DNA from: Candidatus Pacearchaeota archaeon
Lineage (GTDB): Archaea > Nanobdellota > Nanobdellia > Pacearchaeales > GW2011-AR1
Length of the DNA: 45,408 nt
Direction: 5' to 3'
Assembly: GCA_023137045.1 (NCBI GenBank)
Contig: JAGLQB010000002.1
Location: 1 to 45,408, forward strand
Shown here piece by piece: positions 1 through 45,408 of this stretch. Position 1 is the stretch's first letter. Each line of letters starts with the position of its first letter. The notes beneath the pieces are model-generated. The model saw only the letters and a list, made by a program, of their open reading frames with translations, did no database searches and had not been told where the DNA came from. The translations under genes were made by a program, and so were the position numbers.

Positions 1-27
1 CCCGTTTGACCACTCCGGCACTTCCGC
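1..27 (-). tRNA. 5' fragment of a tRNA gene running off the window edge (Leu-like)
   Basis: The reverse complement of 1-27 is GCGGAAGTGCCGGAGTGGTCAAACGGG. This is identical to the first 27 nt of the complete type-II tRNA at 7237-7320. The rest of the gene lies outside the window, so the anticodon is unknown. Confidence 0.6.
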
Positions 28-72
28 ATCTGTATTTGGAGGTGATGGACGAACCAAAGGATATTGGAGACA

Positions 73-86
73 TCCGGCACTTCCTC
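73..86 (-). repeat. 14-nt near-copy (13/14) of the tRNA 5' end, 59 nt upstream of the real 5' end
   Basis: The minus strand reads AT-GAGGAAGTGCCGGA at 88-73 and AT-GCGGAAGTGCCGGA at 29-14. A TATA-like box (TTTTTATATA, minus strand, about 109-118) sits about 27 nt upstream of the copy, not of the tRNA itself. Confidence 0.6.
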
Positions 87-126
87 ATAAAAATATGACT
101 AATTTTGTATATAAAAAACTTTAGAA

Positions 127-855
127 TTATTTTATTTTAACAATTTTCTTTGAAAGAAGAGATAAATCTTTTTTCAAAACATTAATAGATTTGATTAAAA
201 TTTCTTTGACATCTAACTGCCCAAATGATTCAAGGGTAATTGCCAATTCTTTTGAAGGAGTAAGAGTTATTGAATCTTTTTGTTTTTTTTGGCATAAATC
301 TGTGCAAGCCTCGCACATATCACACTTGTAATCGTTTTCTGCAATTATTTTCCCATTGCTTGATTTTAGAATTCCTTGAGGACAAATATTAACAACTTCT
401 GGAGGACAATCTTTGTCTATTTTTATGTCTACAAGATTTCTGTAAAACATTAATCCAGGAGAAAATTTTGAATGAGTGCTTCCCTGCCCAAATTTAACTA
501 TTGCAACAATCTCTAATTCTTGACCTTTTTTTAGTGATGTTATAGGAATCTCTCCATAAACAGGCTCCAACTTTCCAACAAATTCTTTGGAATAGACCAT
601 TCCTTCTTTTTTAGCACTTAATTTAAGTTTAACTTCTGAATTTTCTTTTATTGATTTATCTGTTTTTAATGGAATCAATCCTATTCTGTGAGCAACAGTT
701 TCGTCGTATAATGGAGAATCATTTTTTGAAATTTCAACTTCATCTATAGCAAGTACTGGAATCTGGTAAAGATATCTTCTTATAGCATTTGCTAAACTTT
801 CTTCTATTTCTGCTGAAAATGTTATTTGGTTATTCTTTTCTTGAATTATTTTCAT
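127..855 (-). CDS. rpoD: DNA-directed RNA polymerase subunit D (Rpo3)
   Basis: 242 aa. It has the archaeal RpoD/Rpb3 layout, with an internal Cys-rich ferredoxin-like insert (CPPEVVNICPQG...CDMCEACTDLC). It lies directly downstream of uS13-uS4-uS11, as in archaeal operons. Confidence 0.9.
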   Translation of the reverse strand: MKIIQEKNNQITFSAEIEESLANAIRRYLYQIPVLAIDEVEISKNDSPLYDETVAHRIGLIPLKTDKSIKENSEVKLKLSAKKEGMVYSKEFVGKLEPVYGEIPITSLKKGQELEIVAIVKFGQGSTHSKFSPGLMFYRNLVDIKIDKDCPPEVVNICPQGILKSSNGKIIAENDYKCDMCEACTDLCQKKQKDSITLTPSKELAITLESFGQLDVKEILIKSINVLKKDLSLLSKKIVKIK

Positions 856-894
856 TTTATTATATCTTAAATTGTTATAAAAGCATATTTAAAG

Positions 895-1338
895 TTATGG
901 TCTTCTTCCTCTTCTTCCGCCTTTTTTCTTTGGCCCACCACGAGGAATTCTTGTCACATCCAAAATATTTAATATCTTAAATCCAGATCTTGAAAGACTT
1001 TTTATTATGGCATGAACTCCTGGACCAGGTGCAGGGTTTCCAGTTTTTGCTCTCACTCGAACATACAATGATTTAACCCCTAAATCTTTGACATTTTCAG
1101 CGATTCTTTTCGCGATAAACATGGCAATTGTGGGGTTCGCTTTAAGTCGCCCATGTTTTGTGACCATGCCTCCAGTAACTTTGGAGATTGTTTTTCCTGA
1201 CATGTCTGTAACATGAACAATTGTGTTATTGAATGAAGTATAAATATTAACAATAGCTTCCACTTCTTTCTTTTTGTTAATGTCTGCTTTTTGAGTTTTT
1301 ATTTCTTTTTCTTGTGTTGGTTTTTCTGTGTCTATCAT
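895..1338 (-). CDS. rps11: 30S ribosomal protein uS11
   Basis: The C-terminal core GRLKANPTIAMFIAKRIAENVKDLG...VRAKTGNPAPGPGVHAIIKSLSRSGF is typical uS11. There is a K/E-rich N-terminal extension. Confidence 0.92.
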   Translation of the reverse strand: MIDTEKPTQEKEIKTQKADINKKKEVEAIVNIYTSFNNTIVHVTDMSGKTISKVTGGMVTKHGRLKANPTIAMFIAKRIAENVKDLGVKSLYVRVRAKTGNPAPGPGVHAIIKSLSRSGFKILNILDVTRIPRGGPKKKGGRRGRRP

Positions 1339-1904
1339 TTTTCTTTAACCACCTCTTCTACATCTTCTTCAGTTTTTTTATCTTGTTCAACTTTTTCCAT
1401 TTTTTCTTCCTCTGGGACTTCTTTGGTTACTTCTTCTGTTTTCTTATTTGCTTTTGCAACTTTTGTTTTTAATGAAATTTTATTTTCTAATTCTACTGGA
1501 ACAATATATGATGGACTATTAACAATATCATTTCCCACCAAAACTTTTTTGTGCGTGATTAATTGCCTAGCACTTTTAGAAGTTGTAGCAAGTTTCTTAT
1601 TTAAGAGAATTGTTTGGAGCCTTCTTTTGAGATAATCTTCTTTGTCCAAAGATAAAATGTCTGCAATTGAATTAACTTGCAAACCAATCTTTTTAAGCCG
1701 ATTAAATAATGCTTGTTGTTCTTCAGGACTGGCAGAAATTAACTTTTTTGCCTTTTCTCGTATAGAACTAATTTTAGCTTCTGCCATCCAAATTTCTTTC
1801 TTGTTCTTTAAACCAAATACCTTTTTTATTTTAGCTTCTTCATCAATCCTTGCTTTATCAAAAGGTCTCTTTGGTCTTGAGTATGTTTTATGTTTTCGTT
1901 TCAT
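1335..1904 (-). CDS. rps4: 30S ribosomal protein uS4
   Basis: N-terminus KTYSRPKRPFDKARIDEE and an S4 RNA-binding domain (RQLITHKKVLVGNDIVNSPSYIV). It carries a K/E-rich C-terminal tail of about 45 aa and has a 4-nt overlap with uS11. Confidence 0.92.
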   Translation of the reverse strand: MKRKHKTYSRPKRPFDKARIDEEAKIKKVFGLKNKKEIWMAEAKISSIREKAKKLISASPEEQQALFNRLKKIGLQVNSIADILSLDKEDYLKRRLQTILLNKKLATTSKSARQLITHKKVLVGNDIVNSPSYIVPVELENKISLKTKVAKANKKTEEVTKEVPEEEKMEKVEQDKKTEEDVEEVVKEK

Positions 1905-1936
1905 TTGATTTATGTGTATAAGATTTTAGTTTTATC

Positions 1937-2407
1937 TTATTTTTTATTTTTCTTTTTAATTCCTGCTCCTTTACGTTTATTTTTTCTGAAATTACTTCTT
2001 GTCCTTTGTCCTCTTGAAGGAAGGCCTGCCATATGTCTGAATCCTCTGTAACTTTTAATTTTTTTAAGTCTTTTTACATCAAATTCTGTTTGTAATTCCA
2101 AATCACTACCCACTAAATGTTTATTTTCACCAGTTTCAAAATCTTTTCTTCTGTTTAAAATATATTCCGGAACTTTTGGATTTTTTATGAATTCAGAGAT
2201 TTTTTTAATTTCTTCATCTGTAAGAGACCCTATTTTTTTATTCTTATCAATGTTTAATGTTTTGCATACAGCATTAGACAATGTCCAAGAAACTCCTTTT
2301 ATTTTTGTTAATCCTGGATAAATTTTCATACCACCTTCTATATCTCTTGATAAGATTCTAACCATTCGTTCACTTGCTTGTTCAGATACTTGTGTTTTAT
2401 TTTCCAT
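1937..2407 (-). CDS. rps13: 30S ribosomal protein uS13
   Basis: MVRILSRDIEG...YRGFRHMAGLPSRGQRTRSN matches the uS13 signature. It is the first gene of the S13-S4-S11-RpoD block. Confidence 0.92.
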   Translation of the reverse strand: MENKTQVSEQASERMVRILSRDIEGGMKIYPGLTKIKGVSWTLSNAVCKTLNIDKNKKIGSLTDEEIKKISEFIKNPKVPEYILNRRKDFETGENKHLVGSDLELQTEFDVKRLKKIKSYRGFRHMAGLPSRGQRTRSNFRKNKRKGAGIKKKNKK

Positions 2408-2408
2408 T

Positions 2409-2954
2409 TTAATTTACAAATAAATTATGCCTTTCAAAAATAGTTAATTCTTTGAATATTCGTTTTTCAATTGCTTTTTCTGGGTCTGGTAAATTTGGAA
2501 TTCTTTCTTTCATATCTTCAAAAGACTCAAATTCTTGTTCTTTTCTTTGTTTTATAATTTCCCACATATGTTTTTTCCCAAATCCCGGCAATAATTCTAT
2601 TTGATGAATTCTTTTATTTATTGCATCTGCTTTATTAAAAAAGTTTACAAATCGTTCTCCTTTTTCTTTAACTGTTTTCTTTATAAATTCTTGCAACTGG
2701 TCTTTGGCAGATTCTGTTAATTTTTCTCTGTGAAGTCTCCCAAGAATATAATATATTTTATCTCGTTTTCCTTCTCCAATGTAAACTTCCTCTCCAATAT
2801 CTAATGTTATTCCTCTTCTAGGAACAACTTCTAACAGAACTAAATTTGTTTTACCAATAGCTTGAGCTATGGGCATCATTTTCATTTCCAAAGGATATCC
2901 GTTTGGTAAATATTCTAAGATTATTGCTTGTTCTTCTTTTTCCATTTTGTTCAT
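2409..2954 (-). CDS. DUF655/COG1491-type nucleic-acid-binding protein (HhH)
   Basis: 181 aa. The N-terminus EEQAIILEYLPNGYP and the position after L21e-RpoF match the conserved archaeal L21e-RpoF-DUF655 cluster. Confidence 0.65.
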   Translation of the reverse strand: MNKMEKEEQAIILEYLPNGYPLEMKMMPIAQAIGKTNLVLLEVVPRRGITLDIGEEVYIGEGKRDKIYYILGRLHREKLTESAKDQLQEFIKKTVKEKGERFVNFFNKADAINKRIHQIELLPGFGKKHMWEIIKQRKEQEFESFEDMKERIPNLPDPEKAIEKRIFKELTIFERHNLFVN

Positions 2955-3265
2955 TAAATTTTAATTTTCTCAAGTATTTGTTTTGTTTCATCTTCATTTA
3001 AACTAACATCTGTAAAAATTTTGTTTAAATCTTCTGCATTCTCTGGCATTAAATCAATTATTTTGGATATATGCTGAGGTCCCACCTTCATGAGTTCTAA
3101 ATCTTCAATATTCTTTCTTATCTCTTTGGCTTTTTTTGGAGTAATTTTTACTAATTTTTTAATAAACCCCATCATTTCTAATTCTTCATTTTGAGTATTT
3201 TTCATATACTCCATTGCTTCAACCATGCTCAAAGATTTATTATTCTTTATCATCGTATTTTTCAA
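2954..3265 (-). CDS. rpoF: DNA-directed RNA polymerase subunit F (Rpo4/Rpb4-like)
   Basis: About 100 aa acidic helical protein (…ISKIIDLMPENAEDLNKIF…) between L21e and DUF655. The true start may be an internal Met (3253 or 3226), which would remove the 26-nt overlap with L21e. Confidence 0.7.
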   Translation of the reverse strand: MKNTMIKNNKSLSMVEAMEYMKNTQNEELEMMGFIKKLVKITPKKAKEIRKNIEDLELMKVGPQHISKIIDLMPENAEDLNKIFTDVSLNEDETKQILEKIKI

Positions 3266-3518
3266 TTTGTTTTATTTTTTTTAAATGTATTGGCTCAATT
3301 AAAAATGTCTTTTCTTTAGCCAAATCCTTGATTTTGACAACATATACTTTTCCTTTCTTACCTTCAACTAATCCTGTTCTTCCTTGAAGTCTTTCTGGAA
3401 AACTTGATTTAATAGATGGTTCTCTTACAACAGCCACAAAATCTCCTTTTTCTAATTTTTGAAAGTACTTACTAAGTTGCAATTTTCCCCTTGTTCTGAT
3501 TTTTTTTCTTTTACTCAT
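3240..3518 (-). CDS. rpl21e: 50S ribosomal protein eL21
   Basis: MSKRKKIRTRGKLQLSKYFQKLEKGDFVAVV...RLQGRTGLVEGKKGKVYVVKI is a typical L21e SH3-like fold sequence. Confidence 0.88.
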   Translation of the reverse strand: MSKRKKIRTRGKLQLSKYFQKLEKGDFVAVVREPSIKSSFPERLQGRTGLVEGKKGKVYVVKIKDLAKEKTFLIEPIHLKKIKQIEKYDDKE

Positions 3519-3554
3519 AATTTATCATGAAATATTTTATTTAAAAATCTATCT

Positions 3555-4766
3555 TTATTCATATCTTAAAGCATCAGCTGGTTTGAGCTTTGCGGCTTGC
3601 ATTGCAGGAAAAATTCCAGATAGAGTTCCTATTAAAAAAGAAAATAACAAAGCCCCAATAATCAGATACCAAGGAAATACTGCCTGAAGCAGATTTGTAC
3701 CAAGACTGATACTTGCAATATATTCTGCACCTTCTCCTAATCCAATCCCAATTCCAATCCCAATTCCCCCTCCAACTAATCCTAAAAGTCCAGATTCAAA
3801 AAGAAAGATAAGCAAAATGTCCGAATTTTTTGCACCAATTGCTTTCATTGTTCCAATTTCTTTTGTTCTTTCTAAAACAGAAGTATACATGGTATTCATT
3901 ATTCCAATTCCTCCAACTAACAAGGAAATCCCTGCAATTCCCACCAGCACTGCCTGAACAATCCCAAATATATTTGAGAAACTTTCTAAAAGTTGTTCAG
4001 AAGTTTGCACACTAAAAGTTTCTTGTTCTTCTTTTTCTCCTCGGGATTTTCTTAGTTTTCTTTCAATTGTTTCAGCAACATCAATCGGATTAAAACCCGA
4101 AGAAGCTTTCGCAATAATTTGGCTTTCTTCATCTTCAATCTCTAAAATTTCTTTTAAAACATCTTTAGAAACATATAATAAATTGTCATCGATAGGGTTA
4201 CCTATTTTACTCATAACTCCTACAACTTTAAAATCATAACCTTCAATTTCAATAGTGTTTCCCACTCCCAATGATTTATCCCAAGTATCTTTGTAGACAT
4301 GATTATACCCCACAACAACTTTGAATTTATCTCCTTTTTCTAATTTCCTTCCGTCAATAATTGTTAACCCACCCATTTCTGCCATAAGTTCAAAATCTTC
4401 GGAATTTATGCCCGCAGCATAATTTATTACTGATTCTCCTTTGTATTTTGCTTGTCCTTGTTTGGTTAAATATCCAAAAGCATATTCAACACCCCTCACA
4501 TTTTCAATTACCTTTAAGTCTTTGCTCGTTAAAATTAGCGAATCACTTGAAGCAGTTCCAGGAGGGCCCATCCCTTTAGGCATAATTATTATCTTATCAC
4601 TTCCCAACTGCTCAAATTGTTCTTCAATTGCACTTTGTAGTCCTTGCCCCAGGGAAATTAATGCAACAACAGCAGCAATACCAATAAAAATCCCAATCAT
4701 AGTTAACCAAGAACGAAGCTTTCTCCGTTTAAGATTGTTAAATGCCAAAAAGAAATAATCTTTCAT
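3555..4766 (-). CDS. ABC transporter permease, MacB/FtsX family
   Basis: 403 aa. It has an N-terminal TM segment, a periplasmic-type MacB_PCD region and a C-terminal FtsX domain (ERTKEIGTMKAIGAKNSDILLIFLFESGLLGLVGG). Confidence 0.85.
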   Translation of the reverse strand: MKDYFFLAFNNLKRRKLRSWLTMIGIFIGIAAVVALISLGQGLQSAIEEQFEQLGSDKIIIMPKGMGPPGTASSDSLILTSKDLKVIENVRGVEYAFGYLTKQGQAKYKGESVINYAAGINSEDFELMAEMGGLTIIDGRKLEKGDKFKVVVGYNHVYKDTWDKSLGVGNTIEIEGYDFKVVGVMSKIGNPIDDNLLYVSKDVLKEILEIEDEESQIIAKASSGFNPIDVAETIERKLRKSRGEKEEQETFSVQTSEQLLESFSNIFGIVQAVLVGIAGISLLVGGIGIMNTMYTSVLERTKEIGTMKAIGAKNSDILLIFLFESGLLGLVGGGIGIGIGIGLGEGAEYIASISLGTNLLQAVFPWYLIIGALLFSFLIGTLSGIFPAMQAAKLKPADALRYE

Positions 4767-4823
4767 TTAAATTTAATCCTAATTATAATCTGAATGAGTG
4801 AAAATCTTTGATTTGATTTCATT

Positions 4824-5714
4824 TTAATTTCTATTAACTTTTAATTTTTTCTTTTTCCTAATCCGATAGAATATACAGCCTAAAACTAAAATCCCTATTA
4901 CAATATAAATAGTATAATTTGGTTTTTTAATCAATCCCAAATCTTGCGCTTCTTTTAGCGAATATGTTCTTAAGATTAAATTTTTACTTTCTATAAATTC
5001 TTTATTTGTTGCATCCTTAAATTTTAAAATAACTGGCAAAATTATTGTTCCAGAAGCATCATCTTCTAAATATACTTGATATTCAATACTATCAAAATCA
5101 TCACTATTTATGTCTCCAATATACTGCTCTTTTTCTGAAAGGAATTTAATGCCTTTCGCATTAATAGGAGTCAAATAAACAAATTTAACATCTGACAAAC
5201 CAGAATTGATTATCTTAATTGAAAAACTATTTTCTTCGCCAAGAATTAAAACAGAAGATTCGTCTGATGAAATTTTAAGTTCTGGTTGAGAATTGACTAT
5301 GATACTTATTAATTCCTCTTTTGTTGAAGGCATTAAAGTAGAATTTTCATCTTCATATTCATAATCTATGTTTACACGAATTTTATAAATTCCCGTAGAT
5401 GTTTCAGGTAGGGTAATTAATTTAAATTTAAATGTTTCCTCCTCCCTGTCATTAAGTTCTTCAATAAATTTCTCTGAGCTTGACTGGTAAGGTGCGAAAG
5501 GAGCAGATTCTGAGCCAAGTTCTAATTTAACATGTAAGTTCTTAACATCATAATCAAATATATTTTCAATTTCAATAGAAATTTCAACGATTTGGCCTGG
5601 AGCCACTTCTTCTGGAGAACTTGAAACATCCACAATTAAAACAGCTGAGATTAAATTTAATGTAATTACAAATAGTAAAATTCCTAAAATTGTTGCAATC
5701 ATACTTTTCTTCAT
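4824..5714 (-). CDS. COG1361/CARDB-like surface protein with signal peptide and C-terminal TM anchor
   Basis: N-terminal hydrophobic signal, two beta-rich repeat domains (PGQIVEISIEIEN...; SFSIKIINSGLSDVK...) and a C-terminal TM segment followed by a basic tail. It has an ATGA overlap with the upstream ABC ATPase. Confidence 0.65.
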   Translation of the reverse strand: MKKSMIATILGILLFVITLNLISAVLIVDVSSSPEEVAPGQIVEISIEIENIFDYDVKNLHVKLELGSESAPFAPYQSSSEKFIEELNDREEETFKFKLITLPETSTGIYKIRVNIDYEYEDENSTLMPSTKEELISIIVNSQPELKISSDESSVLILGEENSFSIKIINSGLSDVKFVYLTPINAKGIKFLSEKEQYIGDINSDDFDSIEYQVYLEDDASGTIILPVILKFKDATNKEFIESKNLILRTYSLKEAQDLGLIKKPNYTIYIVIGILVLGCIFYRIRKKKKLKVNRN

Positions 5715-6400
5715 TTTCTTCTCCTAACTTGTTCTATTTTTCCATCCTTTATTTTTAAAACTTTCTGAGCATGATTTAAAAGATTGGTATCATGAGTAAC
5801 CAAAATTATTGTTGTACCTCTCTTGTTTAATTCCTTAAATAGTTTCATAATTTCTGCTCCTGTTTTTGTGTCTAAATTTCCTGTGGGTTCATCAGCAAGA
5901 ATTACTTCTGGATTATTTGATAATGCTCGTCCAATAGCAACTCTTTGTCTTTCTCCTCCAGAAAGTTCATTTGGAAGATGGTTTCTTCGGTGACTTAATT
6001 TGACATTTTCTAAAATTTCTTCAGCTCTTTTTATTCTTTCATTTTTATCAACACCTTGAAAAATCATTGGTAATGCAATATTTTCTAATGCAGTTAATGT
6101 CGGAATTAGATTAAATGTTTGGAAAACAAAACCTATCTTTTTACCCCTAATTTGGGCTAATTCAGATTCTTCTAAATGTTCAATATTCTGTCCATCTAAA
6201 AAAATATTCCCTTTTGTCGCCAAATCCAAGGCTCCAATCATATTCATCACAGTAGATTTGCCAGAACCACTAGGTCCGATAATTACTATAAAGTCTCCTT
6301 TTTTTATTTCTAGATTAATCCCCTTAACAGCTTGAACTGTTGAATCTCCCATTTCATAATTTTTATGCACATTATCAAGTTTGATTATTGTTTGTTTCAT
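5711..6400 (-). CDS. ABC transporter ATP-binding protein (MacB/LolD-type)
   Basis: Walker [10 protein letters not shown], signature [15 protein letters not shown], and Walker [12 protein letters not shown]. Confidence 0.92.
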
Positions 6401-6557
6401 TTAAATTTAATCTTTGTTTAATTTAGATGAATGAAAATTTTATGTTTACTTTCATTGCTTTTCCCAGAATTAGACTCTAGGTGTCATCACCTGATATTTC
6501 CACAAATTTTTTCTATTTAAAGTTAAGTGTAGTAAGTTTTAAAAAGTAAAATAAGGA

Positions 6558-6764
6558 ATGAATATTATGATAATTCCAGTTAGATGTTTTTCATGTGGAA
6601 AACCAATCGGCCATTTATGGGAAAATTTCAAAAAACGAGTATCAGAAGGAGAAAACCCTAAAAAGCTTTTGGACGAGCTTGGCTTAGAAAGATACTGTTG
6701 CAGGTCTGTATTTTTAGGACAAACAGATTTAATAGAACTGATTGGAAAGTTTAAAAAAAGTTAA
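6558..6764 (+). CDS. rpoN: DNA-directed RNA polymerase subunit N (Rpo10)
   Basis: MIIPVRCFSCGKPIGHLWE...LGLERYCCR is the canonical RpoN zinc motif. The probable true start is the internal ATG at 6567. Confidence 0.9.
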   Translation: MNIMIIPVRCFSCGKPIGHLWENFKKRVSEGENPKKLLDELGLERYCCRSVFLGQTDLIELIGKFKKS

Positions 6765-6766
6765 TT

Positions 6767-7024
6767 TTATTCTAATTTCCATCTACTAACATGCCCACAA
6801 TTTTCGCAAGTTATCACTCTTTTTTTATTTCGAATCCGAATCTTAGGATTTTTATAAGGCGTTAAACATTTTTGGCAAAATTTTTTCCTTAACTTTTTAA
6901 GAGGAATACTTTTTTTCATAGCAAGTTTTTTTATTTTTTTAACTTCTCTAGGATTTTTATTTTTTGCATGAGAAAAGAATTCTTGAATTTGTGTTTTTGC
7001 CTCGGTTTTTGAAATTTTATTCAT
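6767..7024 (-). CDS. rnp4: RNase P protein component 4 (Rpr2/Rpp21)
   Basis: 85 aa starting from the internal Met of the 184-aa track ORF. It has a basic helical N-terminus and a zinc ribbon, CQKC...17 aa...CENCGHVSRW. The upstream part of the track ORF overlaps the 5S rRNA and tRNA-Leu and is not coding. Confidence 0.75.
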   Translation of the reverse strand: MNKISKTEAKTQIQEFFSHAKNKNPREVKKIKKLAMKKSIPLKKLRKKFCQKCLTPYKNPKIRIRNKKRVITCENCGHVSRWKLE

Positions 7025-7060
7025 AGAACAAACAAGAATTAATACTATAAAAAGAATATG

Positions 7061-7174
7061 AAAGACAGCTTGAAGGTTTGGCATCTTGTCGGACACTACT
7101 ACCATCAACATAGGAAGCTTAACTTCTGTGTTCGGAAAGGGAACAGGTGTTTCCAACCTACTATGGCCGTCTTC
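7061..7174 (-). rRNA. rrf: 5S rRNA (orphan, not linked to 16S/23S)
   Basis: The minus strand reads AAGACGGCCATAGTAGGTTGGAAACACCTGTTCCCTTTCCGAACACAGAAGTTAAGCTTCC...GCTGTCTT. It contains the universal GGCCATAG and CCGAACACAGAAGTTAAGC motifs. The 5' AAGACGGC pairs with the 3' GCTGTCTT to form helix I. The ends are accurate to about +/-4 nt. Confidence 0.85.
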
Positions 7175-7236
7175 AATTTTGGAGAATACTTTAAGTTTAT
7201 AAAACTTTTTATAATCAAAAATTAACATTATTTGAT
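7175..7236. promoter_or_regulatory. Compact divergent promoter region for 5S rRNA (-) and tRNA-Leu (+)
   Basis: 62-bp spacer AAGTTTATAAAACTTTTTATAATC. Two back-to-back TATA-like boxes each sit about 25-30 nt from the respective mature RNA 5' end. Confidence 0.45.
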
Positions 7237-7320
7237 GCGGAAGTGCCGGAGTGGTCAAACGGGCTGGATTAAGGCTCCAGTGGCTTAGTGCCTGCGAGGG
7301 TTCGAATCCTTTCTTCCGCA
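7237..7320 (+). tRNA. tRNA-Leu (type II, long variable arm), anticodon read as AAG
   Basis: Acceptor GCGGAAG/CTTCCGC with A73 discriminator; D arm CCG..CGG; anticodon stem CTGGA/TCCAG with loop TTAAGGC; 15-nt variable arm TGGCTTAGTGCCTGC; T arm GAGGG-TTCGAAT-CCTTT. Confidence 0.85.
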
Positions 7321-7347
7321 TTTATAATATTGAACGAAGTGACCCAC

Positions 7348-7367
7348 GAATCCTTTCTTCCGCATTT
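7348..7367 (+). repeat. 20-bp perfect direct repeat of the tRNA-Leu 3' end and its first 3 downstream nt
   Basis: GAATCCTTTCTTCCGCATTT occurs at 7304-7323 and again at 7348-7367, separated by a 24-bp spacer. The second copy cannot form a T arm. Confidence 0.8.
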
Positions 7368-7639
7368 CATAAAAAACTAAAAATCCCTTTTTGGATTAGG
7401 AATAATCCAATAATAACCCCTATTATAGTTGGAATAGAAATTACTATTGATAAAAGAATAACAACTCCTGCTGAGAAATCAATCCAACTGGCAAAACATT
7501 TGGGTAAACCTAAAAAAGACTTAATTAGCAAAATTCCTCCAAAAATCATCAAAAGATAAATTGGAAAATTCACATTTTTTTCAAATATTAAAATTAATCC
7601 TGCAATTAAATCAATCACTCCAAATGCCTTTACCAACAT
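7367..7639 (-). CDS. Small integral membrane protein (3 predicted TM helices), unknown function
   Basis: 90 aa, almost entirely hydrophobic (GVIDLIAGLILIF..., LLMIFGGILLI..., VVILLSIVISIPTIIGVIIGLFLI). It has an ATG start and no recognisable family. Confidence 0.5.
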   Translation of the reverse strand: MLVKAFGVIDLIAGLILIFEKNVNFPIYLLMIFGGILLIKSFLGLPKCFASWIDFSAGVVILLSIVISIPTIIGVIIGLFLIQKGIFSFL

Positions 7640-7671
7640 TCTTTTAAATGAAAATATCTCTTTAAAAATAT

Positions 7672-7760
7672 GCGCTTGTAGCTCAGCTTGGATTAGAGCA
7701 CTTCCCTCCTAAAGAAATTGAGAAAGGAAGGGGTCACAGGTTCAAATCCTGTCAGGCGCG
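7672..7760 (+). tRNA. tRNA-Arg (anticodon CCT) with a ~13-nt intron at the canonical 37/38 position
   Basis: Acceptor GCGCTTG/CAGGCGC; D arm GCTC..GAGC; T arm ACAGG-TTCAAAT-CCTGT. The anticodon stem CTTCC/GGAAG encloses 20 nt, which is the 7-nt loop CT-CCT-A-A plus the insert AGAAATTGAGAA(A). Confidence 0.8.
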
Positions 7761-7810
7761 TATTCATAAACTTTATTAAATAAGATTTCACTATTATTAT
7801 TAAAATATCT

Positions 7811-7881
7811 GCGCTGGTAGTATAGTGGCAGTATAATTGGCTTCCAACCAATTGACCCGGGTTCGAATCCCGGCTGGCGCA
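7811..7881 (+). tRNA. tRNA-Gly (anticodon TCC)
   Basis: Acceptor GCGCTGG/CTGGCGC (two G-U pairs), anticodon stem ATTGG/CCAAT with loop CT-TCC-AA, and T arm CCGGG-TTCGAAT-CCCGG. 71 nt, no encoded CCA. Confidence 0.88.
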
Positions 7882-7905
7882 TGAATAAAATCATTTCAAA
7901 CAAAA

Positions 7906-8805
7906 ATGGAACAAGAAATAAAACAAAAAGAAAAATTTAATTTTGGGAAGTTTCACGACAAAAATTACAAATTGTTATTATTAATTCCTCTAGCACTTTT
8001 ACTTTTCTCTTTCATTTATATGGGGGTATTTTATTCTCAAAATAATGATTTTATTCATAAAGATATTTCTTTGACAGGTGGAACTTCTGTAACAATCTAT
8101 GACAAAGTTGATGTGGATAATTTAATGCAAACTCTTTCAGAAAAACTTGAAGAAGTTAATATGAGAGAAATTTATGATTTAGTTACAAGAGAACAGAAAG
8201 CAGTAATCATCGAAACAAAAGCAGACAAAAAAGAAATAAAAGACATTCTTGAAGATTATCTTGATTATGAACTAAATGAAGAAAATTCTAGCTTTGAATT
8301 TACTGGTTCAGGTTTAAGTGAAAGTTTTTACAAACAACTTTTAATTGCAATTTTATTTGCATTTATTTTTATGGCAATAGTCGTGTTTGTTATATTTAGA
8401 ACATTTGTACCTTCAATGGCTGTGGTTCTTGCGGCTTTCGCAGACATTTTAATGACTTTAGTTTTAGTAAATATAATTGGAATACAAATGTCAAGTGCTG
8501 GCATTGTCGCATTTTTAATGTTGATTGGTTACTCAGTAGATACAGATATCCTTCTTACAACTAGAATTTTAAAACGGCAAGGAGAATCATTGAACAAAAG
8601 AATCTTCGGGGCTTTCAAAACAGGAACAACAATGACTCTGACTTCTCTTTTGGCAGTAACTTTTGCATTAATTATTGTGAGTTCTTTTTCAGTAATCTTA
8701 ACTCAAATCTTCACCATACTGGTTATTGGTCTTGGTTTCGATTTACTTAATACTTGGATAACCAATGTATCAATACTTAAATGGTATGCTGAAAAGAAAA
8801 AATGA
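7906..8805 (+). CDS. secF: Protein-export membrane protein SecF
   Basis: 299 aa. It has an N-terminal TM segment, an extracytoplasmic domain and a C-terminal 5-TM SecD/SecF domain (GYSVDTDILLTTRILKR). It overlaps secD by 4 nt. Confidence 0.85.
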   Translation: MEQEIKQKEKFNFGKFHDKNYKLLLLIPLALLLFSFIYMGVFYSQNNDFIHKDISLTGGTSVTIYDKVDVDNLMQTLSEKLEEVNMREIYDLVTREQKAVIIETKADKKEIKDILEDYLDYELNEENSSFEFTGSGLSESFYKQLLIAILFAFIFMAIVVFVIFRTFVPSMAVVLAAFADILMTLVLVNIIGIQMSSAGIVAFLMLIGYSVDTDILLTTRILKRQGESLNKRIFGAFKTGTTMTLTSLLAVTFALIIVSSFSVILTQIFTILVIGLGFDLLNTWITNVSILKWYAEKKK

Positions 8806-10331
8806 AAATTAAACTAAATTGGAAAATATGGTTTTGGATAATTATTGTAATTTTCTCTCTCTTAGCAATTTTTGGAAATCCTTTAAAGCTTTTTCAAGAA
8901 GGAGTGGTAATAATAAGTGTGATCCCAAATTCAACAGCGTTTGAGCAAGGGCTAAGGCAAGGGCAAATAATTATTCAAGTTGATGAGCAAAAAATAACAA
9001 ATATAGATGATTTTTCAAATGCATTACAAGGAAAATATCCTTCTGAGGAAAATATTAAAACTATTTTTAAGACAAAAGATTCTGAAATAATTTGGTATTC
9101 CCAAGAAGCACCAGATATAACTGTCTCAGAAATACCTAAGACAAATCTTAAAACTGGTTTGGATTTAGCAGGTGGCTCAAGGGCGCGAATCCAAGCAAAA
9201 GATAAGAAATTAACCACATCAGAAGCAAAAGATTTAGCAGAAGTTATAGAAAATAGGTTCAACATTTATGGAATATCTGATGTGCGAGTAACTCCTGTAA
9301 GGGATTTGTTTGGAGATAATTTTGTGAATATTGAAATAGCAGGAGCAACACCTAAAGACTTAGAAAAATTAATTTCTGAGCAGGGAAAATTTGAAGCCAA
9401 CATAGGAAATGAAACTGTTTTTGTTGGAGGAGAAAAAGATATAGCTTCTGTATGTAAAAATGATGCAACTTGTGCAGGAATTCAATCTTGCCAAGAATCT
9501 GAAAGTGGTCACTTTTGTAACTTTAGATTTGTAATTTATCTGAGTGAAGAAGCCGCAAAAAAGCACGCAAAAGTAACAGAAGATTTAGAAATAGATATAG
9601 ACAATCCAGAATATTTGTCTGAAAAATTGGAGTTATTTTTAGACGACACCCTCGTTAATAGTCTTTTTATCAGCAAAGGACTCCAAGGTCAAGTAACAAC
9701 ACAAATAGCTATTTCAGGTTCAGAAAGCGGAGAAACACAAGAGGAAGCATATAATGCTGCGAAAGAAGAAATGCATAATCTCCAAACTATTTTAATCACA
9801 GGTAGTCTTCCTTATGAACTAGAAATAGTAAAATTAGATACTATTTCTCCAGTGCTCGGAAAAGATTTCATCAAATCAATTTTTTTAGCAGCTTTGGCAG
9901 CAATAGTGGCAGTTGCAATAGTCATATTTTTTAGATATAAAAAATTTAAATCTTCAATAGCATTATTAGCTATAAGTGCTTCTGAAATAGTAATAATTTT
10001 AGGTATAGCTTCTTTTATAGACTGGAACCTTGATTTACCAAGTATAGCAGGAATAATCGCATCCATAGGGACAGGAATTGATAGTCAGATTATCATTTTA
10101 GACGAAGCAAAACAAAGCAAATTTTTGAGCATAAAACAAAAAATGAAAAGAGCATTATCAATTATTTTGGGAGCATATTTTACTGCCCTGGTAGCATTAA
10201 TCCCATTACTTTGGGCTGGTGCAGGTTTGTTAAAAGGGTTCGCAATCACAACTATCATTGGAATTACAATAGGTGTTTTAATCACAAGACCTGCTTTTGC
10301 AGAAATGGTCAAGAAGATTGAGAAGGATTAA
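8802..10331 (+). CDS. secD: Protein-export membrane protein SecD
   Basis: 509 aa. It has a large extracytoplasmic domain (GLDLAGGSRARIQ) and a C-terminal SecD/SecF TM domain (GTGIDSQIIILDE). Confidence 0.85.
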   Translation: MKIKLNWKIWFWIIIVIFSLLAIFGNPLKLFQEGVVIISVIPNSTAFEQGLRQGQIIIQVDEQKITNIDDFSNALQGKYPSEENIKTIFKTKDSEIIWYSQEAPDITVSEIPKTNLKTGLDLAGGSRARIQAKDKKLTTSEAKDLAEVIENRFNIYGISDVRVTPVRDLFGDNFVNIEIAGATPKDLEKLISEQGKFEANIGNETVFVGGEKDIASVCKNDATCAGIQSCQESESGHFCNFRFVIYLSEEAAKKHAKVTEDLEIDIDNPEYLSEKLELFLDDTLVNSLFISKGLQGQVTTQIAISGSESGETQEEAYNAAKEEMHNLQTILITGSLPYELEIVKLDTISPVLGKDFIKSIFLAALAAIVAVAIVIFFRYKKFKSSIALLAISASEIVIILGIASFIDWNLDLPSIAGIIASIGTGIDSQIIILDEAKQSKFLSIKQKMKRALSIILGAYFTALVALIPLLWAGAGLLKGFAITTIIGITIGVLITRPAFAEMVKKIEKD

Positions 10332-10382
10332 AAATCTCTCTGCAAGGCCAGAATCCAACATATAAATTCTTTTAAACTTTAA

Positions 10383-11258
10383 ATGGCAAAAAAAAATATG
10401 AAAATAGGGATAATTGGAATGGGAATTGTTGGGGGAGCAACCGCTAAAGTATTAGGTAAAGTCCATGAAATCTTACCTTATGATAAATACAAACAAGAAT
10501 ACAACCAAGAAATTATATTAAAAGAATCAGAAGCTGTTTTTGTTTGCGTCCCAACACCCATGAAAACGGGAGGAGAAATAGACTATTCTGCGATACATGA
10601 TTCTTTGGAAATGTTAACAAGAGCAACCTATGATGTCCCTGAAAATAAAAAGCCTTTAGCAATAATTCGCTCAACAGCAGTTTCTGGAACAACAGATAAA
10701 CTTGAAGCAAGATATCCTTTTAATTTTGCATTTAATCCAGAATTTTTAACAGAGAAAAATGCACTAGAAGATATGCTAAAAACAGATAGGATTGTTGTGG
10801 GGGCAAATAGAAAGGAAGATTACAAAAAAGTTAAACAAATATATAAACCAATTTTTCCCAATGCAAAATACATTCATACTGACGCCAAAACAGCAGAAAT
10901 GATAAAATATACTGCTAATATTATGTTAGCAGGTCAAATAGCTCTTGCAAATGAGTTTTATCAAATCTGTAAAGTTATGGGGGTGGATTATGAAACTGTT
11001 AAAGACACAATTTTGTTGGACGACAGAATTGGAAGAAATATAGATGTTCCTGGCCCAGATGGGGATTTAGGTTTTGGGGGAAAGTGTTTTCCAAAAGATT
11101 TGAATGCTTTAATTTATGTAGCAAGAGACAATATGTATAGGCCATATCTTCTTGAAGAGATTTGGAGATTAAATGAAAAAGTAAGAAAAAACAAAGATTG
11201 GTTAAAAATACCTGGAGCAACTTCTGGAAATCAAAATTTTGAGGAGCATAAAAAATGA
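10383..11258 (+). CDS. Short nucleotide-sugar 6-dehydrogenase (UDP-glucose dehydrogenase-like, lacks the C-terminal UDP-binding domain)
   Basis: Rossmann motif [22 protein letters not shown] motif, and catalytic Cys motif [10 protein letters not shown]. It is only 291 aa and ends in an ATGA overlap with the next gene. Confidence 0.7.
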
Positions 11259-12199
11259 AGATATTGGTCACAGGTGGTGCAGGATTTATTGGAAGTCATC
11301 TCTGCAAATTTCTCTTAGAAAAGGGGCACAAAGTTATTTGTTTAGATAATTTTTTCACAGGAAAAAAAGAAAATATCCAACAGCTGGAAAGAGATTCGAA
11401 TTTTAAAGTAATTGCACATGATATAACAGACACAAAGAATTCTATTGATATAAAGATTCCAGAAGGAGTAGACCAAATTTACAATCTTGCTTGCCCCGCT
11501 TCCCCTGTTCATTATCAATCTGATGCAATAGAAACAATAAAAGCTAACACTCTAGGAATTATTAATATCCTAGAATTTGCAAAGTTAAATGGAGCAACTG
11601 TTTTACAGACGTCAACTTCTGAGATTTATGGTGACCCATTAGAGCATCCTCAAAAAGAGTCTTATCGGGGAAATGTAAACACTTTAGGTCCAAGAGCTTG
11701 TTATGATGAAGGAAAAAGAGTAGCAGAAACCTTATTTATGGATTATCACAGAAAATTTGATTTATCAATAAGGATAGCAAGAATTTTTAATACTTATGGT
11801 CCAAATATGGATAAAAATGATGGGAGAGTTGTTTCTAATTTTATCGCACAAGCTTTAGAAAATAAGTCAATAACAATTTATGGTGATGGAAGCCAGACAA
11901 GAAGTTTTTGTTATGTAAATGATTTGATAGAAGGACTTTACAAACTAATGAGTTCTGGTTATAATTATCCTATAAACCTTGGCAATCCAGGAGAGTTTAC
12001 AATTTTAGAACTAGCTAAAAAAGTAATAAGACTCACTGATTCAGACTCAGAAATAATTAATCAAAATTTACCTCAAGATGATCCTACAAGAAGAAAACCA
12101 GACATTTCTCTGGCAATAAAAAAATTAAGTTGGAATCCAACAATTAATTTGGAAGAAGGATTAAAAAGAACAATTTCTTATTTCAAAGATAGACATTAA
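11255..12199 (+). CDS. uxs: UDP-glucuronate decarboxylase (UDP-xylose synthase)
   Basis: [67 protein letters not shown] and [18 protein letters not shown] are near-canonical UXS motifs. Confidence 0.88.
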
Positions 12200-12200
12200 A

Positions 12201-12674
12201 ATGCTTCCCAAACAACATTTAATCTTTGGAATTATATTCTCTGCAATTTTGTTAATCATATTTCCTAAAATAGGCTGGATAGGATTTTTTATTATAATTC
12301 TTTCAACAGTGTTAATTGATGTTGACCATTATTTGTATTTTGTCTATAAAAAGAAAAATTTGAATTTAAAAAATGCTTTTAATTGGTTTATTGAAAATGG
12401 AAAAAAATTTTCTTCTTTGCCTAAAATAGAAAGGGACAAATTTTATCTTGGCTTTTGTGTTTTACATGGAATTGAAATTTTATTTATTTTATTTATTTTG
12501 GGAATGTTTATATCAAAATATTTTTTATTTATCCTTGTGGGATTTTCATTTCATTTGTTTTTAGATGTTACCTGCCAAATTTCACAAAGGAAAAGAATAA
12601 CAAAAGTTTCTTTGGTGCATGATTTTTTAAAGTTCAAAAAATTAAAGTTGATGGATGTAAATGGACGAACATAA
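12201..12674 (+). CDS. Membrane protein, possibly YdjM/DUF457-type metal-dependent membrane hydrolase
   Basis: 157 aa with 4 hydrophobic segments and His/Asp motifs at the membrane edges (IDVDHYLY, VLHGIE, HLFLDV). The assignment is weak. Confidence 0.35.
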   Translation: MLPKQHLIFGIIFSAILLIIFPKIGWIGFFIIILSTVLIDVDHYLYFVYKKKNLNLKNAFNWFIENGKKFSSLPKIERDKFYLGFCVLHGIEILFILFILGMFISKYFLFILVGFSFHLFLDVTCQISQRKRITKVSLVHDFLKFKKLKLMDVNGRT

Positions 12675-14469
12675 AATAAAAATTCCTGCAAAGAGTAGAT
12701 TAGATAAATTGCTTGATTCTACTCTGGACTTTATTTTTTCAAAAGACCCAAGAAAGTGGTTGATATTAATTGTGTTTTTAGGGGCAATTTTGAGATTTTT
12801 AGTAGCAAGGAATATTTCTGCATTAGGGGACGAAATGGTTCATGGACCTCATGCAATAGGATTTCTTCATTCTGGATTAATAAGCACTTTTGCTCACTCT
12901 CCCTTGTGGTTTTATTTAACTGATATTGTTTTCAAATTTTTTAATGTAACTATGTTCTCAGCAAGATTTTTATCTTTTTTTTATGGGACACTTACAATTT
13001 TGGTTATTTATTTAATTGCTTCCAAGATTTTTAATAAAAAGATTGGATTATTTTCTGCGTTTTTACTTTCTGTTTCTTTTTTTACAATAAGATACACTTT
13101 AATGGAAATGGATCTTGCATTAATCTTTTTTTTGGTCTCAGCAATTTATTTTTTCTTGATAGCAATGGAAAAAGGCAAATTCCCCTGGCTCGCAGCAGTT
13201 TGTATTGGTATTGCTTCTCTAATTAAAACCCTTTCTTTATTTTTTATTCCAGCATTTTTAATAGCTTTTTTTCTATTTAAAAAAGAGAAAGGAAATACTA
13301 AAAAAAATATCAAAAATATTTTTGTTTTTGGGATAATTATTCTTTTAATTTTTATGCCAATAATTATTCATAATTATCTATGGTACAAAGATAAAGGGAT
13401 GGTTGACACCTATGCTGCTCAATACTTTTTTCCAAGTCTTAGGCCAGTTTATGCAGCACAGTTAGGTTATGATTCTGGGCTATTGTCTGATAAATTTTTC
13501 ACAGGATTAGTAACAATGTCAAAGACAATTTTTTCTATGGACCCTCTAATAACTATTTTAGGAATTTTAGGAATTATTCTTGCTTTTTCCTTGAAAAACA
13601 AAAGAAAATATTGGTATTTTTTAATCTTATTCCAATTATCTGGATTTCTTTTCTTAGTTTTATCTAATTGGCTTCATACCCATTACACTACAATGATTCC
13701 GATTCTTTGTATTTTTGGAGGATTTTTTATCCACAAAACTTCTCAGATAGTTTCTCAAAATTTAGAAAAATACAAATTAAATTACAAAAAAATTCTTTGC
13801 ATAATATTAATTTTAATCTTTGGATTTCAACTATATCTTCTTTTACCGCATCTAACTTCTAGATGCGCCATGGGTCAAATGAGAGAATATGCAATAGATG
13901 ATATGGATAAGAATTCAATAGTTCTAGCAGATTCGCGAATATACCGTGGAAGAATTGCATTTTTATTCCACGATTTTCATTATTTGGAATCAGCATCTTT
14001 TGCACAAATTTCCCAATTAAATCAAGAATTACCTGGACAAGATATTCCAACAAAAGTTTATTTTGTTGAATGTGTTAGGGATGATTGTGGTTGGGGTTCA
14101 ATAAGCGAAGGTCCATTAAATGATTCTTCTGAAGAATTAGTCCAACTATTTTCTACTCAAGCTAATCTAGAAAAAATTATCTATGGGGGAGGAGGTTATG
14201 ATGAGGAAACTGGAAAACCTTATTTTAAAGTTTATTCTGCTACAATGCAGTTCAAACCCCAAATCTTTTCAGCAATTGATTCAACTCATGAGTGGTTTTA
14301 TTATCCTGTAAACTATATCCCCAAAGAAAAAATTTGGGATAATTATGATGTTTATGGAGCATTAGATAATTCAATTTATAAATTTGCATGGTTGATTATT
14401 ATTTTAGCAATAGGTTTCGCAATTATTCTCCCAATATTCCCTTTTGTTGAATTAAAGAAATCTAAATAA
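12661..14469 (+). CDS. GT-C fold glycosyltransferase (GT39/ArnT/PMT-like, polyprenyl-phosphate-sugar dependent)
   Basis: 602 aa with about 11-12 TM helices, an early loop acidic motif (ALGDEMVHGPH) and a soluble C-terminal domain of about 200 aa. This is the typical ArnT/PMT_2 layout. Confidence 0.7.
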   Translation: MDEHKIKIPAKSRLDKLLDSTLDFIFSKDPRKWLILIVFLGAILRFLVARNISALGDEMVHGPHAIGFLHSGLISTFAHSPLWFYLTDIVFKFFNVTMFSARFLSFFYGTLTILVIYLIASKIFNKKIGLFSAFLLSVSFFTIRYTLMEMDLALIFFLVSAIYFFLIAMEKGKFPWLAAVCIGIASLIKTLSLFFIPAFLIAFFLFKKEKGNTKKNIKNIFVFGIIILLIFMPIIIHNYLWYKDKGMVDTYAAQYFFPSLRPVYAAQLGYDSGLLSDKFFTGLVTMSKTIFSMDPLITILGILGIILAFSLKNKRKYWYFLILFQLSGFLFLVLSNWLHTHYTTMIPILCIFGGFFIHKTSQIVSQNLEKYKLNYKKILCIILILIFGFQLYLLLPHLTSRCAMGQMREYAIDDMDKNSIVLADSRIYRGRIAFLFHDFHYLESASFAQISQLNQELPGQDIPTKVYFVECVRDDCGWGSISEGPLNDSSEELVQLFSTQANLEKIIYGGGGYDEETGKPYFKVYSATMQFKPQIFSAIDSTHEWFYYPVNYIPKEKIWDNYDVYGALDNSIYKFAWLIIILAIGFAIILPIFPFVELKKSK

Positions 14470-14517
14470 GCTTATTAGTAGGGAAATTCTTAAAAACGTT
14501 TTTTTATTGCTTAAAAA

Positions 14518-15912
14518 ATGAGACTGTTACTGATTACTCCTCCAAACACATCTAAAGAAGTATATGGCAAACTTTCAAGTGTTGGAACTTTATATCCTCC
14601 ATTAGGCTTAGCATACATTGCAGCTTATGCAGAAAAACAAGGACATGAAGTTAAGGTCATAGATGCAGGAGCAGAAAATTATGATTTTGAAGACATAAAC
14701 AAAATTGCTTTAAAATTCTGTCCAGATTTGGTTGGAATGCAGACATATTGTACAACATTAAATAAAGTTTACAAAATTGCAGAAAATTTAAAGAATATTA
14801 CAGATGCAAAAATTGTATTGGGGGGACCGCAAGCAACACTTGAACCTTCTAAAGCAATCTCAAATAAATATGTGGATTTTGTTATTTATGGAGAAGGAGA
14901 GAAAACTATTATAGAACTTTTATCTGCTTTAAAAAAAGGAAATTTTTCTAAGGTTCTCGGTTTAGTTTATAAAACTAAAGAAAAAATAAAAACAAATCCT
15001 CCAAGGCCTTTAATCCAAAACTTGGACGAAATTCCCCTCCCAGCAAGGCATCTTTTTCCAATGGAAAAATACCATTCGTCTGCTAATTTAAGAGGGAAAA
15101 AAACACTTAATATCATGACCTCAAGAGGTTGTCCTTACAGATGTGCTTATTGTGCAGGTTCTCTTATTTTTGGAAAAAATCATAGGTTTCATTCATCTGA
15201 AAGAGTTATAGAAGAGATGAAATTGTTAAAAGAAAAATATGGTGCAGATAGCATACAATTTTTTGATGAAACATTTACAGTAAATAGAAAAAGAGTAATA
15301 GAATTATGCGATAAAATGATTGAAGCAAAATTAGGTTTAGAATGGAGTTGCTTTACAAGGGTAAATCTGGTAGATGAAGAATTATTAAAAAAGATGAAAC
15401 AAGCAGGATGTTATTTGATTTTTTATGGTTTGGAATCTGGAGTACAAAGATTATTGGATTTAATAAAAAAAGATATAACACTGGAACAATCAGAAAAAGC
15501 AATGAAAATGACACATGAAGCAGGAATTGAAACATGGGTAAGTTTTATGTTGAATTTGCCTTCAGCAACAAAAAAAGAAGAAGAGCAAACTATTGATTTT
15601 GCTATAAAAGTTAATCCAACATTTGTCCAATTTCCAATAGCAACTCCTTATCCTGGGACAGAATTATATGACATAGCATTAAAACATGGAAAACTAAAAG
15701 AAAATTGGGAAGATTTCACAAGCTGGGATGAAATTGTTTTCACTCCTCATGGAAAAACAGAAAAAGAAATAAAAAACATAGTAAAAAAAGCATACAGAAA
15801 ATTTTATTTAAGACCTACTTACATTTTAAAAAGAATAAGGAGTATACTAAAACTTCCATTAAACAAATCTTTTGCTTTGATTAAAGTAGGATTGCTAACT
15901 TTTTTCACATAA
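14518..15912 (+). CDS. Cobalamin-binding-domain radical SAM enzyme (class B) #1
   Basis: The N-terminal Rossmann-like B12 domain (LLLITPP...PPLGLAYIAAYAEKQGHEVKVID...GGPQAT) is followed by the radical SAM core SRGCPYRCAYC, FFDETF and YGLESG. Confidence 0.85.
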   Translation: MRLLLITPPNTSKEVYGKLSSVGTLYPPLGLAYIAAYAEKQGHEVKVIDAGAENYDFEDINKIALKFCPDLVGMQTYCTTLNKVYKIAENLKNITDAKIVLGGPQATLEPSKAISNKYVDFVIYGEGEKTIIELLSALKKGNFSKVLGLVYKTKEKIKTNPPRPLIQNLDEIPLPARHLFPMEKYHSSANLRGKKTLNIMTSRGCPYRCAYCAGSLIFGKNHRFHSSERVIEEMKLLKEKYGADSIQFFDETFTVNRKRVIELCDKMIEAKLGLEWSCFTRVNLVDEELLKKMKQAGCYLIFYGLESGVQRLLDLIKKDITLEQSEKAMKMTHEAGIETWVSFMLNLPSATKKEEEQTIDFAIKVNPTFVQFPIATPYPGTELYDIALKHGKLKENWEDFTSWDEIVFTPHGKTEKEIKNIVKKAYRKFYLRPTYILKRIRSILKLPLNKSFALIKVGLLTFFT

Positions 15913-15913
15913 A

Positions 15914-16618
15914 ATGAAACTTTCAATAATTATCCCTGCATATAATGAAAAGAAAACTATAGATGAAATTATCAAAAGAGTAAAAGCTGTAAAAATATCA
16001 AAAGAAATAATTATCGTGGACGATTTTTCAACTGATGGAACAAGAGAATTTTTAAAAAATCTCCATGATCCTCAAATTAAGACATTTTTTCACAAAAAAA
16101 ATCACGGGAAAAGTCATGGAGTTAGGGTAGGAATAAAAGAAGCAAAAGGAGATATTATCATAATACAGGACGCAGATTTGGAATATGACCCAAAAGATTA
16201 CTCCAAACTAATTAAGCCGATTGAACAGGGAAAATCAAAAGTAGTATACGGAACAAGATTCCCAAAGAAAAAAGGACACCCTAGTTTATTGCATCCCTAT
16301 GAAATTTTAAGTAATCCTTTTTATTTTGCAAACAAAATTTTAACCACAATGGCAAATGTTCTTTACAATGCACATATAACTGATGAACCAACTTGCTACA
16401 AAGTTTTTGATGCCAAAGTGTTAAAATCACTAAATTTAAAATCAGAAAGATTTGAATTTTGTCCAGAGGTGACTGCAAAAGTCAGGAAAAAAGGTTATAA
16501 AATTTATGAAGTTCCGATAAGTTATAATCCAAGAACAGCTGAAGAAGGAAAAAAAATAAATTTCAAAGATGGTATTGAAGCAATATGGACTTTGATTAAA
16601 TACAGATTTATAAATTAA
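15914..16618 (+). CDS. GT2 glycosyltransferase, polyprenyl-phosphate sugar synthase type (DPM1/ArnC-like)
   Basis: LSIIIPAYNEKKTIDEII...IIIVDDFSTDGTREFL...IIQDADLEYDP. It is a short (234 aa) soluble GT-A of the Dpm1/ArnC type. Confidence 0.8.
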   Translation: MKLSIIIPAYNEKKTIDEIIKRVKAVKISKEIIIVDDFSTDGTREFLKNLHDPQIKTFFHKKNHGKSHGVRVGIKEAKGDIIIIQDADLEYDPKDYSKLIKPIEQGKSKVVYGTRFPKKKGHPSLLHPYEILSNPFYFANKILTTMANVLYNAHITDEPTCYKVFDAKVLKSLNLKSERFEFCPEVTAKVRKKGYKIYEVPISYNPRTAEEGKKINFKDGIEAIWTLIKYRFIN

Positions 16619-16622
16619 TAAA

Positions 16623-17150
16623 ATGGGAAAATTTGATACATTTATACAAACGAGAATTCTCAGACCAATTAGATTAAAGGCGATTTTAAAAATTTTATGC
16701 AAGATCCATCCTGGCACAATAATTGATTTAGGGTGTATGGATGATTATTTATTAAAGAGACTCCCAAAAAAATTTGATTATGTTGGTTATGACGAAAATC
16801 CTTTGTGTAAAAATGAAAAAATAATTAAGGGTAAAGTTGAAGATTTAACAAAAAATAAAAAATTTGATGTTGTCCTTTGCACAGAAGTGTTAGAACATGT
16901 TGATGACCCTGTGGAAGTCATGAGGAATTTAAAAAAATTATCAAAAAGATTTATTCTAATTTCAGTTCCTAATGAACCCTTTTTCTCTTTGGCAAGGTTG
17001 TTTATTCCAGCAAAAGAGCATTTGTGGACAATTTATCCTTGGGCCCTTGAAAAACATTTTGGGAAACCTATTTTCAAAAGAAAAGCATGTTTTCAAAGAA
17101 CTCATATCGCTTTATGGGACTTAAAAAATAGCAATAAAAACATCTCATAA
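16623..17150 (+). CDS. Class I SAM-dependent methyltransferase
   Basis: Motif I IIDLGCMDDY, and post-I/II FDVVLCTEVLEHVDDPVEVMRNL (Methyltransf_11-like). Confidence 0.75.
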   Translation: MGKFDTFIQTRILRPIRLKAILKILCKIHPGTIIDLGCMDDYLLKRLPKKFDYVGYDENPLCKNEKIIKGKVEDLTKNKKFDVVLCTEVLEHVDDPVEVMRNLKKLSKRFILISVPNEPFFSLARLFIPAKEHLWTIYPWALEKHFGKPIFKRKACFQRTHIALWDLKNSNKNIS

Positions 17151-17182
17151 ATCTTTAAAAATATCAATATTTCAGTAATTTC

Positions 17183-18583
17183 ATGAAGAAAGTACTTTTA
17201 ATGAATATGCCTTCTTGTATTAAAGTTTATGGGAAATCAGCCTTAAAAGGTATCATTGCTCCAAGACCTTTGGTTTCAATGGCAGAATTGGCAGGGTCAG
17301 TTTTGCATGCTGGAGGGGATTGTAAAATCTTAGATTTGCAGGTTGTAGAAAAACCATTCCATGAAATAGAAAAAACTCTCAATGAATACCAGCCTGATTT
17401 AGTTGGCTTAACTTTCACCACACTTTTGTTTGAAGAAGCTAAAAAAGTAGCAAAATTCATAAAAGAGAAATATCCTTCAACAAAAATAATTGCAGGAGGA
17501 GTCCACTCTTCTATTTATCCTGAAGAAGTAATTAAAGAAAAAAATATAGACATTGTGAGTATGGGTGAAGGAGATATAACTATTCAAGAAATAGTAAAAA
17601 ATAAATCTCTCAAAAATATTAAAGGAATTGTATACAAAGATAAAAAAGGAGAAATAAAAAAGAATTCCCCAAGAGAATTAATTAAAAATTTGGACGAGCT
17701 TCCAATGCCTGCGTGGCATCTCTTTAATGCAAAAATTTATATGAACCCCAAAGCAATTGCAAGAGAATCTCCAGTAGGAACAATTGGAACTTCAAGGGGC
17801 TGTGTTTATGGATGCATTTATTGTAACAAAAGTGTTTTTGGAAGAGCTTTCAGAGCAAAATCAGCCACAAGAGTTGTTGATGAATTTGAATTGCTTTTAA
17901 AGAATGGATTCAAGGAAATTCATGTTTGGGATGATATGTTTGCAACTAACCTTAAAAGAGCAAAAGAAATATGTGACGAGATAATAAAAAGAAGATTGAG
18001 GTTTACTTGGCAATTAGAATGTGGTGTGAGGGTTGATTGTGTGGATAGGGAATTTTTTGAAAAATGTGCAAAGGCAGGATGTTATAAAGTTGCTTTTGGA
18101 TTTGAATCTGGGAATGACCATATCTTAGAGTCAATAGGAAAAGGAGCAACAACGCAACAAGCAAGAAATGCTGTTAGATGGGCAAAACAAGCAGGAATGG
18201 AGACATCTGGGTTTTTTATGGTTGGATTACCTGAGGATACAAAAAAAACAATGGACCAAACAATTGATTTTGCATGTTCTCTTGGGCTGGATTATGCCAA
18301 GGCAACAATTTTAGTACCTTTACCTTCAACTCCTGTTTTTGAAGAATTTGAAAAAAAAGGTTTGCTGAAAACAAAAGATTGGAGCAAATACAATTTTCAT
18401 ACTGCGTCTAGGGTGTATGATCATCCCACTCTTGACTGGGAAACTTTGGGAAAATATTATGATAAGTTTCATAAAAAATTTTATTTTAGACCATCTTATA
18501 TTTTAAACAGATTGATTAGAAGCATCAAGAAAAAAGAACTTCTCGACGACATTAAGATGGCTTTCACTACATTTGTAAAATGA
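17183..18583 (+). CDS. Cobalamin-binding-domain radical SAM enzyme (class B) #2 (paralogue of 14518-15912)
   Basis: Collinear with #1: the B12-like N-domain, then SRGCVYGCIYC, VWDDMF, FGFESG and the shared C-terminus FYFRPSYILNR. Confidence 0.85.
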   Translation: MKKVLLMNMPSCIKVYGKSALKGIIAPRPLVSMAELAGSVLHAGGDCKILDLQVVEKPFHEIEKTLNEYQPDLVGLTFTTLLFEEAKKVAKFIKEKYPSTKIIAGGVHSSIYPEEVIKEKNIDIVSMGEGDITIQEIVKNKSLKNIKGIVYKDKKGEIKKNSPRELIKNLDELPMPAWHLFNAKIYMNPKAIARESPVGTIGTSRGCVYGCIYCNKSVFGRAFRAKSATRVVDEFELLLKNGFKEIHVWDDMFATNLKRAKEICDEIIKRRLRFTWQLECGVRVDCVDREFFEKCAKAGCYKVAFGFESGNDHILESIGKGATTQQARNAVRWAKQAGMETSGFFMVGLPEDTKKTMDQTIDFACSLGLDYAKATILVPLPSTPVFEEFEKKGLLKTKDWSKYNFHTASRVYDHPTLDWETLGKYYDKFHKKFYFRPSYILNRLIRSIKKKELLDDIKMAFTTFVK

Positions 18584-19935
18584 AAAAAAAAGTAATTATT
18601 TTGGGAGCAGGAATAACTGGATTAGTGACTGCTTATTATTTCTCACAAGATAAAGATTTTGAAGTAACACTTATAGAGAAAAATAAATATGTAGGAGGAA
18701 CAGCTATGGCGTTTGAATACAAAGATTTTATTTTGGATTATGGGCCTCATAAAATTTATACAGTTCTTCCAGGAATTATTAATGAAATAGAAAAAGTAAC
18801 TCCTTTGCTTAAAGTCAAGAAACAAAATAGTATTTACTTGAAAAATAATTTTTTTGATTTCCCTTTAAAAATCTCACAAATTGCACAGAAAATGCCGTTT
18901 ACTGCATTAAGTTCTGGAATTGACATTTTCACAAAAAGTTTTAGCAAACTACCTGACGATTCTTATGAGAATTTTTTGATAAATAGATTTGGAAAAACTA
19001 TGTATGAACTTGCCTTTAAAGATTATGCAAGAAAAGTTTGGACTTCTCATCCTCAGGAATTAGACAAGGAGCTTGCCATAAGAAGAGTGGCAATTTCAGG
19101 AGTTTTTGAATTAATTAAGGGAATCTTGTTTAAAGACACAGGAAAAATAAGTGCAGATTATTTTTATTATCCTCCAAAAGGAATAAAGCAACTTTTAGAT
19201 TCTTTAGTTAAAGAAATAAAAAAGAATAAGGGAAAAATTTTACTTCAAAAAGAAATATCAGAAATAAAACTTAAATCTCATAAAATTGATTATATTAAAA
19301 TAGGAAACAAAAAGATAAAACCAGATTATTTGATTTCAACAATTTATCTTGATAGTTTATTGGATTTAGTGAAAAATCAAAAAAATATAAATGAACAAAA
19401 AGAGATGGCAGGAAATTTGCACTACCAAAAACTAAATATCCTTTATCTAATTTTAAATAAAAAAAGAGCACTAAAAGATTGTTGGGTGTTTTTTCCAGAA
19501 AAAAAATTTCTATTTCATAGGATTAGTGAACAAAAGGCTTTTTCTGAGCAAACCTCTCCAGAAAATAAAACAGCATTAATGGTGGAAACTACAAAAGAAT
19601 TAAATGAATTAAATATAAATATCATAATACAGCAACTCAAATCAATAGGTATCTTAAATGAAAATGAAATTCAAGAATATTTTACTAAATCTTTGGACAG
19701 AGTTTATCCAATATACAAAAAAGGTTTTTTAAAAAATTTGCATTTCGCCTTAGACAAAGTAGAATCTATTGAAGATGTTTATACTATTGGAAGACCTGGT
19801 TTATTTAATTACAATAATATGGACCAATGTTGGGACATGGCCAAAAAAACATTTGAACATATAAAACAAGGAAAAACAAAACAAGATTGGCAAAAAACAA
19901 AAAATTACTTTGATAGCTATAGGATTGTTGATTAG
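18580..19935 (+). CDS. FAD/NAD(P)-binding oxidoreductase, UDP-galactopyranose-mutase/amine-oxidase-like
   Basis: N-terminal dinucleotide motif VIILGAGITGLVTAY...EKNKYVGG and a C-terminal GRPGLFNYNNMDQ motif resembling the Glf-type GRxxxYxYxxMD. ATGA overlap with the upstream gene. Confidence 0.65.
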   Translation: MKKKVIILGAGITGLVTAYYFSQDKDFEVTLIEKNKYVGGTAMAFEYKDFILDYGPHKIYTVLPGIINEIEKVTPLLKVKKQNSIYLKNNFFDFPLKISQIAQKMPFTALSSGIDIFTKSFSKLPDDSYENFLINRFGKTMYELAFKDYARKVWTSHPQELDKELAIRRVAISGVFELIKGILFKDTGKISADYFYYPPKGIKQLLDSLVKEIKKNKGKILLQKEISEIKLKSHKIDYIKIGNKKIKPDYLISTIYLDSLLDLVKNQKNINEQKEMAGNLHYQKLNILYLILNKKRALKDCWVFFPEKKFLFHRISEQKAFSEQTSPENKTALMVETTKELNELNINIIIQQLKSIGILNENEIQEYFTKSLDRVYPIYKKGFLKNLHFALDKVESIEDVYTIGRPGLFNYNNMDQCWDMAKKTFEHIKQGKTKQDWQKTKNYFDSYRIVD

Positions 19936-19987
19936 TTTTATTTTTTAAAAACAATATATTTATAAGTAAATTCAATTAATTTTTTTT

Positions 19988-21055
19988 ATGTTACCTGTAA
20001 AAAATTTGAATACATATAATCTAGAGAACATAATTTCTTCGGATAAGGCTTTTAAACTAATTAAAAAATTCAAAGAAGGTGGAAAAACTATTGGTCTTTG
20101 TCATGGAGGATTTGACCTTCTTCATCCTGGTCAAGTAAAACATTTAGAATCTGCAAAAAATTTATGTGACATTTTATTTGTGTCTATAACCTCCGACAAA
20201 TTTGTAACCTGTAGAAAAGGTTCAGGCAGACCAATTTTTAATGATGTTTTAAGAGCATATATGGTTGGAAATTTAAAATTTGTAGATTATGTTGTGATTA
20301 CAGATTATAAATTAGGGGTTGATGTCATAGATAAGCTTAAACCTACCTATTACATTAAAGGTCCAGATTTTATTAATAAAAAAACACCTGGGATAGATTC
20401 AGAACGCCAGAAAATCAAAGATGTTGGGGGAGAAATAAAATACACTAATGACTCCAAATTATCTACGACAGAGATTATAGATTATATTAAAAATAAAGTT
20501 GATAAAAATAGACTTCTTCTTTGTATAGATAGAGATGGGACTTTAATAGAAGAACAAAATTTTCTTGGAAAAGACAAAGGTTGGGAAAATAAAATTAAGA
20601 TAAAAGAGAATATAATTAGTACAATTTCTTATTTACAAACGAAATATCAAACAACAAAAATAGTTATTAGTAATCAGGCAGGGGTTGCTAGAGGATACTT
20701 TACTTGTAATACTGTAAACAAAATAAATAATTATATCGACCATCTTTTAGAAAAAAGAGGTATAAAAATAGATGCATGGGAATATTGCCCTTATGTTGAT
20801 TCAGCATATGCAGAATCAAAGAAAAATGAAATCAAATTTGATACTAATTTTGTAAAGGATAAAACAAAAAGAAAACCCAATGGTCAAATGATGTTAGATG
20901 GTTTGCAAAAATTAGGAAGAGATATATCTGATTTTAGCCAGATAATTATTTTTGGAGATATGGCAGAAGATCAGATGTTAGCTAAAAAATTAAATGCAAT
21001 TTATATTGATGCAAGTATTGAGTATAACAAAGCAATAGAAAAAGTAGACTTTTAG
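19988..21055 (+). CDS. Bifunctional heptose-1-phosphate nucleotidyltransferase (RfaE domain II-like) / D,D-heptose 1,7-bisphosphate phosphatase (GmhB-like HAD)
   Basis: The N-terminal half has the HxGH-class cytidylyltransferase fold (GLCHGGFDLLHPGQVKHL). The C-terminal half, from about nt 20510, is HAD-IIIA (CIDRDGTLIE, ISNQAGVARGYF, KRKPNGQM, FGDMAEDQ). Confidence 0.75.
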   Translation: MLPVKNLNTYNLENIISSDKAFKLIKKFKEGGKTIGLCHGGFDLLHPGQVKHLESAKNLCDILFVSITSDKFVTCRKGSGRPIFNDVLRAYMVGNLKFVDYVVITDYKLGVDVIDKLKPTYYIKGPDFINKKTPGIDSERQKIKDVGGEIKYTNDSKLSTTEIIDYIKNKVDKNRLLLCIDRDGTLIEEQNFLGKDKGWENKIKIKENIISTISYLQTKYQTTKIVISNQAGVARGYFTCNTVNKINNYIDHLLEKRGIKIDAWEYCPYVDSAYAESKKNEIKFDTNFVKDKTKRKPNGQMMLDGLQKLGRDISDFSQIIIFGDMAEDQMLAKKLNAIYIDASIEYNKAIEKVDF

Positions 21056-21057
21056 TT

Positions 21058-21612
21058 TTATACTGTTTCTTTTAAGCAACAAGTTAAAAAGTGTCCAAAC
21101 ATACTATGGATATCTTCACAGATTTCATAAGAGTCAGATTGGATATGGGCAGAATAATCAGCAATTTTTTTGAGTTTTCCTCCATCAAATCCAGTAATTC
21201 CTATTACAATCATTTCAAGTTCTTTAGCATATTTAGCTCCTTTTATCACATTGGGGCTATTTCCTGAGGCAGAGATAAATATACTAATATCTTTAGGCGA
21301 GGCAAGATTAATTAATTGTTGTCTAAACACTTCATCATAAAAAGAATCATTGGATATTGCAGTTAAATAAGATATATTATTAGATAAGCTTATAACTTTG
21401 TATCTTGTAAAATTCTTTTCCCAATTTTTGTTAGCACCTTTTGATAAATCACATGCGTAATGATTTGCCGTGGAAGCACTACCACCATTTCCAGCCACAA
21501 AAATTTTTTGATTATTTTTTATTGAGTCTTTCAAAACCTGTAAAATTTCTTCATCAAATTCAAAAATGTCTAATGCTTTTTTTATACTTGATTTATATTC
21601 ATTCCAGTTCAT
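21058..21612 (-). CDS. gmhA: Phosphoheptose isomerase (SIS domain)
   Basis: FVAGNGGSASTANHYACDL, ISASGNSPNV and a C-terminal His-containing helix are typical of GmhA. Confidence 0.8.
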   Translation of the reverse strand: MNWNEYKSSIKKALDIFEFDEEILQVLKDSIKNNQKIFVAGNGGSASTANHYACDLSKGANKNWEKNFTRYKVISLSNNISYLTAISNDSFYDEVFRQQLINLASPKDISIFISASGNSPNVIKGAKYAKELEMIVIGITGFDGGKLKKIADYSAHIQSDSYEICEDIHSMFGHFLTCCLKETV

Positions 21613-21613
21613 T

Positions 21614-22618
21614 TCAAATTTTTCTTATAAAATTTAATAGTTTATCTTTAGTAACAAATTCTTTATTTCCTAAAATGTTAGCACCAATACCTCCAATACA
21701 ATTCGCAATAAAAGGCATTGATTCGTTATCAAGTTTTGAATATGCGAAAAGACTCATTATAGCAAAAACAGCATCTCCAGCTCCAACAGTATCTACAAGC
21801 TTTTCTGTAAGAATTGGCGATGTATAATTTATTCCATCTTTATGGAATATACAACCTTCTTTACCGAGCGTTACTAAGAAATTGTTGTGTTTAAACTTCT
21901 CATGGAATTTACAAATGACCTCTTCAAAATTTTCAAATTTCATCATTAAAGGCAATCTTAACTCTTGATCATTCATTGTGATAAACTCAGCATGTTGATA
22001 TTTGGTTACATAATTGTACCCTATATTTGCACTATTTACTTGAGAATTTAAAGATAAGAATTTGGATTTTTCTTGTAAGATTTTTCTAATATCTTTATTC
22101 ATAAAACCATGATCATAATCCAATGTAATCACTAAATCATATTTTGGCAGTTCTCCACAAAGATAATTTTCGATTTCGTGCGATAATTTATTTGAAATAG
22201 GTAAATCATTCATATGCTCAACTTTAAACAACTTATTTCCTCTATTATAATCAATATATCTTCTTTTGATTGTTGTTGGAGAATTTTCTTTGACAAAGCT
22301 TTTTAGTTCAATGTTCTGAGACAAAGAATTTTTGATAAAATTCAAGTGAGAATTTTGGTCTCCAATTAAAGTTACAAGTTTTGATTTAGCTACATAAGAA
22401 CTAATATGATTTGCAACTGCAAGTACTCCTCCAGCATAACTCTCTTCTGATTTGAAACGTGTTGAAAGAATTGGGTCTTTCATCGCCCTCCCCTTTGGTT
22501 CTACAAATGCATACTGGTCAATCACGCAATCTCCAATAATAAACACATTTAAATCTTTTAGTGAGTCTAATCTTTTCTCAAATCCTTCAAAATCAAATTT
22601 TTTCCTTATGTTTGCCAT
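21614..22618 (-). CDS. PfkB-family sugar kinase (RfaE domain I-like heptose-7-phosphate kinase)
   Basis: VFIIGDCVIDQY..., YAGGVLAVANH, TLGKEGC and the anion-hole motif DTVGAGDAVFA. It is adjacent to gmhA. Confidence 0.75.
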   Translation of the reverse strand: MANIRKKFDFEGFEKRLDSLKDLNVFIIGDCVIDQYAFVEPKGRAMKDPILSTRFKSEESYAGGVLAVANHISSYVAKSKLVTLIGDQNSHLNFIKNSLSQNIELKSFVKENSPTTIKRRYIDYNRGNKLFKVEHMNDLPISNKLSHEIENYLCGELPKYDLVITLDYDHGFMNKDIRKILQEKSKFLSLNSQVNSANIGYNYVTKYQHAEFITMNDQELRLPLMMKFENFEEVICKFHEKFKHNNFLVTLGKEGCIFHKDGINYTSPILTEKLVDTVGAGDAVFAIMSLFAYSKLDNESMPFIANCIGGIGANILGNKEFVTKDKLLNFIRKI

Positions 22619-22687
22619 GTTTTTTTGCTTCTAAATTATTAGTTTGAAAAATAATTTATAAAGATTTATATGAAAAAATATTGGTAT

Positions 22688-23686
22688 TTAATCATTTAAA
22701 TATTGAAACCATGCTTTAGTTTCCTTTTCGATATTTTTTGGAGTCCAAATGGGAGCATCATCCCAATATCCAATATTTTTAATCATAATCTTGACCCCAT
22801 CTTCCAAAGAAATTTTAGGTTTCCATTTTAAAAGTTTTTTTGCCTTAGAAATATTTGCCCAAGTAATATCTGGTTCTCCTGGCCTTTTAGGTATATGTAC
22901 TATTTTATCAGAAATCATTTTTGCAAGTTGGTTTATTTTTTTAGGGTTTCCAGCACCAATATTTATGCACTTCCCAGATACATCTGAAATAGCACTAAGA
23001 TATGCAGCTTCTGCAACATCTTTTACAAAGACAAAGTCACGTTTTTGTTTCCCATCACCAACGATTGTTAATGGAGAATCATGTAGCTTTTGAGTTAAAA
23101 ATACCTTAAATACTGCTCCATAAGTATTATTGCTTTTGGCTCTAGGTCCGTAGACATTAAAAAATCTTAATGAAACAACTGGGAGACTATATACTTTAGA
23201 CCAGTGAAGTACGCATTCTTCCCCAAGATATTTTGTTAATGCATAAGGGTATTCTGGTTTTATTTTTGCTGTTTCTGGAGTGGGATATTTATCAGCAATA
23301 CCATAACAACTTGAAGAAGCTGCATAAACAAATTTCTCAAGTTTTTTAGATTTCCTCGCTGCTTCCAATGTTTTAATAGTCCCAGTTACATTAGCTTCAT
23401 AATATTTAAGAGGATTCTCAATTGAGGGTACAATATCTGCCAAACCTGCCATATGGAAAATATAATTTGCATCTTCAAATAAGGTCTCATCTAAATTTCT
23501 TGCTACATTCATTTCATAAAACTTATAATTAGAATTAGCCTTGAACATGTTAATGTTTTCTATTTGTCCATTTACCATATTATCAATCACAGTAACATCC
23601 AAATTTTTTTTCAATAAATCTTCTACAATATGTGAGCCAATAAAACCAGCCCCTCCCGTAACAATGGCTTTCTTTTGTAAATTCAT
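22688..23686 (-). CDS. NAD-dependent nucleotide-sugar epimerase/dehydratase (extended SDR)
   Basis: [15 protein letters not shown], the catalytic YALTK and RFFNVYGPR. The start is taken at the internal ATG (MNLQKK); the track ORF extends to 23743. Confidence 0.8.
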   Translation of the reverse strand: MNLQKKAIVTGGAGFIGSHIVEDLLKKNLDVTVIDNMVNGQIENINMFKANSNYKFYEMNVARNLDETLFEDANYIFHMAGLADIVPSIENPLKYYEANVTGTIKTLEAARKSKKLEKFVYAASSSCYGIADKYPTPETAKIKPEYPYALTKYLGEECVLHWSKVYSLPVVSLRFFNVYGPRAKSNNTYGAVFKVFLTQKLHDSPLTIVGDGKQKRDFVFVKDVAEAAYLSAISDVSGKCINIGAGNPKKINQLAKMISDKIVHIPKRPGEPDITWANISKAKKLLKWKPKISLEDGVKIMIKNIGYWDDAPIWTPKNIEKETKAWFQYLND

Positions 23687-23815
23687 TTTAAAATAAAAAA
23701 GTAAGAGGTTAAAAATATTTATCTCTTTGATTATATAATCCAATACTCGAAATTGACTAAGTTTATGTATCTTTCATAGGGCATATTTAAAAATGTTTTT
23801 TTCGTGAAGATTTTT

Positions 23816-25351
23816 ATGGCGGAAGAAAAAGAAAAGGACTTAGATAAATTTTTGAAATTAATTGCTAAATCATCAGTTATTGTTTTTGTGAGCCTAATTT
23901 TGTCAAAAATTTTCACATATGCGTATAGGATCATAATCGCTAGATCTTTCGGTCCAGAAGTTTATGGATTATTTTCTTTAGCAATAATGATTTTAGGGTG
24001 GTTTATCGCTTTTTCTTCTTTGGGTTTGAGTGAAGGTCTTTTGAGATATGTGGCTTTGTACAGGGGAGAAAAAAAAACAAATAAAATTAGATTTATTCTT
24101 AAAACTTCAATAACAATTATTTTCTTTTCAACTATCATTTCAGCAATAATTTTATTTTTATTATCAGAATTTATTTCTATCAATTTATTTCATAACCCCA
24201 GTTTGATAATTTTTCTTAAAATTTTTAGCATCCTTATTCCTTTGGGTGTATTTTCAAATATTTTTCTTTCAGTTATAAGAGCATATGAAAAAATAAATTG
24301 GCATGCTTTCATATTAAATATCCTACAAAATGCTATCAAATTAATAACTCTTGGTATATTAATCATTTTGGGGTTCAAAACTAATGCTGTAATCTTTTCT
24401 TATTTTTTGGGAGTACTAATTGTATTGATAGCTTCGTATTTGGTTTGTAGATACAAAATTCCCGAAATATTCGAAAAATATACTTTACAAAAAAAGATAC
24501 AAAAAAATATTACTAAAGAGTTATTTTCTTATTCTTGGCCGGTTTTATTTTTGGGGCTATTGGGAGGAATTCTTTATTCGGCAGATTCTTTTGTTCTTGG
24601 TTATTTTAAAAGTACATTAGAAGTCGGATTTTATAATGCTGCTGTCCCAATAGCACTGTTATTGAGTATCGCTCCTCAATTATTTACAAGATTATTTTTT
24701 CCCTTAATAACCCGAGAATATTCAAGAAGAAATATCAAAATTATAAAGGGCTTAAGCCAACAAGTTGGAAAATGGATTTTTATATTAAATTTCCCTTTTT
24801 TCATAATTATGGTTTTTTTCCCAGGGGTTTTAATAAACATTCTATTTGGAAAAGAGTACCTTATCGCTGAAAATGCCCTTAGAATTCTTGCTATTGGGGC
24901 TTTTTTTTCAAGTTTAGCTACAATTTCTTCCAATTTAATTTTAATGATGGGAAAAACTAAAATATTTTTAATAAATCTCATAAGTGTTTTTATCTTTAAT
25001 ATTACTTTGAATATAATTTTAATTCCCAAATATGGTCTAAATGGGGCAGCATTTTCCACGATGTTAAGTGGGATAATACTCAGTTTTGTTTTATTATTTC
25101 AGGCGCATTATTATACCTCTATCTGGCCATTGAGGAGAAAAATGTTACGAATTTTCATCGTGACATTGATCCCAATAGCTTTGTTGAGGGGTATAAAACA
25201 ATTCATAGTGATAAATAATCTATCTCTAATCTTAATGGGACTATTTTTCTTTTTATCTTATGTTTTATTAATATTCCTAACAGGATGTTTGGATAAAAAT
25301 GATTTTATGATTTTGAGGAATATAAAAAAGAAAATAATAAGAAAAAAATGA
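23816..25351 (+). CDS. wzx: Wzx-type oligosaccharide/polysaccharide flippase (MOP superfamily)
   Basis: About 510 aa with 12-14 TM helices and Polysacc_synt-like N- and C-terminal halves. The track start at 23804 is a GTG; the ATG at 23816 is preferred. Confidence 0.75.
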   Translation: MAEEKEKDLDKFLKLIAKSSVIVFVSLILSKIFTYAYRIIIARSFGPEVYGLFSLAIMILGWFIAFSSLGLSEGLLRYVALYRGEKKTNKIRFILKTSITIIFFSTIISAIILFLLSEFISINLFHNPSLIIFLKIFSILIPLGVFSNIFLSVIRAYEKINWHAFILNILQNAIKLITLGILIILGFKTNAVIFSYFLGVLIVLIASYLVCRYKIPEIFEKYTLQKKIQKNITKELFSYSWPVLFLGLLGGILYSADSFVLGYFKSTLEVGFYNAAVPIALLLSIAPQLFTRLFFPLITREYSRRNIKIIKGLSQQVGKWIFILNFPFFIIMVFFPGVLINILFGKEYLIAENALRILAIGAFFSSLATISSNLILMMGKTKIFLINLISVFIFNITLNIILIPKYGLNGAAFSTMLSGIILSFVLLFQAHYYTSIWPLRRKMLRIFIVTLIPIALLRGIKQFIVINNLSLILMGLFFFLSYVLLIFLTGCLDKNDFMILRNIKKKIIRKK

Positions 25352-25438
25352 TGAATGTTCCAAATGATCCTATTATCGAAATATTTTATATTTATTTTAA
25401 AAATTATTATCTTTTAGTAGTTACCATACTTTAAATAA

Positions 25439-25459
25439 GCTACTAGTATTACTAGTAAC
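25439..25459. promoter_or_regulatory. Tandem ACTAGT palindromes abutting the start codon of the first phosphonate-module gene
   Basis: GCT-ACTAGT-ATT-ACTAGT-AAC lies immediately before the ATG at 25460. An AT-rich TATA-like tract sits about 35-55 nt upstream. Confidence 0.3.
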
Positions 25460-25999
25460 ATGAAAAAGGCAGTCTGGGAAAATAAATCAAATGGGCAACT
25501 TTGTGTGACAATTCCAAAAGATTCAGGAATAAAATCTGGAGAGGTAGTAACCATTAAAAAAGAAAAGATTAAGACGATAATTTATTCACCTATAAGAGCT
25601 GATCTGTTCCATTATGGACATTTAAGATTGTTGCAAAATGCTAATAAATTGGGTGACCTTCATATTTGTGGTATTTTGACAGATGAAGCAATAAAAACAT
25701 ATGCAAAAGAACCTCTGGCTAGTTTAAAGGAAAGAGTAGCAATAATATCTGCCTTGAGGTGTGTTGACATGGTTGTGATTCAAAGAAGTTTAGATCCCAC
25801 AGAGAACTTAAAGAAAATTCACACTCAATTTAAAAATGCAAAAATAATCCTTGTATATGGTTCTAACTGGAAAAAGGTTCCAGGAGCAGGATACATAAAA
25901 AAAATTAAGGGGGAGATTGTGCAACCTCCTTTTTATAAAAGATTATCAACAAAAAATGTGATGAGTAAACTTATTCAAAGTTATAAAAATGGATTATAA
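25460..25999 (+). CDS. HxGH-class cytidylyltransferase (TagD/ECT-like) with an AbrB/SpoVT-like N-terminal segment
   Basis: Residues about 8-35 ([25 protein letters not shown]) resemble the AbrB/MazE swapped-hairpin. These are followed by [20 protein letters not shown]...[11 protein letters not shown], the cytidylyltransferase core. Confidence 0.65.
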
Positions 26000-27299
26000 A
26001 AGAAAAAAAGTGTATGTTGCCATGTCTGCAGATTTAATTCATCCAGGACATTTAAAAGTGGTGAGTAAAGCCAGAGATCTCGGGCATGTTACTATTGGGT
26101 TATTAACTGAGAAAGCAATTGCAAGTTACAAACGTCTCCCAGCTCTTTCCTATGAACAAAGAAAAATTATAGTAGAAAATATTAAAGGAGTAGAAGAAGT
26201 TATTCCTCAAGAAACACTCGATTATATGCCAAATTTAAGAAAAATAAAACCAGATTATGTTGTTCATGGAGATGATTGGAGAACGGGTGTTCAAAAGCAA
26301 ATAAGAAACAAAGTTATCGAAGTGCTTAAAGAGTGGGGGGGTCAATTAGTCGAAATTCCCAATTTCAAGGATATTTCTTCAACTAAAATCAATGAAATTT
26401 TAAGAGAAATAGGAACAACTCCCGAAAATAGGAGGAAAAGCTTAAGAAGATTACTAGAAGCAAAAGATTTAGTTAGATTCTTAGAAGCACATAGTGGTTT
26501 AACAGGTTTAATCGTAGAAAAAGTAAATGTTATTCAAGAAGATACCAAAAAAGAATTTGATGGTGCTTGGATAAGTAGTTTAACTGATTCAACCTGTAAA
26601 GGGAAACCAGATACTGGATGTATTGATTTAACTTCAAGATTAAATACCATAGAACATGTATTAGAATCAACTGTAAAGCCCTTAATTGTTGATGGGGACA
26701 ATGGGGGTTCTATTGAGCATTTTCCATTAACTGTGAAAACTCTCGAAAGGTTGGGGATAAGCGCTATTATCATAGAAGATAAAGTTGGTTTTAAAAAAAA
26801 TTCTTTATTTGGAACAGATGTACTACAAACTCAAGATTCAATAGAAAATTTTTCACATAAAATTTCTCAAGGAAAAAAAGCACAAGTGACAGAAGATTTC
26901 ATGGTTATAGCAAGAATAGAAAGTTTAATCTTAAAAAAAGGTTTATGGGACGCACTATTAAGGGCAAGAGCATATATTGAAGCTGGAGCAGATGGGATAA
27001 TGATACATAGTAAAGAAAAGAATCCCACAGAAATTTTAGATTTTTGTAAAGAATACTCTAAATTTGATAAGAAAGTCCCTTTAGTAGCAGTACCTTCAAC
27101 TTATAGTATTATGACTGAAAAAGAACTTAAAGATGCTGGAGTTAACATAGTAATTTATGCCAATCATTTATTGAGAAGCTCTTATCCTGCAATGGTCAAA
27201 ACTGCAGAGTCAATACTTTTTAATGAAAGAGCTTATGAATCAGAACAGTTCTGTATGCCCATCAAAGATATTCTGATATTGACTGATAAAGGAGGGTAA
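25989..27299 (+). CDS. pepM: Bifunctional cytidylyltransferase / phosphoenolpyruvate mutase (Fom1-like architecture)
   Basis: The N-terminal domain is [18 protein letters not shown]...VVHGDDW. The C-terminal domain, from about nt 26410, has [26 protein letters not shown] and the PepM-diagnostic [10 protein letters not shown] (EDKxxxxxNS). Confidence 0.85.
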
Positions 27300-27350
27300 T
27301 AAAATTGTTTAAGATGGTGAATATATTAAAATGGTATTTCTTTGAATAAA

Positions 27351-28481
27351 ATGATTAATTGTAATGATTTATACAGAATTTTTAAAAAGAATGATTTAAT
27401 TTTTTTTGCAGGTGTCCCTGATTCTACTTTCAAAGATTGGATGAAATATTTGGCAGATAGTGATGGAGAAAAATTAACAAATAGGGTAGCAGTTATAGAA
27501 AGAGATGCAGTCGGTTTAGCAGCAGGGTATTATCTCGCAACACAAAAAATTGGTGTCGTTTATATGCAAAATTCGGGTTTAGGAAATGCAATTAATCCAA
27601 TAACTTCTTTAGCAGATTCTGAAGTATACAAGATTCCTATGATTTTGATGATTGGTTGGAGAGGAGAACCTGAGAAAAAAGACGAACCTCAGCATAAAAA
27701 AATTGGGAGAATAATGCTGCCGTTACTGGATATATTGGAAATTCCTTATAAGGTTCTTCCAGAGAACATAGAAGAAGCTGAAAAAATAATAACTGAAGTG
27801 AAAAATATTGCTGAAAGAGGAAGTAGACCCGTTGCTCTTATTATCAAAAAGGGAATTTTAGAAGAATATAATGCTCAGAAAGAAGTAAAACTCAATTACG
27901 AAATGAAAAGAGAGGATGCAATTAAAATTATAATTGACAATTTGAGTGGCTCAGAAGTAATAGTATCCACAACTGGCAAAAATTCCCGGGAATTATTTGA
28001 ATATCGGGAAGAAAAAAATTTTGGGCACCAAAATGATTTTTTAATGATTGGTTCAATGGGAGAAGCTTCAGTTATTGGTGCAGAAATAGCTCTCCAAAAA
28101 CCAAACAAAAAGATAGTAATTTTTGATGGAGATGGGGCAGCTATGATGACAATGGGTGCTATGGCTACAATAGGAAATTATCACCCTAAGAATTTATCCC
28201 ATATAATTTTTGATAATGGTACTTATGGTTCAACTGGGGGGCAGCCAACATTTTCTGAAAATGTGGATTTTGAAAAAGTTGCATTGGCATGTGATTATGA
28301 CGGAGCCAGAACCGTAAAGACAAAAAAAGATCTCAAACAAGTAATTGGAGATTTAAAAAACCAAAAAGGTCCACAAATAGTTATTGTTAAAATAAACAAG
28401 GGAGCAAGAAAAGATTTGGGAAGACCAACTACAACTCCAATAGAAAATAAAAAAGCGTTTATGAATTTTTTAAGAAAATGA
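27351..28481 (+). CDS. ppd: Phosphonopyruvate decarboxylase (ThDP-dependent)
   Basis: FFAGVPDSTFKDW at the N-terminus and the ThDP motif FDGDGAAMMTMGAMATIG...IIFDNGTYGSTGGQ. The track start at 27342 is a TTG; the ATG at 27351 is preferred. It lies immediately after pepM. Confidence 0.85.
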   Translation: MINCNDLYRIFKKNDLIFFAGVPDSTFKDWMKYLADSDGEKLTNRVAVIERDAVGLAAGYYLATQKIGVVYMQNSGLGNAINPITSLADSEVYKIPMILMIGWRGEPEKKDEPQHKKIGRIMLPLLDILEIPYKVLPENIEEAEKIITEVKNIAERGSRPVALIIKKGILEEYNAQKEVKLNYEMKREDAIKIIIDNLSGSEVIVSTTGKNSRELFEYREEKNFGHQNDFLMIGSMGEASVIGAEIALQKPNKKIVIFDGDGAAMMTMGAMATIGNYHPKNLSHIIFDNGTYGSTGGQPTFSENVDFEKVALACDYDGARTVKTKKDLKQVIGDLKNQKGPQIVIVKINKGARKDLGRPTTTPIENKKAFMNFLRK

Positions 28482-29191
28482 AAGCAATCATCATAAATGC
28501 TGGGCTAGGAAAAAGAATGAAAGAACTAACAAAAGATAAACCCAAGTGTCTAATAAAATTAGTTGAGGAAGAAACTATTCTTGGAAGACAATTGAGTATG
28601 TTAAAAGATAATGGTTTAAAAAGTATTATTATTCTTACTGGATATTTTAGTGATAAGATTAAAGGATATGTGAAGGAAAACTTTTCCCAACTTGATGTAG
28701 AATATATCTTTAATCCTTTTTACTCAAAAACAAATTATATTTATACATTGTCTTTAATAGCAGATGAAAAAATAGATGATAATGTAATTTTGATGCATGG
28801 TGATATGGTGTTCAATAAAACTCCTTTTAAAAGATTAATAAATTCAGCATATAATGATGCCGTTCTTATGAGCAAAGAAATAAAATCTGAAAAAGACTTT
28901 AAAGGAAGGGTGGAAAAAGGAATTATTAGTAAGATTGGAGTAAATGTTTTTGGAGATAATTGTTTTTTCTTGGCCCCAATTTATAAGATGTCTAAAGATA
29001 ATTTTTTATTATGGCTTGATAAAACAAGAGATTTTGTAAAAAGAGGAGAAACAAAAGTTTATGCAGAAAACGCATTCAATGAAATTTTTTCTACCATAAA
29101 ATTAAAACCTGTTTATTTTACTGAACTTTGCAATGAAATAGATACTGAACAAGACTTGATTAAAATTAAAAATGAGATTTACAAGAGATAA
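28478..29191 (+). CDS. LicC/PntC-like nucleotidyltransferase (GT-A-like NTP_transf fold)
   Basis: MKAIIINAGLGKRMKELTKDKPKCLIKL is the G-x-G-x-R nucleotide-binding loop of sugar/phosphocholine nucleotidyltransferases. ATGA overlap with ppd. Confidence 0.75.
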   Translation: MKAIIINAGLGKRMKELTKDKPKCLIKLVEEETILGRQLSMLKDNGLKSIIILTGYFSDKIKGYVKENFSQLDVEYIFNPFYSKTNYIYTLSLIADEKIDDNVILMHGDMVFNKTPFKRLINSAYNDAVLMSKEIKSEKDFKGRVEKGIISKIGVNVFGDNCFFLAPIYKMSKDNFLLWLDKTRDFVKRGETKVYAENAFNEIFSTIKLKPVYFTELCNEIDTEQDLIKIKNEIYKR

Positions 29192-29192
29192 A

Positions 29193-30320
29193 ATGAAAAA
29201 AGAATATTTTGGTTTTGGGAGTGTATGTAATCTTAAAGAAATTTTAGACAAAGAAAAACCAAAAAATATATTTTTAGTAACCGGAAAATCTTCTTATGAA
29301 AAATCAGGCGCAAAGGACGCTATAAAATCAATTTTATCAAATTATAATATAACTCATTTTTGTAATTTTGAAGTTAATCCTAAACTAAAAGATATTATAA
29401 AAGGAATTGATTTATTTAAAAAAGAGGCATGCGATTTGGTAATTGGAATTGGGGGGGGAAGTGTAATTGATATGGCTAAGTCAATAAATTGTTTTGCCAA
29501 TAATCCAGCAATTCCTTCTGAATATTTAAAAAAGGAAAAAATAATTGAAAATAAAGGTAGAAGTTTAATAGCTATACCAACAACTTCTGGAAGTGGAAGT
29601 GAATCAACTCATTTCGCTGTCATTTATATGTGCGGCAGAAAGTATTCCCTTGCCCACGAATTTATTTTGCCTGATTACAGTATTATAGACCCTAGTTTTA
29701 CATTAAATATTCCAAAAAAAATTACAGCTTCGAGTGGTATGGACGCCTTGGGTCAGGCTATTGAGTCTTATTGGTGTGTTAATTCTACTGACCAGTCTAA
29801 ACAATATGCCTCTAAGGCCATAAAATTAGTCATGAATAATTTAGTTAATGCTGCCAACAATTTTTCCAAGGAGTCAAGAGAAGCTATTGCTAAAGCAGCA
29901 CATTTAGCAGGAAAAGCTATTAATATTACTAAAACAACAGTCCCTCATTCAATCTCTTACCCATTAACTTCTCACTTCGGTATTCCTCATGGACATGCTG
30001 TATCTTTAACTTTACCGTCAATTTTAATCTATAATTCTAAAATAACAGAACAAGAGTGTTTAGATATAAGGGGAGTTGCTTATGTAAAGAAAACAATAAA
30101 TGAAATTGTTAATTTGCTTGGTTGTGGAAGCGAGAAGGACGCTAAAAATAAATTAGTTTATTTAATGAAAAACATAGGGCTAGAAACTAATTTAAGAGAT
30201 TTAGGCATTTCTAATTTAGAAATTATAATAAAAGAAGGCTTTAATCCTGATAGAGTAAAAAATAATCCAAGATTATTGACAGAAAGCAATTTAAGAGAAA
30301 TACTAAAAGAGTTATTTTAA
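29193..30320 (+). CDS. Iron-containing (group III) alcohol dehydrogenase, probable phosphonoacetaldehyde reductase (PhpC/FomC-like)
   Basis: GIGGGSVIDMAKS, the PTTSGSGSE NAD loop and metal-site His residues (HFAVIY..., PHSISYPL..HFGIPHGHAV). The alternative upstream ATG at 29172 overlaps the previous gene. Confidence 0.75.
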   Translation: MKKEYFGFGSVCNLKEILDKEKPKNIFLVTGKSSYEKSGAKDAIKSILSNYNITHFCNFEVNPKLKDIIKGIDLFKKEACDLVIGIGGGSVIDMAKSINCFANNPAIPSEYLKKEKIIENKGRSLIAIPTTSGSGSESTHFAVIYMCGRKYSLAHEFILPDYSIIDPSFTLNIPKKITASSGMDALGQAIESYWCVNSTDQSKQYASKAIKLVMNNLVNAANNFSKESREAIAKAAHLAGKAINITKTTVPHSISYPLTSHFGIPHGHAVSLTLPSILIYNSKITEQECLDIRGVAYVKKTINEIVNLLGCGSEKDAKNKLVYLMKNIGLETNLRDLGISNLEIIIKEGFNPDRVKNNPRLLTESNLREILKELF

Positions 30321-31103
30321 ATTATTTTTTTTGTCTACGTCTTCTAATCTTTTTAATTCCCTGTAGAAATTTTTAAAGAACAAAGGTACAAATAAAATAA
30401 CTGTAACAATTAAGAACCAATGTACTACATTAAAGATTATTGCCCAAAAAAATAAAGACTTCTGCATATATTGTGGCTTAAATATACTATGCAACCATTT
30501 TAATTTTCCAGGAGTTGTTTTTTCTTTTCTTGCTTTGTTTATTAGTTTTATTTTTCCTGATTGTATCAGCGAGTCATATACCCTTAATTTAATCACTTGA
30601 TCTAAAGAGAATACTATTGTAAGAACCACTCCTGCATAAAAATAGTAAATTTGATCAAATCTCATCCAAGCTCCAACACCAATACCAAAGAATATTGATA
30701 TTCTGATTAAAAAATGAGAAAGATCCTCTAAATAAAGCCCTGTTACAGAACCTTCTTTTTTTCCTTTCCTCCACATCCAATATCTTGCTACTTCTCCGTC
30801 AGAATGGTCTATGATGGCAGCAAGATTAAATAAGATAAGGAAACTTATGCTCGCCCAGTATTGTCCAGACCATAAAAGAATTGTAGAAGCTACCCCAAGA
30901 AATATCCATAAATAAGAAACCATGTTAGCAGAAATTCCAAGATGCAAAAAAAGTTTAGTAAGATAAACAGAAAATTTAGTAAAAATTCTTACTCTTATGT
31001 CTTTCTTTTTATTTTCTTCTCTTTCTTTACTCCAAACAATTTTCCTCATTTCAGGAATTGTTAATTCTGATAATTTTTTTTCTTTTAGTTTTTCAAGATC
31101 CAT
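30312..31103 (-). CDS. CDP-alcohol phosphatidyltransferase-family membrane protein (divergent)
   Basis: 6-7 TM helices with IIDHSDGEVARYW (DxxDGxxAR) followed by ...GLYLEDLSH. The spacing between the two halves of the motif is longer than canonical. Its 3' end overlaps the convergent ADH gene by 9 nt. Confidence 0.6.
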   Translation of the reverse strand: MDLEKLKEKKLSELTIPEMRKIVWSKEREENKKKDIRVRIFTKFSVYLTKLFLHLGISANMVSYLWIFLGVASTILLWSGQYWASISFLILFNLAAIIDHSDGEVARYWMWRKGKKEGSVTGLYLEDLSHFLIRISIFFGIGVGAWMRFDQIYYFYAGVVLTIVFSLDQVIKLRVYDSLIQSGKIKLINKARKEKTTPGKLKWLHSIFKPQYMQKSLFFWAIIFNVVHWFLIVTVILFVPLFFKNFYRELKRLEDVDKKNNLK

Positions 31104-31179
31104 TTTCCATAAAAAAGTAAAGAATATATAAATTTTTGTGCGACTGAACCCTTGATTTATTTTAACACGAAAAATATCT

Positions 31180-31704
31180 TTATTCTTTATCGTATAAATC
31201 TCTCCGTTCGATTATCATCGCGGGACCATAAGAATTATTAATTTTTATATAATCTCTAATGACCTCTTGGGAATTTTTAGGTTCATAAATTGGGAATTTA
31301 ATCATCTCTCTAAAAGCTTCTGTAAAATCTTGTGTATGCTGGGCACCAGGATTAAGAGGGATCTTTGAGCCAATGACGGCTCTGATTATTACTGGTGTTT
31401 TAAATTGATCTTTTGACATTGATCCAAGTTTATCCAGATGATTAACTATTCCATCTAATGCATTGAGAACAAAATCATGTCTTTCAAAAAAGATAACTGG
31501 TCGGTAACCTTCCAGAGACATACCAATTCCAAGACCCATCATTAAATTTTCTGCAAGAGGAGTTTCTATTTTTTTATCTCTGGGAACATCACTAAGTGTA
31601 CCATAAGCTTTTGAGCCAAAACATACATTGTACCCTAAGAAAACTGTATTTTTCTCTTTGACCAGCATTTCCATTGATTTTTTGATCGCTTCTCGATATG
31701 TCAT
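31180..31704 (-). CDS. ThDP-enzyme Pyr-domain subunit (E1-beta/transketolase-like, truncated; no C-terminal domain)
   Basis: MTYREAIKKSMEMLVKEKNTVFLGYNV...ETPLAENLMMGLGIGMSLEGYRPV resembles an E1-beta N-domain. The start is taken at 31704 (TAG-G-ATG junction with the alpha subunit); the track start is 31740. Confidence 0.65.
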   Translation of the reverse strand: MTYREAIKKSMEMLVKEKNTVFLGYNVCFGSKAYGTLSDVPRDKKIETPLAENLMMGLGIGMSLEGYRPVIFFERHDFVLNALDGIVNHLDKLGSMSKDQFKTPVIIRAVIGSKIPLNPGAQHTQDFTEAFREMIKFPIYEPKNSQEVIRDYIKINNSYGPAMIIERRDLYDKE

Positions 31705-31705
31705 C

Positions 31706-32332
31706 CTAAAAACTATTGCCTCCTGCTTTAAATCCTCCAAAATCTACCCAATTTCCAGTACCAACATGAGGATATGTTGCTATGTAGTGATATCTTTTAA
31801 CACAGTTAGGCCAGATCATTTTTGATTTCCCATATCTCGAACTTTTGGGCGTTTCTACAGATCTATCATTATCTTCTATAATAAATGTACAAGGAAGATT
31901 ATAGCCATCAACATACCTCACAGCTTCATAAAAATGCCCTTCATCTTCTGCACCATCTCCAACAAAGCACCAAACATTTCTTTTGCTATTTTTTTTCTTC
32001 AATGCTAAAGCAACACCTACTGCTGTAACAGGTATGCCTGCCACAATTGATGATGTCAAAAAATTTAGTTCTTTATCAAAAACATGCATACTGTCCCCTC
32101 TTATTATCATTTTTTCTAAATTTGTTTTAGACCCACCTGCAAGCAAGTAATGATAATGTGAGCGATGAGTAGAAAATACATAATCTCCTTCCTTCACTTC
32201 TTCAAATATTTTAATTAACTGTTCTTCATTCCCTCCACAAAGATGAACAGGATAAGGTATTTTTGCCTCTTCCCAAAGTCTGGCAATATTTTTTTCAAAA
32301 TTTATCAGTTCTTGTTTTGTTATAACTTCCAT
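31706..32332 (-). CDS. ThDP-enzyme PP-domain subunit (E1-alpha-like, miniature 208 aa)
   Basis: ThDP-binding motif VWCFVGDGAEDEGHFYEAVRYVDGYNLPCTFIIEDND (GDG-x26-ND). It is much shorter than canonical E1-alpha. Confidence 0.65.
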   Translation of the reverse strand: MEVITKQELINFEKNIARLWEEAKIPYPVHLCGGNEEQLIKIFEEVKEGDYVFSTHRSHYHYLLAGGSKTNLEKMIIRGDSMHVFDKELNFLTSSIVAGIPVTAVGVALALKKKNSKRNVWCFVGDGAEDEGHFYEAVRYVDGYNLPCTFIIEDNDRSVETPKSSRYGKSKMIWPNCVKRYHYIATYPHVGTGNWVDFGGFKAGGNSF

Positions 32333-32333
32333 T

Positions 32334-33392
32334 TTATATAAAATTATCTTGCTGTTCTGGATTTTTGACTCTATGAAGATACCTATTAATCACATCTAGC
32401 CTACACCCTTTTCTACAATTTTTAACCCCTTTTTCTTCTAGCTTTTGTAAGATCTTTTTCCGTTTATCTCCTTTCCAAATTTCCTCAAATTTGTTTTCAT
32501 ACAAATTCCCATAAGTAAATTCTGGGTTATCATAAAAAAGATTACAAGGGATAACATTCCCTTTCGCGTCTATTAAAGTAATAAATGGAAGCCCGTAACA
32601 TTTTGGATAGTTATTTCCATCCTCAATTCGTTCAATTGTTGCACGCCTAAATTTAATCTGAAAATCATCAGAATTAAATACTTTTAATTTTCCTTCAAGT
32701 TCATTATACTTAGCAGGATTTACAATTAAATTATTCAAACTACTTGGATGATGAGAATATGGTTTTACTTGTAAATTATCGACACCAATACTCTTTAATA
32801 TTTTAGCTAACTTTACTGCTTCTCCTTTATTTTGAGGAATCATTAGAAATTGAGCTCCAATTATTGTTTTCAAATTATTCTGATTTCTAAATTTTACAGA
32901 CTCTTCAGCATTTGCAATCACTTTTGTAAAATCTTTCTTGTCAGTTCCATGAATAAATGCATAATTTTCAGGACTTCCAGAATCTATACTAAATCTTATC
33001 CAAGAAAGATTTGGAAGACATTCTTTTATTTTATCATTAGTAAATGCCAACCCATTAGTTGTTATAGAAACATCCATACCATACTGTTTAGCTTTTGTTG
33101 TGAATAAACCAATATTCTTATGAAGTGATGGTTCACCTTCTCCAGCAAACATAACAGATTTTACTCCCATATTTGCCATATCTTCTAATGTACGAACTAT
33201 TATCTCTTTGTCTATAAAACTTTTCCCCTTTTCTAAAAAGTCTAAAGCACAAAAAATACACTTATGATTACAAGCATTTGTTAGTCCAATTTCAACATAA
33301 ATAGGATAACAATCTCCTTCTTTTTTCCATTCAGTAGTTCTTTCTGGATGATACATCAGTTTGTGATAATCTATGTCTGGTTGGTTTGTCAT
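32334..33392 (-). CDS. Radical SAM enzyme with Cys-rich C-terminal (twitch/SPASM-like) region, non-B12 type A
   Basis: LTNACNHKCIFCA (CxxxCxxC), FAGEGEPSL and ITTNG, with C-terminal GNVIPC...CRKGC. The track start at 33422 is a TTG; the ATG at 33392 is preferred. Confidence 0.8.
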   Translation of the reverse strand: MTNQPDIDYHKLMYHPERTTEWKKEGDCYPIYVEIGLTNACNHKCIFCALDFLEKGKSFIDKEIIVRTLEDMANMGVKSVMFAGEGEPSLHKNIGLFTTKAKQYGMDVSITTNGLAFTNDKIKECLPNLSWIRFSIDSGSPENYAFIHGTDKKDFTKVIANAEESVKFRNQNNLKTIIGAQFLMIPQNKGEAVKLAKILKSIGVDNLQVKPYSHHPSSLNNLIVNPAKYNELEGKLKVFNSDDFQIKFRRATIERIEDGNNYPKCYGLPFITLIDAKGNVIPCNLFYDNPEFTYGNLYENKFEEIWKGDKRKKILQKLEEKGVKNCRKGCRLDVINRYLHRVKNPEQQDNFI

Positions 33393-33538
33393 TTTTAAAA
33401 GATATGTTTCATTTGGTATCAAAACAAATTTATAAATTTATATGTGCTGGATTAATAATCCTTTTGAATTGGTGGTGAATTACAATAATGTTTATATATT
33501 TTTTATCACAAAAATATGAATCTCTTTTAAAGAAAAAT

Positions 33539-34414
33539 ATGAAAACTAAAGAAATTAATGGAATCTTAATTTTAGGAGCGTCTGGGCTTATTGGAAGATA
33601 TACATTTGATCATTTAAAAAAACAAGGTAAAAAAGTCATTGGGACTTTTTATAAAAATAAAAATCCAGAATTAATATATTTTGATGTTGTTAAATCGCCA
33701 ATTAATGAGCTTCCTATCAAAGGTTTAGAGTTGGCCATTATATGTTCTGCAATCTCAAAAATAGATGAATGTAAAAAAGATGTAGGATATTCTCAACAGG
33801 TTAATGTGGAAAACTTGAAGAGAAGTATATATCAATTATCCGAAAAGAATATTGTTCCAGTTTTTATATCTTCAGCAGCTGTTTTTGATGGGGTTTTGGG
33901 AGGATACAAAGAAGATAATATAAGAAACCCCATAAATATTTATGGTAAACAGAAATTAGAAGTAGAAGATTTTATTTTAAAAAATTTTGAAAAATATCTA
34001 ATAGTTAGGATAGAAAAGGTTTTTGGAATAAGAAAAGGGGAGGGGCTTTTTGCAGATTGGATTCTGAAATATAAAAATAAGGAAAAAATTTTTTGTGCAG
34101 ATGACGAAGTATTCTCTCCCACATATGTAGGAGATGTTGCTCAAGGACTTGGCAAACTAATAGAAAAAGGCATGGAAGGAGTGTTTCACATAACCCCTCA
34201 AAATTATTGTAATAGATATGAATTAGCTATAAACTTTTTTGATTATTTAAAAATTAAAGATGCAAGAATAGTAAAATGCTCCTTGGATGATTTTAATTTT
34301 TTAGACAAGAGATCAAAAAATTCCCACTTGGATGGATCCAGATTTATTAAAGAAACGGGACTTAGATTTACTCCTTTAGAAGAATGTTATGAGTATATTA
34401 AAAAACAAATTTAG
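33539..34414 (+). CDS. RmlD-like NAD(P)-dependent sugar 4-ketoreductase (SDR)
   Basis: ILILGASGLIGRY, SSAAVFDG..GGYKEDN, and PINIYGKQKLEVE (YxxxK). The start is taken at the internal ATG (MKTKEING); the track start is 33488. Confidence 0.7.
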   Translation: MKTKEINGILILGASGLIGRYTFDHLKKQGKKVIGTFYKNKNPELIYFDVVKSPINELPIKGLELAIICSAISKIDECKKDVGYSQQVNVENLKRSIYQLSEKNIVPVFISSAAVFDGVLGGYKEDNIRNPINIYGKQKLEVEDFILKNFEKYLIVRIEKVFGIRKGEGLFADWILKYKNKEKIFCADDEVFSPTYVGDVAQGLGKLIEKGMEGVFHITPQNYCNRYELAINFFDYLKIKDARIVKCSLDDFNFLDKRSKNSHLDGSRFIKETGLRFTPLEECYEYIKKQI

Positions 34415-34551
34415 CATTTTCTTACTATTTTACCAATTATTTTTAAAATTTTTATATATTTAGTCATTTATTTTGTTTCTTAAATAGATTCAATCAAATT
34501 TATGCAATATAATAGCATAATTTTTATATACTGTCTTTTAAGATAATTTAA

Positions 34552-35625
34552 ATGGCAGACACAAACCCTAATTATAGTTCTTTGAAAATAGTTTGGCATA
34601 AAAAAAAACTCGAATCTTTATTAAAGAATGAGATTACTGCACCAATAACAGTCAGAGTCAAACCTACAAATAAGTGCAACCACAATTGTTTTTATTGTGG
34701 TTATCAAAAAGATAAAGAACAAATTCTTTCTGAAACTTTTAGAAAAAAAGACGAAATTCCTAGGGAAAAAATGATGGAGATTTTAGATGATTTTAATGAT
34801 ATCGGTGTAAAAGCCGTTACTTATTCTGGAGGTGGAGAACCATTAATTTATCCTTATATTTTAGAAGCAATGAAAAAAACTATCGGTTTTGGAATAGATT
34901 TATCCATTATAACAAATGGACAAGAACTCAATGATGAAAAAGCAGAAATCTTGGCCCAATCAGAATGGGTAAGAATATCTATAGATGCTTGCAATGCTGA
35001 AACTTTTAATAGAATTAGAAAGAAACCCCAAAAGTGGTTTTATGAAATTAGGGATAATATTAAAAATTTTTCAAAAATAAAAAAACAAGATTGCGAATTA
35101 GGAATTAATTTTGTTGTTAATCATTTGAATGCTTCTTCAGTCTATGAAGCCACAAAATACTTTAAACAATTGGGAATAAATCATATAAAATTTACACCGA
35201 GATGGTTACAGACAAATTTTCATGCATATCATCAGCCATTTAAACAATCAGTAATAGAGCAGATTTCTCAAGCAAGAGAACTTGAAGAAGCAAATTTTCA
35301 GGTATATGACACTTATGAGAATGATTTTAAATTTGCTGGAGTTAAAGAAAGAAGTTACCAAAGATGTTTTTTTATGGAAATTACTCCAGTTATTGGGGCA
35401 GATTGCAATATCTATGATTGTCATGATAGGGCTTACACATTGGACGGAAAAATTGGTTCAATACAAGATAAATCTTTCAAACAAGTTTGGTTTAGTGAAA
35501 AGACCGCAAACAGATTTAAGAGTTTTAATCCGATTGAAAGATGTAAACATCATTGTACTTATGATGCGAGAAATCTCTTAGTAGAAAATATTTTAAAATG
35601 CAGCAAAAGCAAAAATTACCCCTGA
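34552..35625 (+). CDS. Radical SAM enzyme with Cys-rich C-terminal region, non-B12 type B (paralogue of 32334-33392)
   Basis: PTNKCNHNCFYCGY, YSGGGEPLI, IITNG and RISIDA, with C-terminal DCNIYDC...CKHHC. It is collinear with the other non-B12 rSAM. Confidence 0.8.
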   Translation: MADTNPNYSSLKIVWHKKKLESLLKNEITAPITVRVKPTNKCNHNCFYCGYQKDKEQILSETFRKKDEIPREKMMEILDDFNDIGVKAVTYSGGGEPLIYPYILEAMKKTIGFGIDLSIITNGQELNDEKAEILAQSEWVRISIDACNAETFNRIRKKPQKWFYEIRDNIKNFSKIKKQDCELGINFVVNHLNASSVYEATKYFKQLGINHIKFTPRWLQTNFHAYHQPFKQSVIEQISQARELEEANFQVYDTYENDFKFAGVKERSYQRCFFMEITPVIGADCNIYDCHDRAYTLDGKIGSIQDKSFKQVWFSEKTANRFKSFNPIERCKHHCTYDARNLLVENILKCSKSKNYP

Positions 35626-36278
35626 TGGAAAAAATAGATTTATTACAACGACCACAAATAAAGAGAAATTTTGATCCAAATTGGAGAAAAGAAAAAAATA
35701 GAATTCTCGCAAAAAAATTTGATAAAGAATTTTTTGATGGCAAAAGAGTTAATGGTTATGGGGGTTATGTTTATGATGGGAGGTGGATAGGTGTTGCACA
35801 AAGATTAAAAAAAATCTACAAATTAAATGAAAAGAGTTCTTTCTTAGATATCGGATGCGGAAAGGGTTTCCTTTTATATGACTTAAAAGAGATTATTCCT
35901 AGAATAAATATTTCTGGGATTGATATTTCAAAATATGCTATTGAAAATGGGATGGAAGAAATAAAACCATACTTATCTATTGGGAGTGCAGAAAACCTTC
36001 CATATGCAACTAACTCTTTTGATTTTGTTTTTTCATCAGATACTATCCATAATCTGCCAAGAAAAAAATGTAAAAAAGCACTCCAAGAGATGGTAAGGGT
36101 TTGTAAATCTGAAGGAAATATGTTTATCCAAATTGATGCGTATACAACTAGAGAGGAAAAAATGGATTTGGATGCTTGGAACTTAACTGCCTTGACATAT
36201 ATGCATGTTGATAAATGGTTGGATTTTTTTAAAGAAGTTGGATATAAAGGAGACTATTTTTGGACAATAATGAGATAA
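35598..36278 (+). CDS. Class I SAM-dependent methyltransferase
   Basis: FLDIGCGKGFLLYDL (motif I) and FDFVFSSDTIHNL. The alternative start at 35625 forms a TGATG junction with the upstream rSAM gene. Confidence 0.75.
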   Translation: MQQKQKLPLMEKIDLLQRPQIKRNFDPNWRKEKNRILAKKFDKEFFDGKRVNGYGGYVYDGRWIGVAQRLKKIYKLNEKSSFLDIGCGKGFLLYDLKEIIPRINISGIDISKYAIENGMEEIKPYLSIGSAENLPYATNSFDFVFSSDTIHNLPRKKCKKALQEMVRVCKSEGNMFIQIDAYTTREEKMDLDAWNLTALTYMHVDKWLDFFKEVGYKGDYFWTIMR

Positions 36279-37469
36279 TTAGAGATAATTATTTGAATTC
36301 TTTGATTTAATGCATTTCTCGAAAAAGTCTTCTAATCTTGGTAAATTTTTTTCTATATTGTAGTCTTCTCTCGCTCCAATTACTTTTTTCTCTAATTTTT
36401 TATAGTTTATTTTTTTTAGTTTTAATCTTAAATTATTAAGGTCTTTTTTGGAAACACCTAAATTTATTTTATACTTTTTTAAAATTTTATCTTGATACTC
36501 TAATAGAGAACTCCAATAGATAAGGGGTATCCCTGCTTCTAGATATGAAGCCATTTTATTTGAAGTACAAGTAGTAACTATTTCTTTATTCAATATTTTA
36601 AGATCATACATAGGAAAACTGTACCCAAAGTCATATTTAGAAATTTCTTTAACAATTTCAGTCGGTCCTAATGGCTTATGCAAATGAAAATATCTATTTT
36701 TTAATAATGCCTTATATTTTTTAGAATGTTTGATAGAATTATACTGCCCACTGTAAATATGTAAATGCATTTTTTGTTTTAATAATATTGTACTTATGGA
36801 GTCTTTGTCTGATTCTAAATCAGATGAAGCTAAGCTTCCCATACTGCCAACATAAACCAAATGTATCTCTTTATCTTTTTTAGATAATTTATTTTTATTT
36901 ATTGGAACTACAAACTCTTTAGAACAGTAAGGAGGAAAACTTATTACTGGGCATTTAATCTTAATTTTTTTCTTTACAAATTCATACTCTCCTCCTTTAA
37001 AGATTATCCCGTCAGAGTTTTCAAATAAATATTTCTCAGCTTTTAATTCAAAAATTGGAATTCCTGCTTTTTTATAATCTTCTTTTTTTCTATACTTTAA
37101 AGCATTTACATCGTAAGGGAAAAAAATAAAAGGGATATTTTTTATAATTTTTCTTGTTAAAGCAGGTAACCATAAGGGGTAAGGTGCAGCTGTTCCTATA
37201 ACTACATAAGGATTTAATTTTTTTATTTCAAATATTTTTCTTAGAATTTGTGGACTTTTTTTTATTAGATTTATCCCATTTTTAATATTTATACTAAATG
37301 AGTCTAAATTCAAATCTATGATTTTATCATAAGCTGATTTATAAAAATCTTTATTGAACTTTAAGAAACTAATCAAAACTATTTCGTATCCTTTTTCTTT
37401 TAATGCTCTGGCCCTCTTAAAACCAACTATATTCGGGCTTGCTTCAACAAAAACTATCTGTTTTTTCAT
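36279..37469 (-). CDS. Hypothetical protein, two-Rossmann (GT-B-like) architecture; possible glycosyl- or phospho-transferase
   Basis: 396 aa. The N-terminal beta-alpha-beta region (IVFVEASPNIVGFKRARALKEKGYEIVLI) and the C-terminal half (HLVYVGSMG..., NKMASYLEAGIPLIYW) recall GT-B enzymes. No catalytic motif could be confirmed. Confidence 0.35.
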   Translation of the reverse strand: MKKQIVFVEASPNIVGFKRARALKEKGYEIVLISFLKFNKDFYKSAYDKIIDLNLDSFSINIKNGINLIKKSPQILRKIFEIKKLNPYVVIGTAAPYPLWLPALTRKIIKNIPFIFFPYDVNALKYRKKEDYKKAGIPIFELKAEKYLFENSDGIIFKGGEYEFVKKKIKIKCPVISFPPYCSKEFVVPINKNKLSKKDKEIHLVYVGSMGSLASSDLESDKDSISTILLKQKMHLHIYSGQYNSIKHSKKYKALLKNRYFHLHKPLGPTEIVKEISKYDFGYSFPMYDLKILNKEIVTTCTSNKMASYLEAGIPLIYWSSLLEYQDKILKKYKINLGVSKKDLNNLRLKLKKINYKKLEKKVIGAREDYNIEKNLPRLEDFFEKCIKSKNSNNYL

Positions 37470-37470
37470 C

Positions 37471-39072
37471 TTAAAAATTATGTCTGATTTTAGAATAATA
37501 TTTTTTAAAAATACTTAGTATTGGATAATAATTATTCTCTACTTTTTTAAGAAAACTCACCATGCGATAACGCATTTTACATTCCCTGCACATAATAAAA
37601 TAACTGTAAAGTAATCTATTTTTAATGCAAAAATTTTTATACAATATTTCCTTTTTACAATAAGGGCATTTAATCTTCACTTCATAATTATTTTCTTTAA
37701 TTTTCTTTACTGATAAGGGAATTATGTATTTACGATATTTTCTTTGTGCTTTAAAGATTTCATGTTTAACAATCTCAAATTCTTTATCAGTCATACTATT
37801 AGTCATATTCTCCCAAATGCCTGAATACATCTTATTTGCTATAAAGTCTAATTTGTTTTTTATTATTCTTTTTTCTATACAATGCTCATAAATAGAACTT
37901 TTTGGGTATGGTTGGATAAAATATAACGAAACTTGGCCCTTACATTTTTTCTTCCAATAATCAAGTGTTTCGTAAGCAGTTTCTCTGGTTTCTGCAATAT
38001 CTCCAAAAATAAAATTTGCTTGAATACCCATCTTAAACTCAAAAGACAGATTAATCACTTTATCAATTTGTTGAGGTGTTATTGGTTTTTTCATACTTTT
38101 AAGAATTGTCGAACTCATACTTTCAAATCCCCAACTTACTATTTCACATCCAGCTTCTTTTATTGTTTTAAACATTTCTCTATCTGCATTTATTACAGAT
38201 AATTGGCAACTCCATTTAAGTTTTTGTTTAGTTTCTCTTTGAAGTTTTTTAATTTCTCGACAAAATTCATATAATCTTTTTTTATTAATTGAGAATAAAT
38301 CATCATAAAGAAGAAGACAATTGATTTTATAATTTTTTATGGCCATTTTAATTTCTTCTATAATATTTTTAATAGATCTTATTCTATGTTTATCTCCAAG
38401 AACATGATAACAAAAAGTGCAGTTGAAAGGACATCCCCTACTCCCAAGTATTGAATAAGATTTAGGATTATCAAGTAAATTATTAACAAAATGTTCATTT
38501 GTGTGCATATTATTAATTTGTTCTTTAATTCCGAAATTCTCAAAATTTGGGAAAGGTATAGAATCAAGATTAGTTATTAAAGTCCGTTTATTAGTAGAGC
38601 AAACTTTGTTTTCCTCAAAGAATATGATTCCATCAACTTTTTCTAAATTTCCTTTTTTTTCTAAACATTTCAAAAGTTCTATTATGGTTACTTCCCCTTC
38701 TCCGATTATCCCAAAGTCGGGTTTTAATGAATTAAACATTAATGTTGGTTCACTTGTTATTATAGCCCCCCCTAAGATTATTTTTGGTTTTGATACATGA
38801 GAACGAACAGAGTCTATAATTTCTTTAACTACATTATAACCAATTCCAGAATGTCCTGTTAAAATAAAATCATATCGTTTTTTATCTAAAAAATTCTTTA
38901 TTATATTTTTGATAGTTCCATCATGATGATTCAAATTTAAAATATCTGGATTATGCCCTTCTTTTTTTAAAACAGCAGAAATATAACCCAATCCTAATGG
39001 AAATGTATAATTATAATCAATTTTATTTGTATTATTATATCTTGGAACAATCAACAGCAATCTCATTTTCAT
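37471..39072 (-). CDS. Cobalamin-binding-domain radical SAM enzyme (class B) #3 with C-terminal zinc-ribbon tail
   Basis: B12-like N-domain (LLLIVPR...FPLGLGYISAVLKKEGHNPDILN...GGAIITS), then SRGCPFNCTFCYH, LYDDLF and WGFESM. The C-terminus has CPYCKK-x19-CRECK. Confidence 0.85.
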   Translation of the reverse strand: MKMRLLLIVPRYNNTNKIDYNYTFPLGLGYISAVLKKEGHNPDILNLNHHDGTIKNIIKNFLDKKRYDFILTGHSGIGYNVVKEIIDSVRSHVSKPKIILGGAIITSEPTLMFNSLKPDFGIIGEGEVTIIELLKCLEKKGNLEKVDGIIFFEENKVCSTNKRTLITNLDSIPFPNFENFGIKEQINNMHTNEHFVNNLLDNPKSYSILGSRGCPFNCTFCYHVLGDKHRIRSIKNIIEEIKMAIKNYKINCLLLYDDLFSINKKRLYEFCREIKKLQRETKQKLKWSCQLSVINADREMFKTIKEAGCEIVSWGFESMSSTILKSMKKPITPQQIDKVINLSFEFKMGIQANFIFGDIAETRETAYETLDYWKKKCKGQVSLYFIQPYPKSSIYEHCIEKRIIKNKLDFIANKMYSGIWENMTNSMTDKEFEIVKHEIFKAQRKYRKYIIPLSVKKIKENNYEVKIKCPYCKKEILYKNFCIKNRLLYSYFIMCRECKMRYRMVSFLKKVENNYYPILSIFKKYYSKIRHNF

Positions 39073-39083
39073 ATTAATATTCT

Positions 39084-41378
39084 TTAATCAATTCCCCCAA
39101 CTTTTCTTAAAATTTCCTCTATCTCTTTTTCATCCATTCTTTTTGTTATATCTGAAGTGAATGGCCTATATGGAGAGCGATTTAATCCTTGATTACTATG
39201 AAGTTTAATTATAAATTTTCCATCTTTTTCCATTGTATCTTTACATTCAAAATCTGCAATTAAGCACTCATCTTTTTTTTCTCCGGGTCTCTCGCCAATA
39301 ACTTTTACTGGAACTTTCCCTCTACTCACAACCTTAGCCACATCTCCAATAAGGGCAGCATCCATTTTTGTTGAAATTATCTCTTCTTCATTTCCATTAC
39401 ATAACGCATAGAAAATTAAGTCTATGGAATCATCCAAAGTAAATAAAAATCGTGTCATGTTTGGATCTGTAACCCCTATCTCTGTATTTCTTTCATATTT
39501 TTCTTTCCATTTTGGAATTACAGAACCAGTAGTCATCAACACATTTCCATACCTTACAGTCAGAAATTTTGTTTTTAAATCTCCTTTTGTCCTTGCTGCT
39601 TCACAGAAAAGTCTTTCCATGAGAGATTTACTCATACCATACACATTTATCGGAGCACAAGCTTTGTCTGTGGAAATTGCCAAACAAATCTTTACATTTT
39701 TTTCATCTTTGACAGCATTAATCACATTCATAGAACCTATAACATTTGTTTTCAAACATTCCATAACTTGGTCTTCAGCAATATCCACATACTTAAATGC
39801 AGCAGCATGTATTACAATATCAACTTCTCTTACCGCATCTCTTATTGAGTGATAGTCTTTTATATCTCCTATAAGGTACCCCATTTTGTTATGCCCATGT
39901 CTTTTTTTAACTTTGTCCTGTTTTTCTTCATCTCGATTGAAGATTATTATTTTTTTAGGATCATATTCAAGAAATCTTTTAATAAGAGCTCGCCCTAAAG
40001 CACCTGCTCCCCCTGTAATAAGGATTGTTTTGTCTTTGATTATTTCTTTAATTTTTTCTATCTCTGTTTCATTCTGATTTAGATTAGTATCAAAAAATAA
40101 GGGGTTATCTCTTCCGATTGTGTGGCTTGCAGGTTTATATTTAGCCACTATTCTCTCCCTCTCTTTTAATAATTGCTCAGAAGATAAAGCTTTTGTTCTG
40201 ATTTTTGATTCTGTTTTTCCCCCTGCATGTATGTATGCAAATGCCTCCCCTTCCATAAAAATATCCAAATCTGGATTGCCTTTATCTAGTCCCTCTCTTA
40301 TCGCTGTCCCTTTAAATGGCGCATAAACAGCTATTTGAAAATCATCTATCCCACTTTCACGAATGAATTTCTCTGTTTCTTTGATAGTTTCCATTGTTTC
40401 TCCAGGGAGACCAAGCATGAAAAAAGCTCTAACTCTTATTCCTCGTTCTTTCATCAATCTCACAAAATTGTAATTTTGTTCAACAGTTGTTTGTTTTTTA
40501 ACATTATCTAATATTTTTTGGCTCCCTGATTCTGCTCCAAATCCTATCTCTACACATCCTGTATTAGCCAACAAATCTGCAAATTCCTCATCCATAAACT
40601 TTGCATGCCCATTGCATTTGTAAGTTATTCCTCTTTTTTTTAGTTCTTCTACATAAGGTTTCACACTGTTCAATGAAAGAGTAAATAAATCATCAATTAT
40701 ATAAATTCCATTAAAACCTAATGCTTCTATATCATCAAACTCTTTTTTTGCATTTTCAAGAGAGGTTTTTCTTATCGGAGTATTAGAATTCTCACAAAAA
40801 GTACATTGCATTGGGCATCCCCTACCACTTAAAAAAGTTGTTGCTTTTCGTTTATCTTTACCAAAAGTATGGGTATATGATCTCATTAAATTTGAAAATC
40901 CCAATCTATCTGGCCGAGGCATTGAATCATAATCTTCACCATTTTTTATGATATCAAATAAAATTCTTTGATTAGCTCTACCTTCAACTATTTCAAGCAA
41001 AGATCTTTCCCCGTCCCCTGTTATAATATAATCCCAAGGTTCTTCTTTAATCTCATTAAGGTAAAAATGTGCATGAGGACCTCCTGCCACAATGATTTGC
41101 TGTTTTTGGGTTTTTAATTCTGTTTTTAAATAATTCAATAATTTGCTTGCTTGCTGTTTTTGAGGAGTCATTATACTAACTCCAATAACATCATAGATAG
41201 AATAATCAATTATTTTTTGTTCTTGAGAATCATTAAAAGCATCTTCTATATCTACATGATGTCCATGTTTTTTCAGATTTGCTGCAAGATATAGTAATCC
41301 CATTGGCGGATAAATTCTGTCATTATCTAAAAAAGGACTCCTTAAACTTACCAACAGGACTCTTTTGTTTTTTTCCAT
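39084..41378 (-). CDS. Fusion protein: class B (cobalamin-domain) radical SAM enzyme #4 + CapD/PseB/FlaA1-type nucleotide-sugar 4,6-dehydratase
   Basis: Residues 1-~425 (nt ~40100-41378): PPMGLLYLAANLKKHGHHVDIED, GGPHA, GRGCPMQCTFC, IIDDLF and FGAESG. Residues ~450-764 (nt 39087-~40031): ILITGGAGALGRA, NRDEEKQ, HAAAFKYVDIAE, TNVIGSMNV, STDKACAPINVYGMSKSLME and RYGNVL. Confidence 0.85.
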   Translation of the reverse strand: MEKNKRVLLVSLRSPFLDNDRIYPPMGLLYLAANLKKHGHHVDIEDAFNDSQEQKIIDYSIYDVIGVSIMTPQKQQASKLLNYLKTELKTQKQQIIVAGGPHAHFYLNEIKEEPWDYIITGDGERSLLEIVEGRANQRILFDIIKNGEDYDSMPRPDRLGFSNLMRSYTHTFGKDKRKATTFLSGRGCPMQCTFCENSNTPIRKTSLENAKKEFDDIEALGFNGIYIIDDLFTLSLNSVKPYVEELKKRGITYKCNGHAKFMDEEFADLLANTGCVEIGFGAESGSQKILDNVKKQTTVEQNYNFVRLMKERGIRVRAFFMLGLPGETMETIKETEKFIRESGIDDFQIAVYAPFKGTAIREGLDKGNPDLDIFMEGEAFAYIHAGGKTESKIRTKALSSEQLLKERERIVAKYKPASHTIGRDNPLFFDTNLNQNETEIEKIKEIIKDKTILITGGAGALGRALIKRFLEYDPKKIIIFNRDEEKQDKVKKRHGHNKMGYLIGDIKDYHSIRDAVREVDIVIHAAAFKYVDIAEDQVMECLKTNVIGSMNVINAVKDEKNVKICLAISTDKACAPINVYGMSKSLMERLFCEAARTKGDLKTKFLTVRYGNVLMTTGSVIPKWKEKYERNTEIGVTDPNMTRFLFTLDDSIDLIFYALCNGNEEEIISTKMDAALIGDVAKVVSRGKVPVKVIGERPGEKKDECLIADFECKDTMEKDGKFIIKLHSNQGLNRSPYRPFTSDITKRMDEKEIEEILRKVGGID

Positions 41379-41478
41379 TTTAATTTTGTTATTCTTATAA
41401 TATATAAGGATTTTGTTTCTATATTATCACTTTATTGTTGGTAGAAAGTTATAAAATACTTATATTCGAATCTTATAT

Positions 41479-42417
41479 ATGAGAGAATTAACTAAAAAAG
41501 ATACCATTCTAATAACTGGGGGAAGTGGATTACTTGGTTCAAACTTAGCAGTTTTTTTGGGAGATAAATTTAATGTTTACTTTTTGTACAATAAAAATTT
41601 TGTGAAATTGCCAAATTGTGAAGGAATTAAAATCGATTTGACTAATTTTGAAGAAACAAAAAAATTAATATTAAAAGTTAAGCCAAAAATTATAATTCAT
41701 TGTGCAGCATTAACAAATGTTGATTATTGTGAAGAAAAACCCCATGAAGCAGAGTTAATCAACTCGCAAACAACAAAAAATCTAGCAGAAATTTCGAAAC
41801 AGATTAATAGCAAACTAATTTATATCTCTACAGATTCTGTTTTTGACGGAGAGAAGGGAGATTATTCCGAAGAAGATAAGCCAAATCCAATTAATGTTTA
41901 TGGTAAAACAAAACTAAATGGAGAGAATTATGTTAAAAGTATATGTAAAAATTATACTATAATCAGAACTAATATCTATGGGTGGAATATTCGTGATAAG
42001 TTTAGTTTAGCAGAATGGATTCTAAACAAATTGAAAAAAAATGAAACATTTTTCGGATTTGAAGATATACAATTCACTCCACTTTTGGTGAATAATTTAG
42101 GAAGAATTATTTTCGAAATTTGTATAAAAGATATTAAAGGATTATACCACATTGCAGGTCCAGAAAAATGTTCTAAATTTGATTTCGCGAAAATAATTGC
42201 TGAAGTTTTTTGTCTTAATAAGGATGTGATTAAACTGGGTAACTCTGATTTGGTTAATTTTAAAGCACCAAGACCAAAAAACATAAGTTTAGATACTGAA
42301 AAAATTCAAAATATTTTAAAAACTAATCTTTTTGGGGTTAGAAGAGGATTAGAGGAATTTAAATTTCTTAATGAGAAGGGGTTTGTAAAAATGTTAAAAA
42401 AAGGAGCAGAAATTTAA
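41479..42417 (+). CDS. RmlD-like NAD(P)-dependent sugar 4-ketoreductase (SDR), second copy
   Basis: ILITGGSGLLGSN, HCAALTNVDYCE, STDSVFDG.KGDYSEED and PINVYGKTKLNGE (YxxxK). It is divergent from the rSAM-dehydratase fusion. Confidence 0.75.
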   Translation: MRELTKKDTILITGGSGLLGSNLAVFLGDKFNVYFLYNKNFVKLPNCEGIKIDLTNFEETKKLILKVKPKIIIHCAALTNVDYCEEKPHEAELINSQTTKNLAEISKQINSKLIYISTDSVFDGEKGDYSEEDKPNPINVYGKTKLNGENYVKSICKNYTIIRTNIYGWNIRDKFSLAEWILNKLKKNETFFGFEDIQFTPLLVNNLGRIIFEICIKDIKGLYHIAGPEKCSKFDFAKIIAEVFCLNKDVIKLGNSDLVNFKAPRPKNISLDTEKIQNILKTNLFGVRRGLEEFKFLNEKGFVKMLKKGAEI

Positions 42418-43559
42418 AAAGAAATCCCATCAAATATCTTTTTTAATTTTTTATTCCTAGCCTCAATTGAAAATTCTTTTTCATATTTTTTCCTAGATTC
42501 TTCCCCCATTTTAGTTCTTAAAGAAGGATTTTCCATTAAAATAGAAATATACTCTACAATTTGATTTACCATGCTTTGTGAATTATTTTTATAAATAAAC
42601 TCTGCAAAATTCGTGAAATCATTTGAACTCGGTCCACCATGTTCATACTTTCCTTTCTTTCGCACATTTATTAAAAAACCATTTTTGTCGACTGCATCAG
42701 GTAATCCAAACATATCTGTACCAATTATGGGTAGTCCAGATCCCATTGCTTCAACAAAAGTCATTCCCAATCCAAAATAATTTGGTGCCAAAAAAATATC
42801 ACTTTTAGCGTATATTTTGAGTAATTTGTCTCTGCTTATTAAGGAACAAATTTGAAGTCTGTCTATATTTGTATCAATATCTTTCGGAATATTTGAAAAT
42901 ATTGTTAATTTTATGTTTTGGTATTTTTTGCTTAATATTTTAAATGCTGCTATTGCTTCTCTCCCACCCTTTAAATTGAATATCTTGGGATCTGTTTGAT
43001 GTGATGTTCCGACAAAGATCATATTCACAAATTTGGAGTCTTTTTTTGTTTCTATTTTCGGAATATCTGAAGCAAAGTGAACAACTTCTATTTTATCTTT
43101 AAAAGATGAGACATTAAACTCTTTTTCAATGTTCTTTTTGCCAAATTCAGTAAAGGGCATAATTTTTTTACAATATTTTGAAGATAAAGTTCTCTCTATC
43201 TCTTTTTTCCTCTTTTTCAACAAAGTTCTGTTATTCCCTGCTAAGCATATAGCCTCTTCTAAGTCACACACCCAAGGGAATTTTTTTGTCATCATCACAT
43301 TCGGAGAATATGCAAAATCGACATTTTTTGGGATATTAACAAATTTCTCACTTAATTGTAAGGGGCTTATAATTTTACGCAAAAGATTTTTGTATACAAA
43401 ATTAATAATTTTATTTTTTTTTAATGTGTTAATTTTGTGGAGATCAATCTTGTTTTTTTCAACCACAAATCTATAACCTTCTGGGGGATTTTTTATTAAA
43501 TCTTTCCAAATAGCATGGAGATTACTTGAGGGTATGTTAAAAAGTATTTTTTTAACCAT
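42414..43559 (-). CDS. GT4-family (GT-B) glycosyltransferase
   Basis: The C-terminal half has FLAPNYFGLGMTFVEAMGSGLPIIGTDMFGLPD (an EX7E-like motif region). Confidence 0.75.
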   Translation of the reverse strand: MVKKILFNIPSSNLHAIWKDLIKNPPEGYRFVVEKNKIDLHKINTLKKNKIINFVYKNLLRKIISPLQLSEKFVNIPKNVDFAYSPNVMMTKKFPWVCDLEEAICLAGNNRTLLKKRKKEIERTLSSKYCKKIMPFTEFGKKNIEKEFNVSSFKDKIEVVHFASDIPKIETKKDSKFVNMIFVGTSHQTDPKIFNLKGGREAIAAFKILSKKYQNIKLTIFSNIPKDIDTNIDRLQICSLISRDKLLKIYAKSDIFLAPNYFGLGMTFVEAMGSGLPIIGTDMFGLPDAVDKNGFLINVRKKGKYEHGGPSSNDFTNFAEFIYKNNSQSMVNQIVEYISILMENPSLRTKMGEESRKKYEKEFSIEARNKKLKKIFDGISF

Positions 43560-43672
43560 ATCAATTTCTAGAAAAAAGTATTTATATACTTTTATGAGAT
43601 TTTTTTAGATTTTCCCAAACAAATTTGCTTATTTTTTAAATCTCAATTTATCACTTTTTAATATCCCATGTT

Positions 43673-44521
43673 TCATTTCCAAACTTCTCCTAAATAAACA
43701 GCCCTGAATATCCCTTTAGCATATCCAAAGAATTTTATAGAATAAAATTTAATTACATTTTTTAATGAAAACTTATTTTTCTCCAATTTAATTTTTAGGG
43801 ATTTTAATAAAACTATCAAGGGAAGGGATATAAACAAAACTAAGACACTGAAATAATTGATTAAAGGAATTCTAAAAATTAAGTATCTTTCTTTCCAGCT
43901 TGCCCCAATCCATTTAGATTGTTTGTAAGTTTCTTTTAATGTGTCCGGATTTCTGTGATAACAAGTTGTATTTTTAGCAATTACTGGTTTTATTTTATAC
44001 TTAAACCAAAAGGTTTGGTCATCGGCATATCCATATTTTGGATCAAATCCCCCTAATTCTAAAAATTTATCTTTTCTAATTGCCCTGAATATTTTTACAT
44101 TTTTAGCAGAGTCTTTAGATACTCTTATTTTCCCCCATAATGCACCCCAAACATTATCTGTATTGGTGGCGATTTCATAATCATGAGTGGTGCCAATCAT
44201 CTTTCCTGTTTTATCTTCTAAAATAGGTTTTATAAGATTCTTAAGATAGTTTTTATCGAAAGCCATATCTGCATCAATAAAGATAAGAATATTCCCTAAC
44301 GCATTTTTTGCCCCAAAATTTCTTGCAGCACCAGGACCTTGGTGATTTTGTTTTAGAATTTTGATTTTATATTTTTCAGCAAGTTTGATTGTGCTATCTG
44401 TCGAACCGTCATCAACAATGACAATCTCTACATTTTTAATACTTTGAGATCTGAGAGACTTTAAACAATCTTCGACGTCTTTTTCTTCATTATAAGTAGG
44501 AATTATCACTGAAACATTCAT
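43673..44521 (-). CDS. GT2-family glycosyltransferase with C-terminal TM segments
   Basis: VSVIIPTYNEEKDVEDCL...IVIVDDGSTDST...GPGAARNFG...IFIDADM. The track start at 44539 is a GTG; the ATG at 44521 is preferred. Confidence 0.8.
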   Translation of the reverse strand: MNVSVIIPTYNEEKDVEDCLKSLRSQSIKNVEIVIVDDGSTDSTIKLAEKYKIKILKQNHQGPGAARNFGAKNALGNILIFIDADMAFDKNYLKNLIKPILEDKTGKMIGTTHDYEIATNTDNVWGALWGKIRVSKDSAKNVKIFRAIRKDKFLELGGFDPKYGYADDQTFWFKYKIKPVIAKNTTCYHRNPDTLKETYKQSKWIGASWKERYLIFRIPLINYFSVLVLFISLPLIVLLKSLKIKLEKNKFSLKNVIKFYSIKFFGYAKGIFRAVYLGEVWK

Positions 44522-44572
44522 ATTTATGTTACAATCCACTTATATTTAAATATACTCTCGATATCTTTTGTT

Positions 44573-45408
44573 ATGAAAATTTTAGAAATTTGTCCATTTT
44601 CAGCAGGAATTTGTGGAGTTTGGACTCGAGCAAAACAAGAATCTTTAGAATTTTCCAAACTAGGGCATAAGGTAACTATCTTTTCTTCAAATATTGAAAA
44701 AGGAACAAATAAACTTGTGCCTTCTTACGAGAAAGTAGAAAATGTAGAAATAAAGCGATTTAAGGGACGAAGATCTTTTTTTTCTGAAAATGTTATAAAT
44801 TTCAATTTTAAAAGAGAACTGGCAAAAACAAATCCTGATTTAGTTATTACACATCTGATTCATCCTCATTCATTTAAAGCATTAAAGATATGTAGAAAAA
44901 AAAGAAGCCCTTGTTATCTTGTTACACATGCACCTTTTTTTGCAAAAAGAAATTTTTTGCTGTCACTTATAACAAATTTTTACTATTTATTTTGGGCAAA
45001 ATTAAACATGAATAAGTTTACGAAAATACTCACAATTACTAAATGGGAAATTTCTTATTTACTAAATTTGGGAGTTTCAAAAAAGAAAATAACATACATC
45101 CCAAATGGAATTCCCCAAGAATTTTTTAAAGAGAAAATCACAAAATTCCAAGGGAAAAATATTTTATTTATTGGGAGAATCGCTCCTGTTAAAGATATAG
45201 AAACTTTAATTTCTGCATTTAAAAGAATAGACAAAAAAAATATTAGACTAAAAATTATTGGTCCTGTGGAACAAGGTTATGAACACATAAAAAATTCTAA
45301 ATCTAAAAACATAGAATTTTTAGAATCTATTTTTGATTTAAAGAAAAAAATAAAAAAACTTCAAGAAGCAGACATTTTTATTTTACCTTCAAAAAGAGAA
45401 GCAATGCC
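44573..45408 (+). CDS. GT4-family glycosyltransferase (3'-truncated by the window edge)
   Basis: Not in the ORF track because it is open-ended. My own translation from the ATG at 44573 gives MKILEICPFSAGICGVWTRAKQESLEFSKLGHKVTIFSS...GRIAPVKDIETLI...ADIFILPSKREAM, with no stop to the end of the window. Confidence 0.7.
   Translation, partial: MKILEICPFSAGICGVWTRAKQESLEFSKLGHKVTIFSSNIEKGTNKLVPSYEKVENVEIKRFKGRRSFFSENVINFNFKRELAKTNPDLVITHLIHPHSFKALKICRKKRSPCYLVTHAPFFAKRNFLLSLITNFYYLFWAKLNMNKFTKILTITKWEISYLLNLGVSKKKITYIPNGIPQEFFKEKITKFQGKNILFIGRIAPVKDIETLISAFKRIDKKNIRLKIIGPVEQGYEHIKNSKSKNIEFLESIFDLKKKIKKLQEADIFILPSKREAM

Follow-up and report, generated by a model that had tools for sequence, protein, structure and literature searches.

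Six radical SAM genes in a putative surface-glycan gene island of a DPANN archaeon

The window (the whole 45,408-nucleotide stretch that was analysed) is, on balance, probably a set of genes for making cell-surface glycans in a DPANN archaeon, in which six radical SAM (rSAM) enzymes, members of several uncharacterised families, would tailor sugars with one sugar pathway per family. Conserved gene order and gene fusions tie at least four of the six to sugar-building enzymes, with synteny based on two to four hand-picked long contigs for each orthologous group. The rSAM families are new, and a literature search found no description of them; the enzyme class itself is known, and the island is no new kind of system. 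The rSAM set points to sugar chemistry of an unknown kind, and we know of no glycan structures for this lineage. The presence of genes for archaeal RNAP subunit D and ribosomal proteins S11, S4 and S13 at 127-2407 indicates an archaeal, DPANN-like origin, and the closest homologues carry the names Nanoarchaeota, Woesearchaeota or Pacearchaeota. The archaeon would be a small DPANN member of symbiotic type, Nanoarchaeota, Woese-/Pacearchaeota-like. The six rSAM genes are:

14518-15912, + strand: W1, class B rSAM, 464 aa, module A; CPYRCAYC at residue 205
17183-18583, + strand: W2, class B rSAM, 466 aa, module A; CVYGCIYC at residue 207
37471-39072, - strand: W3, class B rSAM, 533 aa; CPFNCTFC at residue 214
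39084-41378, - strand: W4, class B rSAM fusion, 764 aa; CPMQCTFC at residue 188
32334-33422, - strand: S1, rSAM with a twitch-like SPASM C-terminus, 362 aa; CNHKCIFC at residue 51
34552-35625, + strand: S2, radical SAM/SPASM enzyme, 357 aa; CNHNCFYC at residue 42

All six ORFs, first reported in a preliminary description, were intact and carried the CxxxCxxC motif, which was absent from the remaining ORFs among the 44 main ORFs of the window. They take up 8.9 kb of a 26.9 kb interval. Pfam Radical_SAM scores were 61-87 bits (gathering cut-off 29.5), and the N-terminal B12-binding domain reported earlier for W1-W4 was recovered at 48-84 bits (cut-off 32.1). SPASM scored 37.9 bits in S1 and 25.7 bits in S2 (cut-off 21.5). 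Judged by sequence, the members of the class B set, and likewise those of the SPASM pair, belong to different families and are not recent paralogues. The four class B proteins, previously called paralogues, do belong to class B; they share only 25-38% identity (36.5% between W1 and W2) and fall into three or more orthologous groups, each with partners of its own. Of the two SPASM proteins, both described earlier as having Cys-rich C-termini, S2 has six C-terminal cysteines and the twitch-like S1 only four; the two are 23% identical. None of the six reached the curated family cut-offs for HpnJ, BchE, PhpK, Sden_1168 or AprD4. HpnJ was the top curated match for W1-W3, and it was grouped with Fom3 and MoeK5 in a published similarity network. 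About 1.1 kb beyond the window end, the contig carries a seventh class B rSAM gene, whose product has 503 aa; its coordinates, L001:3323-4834, correspond to 46545-48056 in window numbering.

The class B architecture of W1-W4 is supported by predicted domains and, for W1 and W4, by AlphaFold models; for W2 and W3 the fold evidence is Pfam. Gly-Gly and Gly-Glu are the cobalamin-tail motifs of the class, as defined in a review (PMC9204698). All five class B proteins encoded on the contig had GG and G-E/D-G-E, which lined up with the motifs of MgmA, a cobalamin methylase, and were invariant or nearly so within the W1 and W4 families (in W1, the family-conserved GG at 102-103 and GEGE at 125-128). 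The W1 model (pLDDT 91.8) gave whole-length Foldseek matches to AprD4, MgmA, TsrM, OxsB, CysS and TokK, and the rSAM half of W4 matched the same proteins over their whole length apart from TokK. Since the class B architecture and motifs are kept, W1-W4 belong to no clade that is characterised or has a housekeeping role, and their orthologues elsewhere also lie close to glycan genes, none of the three observations that the preliminary description had named as counting against it was made.

By analogy with GenK, GenD1, MoeK5 and Fom3, the class B domains would most likely carry out methylcobalamin-dependent methylation of unactivated sugar carbons. No curated cut-off was reached, so this choice of reaction leans on remote relatives, with 17-23% identity to solved structures. 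AprD4, a dehydratase and not a methylase, works without cobalamin, and it was the top structural match for both W1 and W4; cobalamin-free radical dehydration of the AprD4 type is a live rival to methylation, and ring contraction by the class B enzymes is another. The earlier expectation of an extensively C-methylated or rearranged product was overstated: such a product, like the substrates and the use of cobalamin, is something we infer, and what the analysis shows are domain architectures, conserved motifs, gene order and gene fusions. Scavenging of cobalamin from a host, as suggested earlier, may apply; about 51 kb of this genome was covered.

The surroundings of these genes agree with the earlier account of nucleotide-sugar enzymes, glycosyltransferases, methyltransferases and phosphonate genes, to which a Wzx flippase is added. 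Module A (10383-19935) holds W1, W2 and the following genes:

10383..12199, + strand: UDP-glucose dehydrogenase-like gene (short, 291 aa, without the C-terminal domain) and SDR nucleotide-sugar dehydratase/decarboxylase-like gene (Pfam, NCBIfam)
12201..12674, + strand: small membrane protein, four transmembrane segments (hydropathy), occupying the place of a GtrA/ArnE-type flippase
12661..14469, + strand: GT-C glycosyltransferase, PMT_2, ArnT/Pmt-like, about nine transmembrane segments (Pfam PF13231, 83 bits)
15914..16618, + strand: GT2, polyprenyl-phosphate-sugar synthase type (AglJ/PpgS/ArnC-like; Pfam 122.6 bits)
16623..17150, + strand: SAM-dependent methyltransferase, Methyltransf_23, partner of W1 (Pfam)
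18580..19935, + strand: FAD-dependent oxidoreductase, amine-oxidase/UDP-galactopyranose-mutase-like (Pfam, NCBIfam)

W1 orthologues (49-59% identical) adjoin a GT2 in L007, L008 and L009, that of L007 being 62% identical to the window GT2, for which AglJ, PpgS and ArnC were the top NCBIfam matches, each under cut-off. In L007 and L009 a methyltransferase and the FAD enzyme (41 and 34% identical, respectively) also lie near the W1 orthologue; the methyltransferase there is a Methyltransf_23 gene in equivalent position, without a BLAST match to that of the window. The L007 cluster further holds the PMT_2 GT-C (41%) and a W2 orthologue (53%), and P0181 is a W1 orthologue fused to a methyltransferase domain. 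More distant rSAM relatives (30-44% identical) had mixed contexts, and only 19 of their 80 loci had a GT2 close by. The small protein had no family match in the Pfam search; its counterpart in L090, a conserved neighbour of 154 aa, is 40% identical. Together with the GT2 and GT-C, the small protein makes module A resemble a Gtr/Arn-type three-component system. The genes at 10383..12199, one of which reached 194 bits for NDP-sugar dehydrogenase (TIGR03026, cut-off 189.8), would presumably supply the precursor. W1, W2, the methyltransferase and the FAD enzyme would modify this sugar while it is bound to the nucleotide or, if HpnI/HpnJ are a guide, once it is on a lipid carrier, and the GT-C would then deliver it outside the cell.

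Module C (39084-42417) centres on W4. The preliminary description treated W4 as a plain class B rSAM, overlooking that residues 448-729, with the motifs TGGAGALG, STDKA and YGMSK, form a PseB/FnlA-like UDP-HexNAc (UDP-GlcNAc) 4,6-dehydratase behind the rSAM part (residues 1 to about 440). Its neighbours are:

41479..42417, + strand: RmlD-like 4-ketoreductase, partner of W4 (Pfam 208 bits)
42414..44539, - strand: GT4 and GT2 glycosyltransferases (Pfam)

The same fusion was found in P0001 (82% identical). In P0002, a W4-type rSAM is fused to an RmlD-like reductase, a C-terminal domain 59% identical to the window reductase, and the next gene is the dehydratase (72%); an orthologue of the window GT4 (63%) adjoins this fusion in L006. 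Among 80 metagenome loci with W4-type genes, neighbours within 4 kb included NDP-sugar SDR (19), GT4 (16), GT2+methyltransferase (14) and GT17 (9), and NeuB in only 7-8; where the flanks were long enough, in 53 loci, at least one recurrent class occurred in 36. Fusions of rSAM to reductase, GT2 or methyltransferase elsewhere support sugar-tailoring roles. The W4 dehydratase domain would make UDP-4-keto-6-deoxy-HexNAc, the class B domain would modify this or its reduced product, and the RmlD-like enzyme would reduce C4.

Module B (30312-39072) comprises W3, S1, S2 and:

31180..32332, - strand: short E1beta-like (186 aa) and E1alpha-like (208 aa) thiamine-diphosphate enzyme pair, partner of S1 (Pfam, NCBIfam)
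33488..34414, + strand: RmlD-like NDP-4-keto-sugar reductase (Pfam RmlD_sub_bind 132.5 bits; rmlD 121.8 bits, under the 224 cut-off)
35598..36278, + strand: SAM-dependent methyltransferase, Methyltransf_11 (Pfam)
36279..37469, - strand: conserved 396-aa protein, family unassigned (no match in the Pfam search; weak precomputed Gtf3_C match)

Both L090 and L091 combine S1 and the E1 pair (62-78% identical; 64-78% for the pair, which adjoins S1) with an orthologue of W3 (47-48%). L090 also has orthologues of the flippase (49%) and of the 396-aa protein (38%), and L091 has one of the methyltransferase (49%). The weak Gtf3_C match hints that the 396-aa protein may be glycosyltransferase-like; its orthologues adjoin W3- or W4-type genes in L090 and L006 (56%). 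W3-type relatives (36-39%) carry a GT2 or GT1-like domain by fusion (P0419, P0433, P0422). Across Nanoarchaeota and Pacearchaeota the S1 family keeps 60-85% identity, and some members are fused to a methyltransferase of the 35598 type (55% identical in P0340). When S1 and S2 were compared with PDB sequences, BtrN and BlsE, two rSAMs that act on sugars, were among the top matches, next to other weak ones such as MoaA, SkfB and PqqE. S2, without an orthologue in any fetched locus, is the least characterised of the six. The module B enzymes (W3, S1, the E1-like pair, S2, the reductase and the methyltransferase) would cooperate, most likely as follows: a radical step oxidises or dehydrates the sugar to its keto form, a two-carbon branch derived from pyruvate is attached in the manner of AviB1/AviB2, and the product is then reduced and methylated. 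For E1-like pairs, the attachment of two-carbon branches to 4-keto sugars has precedent (PMC4425429).

Between modules A and B lie heptose, export and phosphonate genes, followed by a membrane-protein gene at the edge of module B:

19988..23743: heptose nucleotide-sugar pathway, with adenylyltransferase and GmhB-like phosphatase fusion, GmhA-like isomerase, HldE-type kinase and SDR epimerase (NCBIfam, all under equivalog cut-offs)
23804..25351, + strand: Wzx-type flippase, 14 transmembrane segments (Pfam Polysacc_synt; hydropathy)
25460..30320, + strand: phosphonate module, with cytidylyltransferase, Fom1-like cytidylyltransferase and PEP mutase fusion, phosphonopyruvate decarboxylase, NTP-transferase and Fe-alcohol dehydrogenase
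30312..31103, - strand: membrane protein, three transmembrane segments (weak CDP-alcohol phosphatidyltransferase similarity, Pfam E=7.6e-4, under gathering)

PEP mutase (381 bits, cut-off 320) and phosphonopyruvate decarboxylase (460 bits, cut-off 313) mark the phosphonate core as true, with a predicted gene set for nucleotide-activated 2-hydroxyethylphosphonate (HEP). The suggested Fom3-like methylation of CMP-HEP by one of W1-W4 found no support. The window operon (25460-30320) contains no rSAM gene; in the related Nanoarchaeia genome L007, an rSAM is inserted between the same two operon genes. This Sden_1168-like enzyme (366 bits) has no orthologue among W1-W4; within the contig it comes closest to the seventh rSAM (35% identity), which is encoded beyond the window. 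The in-window rSAM retain non-phosphonate partners in L008, L009, L090 and L091, with no phosphonate genes within the 7 kb flanks there. The 30312..31103 product, 27% identical to that of a CDP-OH_P_transf gene adjoining the L007 phosphonate operon, is a candidate phosphonate or alcohol-phosphate transferase.

The CxxxCxxC motif of radical SAM (rSAM) enzymes was found in exactly six of the 44 main ORFs of the window, and Pfam Radical_SAM (PF04055) matched all six at 61.5–86.9 bits against a gathering cut-off of 29.5. Coordinates and motif sequences were those quoted in the preliminary description. A seventh class B gene, W7, lay on the same contig about 1.1 kb beyond the window end.

14518-15912, plus strand: W1, class B rSAM (N-terminal B12-binding domain)
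17183-18583, plus strand: W2, class B rSAM
32334-33422, minus strand: S1, rSAM with a SPASM/twitch-like C-terminus
34552-35625, plus strand: S2, rSAM with a SPASM/twitch-like C-terminus
37471-39072, minus strand: W3, class B rSAM
39084-41378, minus strand: W4, class B rSAM
46545-48056 (window-equivalent; L001:3323-4834 on the extended contig), minus strand: W7, class B rSAM of 503 aa

The B12-binding-like N-terminal domain that W1–W4 were said to share was recovered with PF02310 at 84.1 (W1), 59.3 (W2), 48.2 (W3) and 52.7 bits (W4), all above the cut-off of 32.1. SPASM (PF13186, cut-off 21.5) scored 37.9 bits in S1 and 25.7 bits in S2. A SPASM domain with two auxiliary clusters is a seven-cysteine motif; the C-terminus of S1 had four cysteines, enough for one cluster and twitch-like, and that of S2 had six. 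The CxxxCxxC motif is expected by chance with a probability of ~4e-4 in one protein of ~400 residues with ~1% cysteine, the domain E-values were 1e-16 to 1e-24, and the presence of six rSAM genes is not a chance observation. Together they covered 8.9 kb of a 26.9 kb interval. The encoded proteins were not close paralogues, with pairwise identities of 36.5% (W1/W2), 38% (W1/W7), 31% (W1/W3), 25–28% (W4 against the rest) and 23% (S1/S2). W7 was accompanied by a second PMT_2 GT-C, a GT2 and a Methyltransf_23 set. Inteins (PF14890/PF07591) split P0092, P0097, P0113, P0197 and P0411, which are homologues of W4, W1 and W3, i.e., of three class B families.

The window opened with genes for archaeal RNA polymerase subunit D and ribosomal proteins S11, S4 and S13 (127-2407), followed by 5S rRNA, three tRNAs, SecF and SecD. 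Since these genes are archaeal and the best-matching named homologues of W1, W4 and S1 were from Nanoarchaeota, Woesearchaeota, Nanoarchaeia and Pacearchaeota MAGs, the attribution to DPANN is reasonable. The G+C content stayed near 30% throughout and gave no hint of a foreign island. The 5S rRNA gene (7060-7174, minus strand, Rfam 68.7 bits) lay inside the mechanical ORF 6767-7321 (minus strand), which is therefore almost certainly no real gene. Between tRNA-Leu (7236-7321) and tRNA-Gly (7810-7882), ARAGORN placed a 91-nt tRNA at 7671-7761 (plus strand) with an 'anticodon' of four bases and without an assigned amino acid; this is probably an archaeal tRNA with an intron. The glycan-related content extended from 10.4 to 44.5 kb.

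10383-19935: module A, with a short UDP-Glc dehydrogenase-like gene, an SDR, a small 4-TM protein and a PMT_2 GT-C, then W1, GT2, a methyltransferase, W2 and an FAD/UGM-like enzyme
Heptose nucleotide-sugar set: adenylyltransferase+phosphatase fusion, GmhA-like, HldE-kinase-like and SDR genes, then a Wzx flippase
25460-30320: phosphonate operon, with a cytidylyltransferase, a Fom1-like cytidylyltransferase+PEP mutase, phosphonopyruvate decarboxylase, an NTP-transferase and an Fe-ADH; after this set, a membrane protein with weak CDP-alcohol-transferase likeness
30312-39072: module B, with a short E1beta/E1alpha-like pair, S1, an RmlD-like reductase, S2, a methyltransferase, a conserved 396-aa protein and W3
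39084-42417: module C, with W4 and an RmlD-like reductase, then GT4 and GT2

The first gene of module A (10383-11258, plus strand) encoded a UDP-glucose dehydrogenase-like protein of 291 aa in which GxGxxG and GGKCFPKD were kept and the whole C-terminal UDP-binding domain was absent; the protein may be truncated or represent a minimal version. On balance, we favor the view that the locus is an island of three rSAM sugar modules, together with heptose and phosphonate modules. The observed basis of this view is domain composition, motif conservation, synteny and gene fusions. That the W and S proteins themselves are glycan or sugar-tailoring enzymes is highly probable.

The preliminary description had taken W1–W4 for cobalamin-domain enzymes, and the predicted folds of W1 and of the rSAM half of W4, like their motifs, agree with this. 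AlphaFold modeled W1 with a mean pLDDT of 91.8 and a pTM of 0.90, and Foldseek placed AprD4 (6fd2) first at TM 0.76, with whole-length matches also to MgmA, TsrM, OxsB, CysS and TokK. The rSAM half of W4 behaved similarly (AprD4 top, TM to target 0.71). In the model of the whole W4 fusion this half alone is reliable and domain packing is not readable; the SDR half had pLDDT <50 over long stretches because the alignment was shallow there. Structurally defined class B members bind cobalamin base-off and His-off, and are recognized by a Gly-Gly on beta4 and a Gly-Glu where alpha5 begins, DxHxxG being a "red herring" (PMC9204698). Both cobalamin-tail motifs were present in all five class B proteins of the contig: VLGGPQ/YGEGE in W1, IAGGVH/MGEGD in W2, ILGGAI/IGEGE in W3, VAGGPH/TGDGE in W4 and VFGGAH/KGEGE in W7. 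They were invariant or nearly so in the W1 and W4 family alignments (A1, A2), and those of the W proteins aligned with the motifs of the cobalamin methylase MgmA.

Fold and motifs fall short of proof of cobalamin use; AprD4, the best structural match and a diol dehydratase that is not known to use cobalamin, shows this for the fold. In the apramycin pathway, AprD4 hands a keto-sugar to the reductase AprD3. Some or all of W1–W4 might likewise bind no cobalamin and be radical 1,2-diol dehydratases that pass a keto-sugar to an SDR reductase, which would spare a reduced-genome archaeon the need for cobalamin. Besides heading the Foldseek matches of W1 and the W4 rSAM half, AprD4 was the top PDB sequence match for W1 and W3, and W4-type rSAMs are fused to or adjoin RmlD-like ketoreductases, mirroring the AprD4/AprD3 pair of an rSAM and an SDR reductase acting on an amino sugar. 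We nevertheless regard this reading as rather unlikely. The sequence alignment with AprD4 covered the rSAM core only, its N-terminal domain not being alignable with those of the W proteins, which aligned instead with the cobalamin binders MgmA, OxsB, TokK and TsrM. Unlike AprD4, the W proteins keep the GG and GE cobalamin-tail motifs, conserved across families, and the AprD4 model of NCBIfam (NF033070, cut-off 500) gave 135.9 bits for W1, 95.1 for W2, 56.7 for W3 and 73.8 for W4. The AprD4 substrate is, moreover, a pseudodisaccharide and not a nucleotide sugar. In our preferred reading, the class B domains would be methylases, and cobalamin-dependent C-methylation has a real, though somewhat less than even, chance of being the main chemistry. 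The one ABC transporter in the window (3555-6400) was MacB/FtsX-like, not Btu-like.

None of the rSAM proteins of the window attained the cut-off of any curated NCBIfam family, and none was thus placed inside a characterized or housekeeping clade, an outcome that would have spoken against the preliminary description. Likeness to Fom3, GenK, MoeK5, HpnJ and Cds was judged by proxies, namely NCBIfam scores and PDB matches. Against HpnJ (TIGR03471, cut-off 577.6), W1 scored 251, W2 228, W3 140 and W4 108 bits, the matches of W1 and W2 being nearly full length; for these two, HpnJ ranked best, followed by BchE, ApyD and the Sden_1168/PhpK P-methyltransferases. The best families of W3 were HpnJ (140 bits) and BchE (137 bits), and that of the W4 rSAM half was PhpK (115.5 bits, cut-off 600). 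Across the window, PhpK (TIGR04479, 600) and Sden_1168 (NF038361, 575) were best matched by W1, with 158.9 and 189.8 bits, respectively. All scores to BchE, MCR glutamine methylase, BzaD, HpnR, TsrM, KedN5 and the ladderane-type lipid B12-rSAM were well below the cut-offs. For S1 and S2 the best families were tungsten-cofactor maturase and viperin, at 84–97 bits against cut-offs of 380 and 180; PDB sequence matches were weak and included the sugar-acting BtrN and BlsE as well as MoaA, SkfB and PqqE. S1 resembles BtrN, DesII and BlsE as an rSAM with a four-cysteine, twitch/SPASM-type C-terminus, and BtrN was its best PDB match, although the similarity was weak (E=7e-8) and confined to the rSAM core.

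HpnJ co-clusters with Fom3 and MoeK5 in a published similarity network (PMC9204698), which together with the HpnJ-likeness places W1–W3 near sugar- or phosphonate-acting enzymes without fixing their reaction. W1, W2 or both could be HpnJ/Cds-like enzymes, whose roles are described in PMC13459092, and contract the ring of a GT2-made lipid-linked hexose or hexosamine to a carbocyclic, cyclitol-type unit. HpnJ was their best curated family over nearly the full length, and the conserved adjacency of W1 to a GT2 parallels HpnI-HpnJ; in the HpnI/HpnJ and Cds systems, too, a GT2 adjoins a rSAM of class B type whose substrate for remodeling is a lipid-linked sugar. Such a ring contraction is quite unlikely here. 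The scores were less than half of the HpnJ cut-off, no HpnK-like deacetylase was present, and the similarity is not reaction-specific because HpnJ co-clusters with the methylases Fom3 and MoeK5; the chemistry of HpnJ and Cds is itself inferred genetically only (PMC13459092). Unlike those systems, the window contained no hopanoid or GDGT gene, and the presence of a GT-C and a small membrane protein in module A suggests that a carrier-linked sugar is delivered and not a lipid head group.

Module A resembles Gtr/Arn systems in combining a small 4-TM protein, a polyprenyl-P-sugar-type GT2 and a PMT_2 GT-C in one operon, with UDP-Glc dehydrogenase-like and SDR genes ahead of them, an arrangement shared with the Arn pathway. 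It differs from them in the two class B rSAMs, the methyltransferase and the FAD enzyme inserted, and no Arn/Gtr cut-off was reached. The best matches of its GT2 (AglJ, PpgS, ArnC) were all polyprenyl-P-sugar synthases. The GT2 would make a polyprenyl-P-sugar and the GT-C use it, and W1 and W2 may act on that sugar.

The W1 family had 5038 matches at E<=1e-10 among the candidates scored, and three loci with W1 orthologues were examined. L007, on a 536-kb contig of Nanoarchaeia, contained, with identities to the window counterparts in brackets, Ppd, cytidylyltransferase/PEP mutase (66%), a class B rSAM, cytidylyltransferase (66%) and CDP-alcohol transferase, and then PMT_2 (41%), the W1 orthologue (59%), GT2 (62%), a methyltransferase, the FAD enzyme (41%), a class B rSAM, the W2 orthologue (53%) and GT4. 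The order in L009 was rSAM, W1 orthologue (55%), GT2, methyltransferase and FAD enzyme, and in L008 (4.3-Mb contig) it was GT2, W1 orthologue (49%), class B rSAM, sulfatase, rSAM, GT2 and NTP-transferases. In P0181, a methyltransferase domain was fused to a W1 orthologue. A profile search of genome contigs with the W1 alignment mostly yielded distant relatives (30–44% identical among the matches listed), whose contexts were mixed, with a GT2 nearby in 19 of the 80 loci listed, and say little on the orthologous groups; the genome-contig search with W3 alone found no relative.

The density of rSAM genes noted in the preliminary description is real in the window and not peculiar to it. Among the matches listed, the 80 loci of distant W1 relatives contained at least two class B paralogues in 31 cases and at least three in 14, with up to seven. 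L007 had four class B genes in 15 kb, and L090 combined two class B genes with three other rSAM genes over 9 kb. The bacterial MAG contigs L013 and L051 carried seven and six class B paralogues, respectively, within ~17 kb, denser than in the window.

W4 (764 aa) was a fusion of an rSAM and a dehydratase-like protein, with a Polysacc_synt_2 domain at residues 448–729 (266.6 bits). The C-terminal domain scored 270 bits against PseB (TIGR03589, cut-off 407.75) and 231 against FnlA (TIGR04130, cut-off 730), and 207–224 bits against the solved members of the PseB/FnlA/CapE/WbjB group. By the motif criteria TGxxGxxG, TDK and YxxxK (PseB) or MxxxK (FnlA/CapE), it carried TGGAGALG, STDKA and YGMSK. 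No report of a fusion between a PseB/FnlA-type dehydratase and an rSAM was found in the literature searched. The same fusion occurred in P0001 (82% identical), while the family of the rSAM half otherwise comprised stand-alone proteins of ~425 aa, 45–67% identical, with named members in Nanoarchaeota, Thorarchaeota and Omnitrophota. In P0002 (51% identical), the rSAM was instead fused to an RmlD-like reductase that was 59% identical to the product of window 41479-42417. The next gene at that locus (L006) was 72% identical to the W4 dehydratase domain, and its flanks carried orthologues of the GT4 (63%) and the 396-aa protein (56%). These two independent fusions, to consecutive SDR steps of a 6-deoxy-HexNAc pathway, are strong evidence that the W4-type rSAM works there; W4 would act on UDP-4-keto-6-deoxy-HexNAc.

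An adjacent RmlD-like 4-reductase is shared by module C and PseB/FnlA-type pathways, and in L003 (Omnitrophota) and L004 the W4-type orthologue lay between NeuB and a CMP-NulO-synthetase-type gene. The nonulosonic-acid-type cluster of L003 contained three class B rSAMs, and at L003:970-4300 a full-length transketolase-like gene was directly followed by a 464-aa class B rSAM. Unlike nonulosonic acid pathways, the window had no NeuB, aminotransferase or CMP-transferase, NeuB and CMP-transferase being absent from L001 as well. A scan of metagenome contigs gave 80 W4-family loci (35–62% identical), whose neighbors within 4 kb were NDP-sugar SDRs (19 loci), GT4 (16), GT2+methyltransferase fusions (14), GT17 (9), NeuB (7–8), GT2 (6) and GT11+methyltransferase (6). 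With NeuB in so few loci, the W4 family was rejected as one specific to nonulosonic acids; its association is broader, with NDP-sugar SDRs and glycosyltransferases. At least one recurrent glycan neighbor was present in 36 of the 53 loci with at least four neighboring ORFs.

Numerous DPANN MAGs encoded S1 proteins with identities of 60–85%. In L090 as well as L091, S1 (62%) was followed by E1alpha-like (70–78%) and E1beta-like genes (64–66%), and both loci also had W3 orthologues (47–48%, with two of them in L091), additional rSAM/SPASM genes and a NUDIX gene. The 396-aa protein (38%) and the flippase (49%) recurred in L090, and a methyltransferase of the type at 35598 (49%) in L091. In P0340, such a methyltransferase (55%) was fused to S1 (60%). 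The W3 family comprised 3433 clusters (at 50% identity) with E<=1e-30, and several relatives, 36–39% identical, carried fused GT2 domains, in some cases together with TPR, or GT1-like ones. S2 had no orthologue in the ~170 loci examined. S1 would generate an intermediate of keto or radical type for branching by the E1-like pair, a role with precedent in AviB1/AviB2 and Pau11/12 (PMC4425429). As in those branched-octose clusters, an E1alpha/E1beta-like pair is involved, here always after S1; its subunits in the window had 208 and 186 aa against ~325 and 345 aa in the AviB/Pau systems, for which pairing with an rSAM is not described. The transketolase-like gene and rSAM of L003 form a second pairing of a thiamine enzyme with an rSAM in a glycan locus.

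Linkage of the rSAM genes to glycan genes, as the preliminary description supposed, therefore extends to related genomes through orthologue synteny, fusions and the metagenome loci. A role in lipid, cofactor or RNA modification, with glycan genes nearby by chance, is exceedingly improbable. It would fit weak, partial matches to the lipid B12-rSAM TIGR04072 (W1–W4 92–158 bits, W1 highest, cut-off 360) and to MiaB-type enzymes, those of S1 and S2 to tungsten-cofactor maturase and MoaA, and the presence of GDGT-MAS among the weak PDB matches of S1. It is opposed by the fusions to dehydratase, reductase, glycosyltransferases and methyltransferases, the conserved synteny, and scores short of every curated housekeeping cut-off.

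Among the closest known counterparts of W1–W4 are GenK, GenD1, Fms7, MoeK5 and Fom3, with an N-terminal Rossmann B12-type domain, CxxxCxxC core and GG/GE motifs. GenK-type C-methylases share with W1–W4 a setting in sugar pathways and a presumed action on unactivated carbons. GenK-type enzymes tailor actinomycete antibiotics, whereas W1–W4 reside in an archaeal primary surface-glycan island with flippase, GT-C and nucleotide-sugar genes, and W-type proteins occur fused to nucleotide-sugar enzymes or glycosyltransferases. To our knowledge, sugar-tailoring class B rSAMs come almost only from antibiotic pathways; the families described here are large and firmly built into surface-glycan synthesis in DPANN archaea and further uncultured lineages. 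Neither the enzyme class nor the concept of sugar tailoring by rSAMs is new; new are the families themselves, their place in primary surface-glycan pathways and their fusions to nucleotide-sugar enzymes and glycosyltransferases. The literature searched contained no paper on these families and none that linked rSAMs to nonulosonic, pseudaminic or legionaminic acid pathways, to DPANN or Woesearchaeota glycan loci, or to C-methylation of polysaccharide nucleotide sugars; it yielded only the branched-sugar precedent. The locus is one example of a widespread pattern and not a singular system, and its chemistry is conjecture.

In the most far-reaching reading, these would be new cobalamin-dependent rSAM families that act directly on nucleotide-activated or polyprenyl-phosphate-linked sugars of primary surface glycans. 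W4 would then be a bifunctional UDP-GlcNAc 4,6-dehydratase/C-methylase leading to a C-branched or chain-extended 6-deoxy-hexosamine, and in other phyla to C-methylated nonulosonic acids; a branched higher-carbon sugar would be the product of W3, S1 and the E1-like pair, and DPANN envelopes would bear heavily C-alkylated sugars requiring host-derived vitamin B12. This full scheme is possible more than probable. If nucleotide sugars are C-methylated or branched in this way, the repertoire of glycan building blocks would be wider, some of the unusual chemistry anticipated where symbiont and host surfaces meet would be accounted for, and organisms thought unable to make cobalamin would depend on it. 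The natural fusions (rSAM with UDP-GlcNAc 4,6-dehydratase, 4-ketoreductase, GT2 or methyltransferase) make the problem testable, as those to nucleotide-sugar enzymes and GT2 indicate likely substrates and the substrate is usually the main obstacle to reconstitution. For the specialist, the fusions and the breadth of the families are useful and somewhat surprising.

The phosphonate genes reported for the locus were confirmed: PEP mutase (TIGR02320, 381.1 bits against 319.55) and phosphonopyruvate decarboxylase (TIGR03297, 460.2 against 312.5) both exceeded their curated cut-offs, and a gene set for nucleotide-activated 2-hydroxyethylphosphonate is encoded. The preliminary description had favored Fom3-like methylation of cytidylyl-2-hydroxyethylphosphonate (CMP-HEP) by one of W1–W4, which would give a 2-hydroxypropylphosphonate decoration. 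The window does have the Fom1-like cytidylyltransferase+PEP mutase fusion, the decarboxylase and the Fe-alcohol dehydrogenase, and in L007 (718-3968) a 466-aa class B rSAM lies inside the orthologous operon, between the cytidylyltransferase and cytidylyltransferase/PEP-mutase genes, with module A directly beside it. The proposal is very doubtful. No rSAM gene was present within 25460-30320, where the genes 25460-25999 and 25989-27299 directly adjoin each other, without any remnant in between. The L007 enzyme was Sden_1168-like (366 bits) and had no orthologue in the window; its relatives in this genome were at paralogue level only, with W7 (35%), outside the window, nearest, then W1 (33%) and W2 (29%). 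Sden_1168 was also the best curated match of W7 (273 bits, against 190 for W1 and <=126 for W2–W4). Furthermore, W1, W3 and S1 keep their partners in loci without a phosphonate gene within the 7 kb flanks read. The difference between L007 and the window suggests that a phosphonate-tailoring rSAM was gained or lost in a lineage-specific way; phosphonate methylation is possible in this organism and not indicated for W1–W4. Two cytidylyltransferase-like domains were found in a row at 25460-27299 (plus strand), one a stand-alone protein of 179 aa and the other the N-terminus of the PEP mutase fusion, and a third nucleotidyltransferase was encoded at 28478-29191; in activating phosphonates, each of them may play a distinct part.

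Follow-up and report, generated by a model that had tools for sequence, protein, structure and literature searches.

What would a small, probably host-dependent archaeon make with a phosphonate operon, and where would the product go? We consider this question for one such operon and its surroundings in the window, by which we mean the whole stretch of DNA that was analysed (45,408 nucleotides). Our main reading, to which we assign a probability of about 80%, is that the module is predicted to make cytidylyl-activated 2-hydroxyethylphosphonate (HEP) within the surface-glycan island of a DPANN archaeon; its purpose would most likely be the decoration of cell-surface sugars.

The operon and its setting

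The host is a DPANN archaeon: the window carries archaeal RNA polymerase and ribosomal genes, and its SecD is nearest to those of Nanoarchaeota and Pacearchaeota metagenome-assembled genomes. The operon is embedded in a surface-glycan island of this Nanoarchaeota/Pacearchaeota-type organism, surrounded by a Wzx flippase, glycosyltransferases, a PMT_2 enzyme and nucleotide-sugar enzymes (Table 1).

An ORF check of the window recovered the five tightly packed, same-strand genes of the preliminary description at the coordinates it had given (g1 to g5, 25460-30320, + strand), along with their spacing: g1 and g2 overlap by 11 nt, g3 and g4 by 4 nt, and g5 begins 1 nt past the g4 stop. All of the motifs named, [24 protein letters not shown] as well as GDGAAMM, occur in the operon proteins. 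That description had placed all five genes in the early phosphonate pathway, with the mutase as the first of them; only three belong there, since g1 is a stand-alone PF01467 cytidylyltransferase and g4 is likewise an extra nucleotidyltransferase. Its statement that aminotransferases and cupin-type MPnS, HEPD or HppE are absent agrees with our scan, which covered nearly all window ORFs of at least 100 aa and returned none of these, nor a DUF402 (FomD) protein. As the visible genome amounts to only 45 kb, a transaminase, an MPnS or a methylase acting downstream could be encoded elsewhere.

Table 1. Features of the phosphonate operon and its immediate neighbours, in window coordinates.
Feature	Coordinates	Strand	Evidence and remarks
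Wzx/MOP-family flippase	23804..25351	+	PF01943 87 bits, PF13440 62.5 bits; directly upstream of the operon, marks glycan-export context
g1, stand-alone PF01467 cytidylyltransferase (HYGH motif)	25460..25999	+	Pfam CTP_transf_like 51.9 bits
g2, bifunctional Fom1-type protein	25989..27299	+	TIGR02320, PF01467 + PF13714, 5x3d match
g3, ThDP-dependent phosphonopyruvate decarboxylase (Fom2/AepY type)	27351..28481	+	TIGR03297; alternative TTG start at 27342
g4, LicC/PntC-like nucleotidyltransferase (PF12804/PF00483), accessory cassette member	28478..29191	+	NTP_transf_3 35.3 bits (cutoff 27)
g5, group-III metal-dependent alcohol dehydrogenase, inferred phosphonoacetaldehyde reductase (PhpC/FomC type)	29193..30320	+	PF00465, ADH_Fe_C, synteny
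g6, 263-aa polytopic membrane protein, CDP-alcohol phosphotransferase superfamily	30312..31103	-	Fold; motif DxxDGxxAR...GxxxExxxH

Core enzymes and the predicted route to CMP-HEP

By family membership, g2 is a true PEP mutase (PepM) fused to a Fom1-type cytidylyltransferase. It is a single ORF of 436 aa with PF01467 at aa 14-136 and PF13714 at aa 152-410, corresponding to a predicted N-terminal HEP cytidylyltransferase domain (~aa 4-141) and a C-terminal mutase domain (~aa 148-433). The mutase domain scores 381.1 bits against TIGR02320 (cutoff 319.55, E=2.5e-114) and carries the EDKxxxxxNS motif ([10 protein letters not shown]), as previously described. Against Mytilus PepM (1m1b) it scores 133 bits, its catalytic motifs DGDNG, ARIE and IHSK lining up with DADTG, ARVE and MHSK. 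A better fit to CPEP mutase or methylisocitrate lyase had been named as what would count against the assignment; the PEP mutase model far outscores those of the related enzymes, and readings of g2 as phosphonopyruvate hydrolase (134.5 bits), methylisocitrate lyase (92.2 bits) or CPEP mutase (45.4 bits) were rejected. The Fom1-like fusion was also borne out: the HxGH motif reads HPGH, and aa 4-141 match the Fom1 CyTase domain (5x3d) with 194.7 bits, E=2.2e-56 and ~70% identity. Rice et al. (PMC6697681, citing Cho 2017) describe the Fom1 domain as making CMP-HEP.

The decarboxylase (Ppd), g3, follows g2 directly, as had been claimed, and reaches 460.2 bits against TIGR03297 (cutoff 312.5, E=4.4e-138), with both ThDP domains present (PF02776 and PF02775). 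Sulfopyruvate decarboxylase was rejected as an alternative, those models reaching at most 139 bits.

The identity of g5 takes a longer argument. The preliminary description had a group-III Fe-alcohol dehydrogenase directly after the decarboxylase; the family stands (PF00465 146 bits, E=1.1e-42; ADH_Fe_C, PF25137, 114.6 bits), whilst the adjacency falls, because g4 sits in between. Its family signature is D191, Q/H195, H259 and H273, positions that, by analogy with FucO, would be the metal ligands of group-III enzymes (Asp, His, His, His); D191, H259 and H273 are invariant, and the second position, thus assigned, is Gln in g5 and in 42 of 60 cassette dehydrogenases and His in the other 18. TIGR03405, the only phosphonate-linked Fe-ADH model, gives 194.1 bits, under its cutoff of 423.7, and the AdhE and FucO (lactaldehyde-reductase) models score g5 about as well, so that its function is not assignable by HMM alone. 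PhpC-type enzymes reportedly diverge widely, with a mean identity of 39% (PMC13576164), so that TIGR03405 covers only one branch of them.

The best evidence for g5 as a phosphonoacetaldehyde reductase, and hence for CMP-2-hydroxyethylphosphonate as the product, is instead the conserved synteny of fusion gene, Ppd gene and dehydrogenase gene. Of the 62 related loci whose downstream flank measures 2.6 kb or more, 60 have the decarboxylase adjoining the fusion gene and 55 retain the dehydrogenase, in the order fusion-Ppd-ADH in 48. Cassette relatives at 62-72% identity occur in at least 572 species genomes, many Nanoarchaeota/Woesearchaeota metagenome assemblies among them. The same cassette is found in CPR genomes, and it is already annotated in both groups, so the earlier remark that C-P chemistry would be unusual in such an archaeon has no support. 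The cassette is a real and fairly ordinary example of a widespread, known pathway, whose architecture has already been inventoried in the literature. In the cassette's bacterial relatives, the accessory genes met most often are those for phosphotransferases of a TagF-like, CDP-glycerol type (families in 16, 4 and 4 loci) and for an LtaS/sulfatase-like protein (nine loci); enzymes of both kinds build wall polymers from CDP-activated donors.

Family scores and synteny together support the core of the preliminary description, that is, a PepM-cytidylyltransferase, a Ppd and a PhpC/FomC-type reductase leading to HEP and CMP-HEP in a glycan island. The mutase domain of g2 would isomerise PEP to phosphonopyruvate, which g3 would irreversibly decarboxylate to phosphonoacetaldehyde, thereby drawing the unfavourable mutase equilibrium forward; g5 would then reduce the aldehyde to HEP, and the Fom1-type domain of g2 would couple HEP with CTP to give CMP-HEP. 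For the mutase, decarboxylase and cytidylyltransferase steps we appeal to family membership and close similarity to a characterised enzyme, and for the reduction to conserved synteny. In a fifth step, a phosphotransferase, for which g6 is the best candidate, may shift the hydroxyethylphosphonyl group from CMP-HEP to a lipid-linked glycan or to a lipid, with a hydroxyl as the point of attachment. Afterwards, the Wzx flippase, glycosyltransferases and PMT_2 enzyme would export and attach the glycan.

Extra nucleotidyltransferases and a candidate transferase

The module holds three cytidylyltransferase-type genes, and the route proposed above accounts for only one of them. The two extra genes, together with g6 on the opposite strand, had been missed in the preliminary description. 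The stand-alone g1 has a 37-aa AbrB/SpoVT-like extension at its N-terminus; among solved proteins it is most similar to the Fom1 CyTase domain (5x3d, 57 bits) and to ethanolamine-phosphate cytidylyltransferase. As a paralogue of the Fom1-type domain, it shares 30% identity with the N-terminus of g2. Orthologues with the same extension (65-69% identity) occur in L004, L010, L017 and L042, of which L042 is labelled Saccharibacteria and the other three are Nanoarchaeota/Woesearchaeota; in L004, L017 and L042 the gene immediately precedes the fusion gene, and in L010 it stands ~3.2 kb upstream. The heptose pathway is complete without g1.

The best solved relatives of g4 are LicC (1jyk, 53 bits) and PntC (6pd1, 35 bits), and homologues lie near the cassette in nine other loci, both archaeal and Bacillota. 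In PntC, Glu104 is reported as one of the residues that contact the AEP amine; the roles given here to Glu104 and Glu196 follow PMC6697681. His107 of g4 stands where PntC has Glu104 and LicC has Asp, whilst the second acidic position is retained (Glu197, equivalent to PntC Glu196). This His is part of an HGD motif that, like YAE(D/N)A, is common to most cassette-linked copies, the exceptions being the L080 copy and the second L004 copy.

Convergent with g5, the 3' ends overlapping by 9 nt, g6 is probably the last gene of another operon on the opposite strand, which includes an rSAM-SPASM protein and a split E1-like ThDP enzyme. It scores 20.3 bits against PF01066, just under the gathering score of 22, but a profile search drew in 6163 clusters of relatives; out of 42 members sampled, 41 match PF01066 (best E=3.8e-12). 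Compared with the signature DxxDGxxAR...GxxxDxxxD, g6 keeps D99, D102, G103, A106, R107 and G122, with Glu126 as the third Asp and His130 as the fourth; the D-to-H change at the fourth position, seen in 26 of the 42 sampled relatives, is usual in a large branch of uncharacterised proteins. With an AF2 model of g6 (mean pLDDT 72.7), the top 19 Foldseek matches in the PDB are all CDP-alcohol phosphotransferases (probability 0.96-1.00, best E=3.5e-3), the nearest being PgsA1 and a Mycobacterium kansasii PIP synthase (rmsd 2.2-2.7 A over ~135-140 residues). In L010 and L088 close homologues adjoin phosphonate genes, and in L083 one adjoins an Fe-ADH fragment; those in L085 and L087 have no phosphonate genes alongside, the L085 copy occupying the same island position without a neighbouring phosphonate operon. 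This L085 arrangement and the placing of g6 on the opposite strand speak against a part in the pathway. Of the proteins encoded in the window, g6 alone is a candidate for a CMP-HEP:acceptor phosphonotransferase.

We posit one further elaboration, which is tentative and on balance improbable: that in Nano-, Woese- and Pacearchaeota the HEP pathway has been extended by g1, the His-variant g4 and the D-to-H-branch g6. There, g6 would make either a HEP phosphonolipid on host-scavenged lipids or, joining CMP-HEP head-to-tail, a teichoic-acid-like poly(hydroxyethylphosphonate). If this were true, either product would leave an organism living attached to another cell with a surface that resists phosphatases.

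Alternative products and known systems

Could the pathway instead continue past HEP? CMP-HEP might be modified whilst it is still nucleotide-bound: a B12-binding radical SAM (B12-rSAM) protein of the island, acting as Fom3 does, might for instance C-methylate it to CMP-2-hydroxypropylphosphonate, and the product would then be moved to the glycan. Fom3 needs the CMP group for substrate recognition (PMC9088020), and the window encodes four B12-binding radical SAM and two rSAM-SPASM proteins. The DPANN relatives show B12-rSAM genes in or near the phosphonate operon: in L017 one separates the fusion gene from Ppd, in L005, L010 and L042 one is at most a few kb away from the fusion gene, and in L088 and L083 one adjoins the g6 homologue. 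However, these phosphonate-adjacent proteins are orthologous neither across loci nor to the window copies (21-37% identity, only the L088/L010 pair reaching 80%), and no island B12-rSAM attains any NCBIfam cutoff, the PhpK and Sden_1168 P-methylase models included. Moreover, the window copies lie at least 7 kb from the operon among sugar-modifying genes, one of them fused to a PseB-like dehydratase, and we regard such a continuation as unlikely. We give markedly less credence to a fosfomycin-type antibiotic, a diffusible product in place of a surface decoration. Equivalents of Fom1, Fom2 and FomC are all there and B12-rSAM genes lie in the island, but the window yielded neither the HppE/Fom4 cupin nor FomD (DUF402) nor the FomA/B kinases, the operon's neighbours are a flippase, glycosyltransferases and nucleotide-sugar genes, and the cassette's relatives carry TagF-like and LtaS-like wall-polymer enzymes; of all the readings, this is the hardest to believe.

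Only slightly more credible is the idea that g5 has some function other than phosphonoacetaldehyde reduction, and that the true end product is AEP or methylphosphonate, made by a transaminase or MPnS whose gene lies beyond the window and then activated by g4. PepM-Ppd clusters most often lead to AEP (in 56% of neighbourhoods; PMC8942020), g4 is of the same family as the AEP-specific PntC enzymes (PMC6697681), and the genome is visible only in part. On the other hand, the dehydrogenase stays with the fusion-Ppd pair in 55 of the 62 related loci, the fused domain of g2 shares ~70% identity with the HEP-specific Fom1 domain, g4 has His at one of the amine-contacting positions, and no Aminotran_5 or MPnS-like ORF was found in the 45 kb. 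We thus consider this very unlikely, and return to CMP-HEP for a surface glycan as the preferred reading.

How does this predicted pathway compare with known systems? With Streptomyces Fom1/Fom2/FomC it shares the first four chemical steps and their architecture, namely the PF01467-PepM fusion, the ThDP Ppd and the group-III ADH. It differs from the fosfomycin pathway in lacking, among the window ORFs scanned, Fom4/HppE, FomD and FomA/B, with no Fom3 orthologue shown, in the insertion of two additional nucleotidyltransferases, and in a context of glycan export and not antibiotic production. The Pnt surface pathways with Ppm-nucleotidyltransferase fusions offer another parallel, since there too a phosphonate is activated with CMP before it is moved to a glycan or lipid of the cell surface; in the survey of Rice et al. 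(2019, PMC6697681), PF01467 fusions make up 23.6% of Ppm proteins, and clusters with more than one nucleotidyltransferase are described. Yet those PntC enzymes that have been characterised are AEP-using members of PF12804, from which g4, also a PF12804 protein, is set apart by its His at one of the acidic amine-contacting positions, whereas the phosphonate of the window is predicted to be HEP and its host is archaeal.

The window also resembles the PhpC-containing HEP branch, which accounts for 8.5% of inventoried ppm neighbourhoods and includes the HEP exopolysaccharide of Stackebrandtia nassauensis and the methylphosphonate cluster of Nitrosopumilus maritimus (Li & Horsman 2022, PMC8942020): here too a PepM-Ppd-Fe-ADH core would yield HEP destined for polysaccharide. 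The Nitrosopumilus cluster is an archaeal precedent, although it has the MPnS that the window does not, and these examples come from a thaumarchaeon and an actinomycete, not from a DPANN host. Whilst transferases of the LicD, sulfatase or TagF types are known elsewhere, the candidate here is a protein of CDP-alcohol phosphotransferase type. It shares the fold and DxxDGxxAR...G with the PF01066 enzymes (AF2299, PIP synthases, IPCT-DIPPS) and departs from them in its Glu and His and in a Pfam score slightly under threshold. The reaction required of g6 is the chemistry of that family, in which a CMP-linked donor gives up a P-substituent to an alcohol and CMP is set free, except that the donor would be a CMP-phosphonate where the known members use a CDP-alcohol.

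The phosphonate cassette

The five ORFs at 25460-30320 on the + strand are tightly packed, and the preliminary description of them as a Fom1/Fom2/FomC-type phosphonate module is correct in substance: the ORF coordinates return the same junctions (two overlaps, of 11 and 4 nt, and one gap of 1 nt), and all of the motifs quoted there are found in the ORF translations. The second gene, g2, combines a cytidylyltransferase-like domain (PF01467) with PF13714, and passes the curated NCBIfam PEP mutase equivalog (381 bits; cutoff 320), scoring far lower against the models for phosphonopyruvate hydrolase (134), methylisocitrate lyase (92) and carboxy-PEP mutase (45). Residues 4-141 of this fusion protein match the crystallised Fom1 N-terminal cytidylyltransferase domain (5x3d; 195 bits, ~70% identity), whilst its C-terminal part aligns with PEP mutases of Mytilus and Streptomyces, and the catalytic motifs line up. 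The following gene, g3, passes the phosphonopyruvate decarboxylase (Ppd) equivalog (460 bits; cutoff 312). Nearly all window ORFs of at least 100 aa were scanned, and these contain no aminotransferase, no MPnS/HEPD/HppE cupin and no FomD-type DUF402 protein, which is consistent with 2-hydroxyethylphosphonate (HEP) as the activated phosphonate.

Coordinates of the cassette and of neighbouring genes in the glycan island
Feature	Position	Strand	Remarks
g1, cytidylyltransferase	25460-25999	+	179 aa
g2, cytidylyltransferase-PEP mutase fusion	25989-27299	+	436 aa
g3, Ppd	27351 (or TTG 27342)-28481	+	
g4, nucleotidyltransferase	28478-29191	+	237 aa
g5, alcohol dehydrogenase	29193-30320	+	375 aa
g6, helical membrane protein	30312-31103	-	263 aa; convergent with g5, 9-nt overlap
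E1alpha-like and E1beta-like ThDP pair	31180-32332	-	truncated to the PP domain (208 aa) and to the Pyr domain (174-186 aa); operon with rSAM-SPASM and g6
Three further B12-binding radical SAM and two rSAM-SPASM genes	14518-15912, 17183-18583, 37471-39072, 32334-33422, 34552-35625	+, +, -, -, +	glycan island
B12-binding radical SAM + PseB/FnlA-like UDP-GlcNAc 4,6-dehydratase fusion	39084-41378	-	764 aa; TIGR03589 270 bits, below cutoff
HldE-domain-II-like nucleotidyltransferase + GmhB-like HAD phosphatase fusion	19988-21055	+	nucleotide-heptose set
GmhA	21058-21612	-	nucleotide-heptose set
HldE-domain-I-like kinase	21614-22618	-	nucleotide-heptose set

By family match, the last gene of the cassette, g5, encodes a metal-dependent alcohol dehydrogenase of group III. 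HMM searches do not settle its substrate: against the phosphonate-linked TIGR03405 it reaches 194 bits, well below the cutoff of 424 and about equal to its scores against AdhE and lactaldehyde-reductase models. The characterised PhpC-type reductases are reported to be very divergent (PMC13576164), which explains why g5 misses the cutoff of one curated model. Solved structures were uninformative as to its identity, the PDB sequence matches all being generic Fe-ADHs. The main evidence that g5 would reduce phosphonoacetaldehyde to HEP is thus its conserved synteny. We scanned one genome for each species and obtained at least 572 fusion-protein relatives (62-72% identity); 80 loci were fetched and their ORFs clustered. 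In the 62 loci whose downstream flank measures 2.6 kb or more, Ppd is encoded in 60 and a g5 homologue in 55, and the order fusion-Ppd-ADH is identical in 48. The cassette dehydrogenases have a signature in common: D191, Q/H195, E198, W201, H259, Y263, T266 and H273.

Additional nucleotidyltransferases and radical SAM genes

The operon holds three cytidylyltransferase-type modules, only one of which has an assigned role. The stand-alone PF01467 protein g1 has an intact HYGH motif and, at its N-terminus, a conserved AbrB/SpoVT-like extension of 37 residues; it shares 30% identity with the g2 N-terminus, and among solved proteins it comes closest to the Fom1 domain and to ethanolamine-phosphate cytidylyltransferase. 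Orthologues occur in four of the fetched loci, three from Nanoarchaeota/Woesearchaeota and one (L042) labelled Saccharibacteria; the orthologue immediately precedes the fusion gene in three of them and lies ~3.2 kb upstream in L010. As its best NCBIfam match is rfaE_dom_II, we asked whether g1 might be the island's heptose-1-phosphate nucleotidyltransferase. We rejected this role because a complete GmhA / HldE-kinase-like / HldE-II+GmhB set already sits at 19988-22618, because g1 resembles the Fom1 domain and ethanolamine-phosphate cytidylyltransferase more closely, and because it accompanies the fusion gene in related, mostly DPANN, loci.

The other stand-alone module, g4, is LicC/PntC-like, with homologues close to the cassette in nine further loci, from archaea and Bacillota alike. 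Most copies carry an HGD motif whose His occupies the position of PntC Glu104 and of the LicC Asp; as Glu104 is reported to contact the amine of 2-aminoethylphosphonate (PMC6697681), this argues against an amine-bearing substrate, though it does not identify the substrate. Elsewhere, the g1 orthologue of L017 (Woesearchaeota) has its HxGH motif degenerated to NYGQ, and at 4281-5245 in L010 (Nanoarchaeia) the g1 orthologue is followed at once by another PF01467 paralogue. Such stacking of cytidylyltransferases may recur across DPANN phosphonate and glycan clusters.

Just upstream of g1, at 25441-25457, the palindromic octamer TACTAGTA occurs twice with one base between the copies, the second ending two bases before the start codon. 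The window has no further copies; 0.37 would be expected, and a count of two is reached in 4 of 100 shuffles. The pair could be an operator, and we could speculate that it is linked to g1 through the AbrB-like domain of that protein.

Radical SAM genes are numerous in the island. None of the three B12-binding and two rSAM-SPASM genes reaches a curated NCBIfam cutoff, their best partial matches being the HpnJ, BchE, ApyD and PhpK/Sden_1168 P-methylase models; the fourth B12-binding gene, the 764-aa fusion to a dehydratase, has an unusual architecture that suggests radical modification of a nucleotide sugar. A Fom3-like methylase among these four B12-binding genes has a low probability: B12-dependent radical SAM genes do adjoin phosphonate genes in relatives, but these are non-orthologous to one another, and no curated model is reached by those of the window. 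In L017 (6174-10644), a B12-binding radical SAM gene encoding 499 aa separates the Fom1-like gene from Ppd.

A candidate transferase and the surrounding island

Convergent with the cassette lies g6, which scores just under the threshold for Pfam PF01066 (20.3 bits; 22). Its family alignment shows D99xxD102G...AR...G122xxxE126xxxH130, and the top 19 PDB matches of its AlphaFold model (mean pLDDT 72.7) are all CDP-alcohol phosphotransferases. Although a word-based search gave only eight close homologues, a full profile search places it in a family of more than 6000 clusters, itself part of the PF01066 superfamily, and we rejected the idea of g6 as a rare orphan. As 41 of 42 sampled members match PF01066, and most of these end the signature in D...H rather than D...D, the D-to-H variant is a large branch and no singularity. 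Sequence and predicted fold thus place g6 in the CDP-alcohol phosphotransferase superfamily, within a branch that is large and uncharacterised.

Could g6 act on CMP-HEP, the cytidylyl-activated HEP proposed as the cassette product? Close homologues adjoin phosphonate genes in L010 and L088, and in L083 a Fe-ADH fragment at the contig end; those of L085 and L087 have no adjoining phosphonate genes, with contigs that end close by. The window's g6 probably closes a minus-strand operon that it shares with an rSAM-SPASM gene and a truncated, split E1-like ThDP enzyme, a ThDP set with no homologous counterpart among the 80 related loci. A link of g6 to CMP-HEP is therefore plausible, and g6 is a candidate transferase. 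In bacterial relatives, the commonest accessory genes encode TagF-like phosphotransferases and an LtaS/sulfatase-like protein, which supports CMP-HEP as a donor for wall or glycan decoration.

The window starts with archaeal RNA polymerase subunits, ribosomal proteins, 5S rRNA and a tRNA (7671-7761, +) that appears intron-containing, as ARAGORN reports a 4-base anticodon. A 184-aa ORF at 6767-7321 (-) overlaps the 5S rRNA gene and a tRNA-Leu, in a region that includes 7060-7174 (-), and is probably spurious. The SecD protein has its closest counterparts in metagenome-assembled genomes labelled Nanoarchaeota, Nanoarchaeia and Pacearchaeota. From ~10.4 kb on, the glycan island comprises a Wzx flippase, glycosyltransferases, PMT_2 and nucleotide-sugar enzymes in addition to the radical SAM genes. 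L085, an ENA scaffold, shares its order (SecD, small ORF, PMT_2, GT2, Wzx, glycosyltransferase, g6 homologue), without the phosphonate operon between Wzx and the g6 homologue, which suggests that the island either gained the cassette by insertion or carries it as a variable module.

Distribution and relation to known phosphonate systems

HEP esters on polysaccharides make up a sizeable share of marine dissolved organic phosphorus, and are a precursor of methylphosphonate-derived methane. That the HEP cassette is common in ultra-small organisms of the DPANN and CPR lengthens the list of likely HEP producers, and a phosphatase-resistant, phosphonate-decorated surface could matter to host attachment by DPANN archaea. 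A word-based search with the fusion protein gave at least 8000 matches at ~70% identity, with Nanoarchaeota, Woesearchaeota, Falkowbacteria and other bacteria among the named sources of the matches listed. C-P chemistry had been called unusual for such an archaeon; the many nanoarchaeotal and woesearchaeotal copies contradict this, and we reject the notion that the cassette is rare in DPANN. In a neighbour-joining tree, which carries no support values, the window falls within a small clade of DPANN copies, with others from DPANN scattered among bacteria.

Our literature search found no paper specifically on phosphonates in Nano-, Woese- or Pacearchaeota. Nevertheless, the cassette architecture is already covered: PF01467 fusions account for 23.6% of Ppm proteins, and nucleotidyltransferases occur in two-thirds of clusters (Rice et al. 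2019, PMC6697681); the HEP branch represents 8.5% of neighbourhoods, archaeal examples among them (Li & Horsman 2022, PMC8942020); and cold-seep surveys have reported phosphonate clusters in six archaeal phyla, with those of archaeal metagenome-assembled genomes already catalogued (PMC11051675). What is mildly interesting here are the roles of g1 and g4, g6 as a candidate phosphonotransferase, and possible action of the island's radical SAM enzymes on CMP-HEP. As both enzymology and architecture have been described, the locus offers no new principle, its main additions to the known systems being a taxon and a candidate transferase.

What the first reader, a model, noticed from the sequence alone, without database searches (positions are those of the whole stretch)
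39084..41378. In-frame fusion of a class B radical SAM enzyme to a CapD/PseB-type nucleotide-sugar 4,6-dehydratase
A single 764-aa ORF joins a complete B12-domain rSAM (residues 1-~425) to a complete short-chain dehydratase of the PseB/FlaA1/CapD type (TGGAGALGRA, NRDEEKQ, HAAAFKYV, STDKACAPINVYGMSK). A linker of about 25 aa connects them, and there is no stop or frameshift. The fusion argues that the radical enzyme acts directly on the NDP-4-keto-6-deoxy-hexos(amin)e made by its own C-terminal domain, for example by C-methylation or rearrangement. An RmlD-like 4-ketoreductase (41479-42417) is transcribed divergently from the same 100-bp intergenic region. This completes a dehydratase/reductase pair analogous to WbvB/WbvR or CapE/CapF-type 2-acetamido-2,6-dideoxyhexose routes. 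I am not aware of this domain architecture being described.
Basis: partly seen in the sequence, partly recalled or inferred. Interest (0 to 1): 0.75.

Follow-up and report, generated by a model that had tools for sequence, protein, structure and literature searches.

The report
Radical SAM enzyme fused to sugar dehydratase
A tiny archaeon carries a real, evolutionarily maintained gene that welds an uncharacterised radical SAM enzyme onto the first enzyme of a 6-deoxy-amino-sugar pathway; related fusions elsewhere show that this enzyme family performs an unknown radical step on activated cell-surface sugars.

Summary
Window 39084-41378 (-) is one 764-aa ORF with a B12-binding-like domain, a radical SAM core and a PseB-type UDP-GlcNAc 4,6-dehydratase domain. 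It is not an artefact. Three contigs carry the identical protein. An 82%-identical orthologue keeps the frame despite many synonymous changes and an in-frame junction indel.

The join is end-to-end with no inserted linker, and AlphaFold2 predicts no fixed domain interface.

The architecture is rare. I found two 90% clusters among 5.8 billion and none among the 150 best of 1.84 billion representatives.

The same rSAM family (hundreds of stand-alone members) is also fused to an RmlD-like reductase (P0002) and to a PseG-like UDP-sugar hydrolase (P0244). It lies unfused beside PseB-like/RmlD-like genes in close DPANN relatives. In some bacteria and a Woesearchaeote it lies inside pseudaminic/legionaminic-acid-like clusters.

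The rSAM therefore most likely modifies a UDP-2-acetamido-2,6-dideoxyhexose intermediate.

The chemistry is unresolved. C-methylation is favoured. An AprD4/AprD3-style radical dehydration is a serious rival, because cobalamin-free AprD4 is the nearest solved structure.

I found no literature on this family. I rate it a new variant of a known kind.

The parts
39084..41378 (-). 764-aa fusion ORF: radical SAM family 'rSAM_A' joined to a PseB-type dehydratase
   Evidence: the identical protein is on 3 contigs
40989..41312 (-). N-terminal Rossmann-type B12-binding-like domain (aa 23-130), including the conserved GVSIMTPQ and AGGPH motifs
   Evidence: PF02310 scores 52.7 bits against a cut-off of 32.1. 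Invariant columns are in A1. Actual cobalamin binding was not tested.
40362..40826 (-). Radical SAM core (aa 185-339). The CxxxCxxC cluster motif CPMQCTFC lies at aa 188-195 (nt 40794-40817).
   Evidence: PF04055 E 6e-23. C188, C192 and C195 are invariant in 19 homologues. Motif positions.
40038..40118 (-). Junction (aa 421-447): the native C-terminal tail of the rSAM runs straight into the native N-terminal tail of the dehydratase
   Evidence: Alignment A2. pLDDT is about 63 here. There is an in-frame 3-codon indel relative to P0001.
39087..40037 (-). PseB/FlaA1-type extended-SDR 4,6-dehydratase domain (aa 448-764). Motifs: TGGAGALG at 455-462, S-T-D-K at 569-572, YGMSK at 580-584.
   Evidence: PF02719 E 3e-79. 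TIGR03589 PseB 270 bits. PDB sequence hits WbjB/CapE/FlaA1. Fold TM 0.84-0.92.
41379..41478 (.). 100-bp AT-rich divergent intergenic region shared with the RmlD-like gene
   Evidence: No promoter analysis was possible because the organism is an archaeon.
41479..42417 (+). RmlD-like NAD(P)H 4-ketoreductase (312 aa). Its orthologue is fused to the rSAM in P0002.
   Evidence: PF04321 E 2e-61. TIGR01214 scores 201.8 against a cut-off of 224. It is 59% identical to the C-terminal half of P0002.
37471..39072 (-). Second B12-domain radical SAM gene (533 aa), 11 nt downstream in the same operon
   Evidence: Function unknown.
36279..37469 (-). GT-B-like glycosyltransferase (396 aa), last gene of the operon. 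Its orthologue follows the PseB-like gene in L002 and L005, and a GT4-like gene follows it in L089.
   Evidence: It is not PseG-like.
42414..44539 (-). GT1-family (42414-43559) and GT2-family (43673-44539) glycosyltransferases, syntenic with the locus in L001 and L003

Best explanation
**What it is.** This is a genuine, selected gene fusion in a DPANN-type archaeon. It produces a bifunctional enzyme of surface-glycan precursor synthesis.

**Proposed pathway.**
1. The C-terminal PseB-type domain converts UDP-GlcNAc into a UDP-2-acetamido-2,6-dideoxy-hexos-4-ulose. This is inferred from family membership and intact catalytic motifs.
2. The N-terminal radical SAM domain belongs to a widespread, uncharacterised family that I call rSAM_A. 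It carries out a radical tailoring step on that UDP-linked 6-deoxy-HexNAc scaffold. This is inferred from alternative fusions and conserved gene neighbourhood.
3. The divergently transcribed RmlD-like enzyme reduces the 4-keto group.
4. The co-operonic and syntenic glycosyltransferases use the product.

**Chemistry.** The most likely reaction is cobalamin-dependent C-methylation of an unactivated carbon of the sugar, or of its N-acetyl group. This is the weakest link. I give it about 0.4 on its own.

**Tether.** The two halves are linked flexibly. The benefit of the fusion is most likely stoichiometric co-expression and proximity, not a rigid channel.

**What the confidence covers.** The stated confidence (0.6) is for 'a real fusion whose rSAM half acts on a UDP-6-deoxy-HexNAc intermediate of the same pathway'. 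It does not cover the specific chemistry.
For: **The fusion is real and maintained.**

**Both halves look functional.**
- The cluster cysteines and 66 family-invariant positions are retained.
- The dehydratase half has TGGxGxxG, S-T-D-K and YxxxK.
- The AlphaFold2 model has mean pLDDT 93.6.
- Its folds match WbjB/CapE/Pen/FlaA1 at TM 0.84-0.92 and rSAM enzymes at 0.6-0.73.

**Fusion-partner (Rosetta-stone) evidence for the pathway link.**
- P0002 is rSAM_A fused to an orthologue of the window's RmlD-like protein, followed by a separate PseB-like gene and the same GT.
- P0244 is rSAM_A fused to a PseG-like UDP-sugar hydrolase.
- P0356 is a PseB-like-RmlD-like fusion.

**Gene neighbourhood.**
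- Of the 7 distinct loci (window included) whose rSAM is at least 58% identical to the window's, 6 have PseB-like and/or RmlD-like genes within two genes. They occur in five different arrangements, in the window, L001, L002, L003, L005 and L091.
- The fused dehydratase belongs to a tight subclade at 61-76% identity, after which identity drops to about 45%.
- Distant orthologues lie between NeuB/PseI-like and PseF-like genes, next to PseG-, PseC- and PseH-like genes, or next to a LegB-like dehydratase. In Magnetococcales they lie next to DegT, a SPASM rSAM and a methyltransferase.

**For methylation specifically.**
- The N-domain passes the Pfam B12-binding threshold. It aligns with the cobalamin-dependent families PhpK, QCMT, HpnR and BzaD over both domains, whereas the AprD4 model aligns only over the core.
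- By my own reasoning, 3-deoxygenation would remove the hydroxyl that becomes the ring oxygen of a nonulosonic acid. An AprD4-type reaction at that position therefore does not fit the NulO-cluster orthologues.
Against: - There is no biochemical evidence of any kind.
- The nearest solved structure, by sequence (E 1e-17) and by fold (TM 0.71-0.73), is AprD4. AprD4 binds no cobalamin and is a sugar diol dehydratase (PMC12931638).
- No NCBIfam model reaches its cut-off for either half.
- One close relative (L090) has no SDR within 7 kb.
- Two members of the PseB-like subclade (L088, L089) have no rSAM_A nearby.
- Many bacterial orthologues show neither PseB-like nor NulO genes with my BLAST probes.
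- AlphaFold2 gives no confident interface (pTM 0.67).
- The window and 6 kb beyond it contain several other rSAM genes and SDRs, so partner assignments inside the island are not unique.
Confidence: 0.6

Rival explanations
1. AprD4/AprD3-style radical deoxygenation. The rSAM half does not use cobalamin. It abstracts a hydrogen from a UDP-6-deoxy-HexNAc, eliminates a vicinal hydroxyl to give a keto-deoxy sugar, and the RmlD-like reductase (the AprD3 counterpart) reduces the ketone. The product would be a further deoxygenated sugar such as a 3,6-dideoxy-HexNAc. This rival concerns the chemistry only and is compatible with the pathway-level statement of the best explanation.
For: - AprD4 is the best PDB match by sequence (6fd2, E 1e-17) and by fold (TM 0.71-0.73, similar length, no extra C-terminal domain).
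- AprD4 also has a Rossmann-like N-domain, yet binds no cobalamin (PMC12931638).
- It acts on a 2-amino sugar and needs a partner NAD(P)H ketoreductase. This parallels the rSAM-RmlD-like fusion P0002 and the rSAM/SDR pairs in L003 and L086.
Against: - The AprD4 family model scores only 73.8 bits against a cut-off of 500 and aligns only with the core. Cobalamin-dependent family models score higher and span both domains.
- The TM-score margin over TsrM, QCMT, CysS and TokK is small.
- By my own reasoning, loss of the C3 hydroxyl is incompatible with the pyranose ring of a nonulosonic acid. The reaction would therefore have to differ in the NeuB-linked orthologues.
Confidence: 0.25
2. The window enzyme is the entry point of a modified pseudaminic-acid-like nonulosonic acid pathway, as in the bacterial orthologues. 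The remaining genes (PseC/H/G/I/F-like) would lie elsewhere in the genome.
For: - Orthologues sit between NeuB/PseI-like and PseF-like genes, with PseG-, PseC- and PseH-like neighbours (L085, L086).
- In a DPANN Woesearchaeote (L017) the orthologue lies with NeuB, a cytidylyltransferase, a LegB-like SDR and a PseG-like gene.
- P0244 fuses the rSAM to a PseG-like domain.
- PseB is the first enzyme of that pathway.
Against: - No NeuB, CTP_transf_3, DegT or PseG-like gene occurs anywhere in the 45-kb window or the 6 kb beyond it.
- The conserved partners in close relatives are an RmlD-like reductase and glycosyltransferases, which indicates a 4-hydroxy 6-deoxy-HexNAc used directly.
Confidence: 0.15
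3. The fusion has no mechanistic meaning. A deletion between two neighbouring genes of one glycan island joined them, and the rSAM acts on something else, such as a lipid-linked or protein-linked glycan, a phosphonate or a peptide.
For: - The join is a simple end-to-end one. L005 shows the probable precursor arrangement, with rSAM, a 60-nt gap, then PseB.
- No interface is predicted.
- The island has a phosphonate module and many other rSAM genes.
- Many bacterial orthologues have no detectable SDR neighbour.
Against: - Three different fusion partners, all enzymes that act on UDP-6-deoxy-HexNAc, have been joined to the same rSAM family in separate lineages.
- The linkage persists through gene-order changes.
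- The fusion is maintained under purifying selection at 82% identity.
Confidence: 0.1
4. Assembly or sequencing artefact: a frameshift or chimeric join of two separate genes.
For: Most homologues of each half are stand-alone proteins.
Against: - The identical ORF appears in three contigs from independent assemblies.
- A diverged orthologue from another sample has the same fusion, an in-frame indel at the junction and abundant synonymous changes.
- The alternative frames are closed by stops.
Confidence: 0.02

Closest known systems
PseB/FlaA1 (H. pylori HP0840, PDB 2GN4) and its relatives WbjB/FnlA (4J2O), CapE (3W1V) and Pen (6BWC): UDP-GlcNAc 4,6-dehydratases of the Polysacc_synt_2 extended-SDR family
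   Same: - The C-terminal half has the same fold (TM 0.84-0.92).
- It has TGGxGxxG, S-T-D-K and YxxxK with Tyr, as in PseB.
- It has the same length as the stand-alone enzymes.
   Different: - It scores below the equivalog cut-offs: PseB 270 against 408, FnlA 231 against 730.
- It is covalently preceded by a 435-aa radical SAM enzyme.
- It belongs to a DPANN subclade only about 45% identical to generic family members.
- Whether it inverts or retains configuration, and its nucleotide specificity, are unknown.
AprD4/AprD3 of apramycin biosynthesis: a radical SAM 1,2-diol dehydratase plus an NADPH reductase that together 3'-deoxygenate an aminosugar (PDB 6FD2)
   Same: - It is the nearest solved structure to the rSAM half.
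- It has a two-domain layout with a Rossmann-like N-domain.
- It acts on a 2-amino sugar.
- It works with a partner ketoreductase.
   Different: - Sequence identity is only 19%, and the family model is far below its cut-off (73.8 against 500).
- AprD4 acts on a pseudodisaccharide, not a nucleotide sugar.
- It is not fused to any partner.
- It binds no cobalamin, whereas the cofactor status here is unknown.
Cobalamin-dependent radical SAM C-methyltransferases that act on sugars or nucleotide-activated substrates: GenK and GenD1 (gentamicin) and Fom3 (cytidylyl-2-hydroxyethylphosphonate). These comparisons rest on my own knowledge and on the reviews PMC9204698 and PMC12931638.
   Same: - The domain composition is the same: B12-binding plus radical SAM.
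- They tailor unactivated carbons of carbohydrate-like substrates.
- Fom3 uses a nucleotide-activated substrate.
   Different: - I found no detectable specific sequence relationship, and no family model reaches its cut-off.
- None is known to be fused to an SDR.
- None has been described acting on a UDP-6-deoxy-HexNAc or in a nonulosonic-acid pathway.
WbvB/WbvR/WbvD (UDP-L-QuiNAc) and CapE/F/G or FnlA/B/C (UDP-L-FucNAc) routes. These comparisons rest on my own knowledge.
   Same: A PseB-family dehydratase followed by an RmlD-like 4-reductase, as in the window. The P0356 fusion of the two supports the pairing.
   Different: - No 2-epimerase (WbvD/CapG type) and no cupin-containing CapF type is present in the window.
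- The catalytic Tyr is retained, unlike the Met of CapE and WbjB.
- A radical SAM step is added.
DesII: a radical SAM enzyme that acts on TDP-4-amino-4,6-dideoxy-D-glucose after a 4,6-dehydratase and an aminotransferase. This comparison rests on my own knowledge.
   Same: It is a precedent for a radical SAM enzyme working on a nucleotide-linked 6-deoxy sugar downstream of a 4,6-dehydratase.
   Different: DesII has no B12-like domain, is not fused to a partner, and belongs to a different rSAM subfamily.

Membership tests
Radical SAM superfamily | CxxxCxxC motif that ligates the [4Fe-4S] cluster, within a partial TIM-barrel core | tested here: met
   CPMQCTFC at aa 188-195. The three Cys are invariant in 19 homologues. 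PF04055 E 6e-23. The model folds as an rSAM core.
Class B (cobalamin-dependent) radical SAM | N-terminal Rossmann-type B12-binding domain recognised by PF02310 | tested here: met
   52.7 bits against a gathering score of 32.1, aa 23-130. PhpK, QCMT, HpnR and BzaD models align across both domains.
Class B (cobalamin-dependent) radical SAM | Actually binds and uses cobalamin | not testable with these tools
   There is no sequence motif for base-off binding. The nearest structure is cobalamin-free AprD4, with the cobalamin enzymes TsrM, QCMT, CysS and TokK close behind (PMC12931638).
AprD4 family radical SAM diol dehydratase (NF033070) | Score at or above the curated cut-off (500 bits) over the full length | tested here: not met
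   73.8 bits, core region only (aa 178-368).
PseB, inverting UDP-GlcNAc 4,6-dehydratase (TIGR03589) | Equivalog score cut-off (407.75 bits) | tested here: not met
   270.2 bits. The stand-alone subclade member in L005 scores 269.7.
PseB, inverting UDP-GlcNAc 4,6-dehydratase (TIGR03589) | NAD(P)-binding TGGxGxxG, catalytic Asp-Lys pair (S/T-D-K) and Tyr-xxx-Lys | tested here: met
   TGGAGALG at 455-462, STDK at 569-572, YGMSK at 580-584. Fold TM 0.89 to 2GN4.
FnlA/CapE/WbjB-type 4,6-dehydratase/5-epimerase (TIGR04130) | Cut-off of 730 bits. Met replaces the SDR catalytic Tyr, as seen in the aligned CapE and WbjB sequences. | tested here: not met
   231.5 bits. The query has Tyr where 4J2O and CapE have Met (alignment).
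RmlD dTDP-4-dehydrorhamnose reductase (TIGR01214), for the neighbour at 41479-42417 | Equivalog cut-off of 224 bits | tested here: not met
   201.8 bits, so it is RmlD-like but not an equivalog. Pfam RmlD_sub_bind is clearly met.
Pseudaminic acid pathway (PseB-C-H-G-I-F) | PseC aminotransferase, PseH acetyltransferase, PseG hydrolase, PseI synthase and PseF cytidylyltransferase encoded together with PseB | tested here: not met
   None is in the 45-kb window or 6 kb beyond it. They are present around distant orthologues of the rSAM. The rest of the genome was not seen.

The most novel reading that the evidence does not exclude
rSAM_A defines a previously unrecognised radical tailoring step that acts at the nucleotide-sugar level. 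The step would be shared by 6-deoxy-HexNAc pathways of DPANN archaea and by pseudaminic/legionaminic-acid-like pathways of bacteria. It would yield a new class of C-alkylated sugars: 6-deoxy-hexosamines and nonulosonic acids that are branched, chain-extended or altered in the N-acyl group. The three alternative fusions (to PseB-like, RmlD-like and PseG-like enzymes) would mark the steps it sits between.
Probability: 0.3. Interest if true: 0.8.

Novelty: new variant of a known kind. Interest (0 to 1): 0.6.

Why it matters
Radical SAM enzymes with a B12-type domain are among the largest groups of enzymes with unknown function. Very few are linked to a defined substrate.

This fusion and its two sister fusions pin one large orphan family to a specific, purchasable starting substrate, UDP-GlcNAc, and to a short pathway. 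The family has hundreds of members in DPANN and Asgard archaea, Omnitrophota, Acidobacteria and Magnetococcales, and one on a phage-like contig. That makes its chemistry directly testable in vitro with a single polypeptide.

If the product is a new modified 6-deoxy-amino sugar or nonulosonic acid, it would extend the known repertoire of microbial surface sugars. Pseudaminic and legionaminic acids matter for motility, immune evasion and phage recognition. It would also show what ultra-small symbiotic archaea display on their surface.

If the enzyme instead proves to be an AprD4-like dehydratase, it would be the first to act on a nucleotide sugar.

Tried and rejected
1. **Artefact hypothesis.** Rejected on multi-assembly support and the codon-level comparison.

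2. **Search for more rSAM-dehydratase fusions.**
- The word-indexed search from the full protein found only P0001 with this partner.
- The same search from the PseB half found none.
- The exhaustive search of 1.84 billion representatives found none among the best 150.
- The long hits were intein-bearing homologues, the PseG-like fusion and a PseB-RmlD fusion.
- Caveat: the window's own 90% cluster is represented by a 225-aa fragment, so representative-based searches can hide fusions.

3. **NulO genes in the window.** All 45 ORFs of at least 100 aa were scanned and 6 kb beyond the window were inspected. I found none. The GT-B-like gene at 36279-37469 was tested as a possible PseG and rejected.

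4. **Deciding cobalamin use from structure.** Fold searches with the full model and the rSAM-only model rank AprD4 first, but only marginally ahead of the cobalamin enzymes. The result is inconclusive.

5. **Inter-domain interface.** AlphaFold2 with an 83-sequence alignment gives high pLDDT per domain but pTM 0.67 and a low-confidence tether. No PAE or coordinates were available, so I could not judge how the active sites are oriented.

6. **Literature.** Six searches found nothing on this family or architecture. They combined radical SAM or B12 with nonulosonic, pseudaminic or legionaminic acid, with pseB/pseG/neuB, or with nucleotide sugar. A seventh search, combining DPANN with radical SAM, glycosyltransferase and S-layer, also found nothing relevant. 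The first attempt failed on a syntax restriction.

7. **Context of bacterial orthologues.** BLAST probes detected NulO or SDR neighbours in only about a third of the loci. Magnetococcales and Acidobacteria contexts were annotated by Pfam. They are glycan clusters but lack PseB-like genes.


Full report
**1. Observation**

The window contains a single 764-aa ORF at 39084-41378 on the minus strand.

| Source | Domain or family | Residues | Score |
|---|---|---|---|
| Pfam | B12-binding | 23-130 | 52.7 bits, cut-off 32.1 |
| Pfam | Radical_SAM | 185-339 | E 6e-23 |
| Pfam | Polysacc_synt_2 | 452-723 | E 3e-79 |
| NCBIfam | PseB (C-terminal half) | | 270 bits, cut-off 408 |
| NCBIfam | FnlA (C-terminal half) | | 231 bits, cut-off 730 |
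| NCBIfam | PhpK, HpnJ, BchE, QCMT, AprD4 and others (N-terminal half) | | all far below cut-off |

- The gene at 41479-42417 (+), divergent across 100 bp, is RmlD-like: Pfam E 2e-61, TIGR01214 201.8 bits against a cut-off of 224.
- Downstream in the same operon lie a second B12-domain rSAM gene (37471-39072) and a GT-B-like gene (36279-37469).

**2. Is the fusion real?**

- The identical protein is recorded from NCBI, ENA and Logan and lies on three contigs, including an ENA contig of 101.7 kb and a Logan re-assembly of 25.9 kb.
- P0001 (761 aa, 82% identity) comes from a different JGI metagenome, was also re-assembled by Logan, and has the same architecture and the same neighbours.
- In a codon-by-codon comparison, synonymous differences outnumber non-synonymous ones in both halves: 63 against 44 in the rSAM core and 77 against 47 in the dehydratase half.
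- The junction is the most variable stretch and carries an in-frame 3-codon indel.
- Both alternative frames are closed by 6 and 9 stops across the junction.
- An assembly or frameshift artefact is therefore excluded for practical purposes.

**3. Anatomy of the junction**

- In an alignment with stand-alone homologues, the free rSAM proteins end at the position of window residues 434-436 ('...FFNTSLK*').
- The free PseB-like proteins start 'MDFEEDV...GKSILITGGAGALG', at the position of window residues 436-455.
- The fusion is thus an end-to-end join of two complete proteins. There is no inserted linker domain.
- Locus L005 shows the likely precursor state: rSAM, a 60-nt gap, then PseB-like on the same strand.
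- AlphaFold2 with an 83-sequence alignment gives mean pLDDT 93.6 but pTM 0.67, with pLDDT about 63 at residues 420-440. This indicates two well-defined bodies on a flexible tether and no confidently predicted interface.

**4. How common is the architecture?**

- From the full protein, the word-indexed search of 5.8 billion clusters returned only P0001 with the same architecture.
- From the PseB half, none of the 120 best hits is fused.
- In the exhaustive HMMER search of 1.84 billion representatives, no protein among the best 150 matches both halves.
- The long hits are other things:
  - intein-bearing rSAM homologues;
  - a PseB-like protein with an intein;
  - a PseB-like-RmlD-like fusion (P0356);
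  - an rSAM with a 345-aa tail (P0244).
- The architecture is therefore very rare.
- One caveat applies. The window protein's own 90% cluster is represented by a 225-aa fragment, so some fusions may be hidden in representative-based searches.

**5. The rSAM half belongs to a large orphan family with informative partners**

- Hundreds of stand-alone proteins of about 420-450 aa share 44-67% identity with the N-terminal half. They come from Nanoarchaeota, Pacearchaeota, Woesearchaeota, Thorarchaeota, Omnitrophota, Acidobacteria, Magnetococcales, Lentisphaeria and other groups.
- Nineteen of them share 66 invariant columns, including the three cluster cysteines.
- No NCBIfam model names the family.
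- Two further fusions of the same family exist:
  - P0002 (731 aa) joins it to an orthologue of the window's RmlD-like protein (59% identity). A separate PseB-like gene (71% identical to the window's C-terminal half) and the same GT-B-like gene follow it.
  - P0244 (809 aa) joins it to a PseG-like domain. Its only NCBIfam hit is PseG at 99.5 bits, and it is 29-33% identical to the PseG-like genes of L085 and L086.

Among close relatives (at least 58% identity) the three genes recur in five arrangements:

| Arrangement | Locus |
|---|---|
| rSAM fused to PseB, RmlD divergent | window, L001 |
| rSAM fused to RmlD, then PseB | L002 |
| rSAM, then RmlD, then a SPASM rSAM, then PseB | L003 |
| rSAM, then PseB, then GT | L005 |
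| RmlD divergent; PseB, then rSAM with zero gap | L091 |

- Only L090 lacks an SDR within 7 kb.
- The fused dehydratase belongs to a tight subclade at 61-76% identity, beyond which identity falls to about 45%.
- Two members of that subclade have no rSAM_A nearby.

**6. Distant orthologues**

- In an Omnitrophota genome (L085) and a JGI contig (L086), the orthologue lies between a NeuB/PseI-like synthase and a PseF- or KdsB-like cytidylyltransferase.
- A PseG-like gene lies upstream in both. In L086 there are also an overlapping GalE/RmlB-like SDR and PseC-like, PseH-like and GFO/IDH/MocA genes.
- In a Woesearchaeote (L017) it lies with NeuB, a cytidylyltransferase, a LegB-like dehydratase (416 bits against a cut-off of 475) and a PseG-like gene.
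- In Magnetococcales (L020) the neighbours are a DegT aminotransferase, a SPASM rSAM, a SAM methyltransferase, a GT2 and a PMT_2.
- In an Acidobacterium (L028) the neighbours are a GT1, a GNAT and an SDR.
- All of these contexts are glycan biosynthesis. About a third of the loci have recognisable NulO or SDR neighbours with my probes.
- The window itself has no NeuB, CMP-NulO synthetase, DegT or PseG-like gene in 45 kb plus 6 kb beyond.

**7. The organism and the island**

- The window begins with an archaeal S13-S4-S11-RpoD operon, Rpb4 and DUF655, and its GC content is about 30%.
- The best homologues are from DPANN MAGs.
- Positions 10-45 kb form one large glycan island. It contains:
  - flippase and PMT_2 genes;
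  - several glycosyltransferases;
  - heptose-type genes;
  - a phosphonate module;
  - four B12-domain rSAM genes;
  - two SPASM rSAM genes;
  - two RmlD-like genes.
- More of the same lies beyond the window edge.

**8. Mechanism**

What is shown:
- The protein is a two-enzyme polypeptide with intact motifs.
- It is maintained by selection.
- Its rSAM family is repeatedly fused or adjacent to enzymes whose substrates are UDP-linked 2-acetamido-2,6-dideoxyhexoses.

What is inferred:
- The C-terminal domain makes the UDP-4-keto-6-deoxy-HexNAc.
- The rSAM modifies that scaffold, either at this stage or after reduction or amination.
- The RmlD-like enzyme reduces C4.
- The syntenic glycosyltransferases use the product.

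The radical chemistry is not determined.

For cobalamin-dependent C-methylation:
- The N-domain passes the Pfam B12 threshold.
- The domain aligns with cobalamin-dependent families over both domains, whereas the AprD4 model aligns only with the core.
- Most characterised class B enzymes are methylases (PMC9204698, PMC12931638).
- A methyl group is compatible with later conversion to a nonulosonic acid.

For an AprD4/AprD3-like dehydration-reduction:
- AprD4 is the nearest solved protein by sequence (E 1e-17).
- AprD4 is also the nearest by fold (TM 0.71-0.73, against 0.60-0.69 for TsrM, QCMT, CysS, TokK and OxsB).
- It has a Rossmann-like N-domain without cobalamin.
- It acts on an aminosugar and needs a ketoreductase, which mirrors the rSAM-RmlD fusion.

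Against the AprD4-like reaction at C3:
- The C3 hydroxyl of the hexose becomes the ring oxygen of a nonulosonic acid. This is my own reasoning from the NeuB reaction.

My estimates are about 0.4 for methylation, 0.25-0.3 for dehydration, and the remainder for epimerisation, rearrangement or something else.

**9. Comparison with the known, and novelty**

- The halves are individually familiar: a PseB-family dehydratase and a B12-domain rSAM.
- Radical SAM tailoring of sugars has precedents in AprD4, GenK, GenD1, DesII and Fom3.
- Three things appear to be new:
  - the covalent architecture;
  - its sister fusions;
  - the link they establish between a large orphan rSAM family and UDP-6-deoxy-HexNAc and nonulosonic-acid metabolism.
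- Six literature searches on the enzyme family and pathway, plus one on DPANN surface glycans, found nothing on these points.
- I rate the finding a new variant of a known kind, with interest 0.6. It is not a new principle, but it offers an unusually direct experimental route into an orphan enzyme family and possibly to a new class of surface sugars.

Noticed in passing
window 25460-31103: A phosphonate-type module:
- cytidylyltransferase-like gene (25460-25999);
- cytidylyltransferase-PEP mutase fusion (25989-27299, the Fom1-like architecture);
- TPP-dependent decarboxylase (27342-28481);
- nucleotidyltransferase (28478-29191);
- Fe-alcohol dehydrogenase (29172-30320);
- weak CDP-alcohol phosphatidyltransferase-like gene (30312-31103).

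This suggests phosphonate decoration of the glycan with hydroxyethylphosphonate or a related group. One of the island's other B12-domain rSAMs could be a Fom3-like methylase.
   Followed up: partly
window 14518-15912, 17183-18583, 37471-39072 (B12-domain rSAMs); 32334-33422, 34552-35625 (SPASM rSAMs); one more B12-domain rSAM just beyond the window (L092 3323-4834): Radical SAM genes are unusually dense in one glycan island of a small-genome archaeon: at least five B12-domain and two SPASM-type. Two of them score 228-251 bits against the HpnJ model, below its cut-off. SPASM rSAMs also accompany the rSAM_A/PseB-like genes in L003, L020, L088 and L089.
   Followed up: partly
homologues P0241, P0282, P0113 (also P0097, P0092, P0260): Inteins are inserted inside the CxxxCxxC iron-sulfur motif of rSAM_A homologues. 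The intein starts with Cys and ends in HN, and the +1 residue is the second cluster cysteine. A PseB-like homologue (P0378) also carries an intein with a LAGLIDADG endonuclease.
   Followed up: partly
L087 (ENA scaffold, protein P0008 at 8001-9347): A 50%-identical rSAM_A orthologue lies among glycosyltransferases and methyltransferases on a contig that also carries ribonucleotide reductase, Thy1, dUTPase, ClpP, HNH, LAGLIDADG and a DNA methylase. The contig looks like a large phage or virus.
   Followed up: no
protein P0356 (591 aa): A PseB-like (aa 11-275) plus RmlD-like (aa 331-543) fusion in one polypeptide. Of the three pairings among rSAM, PseB and RmlD, this is the third to be found fused.
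   Followed up: partly
window 7671-7761: ARAGORN reports a 91-nt 'tRNA-???' with a four-base anticodon (ccta), lying between tRNA-Leu and tRNA-Gly. It is probably an intron-containing archaeal tRNA.
   Followed up: no
window 31180-32332; L090 9205-10945; L085 970-2934: A split transketolase/DXP-synthase-like pair (E1_dh/DXP_synthase_N plus Transket_pyr) recurs near rSAM_A loci. It is split in the archaeal loci and fused in Omnitrophota. It may belong to a two-carbon-transfer step in sugar branching.
   Followed up: no
window 10383-11258: The UDP-glucose/GDP-mannose dehydrogenase-like ORF is only 291 aa. It has a partial N-terminal NAD domain (profile positions 70-186) and no C-terminal domain. 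It may be truncated or mis-started.
   Followed up: no
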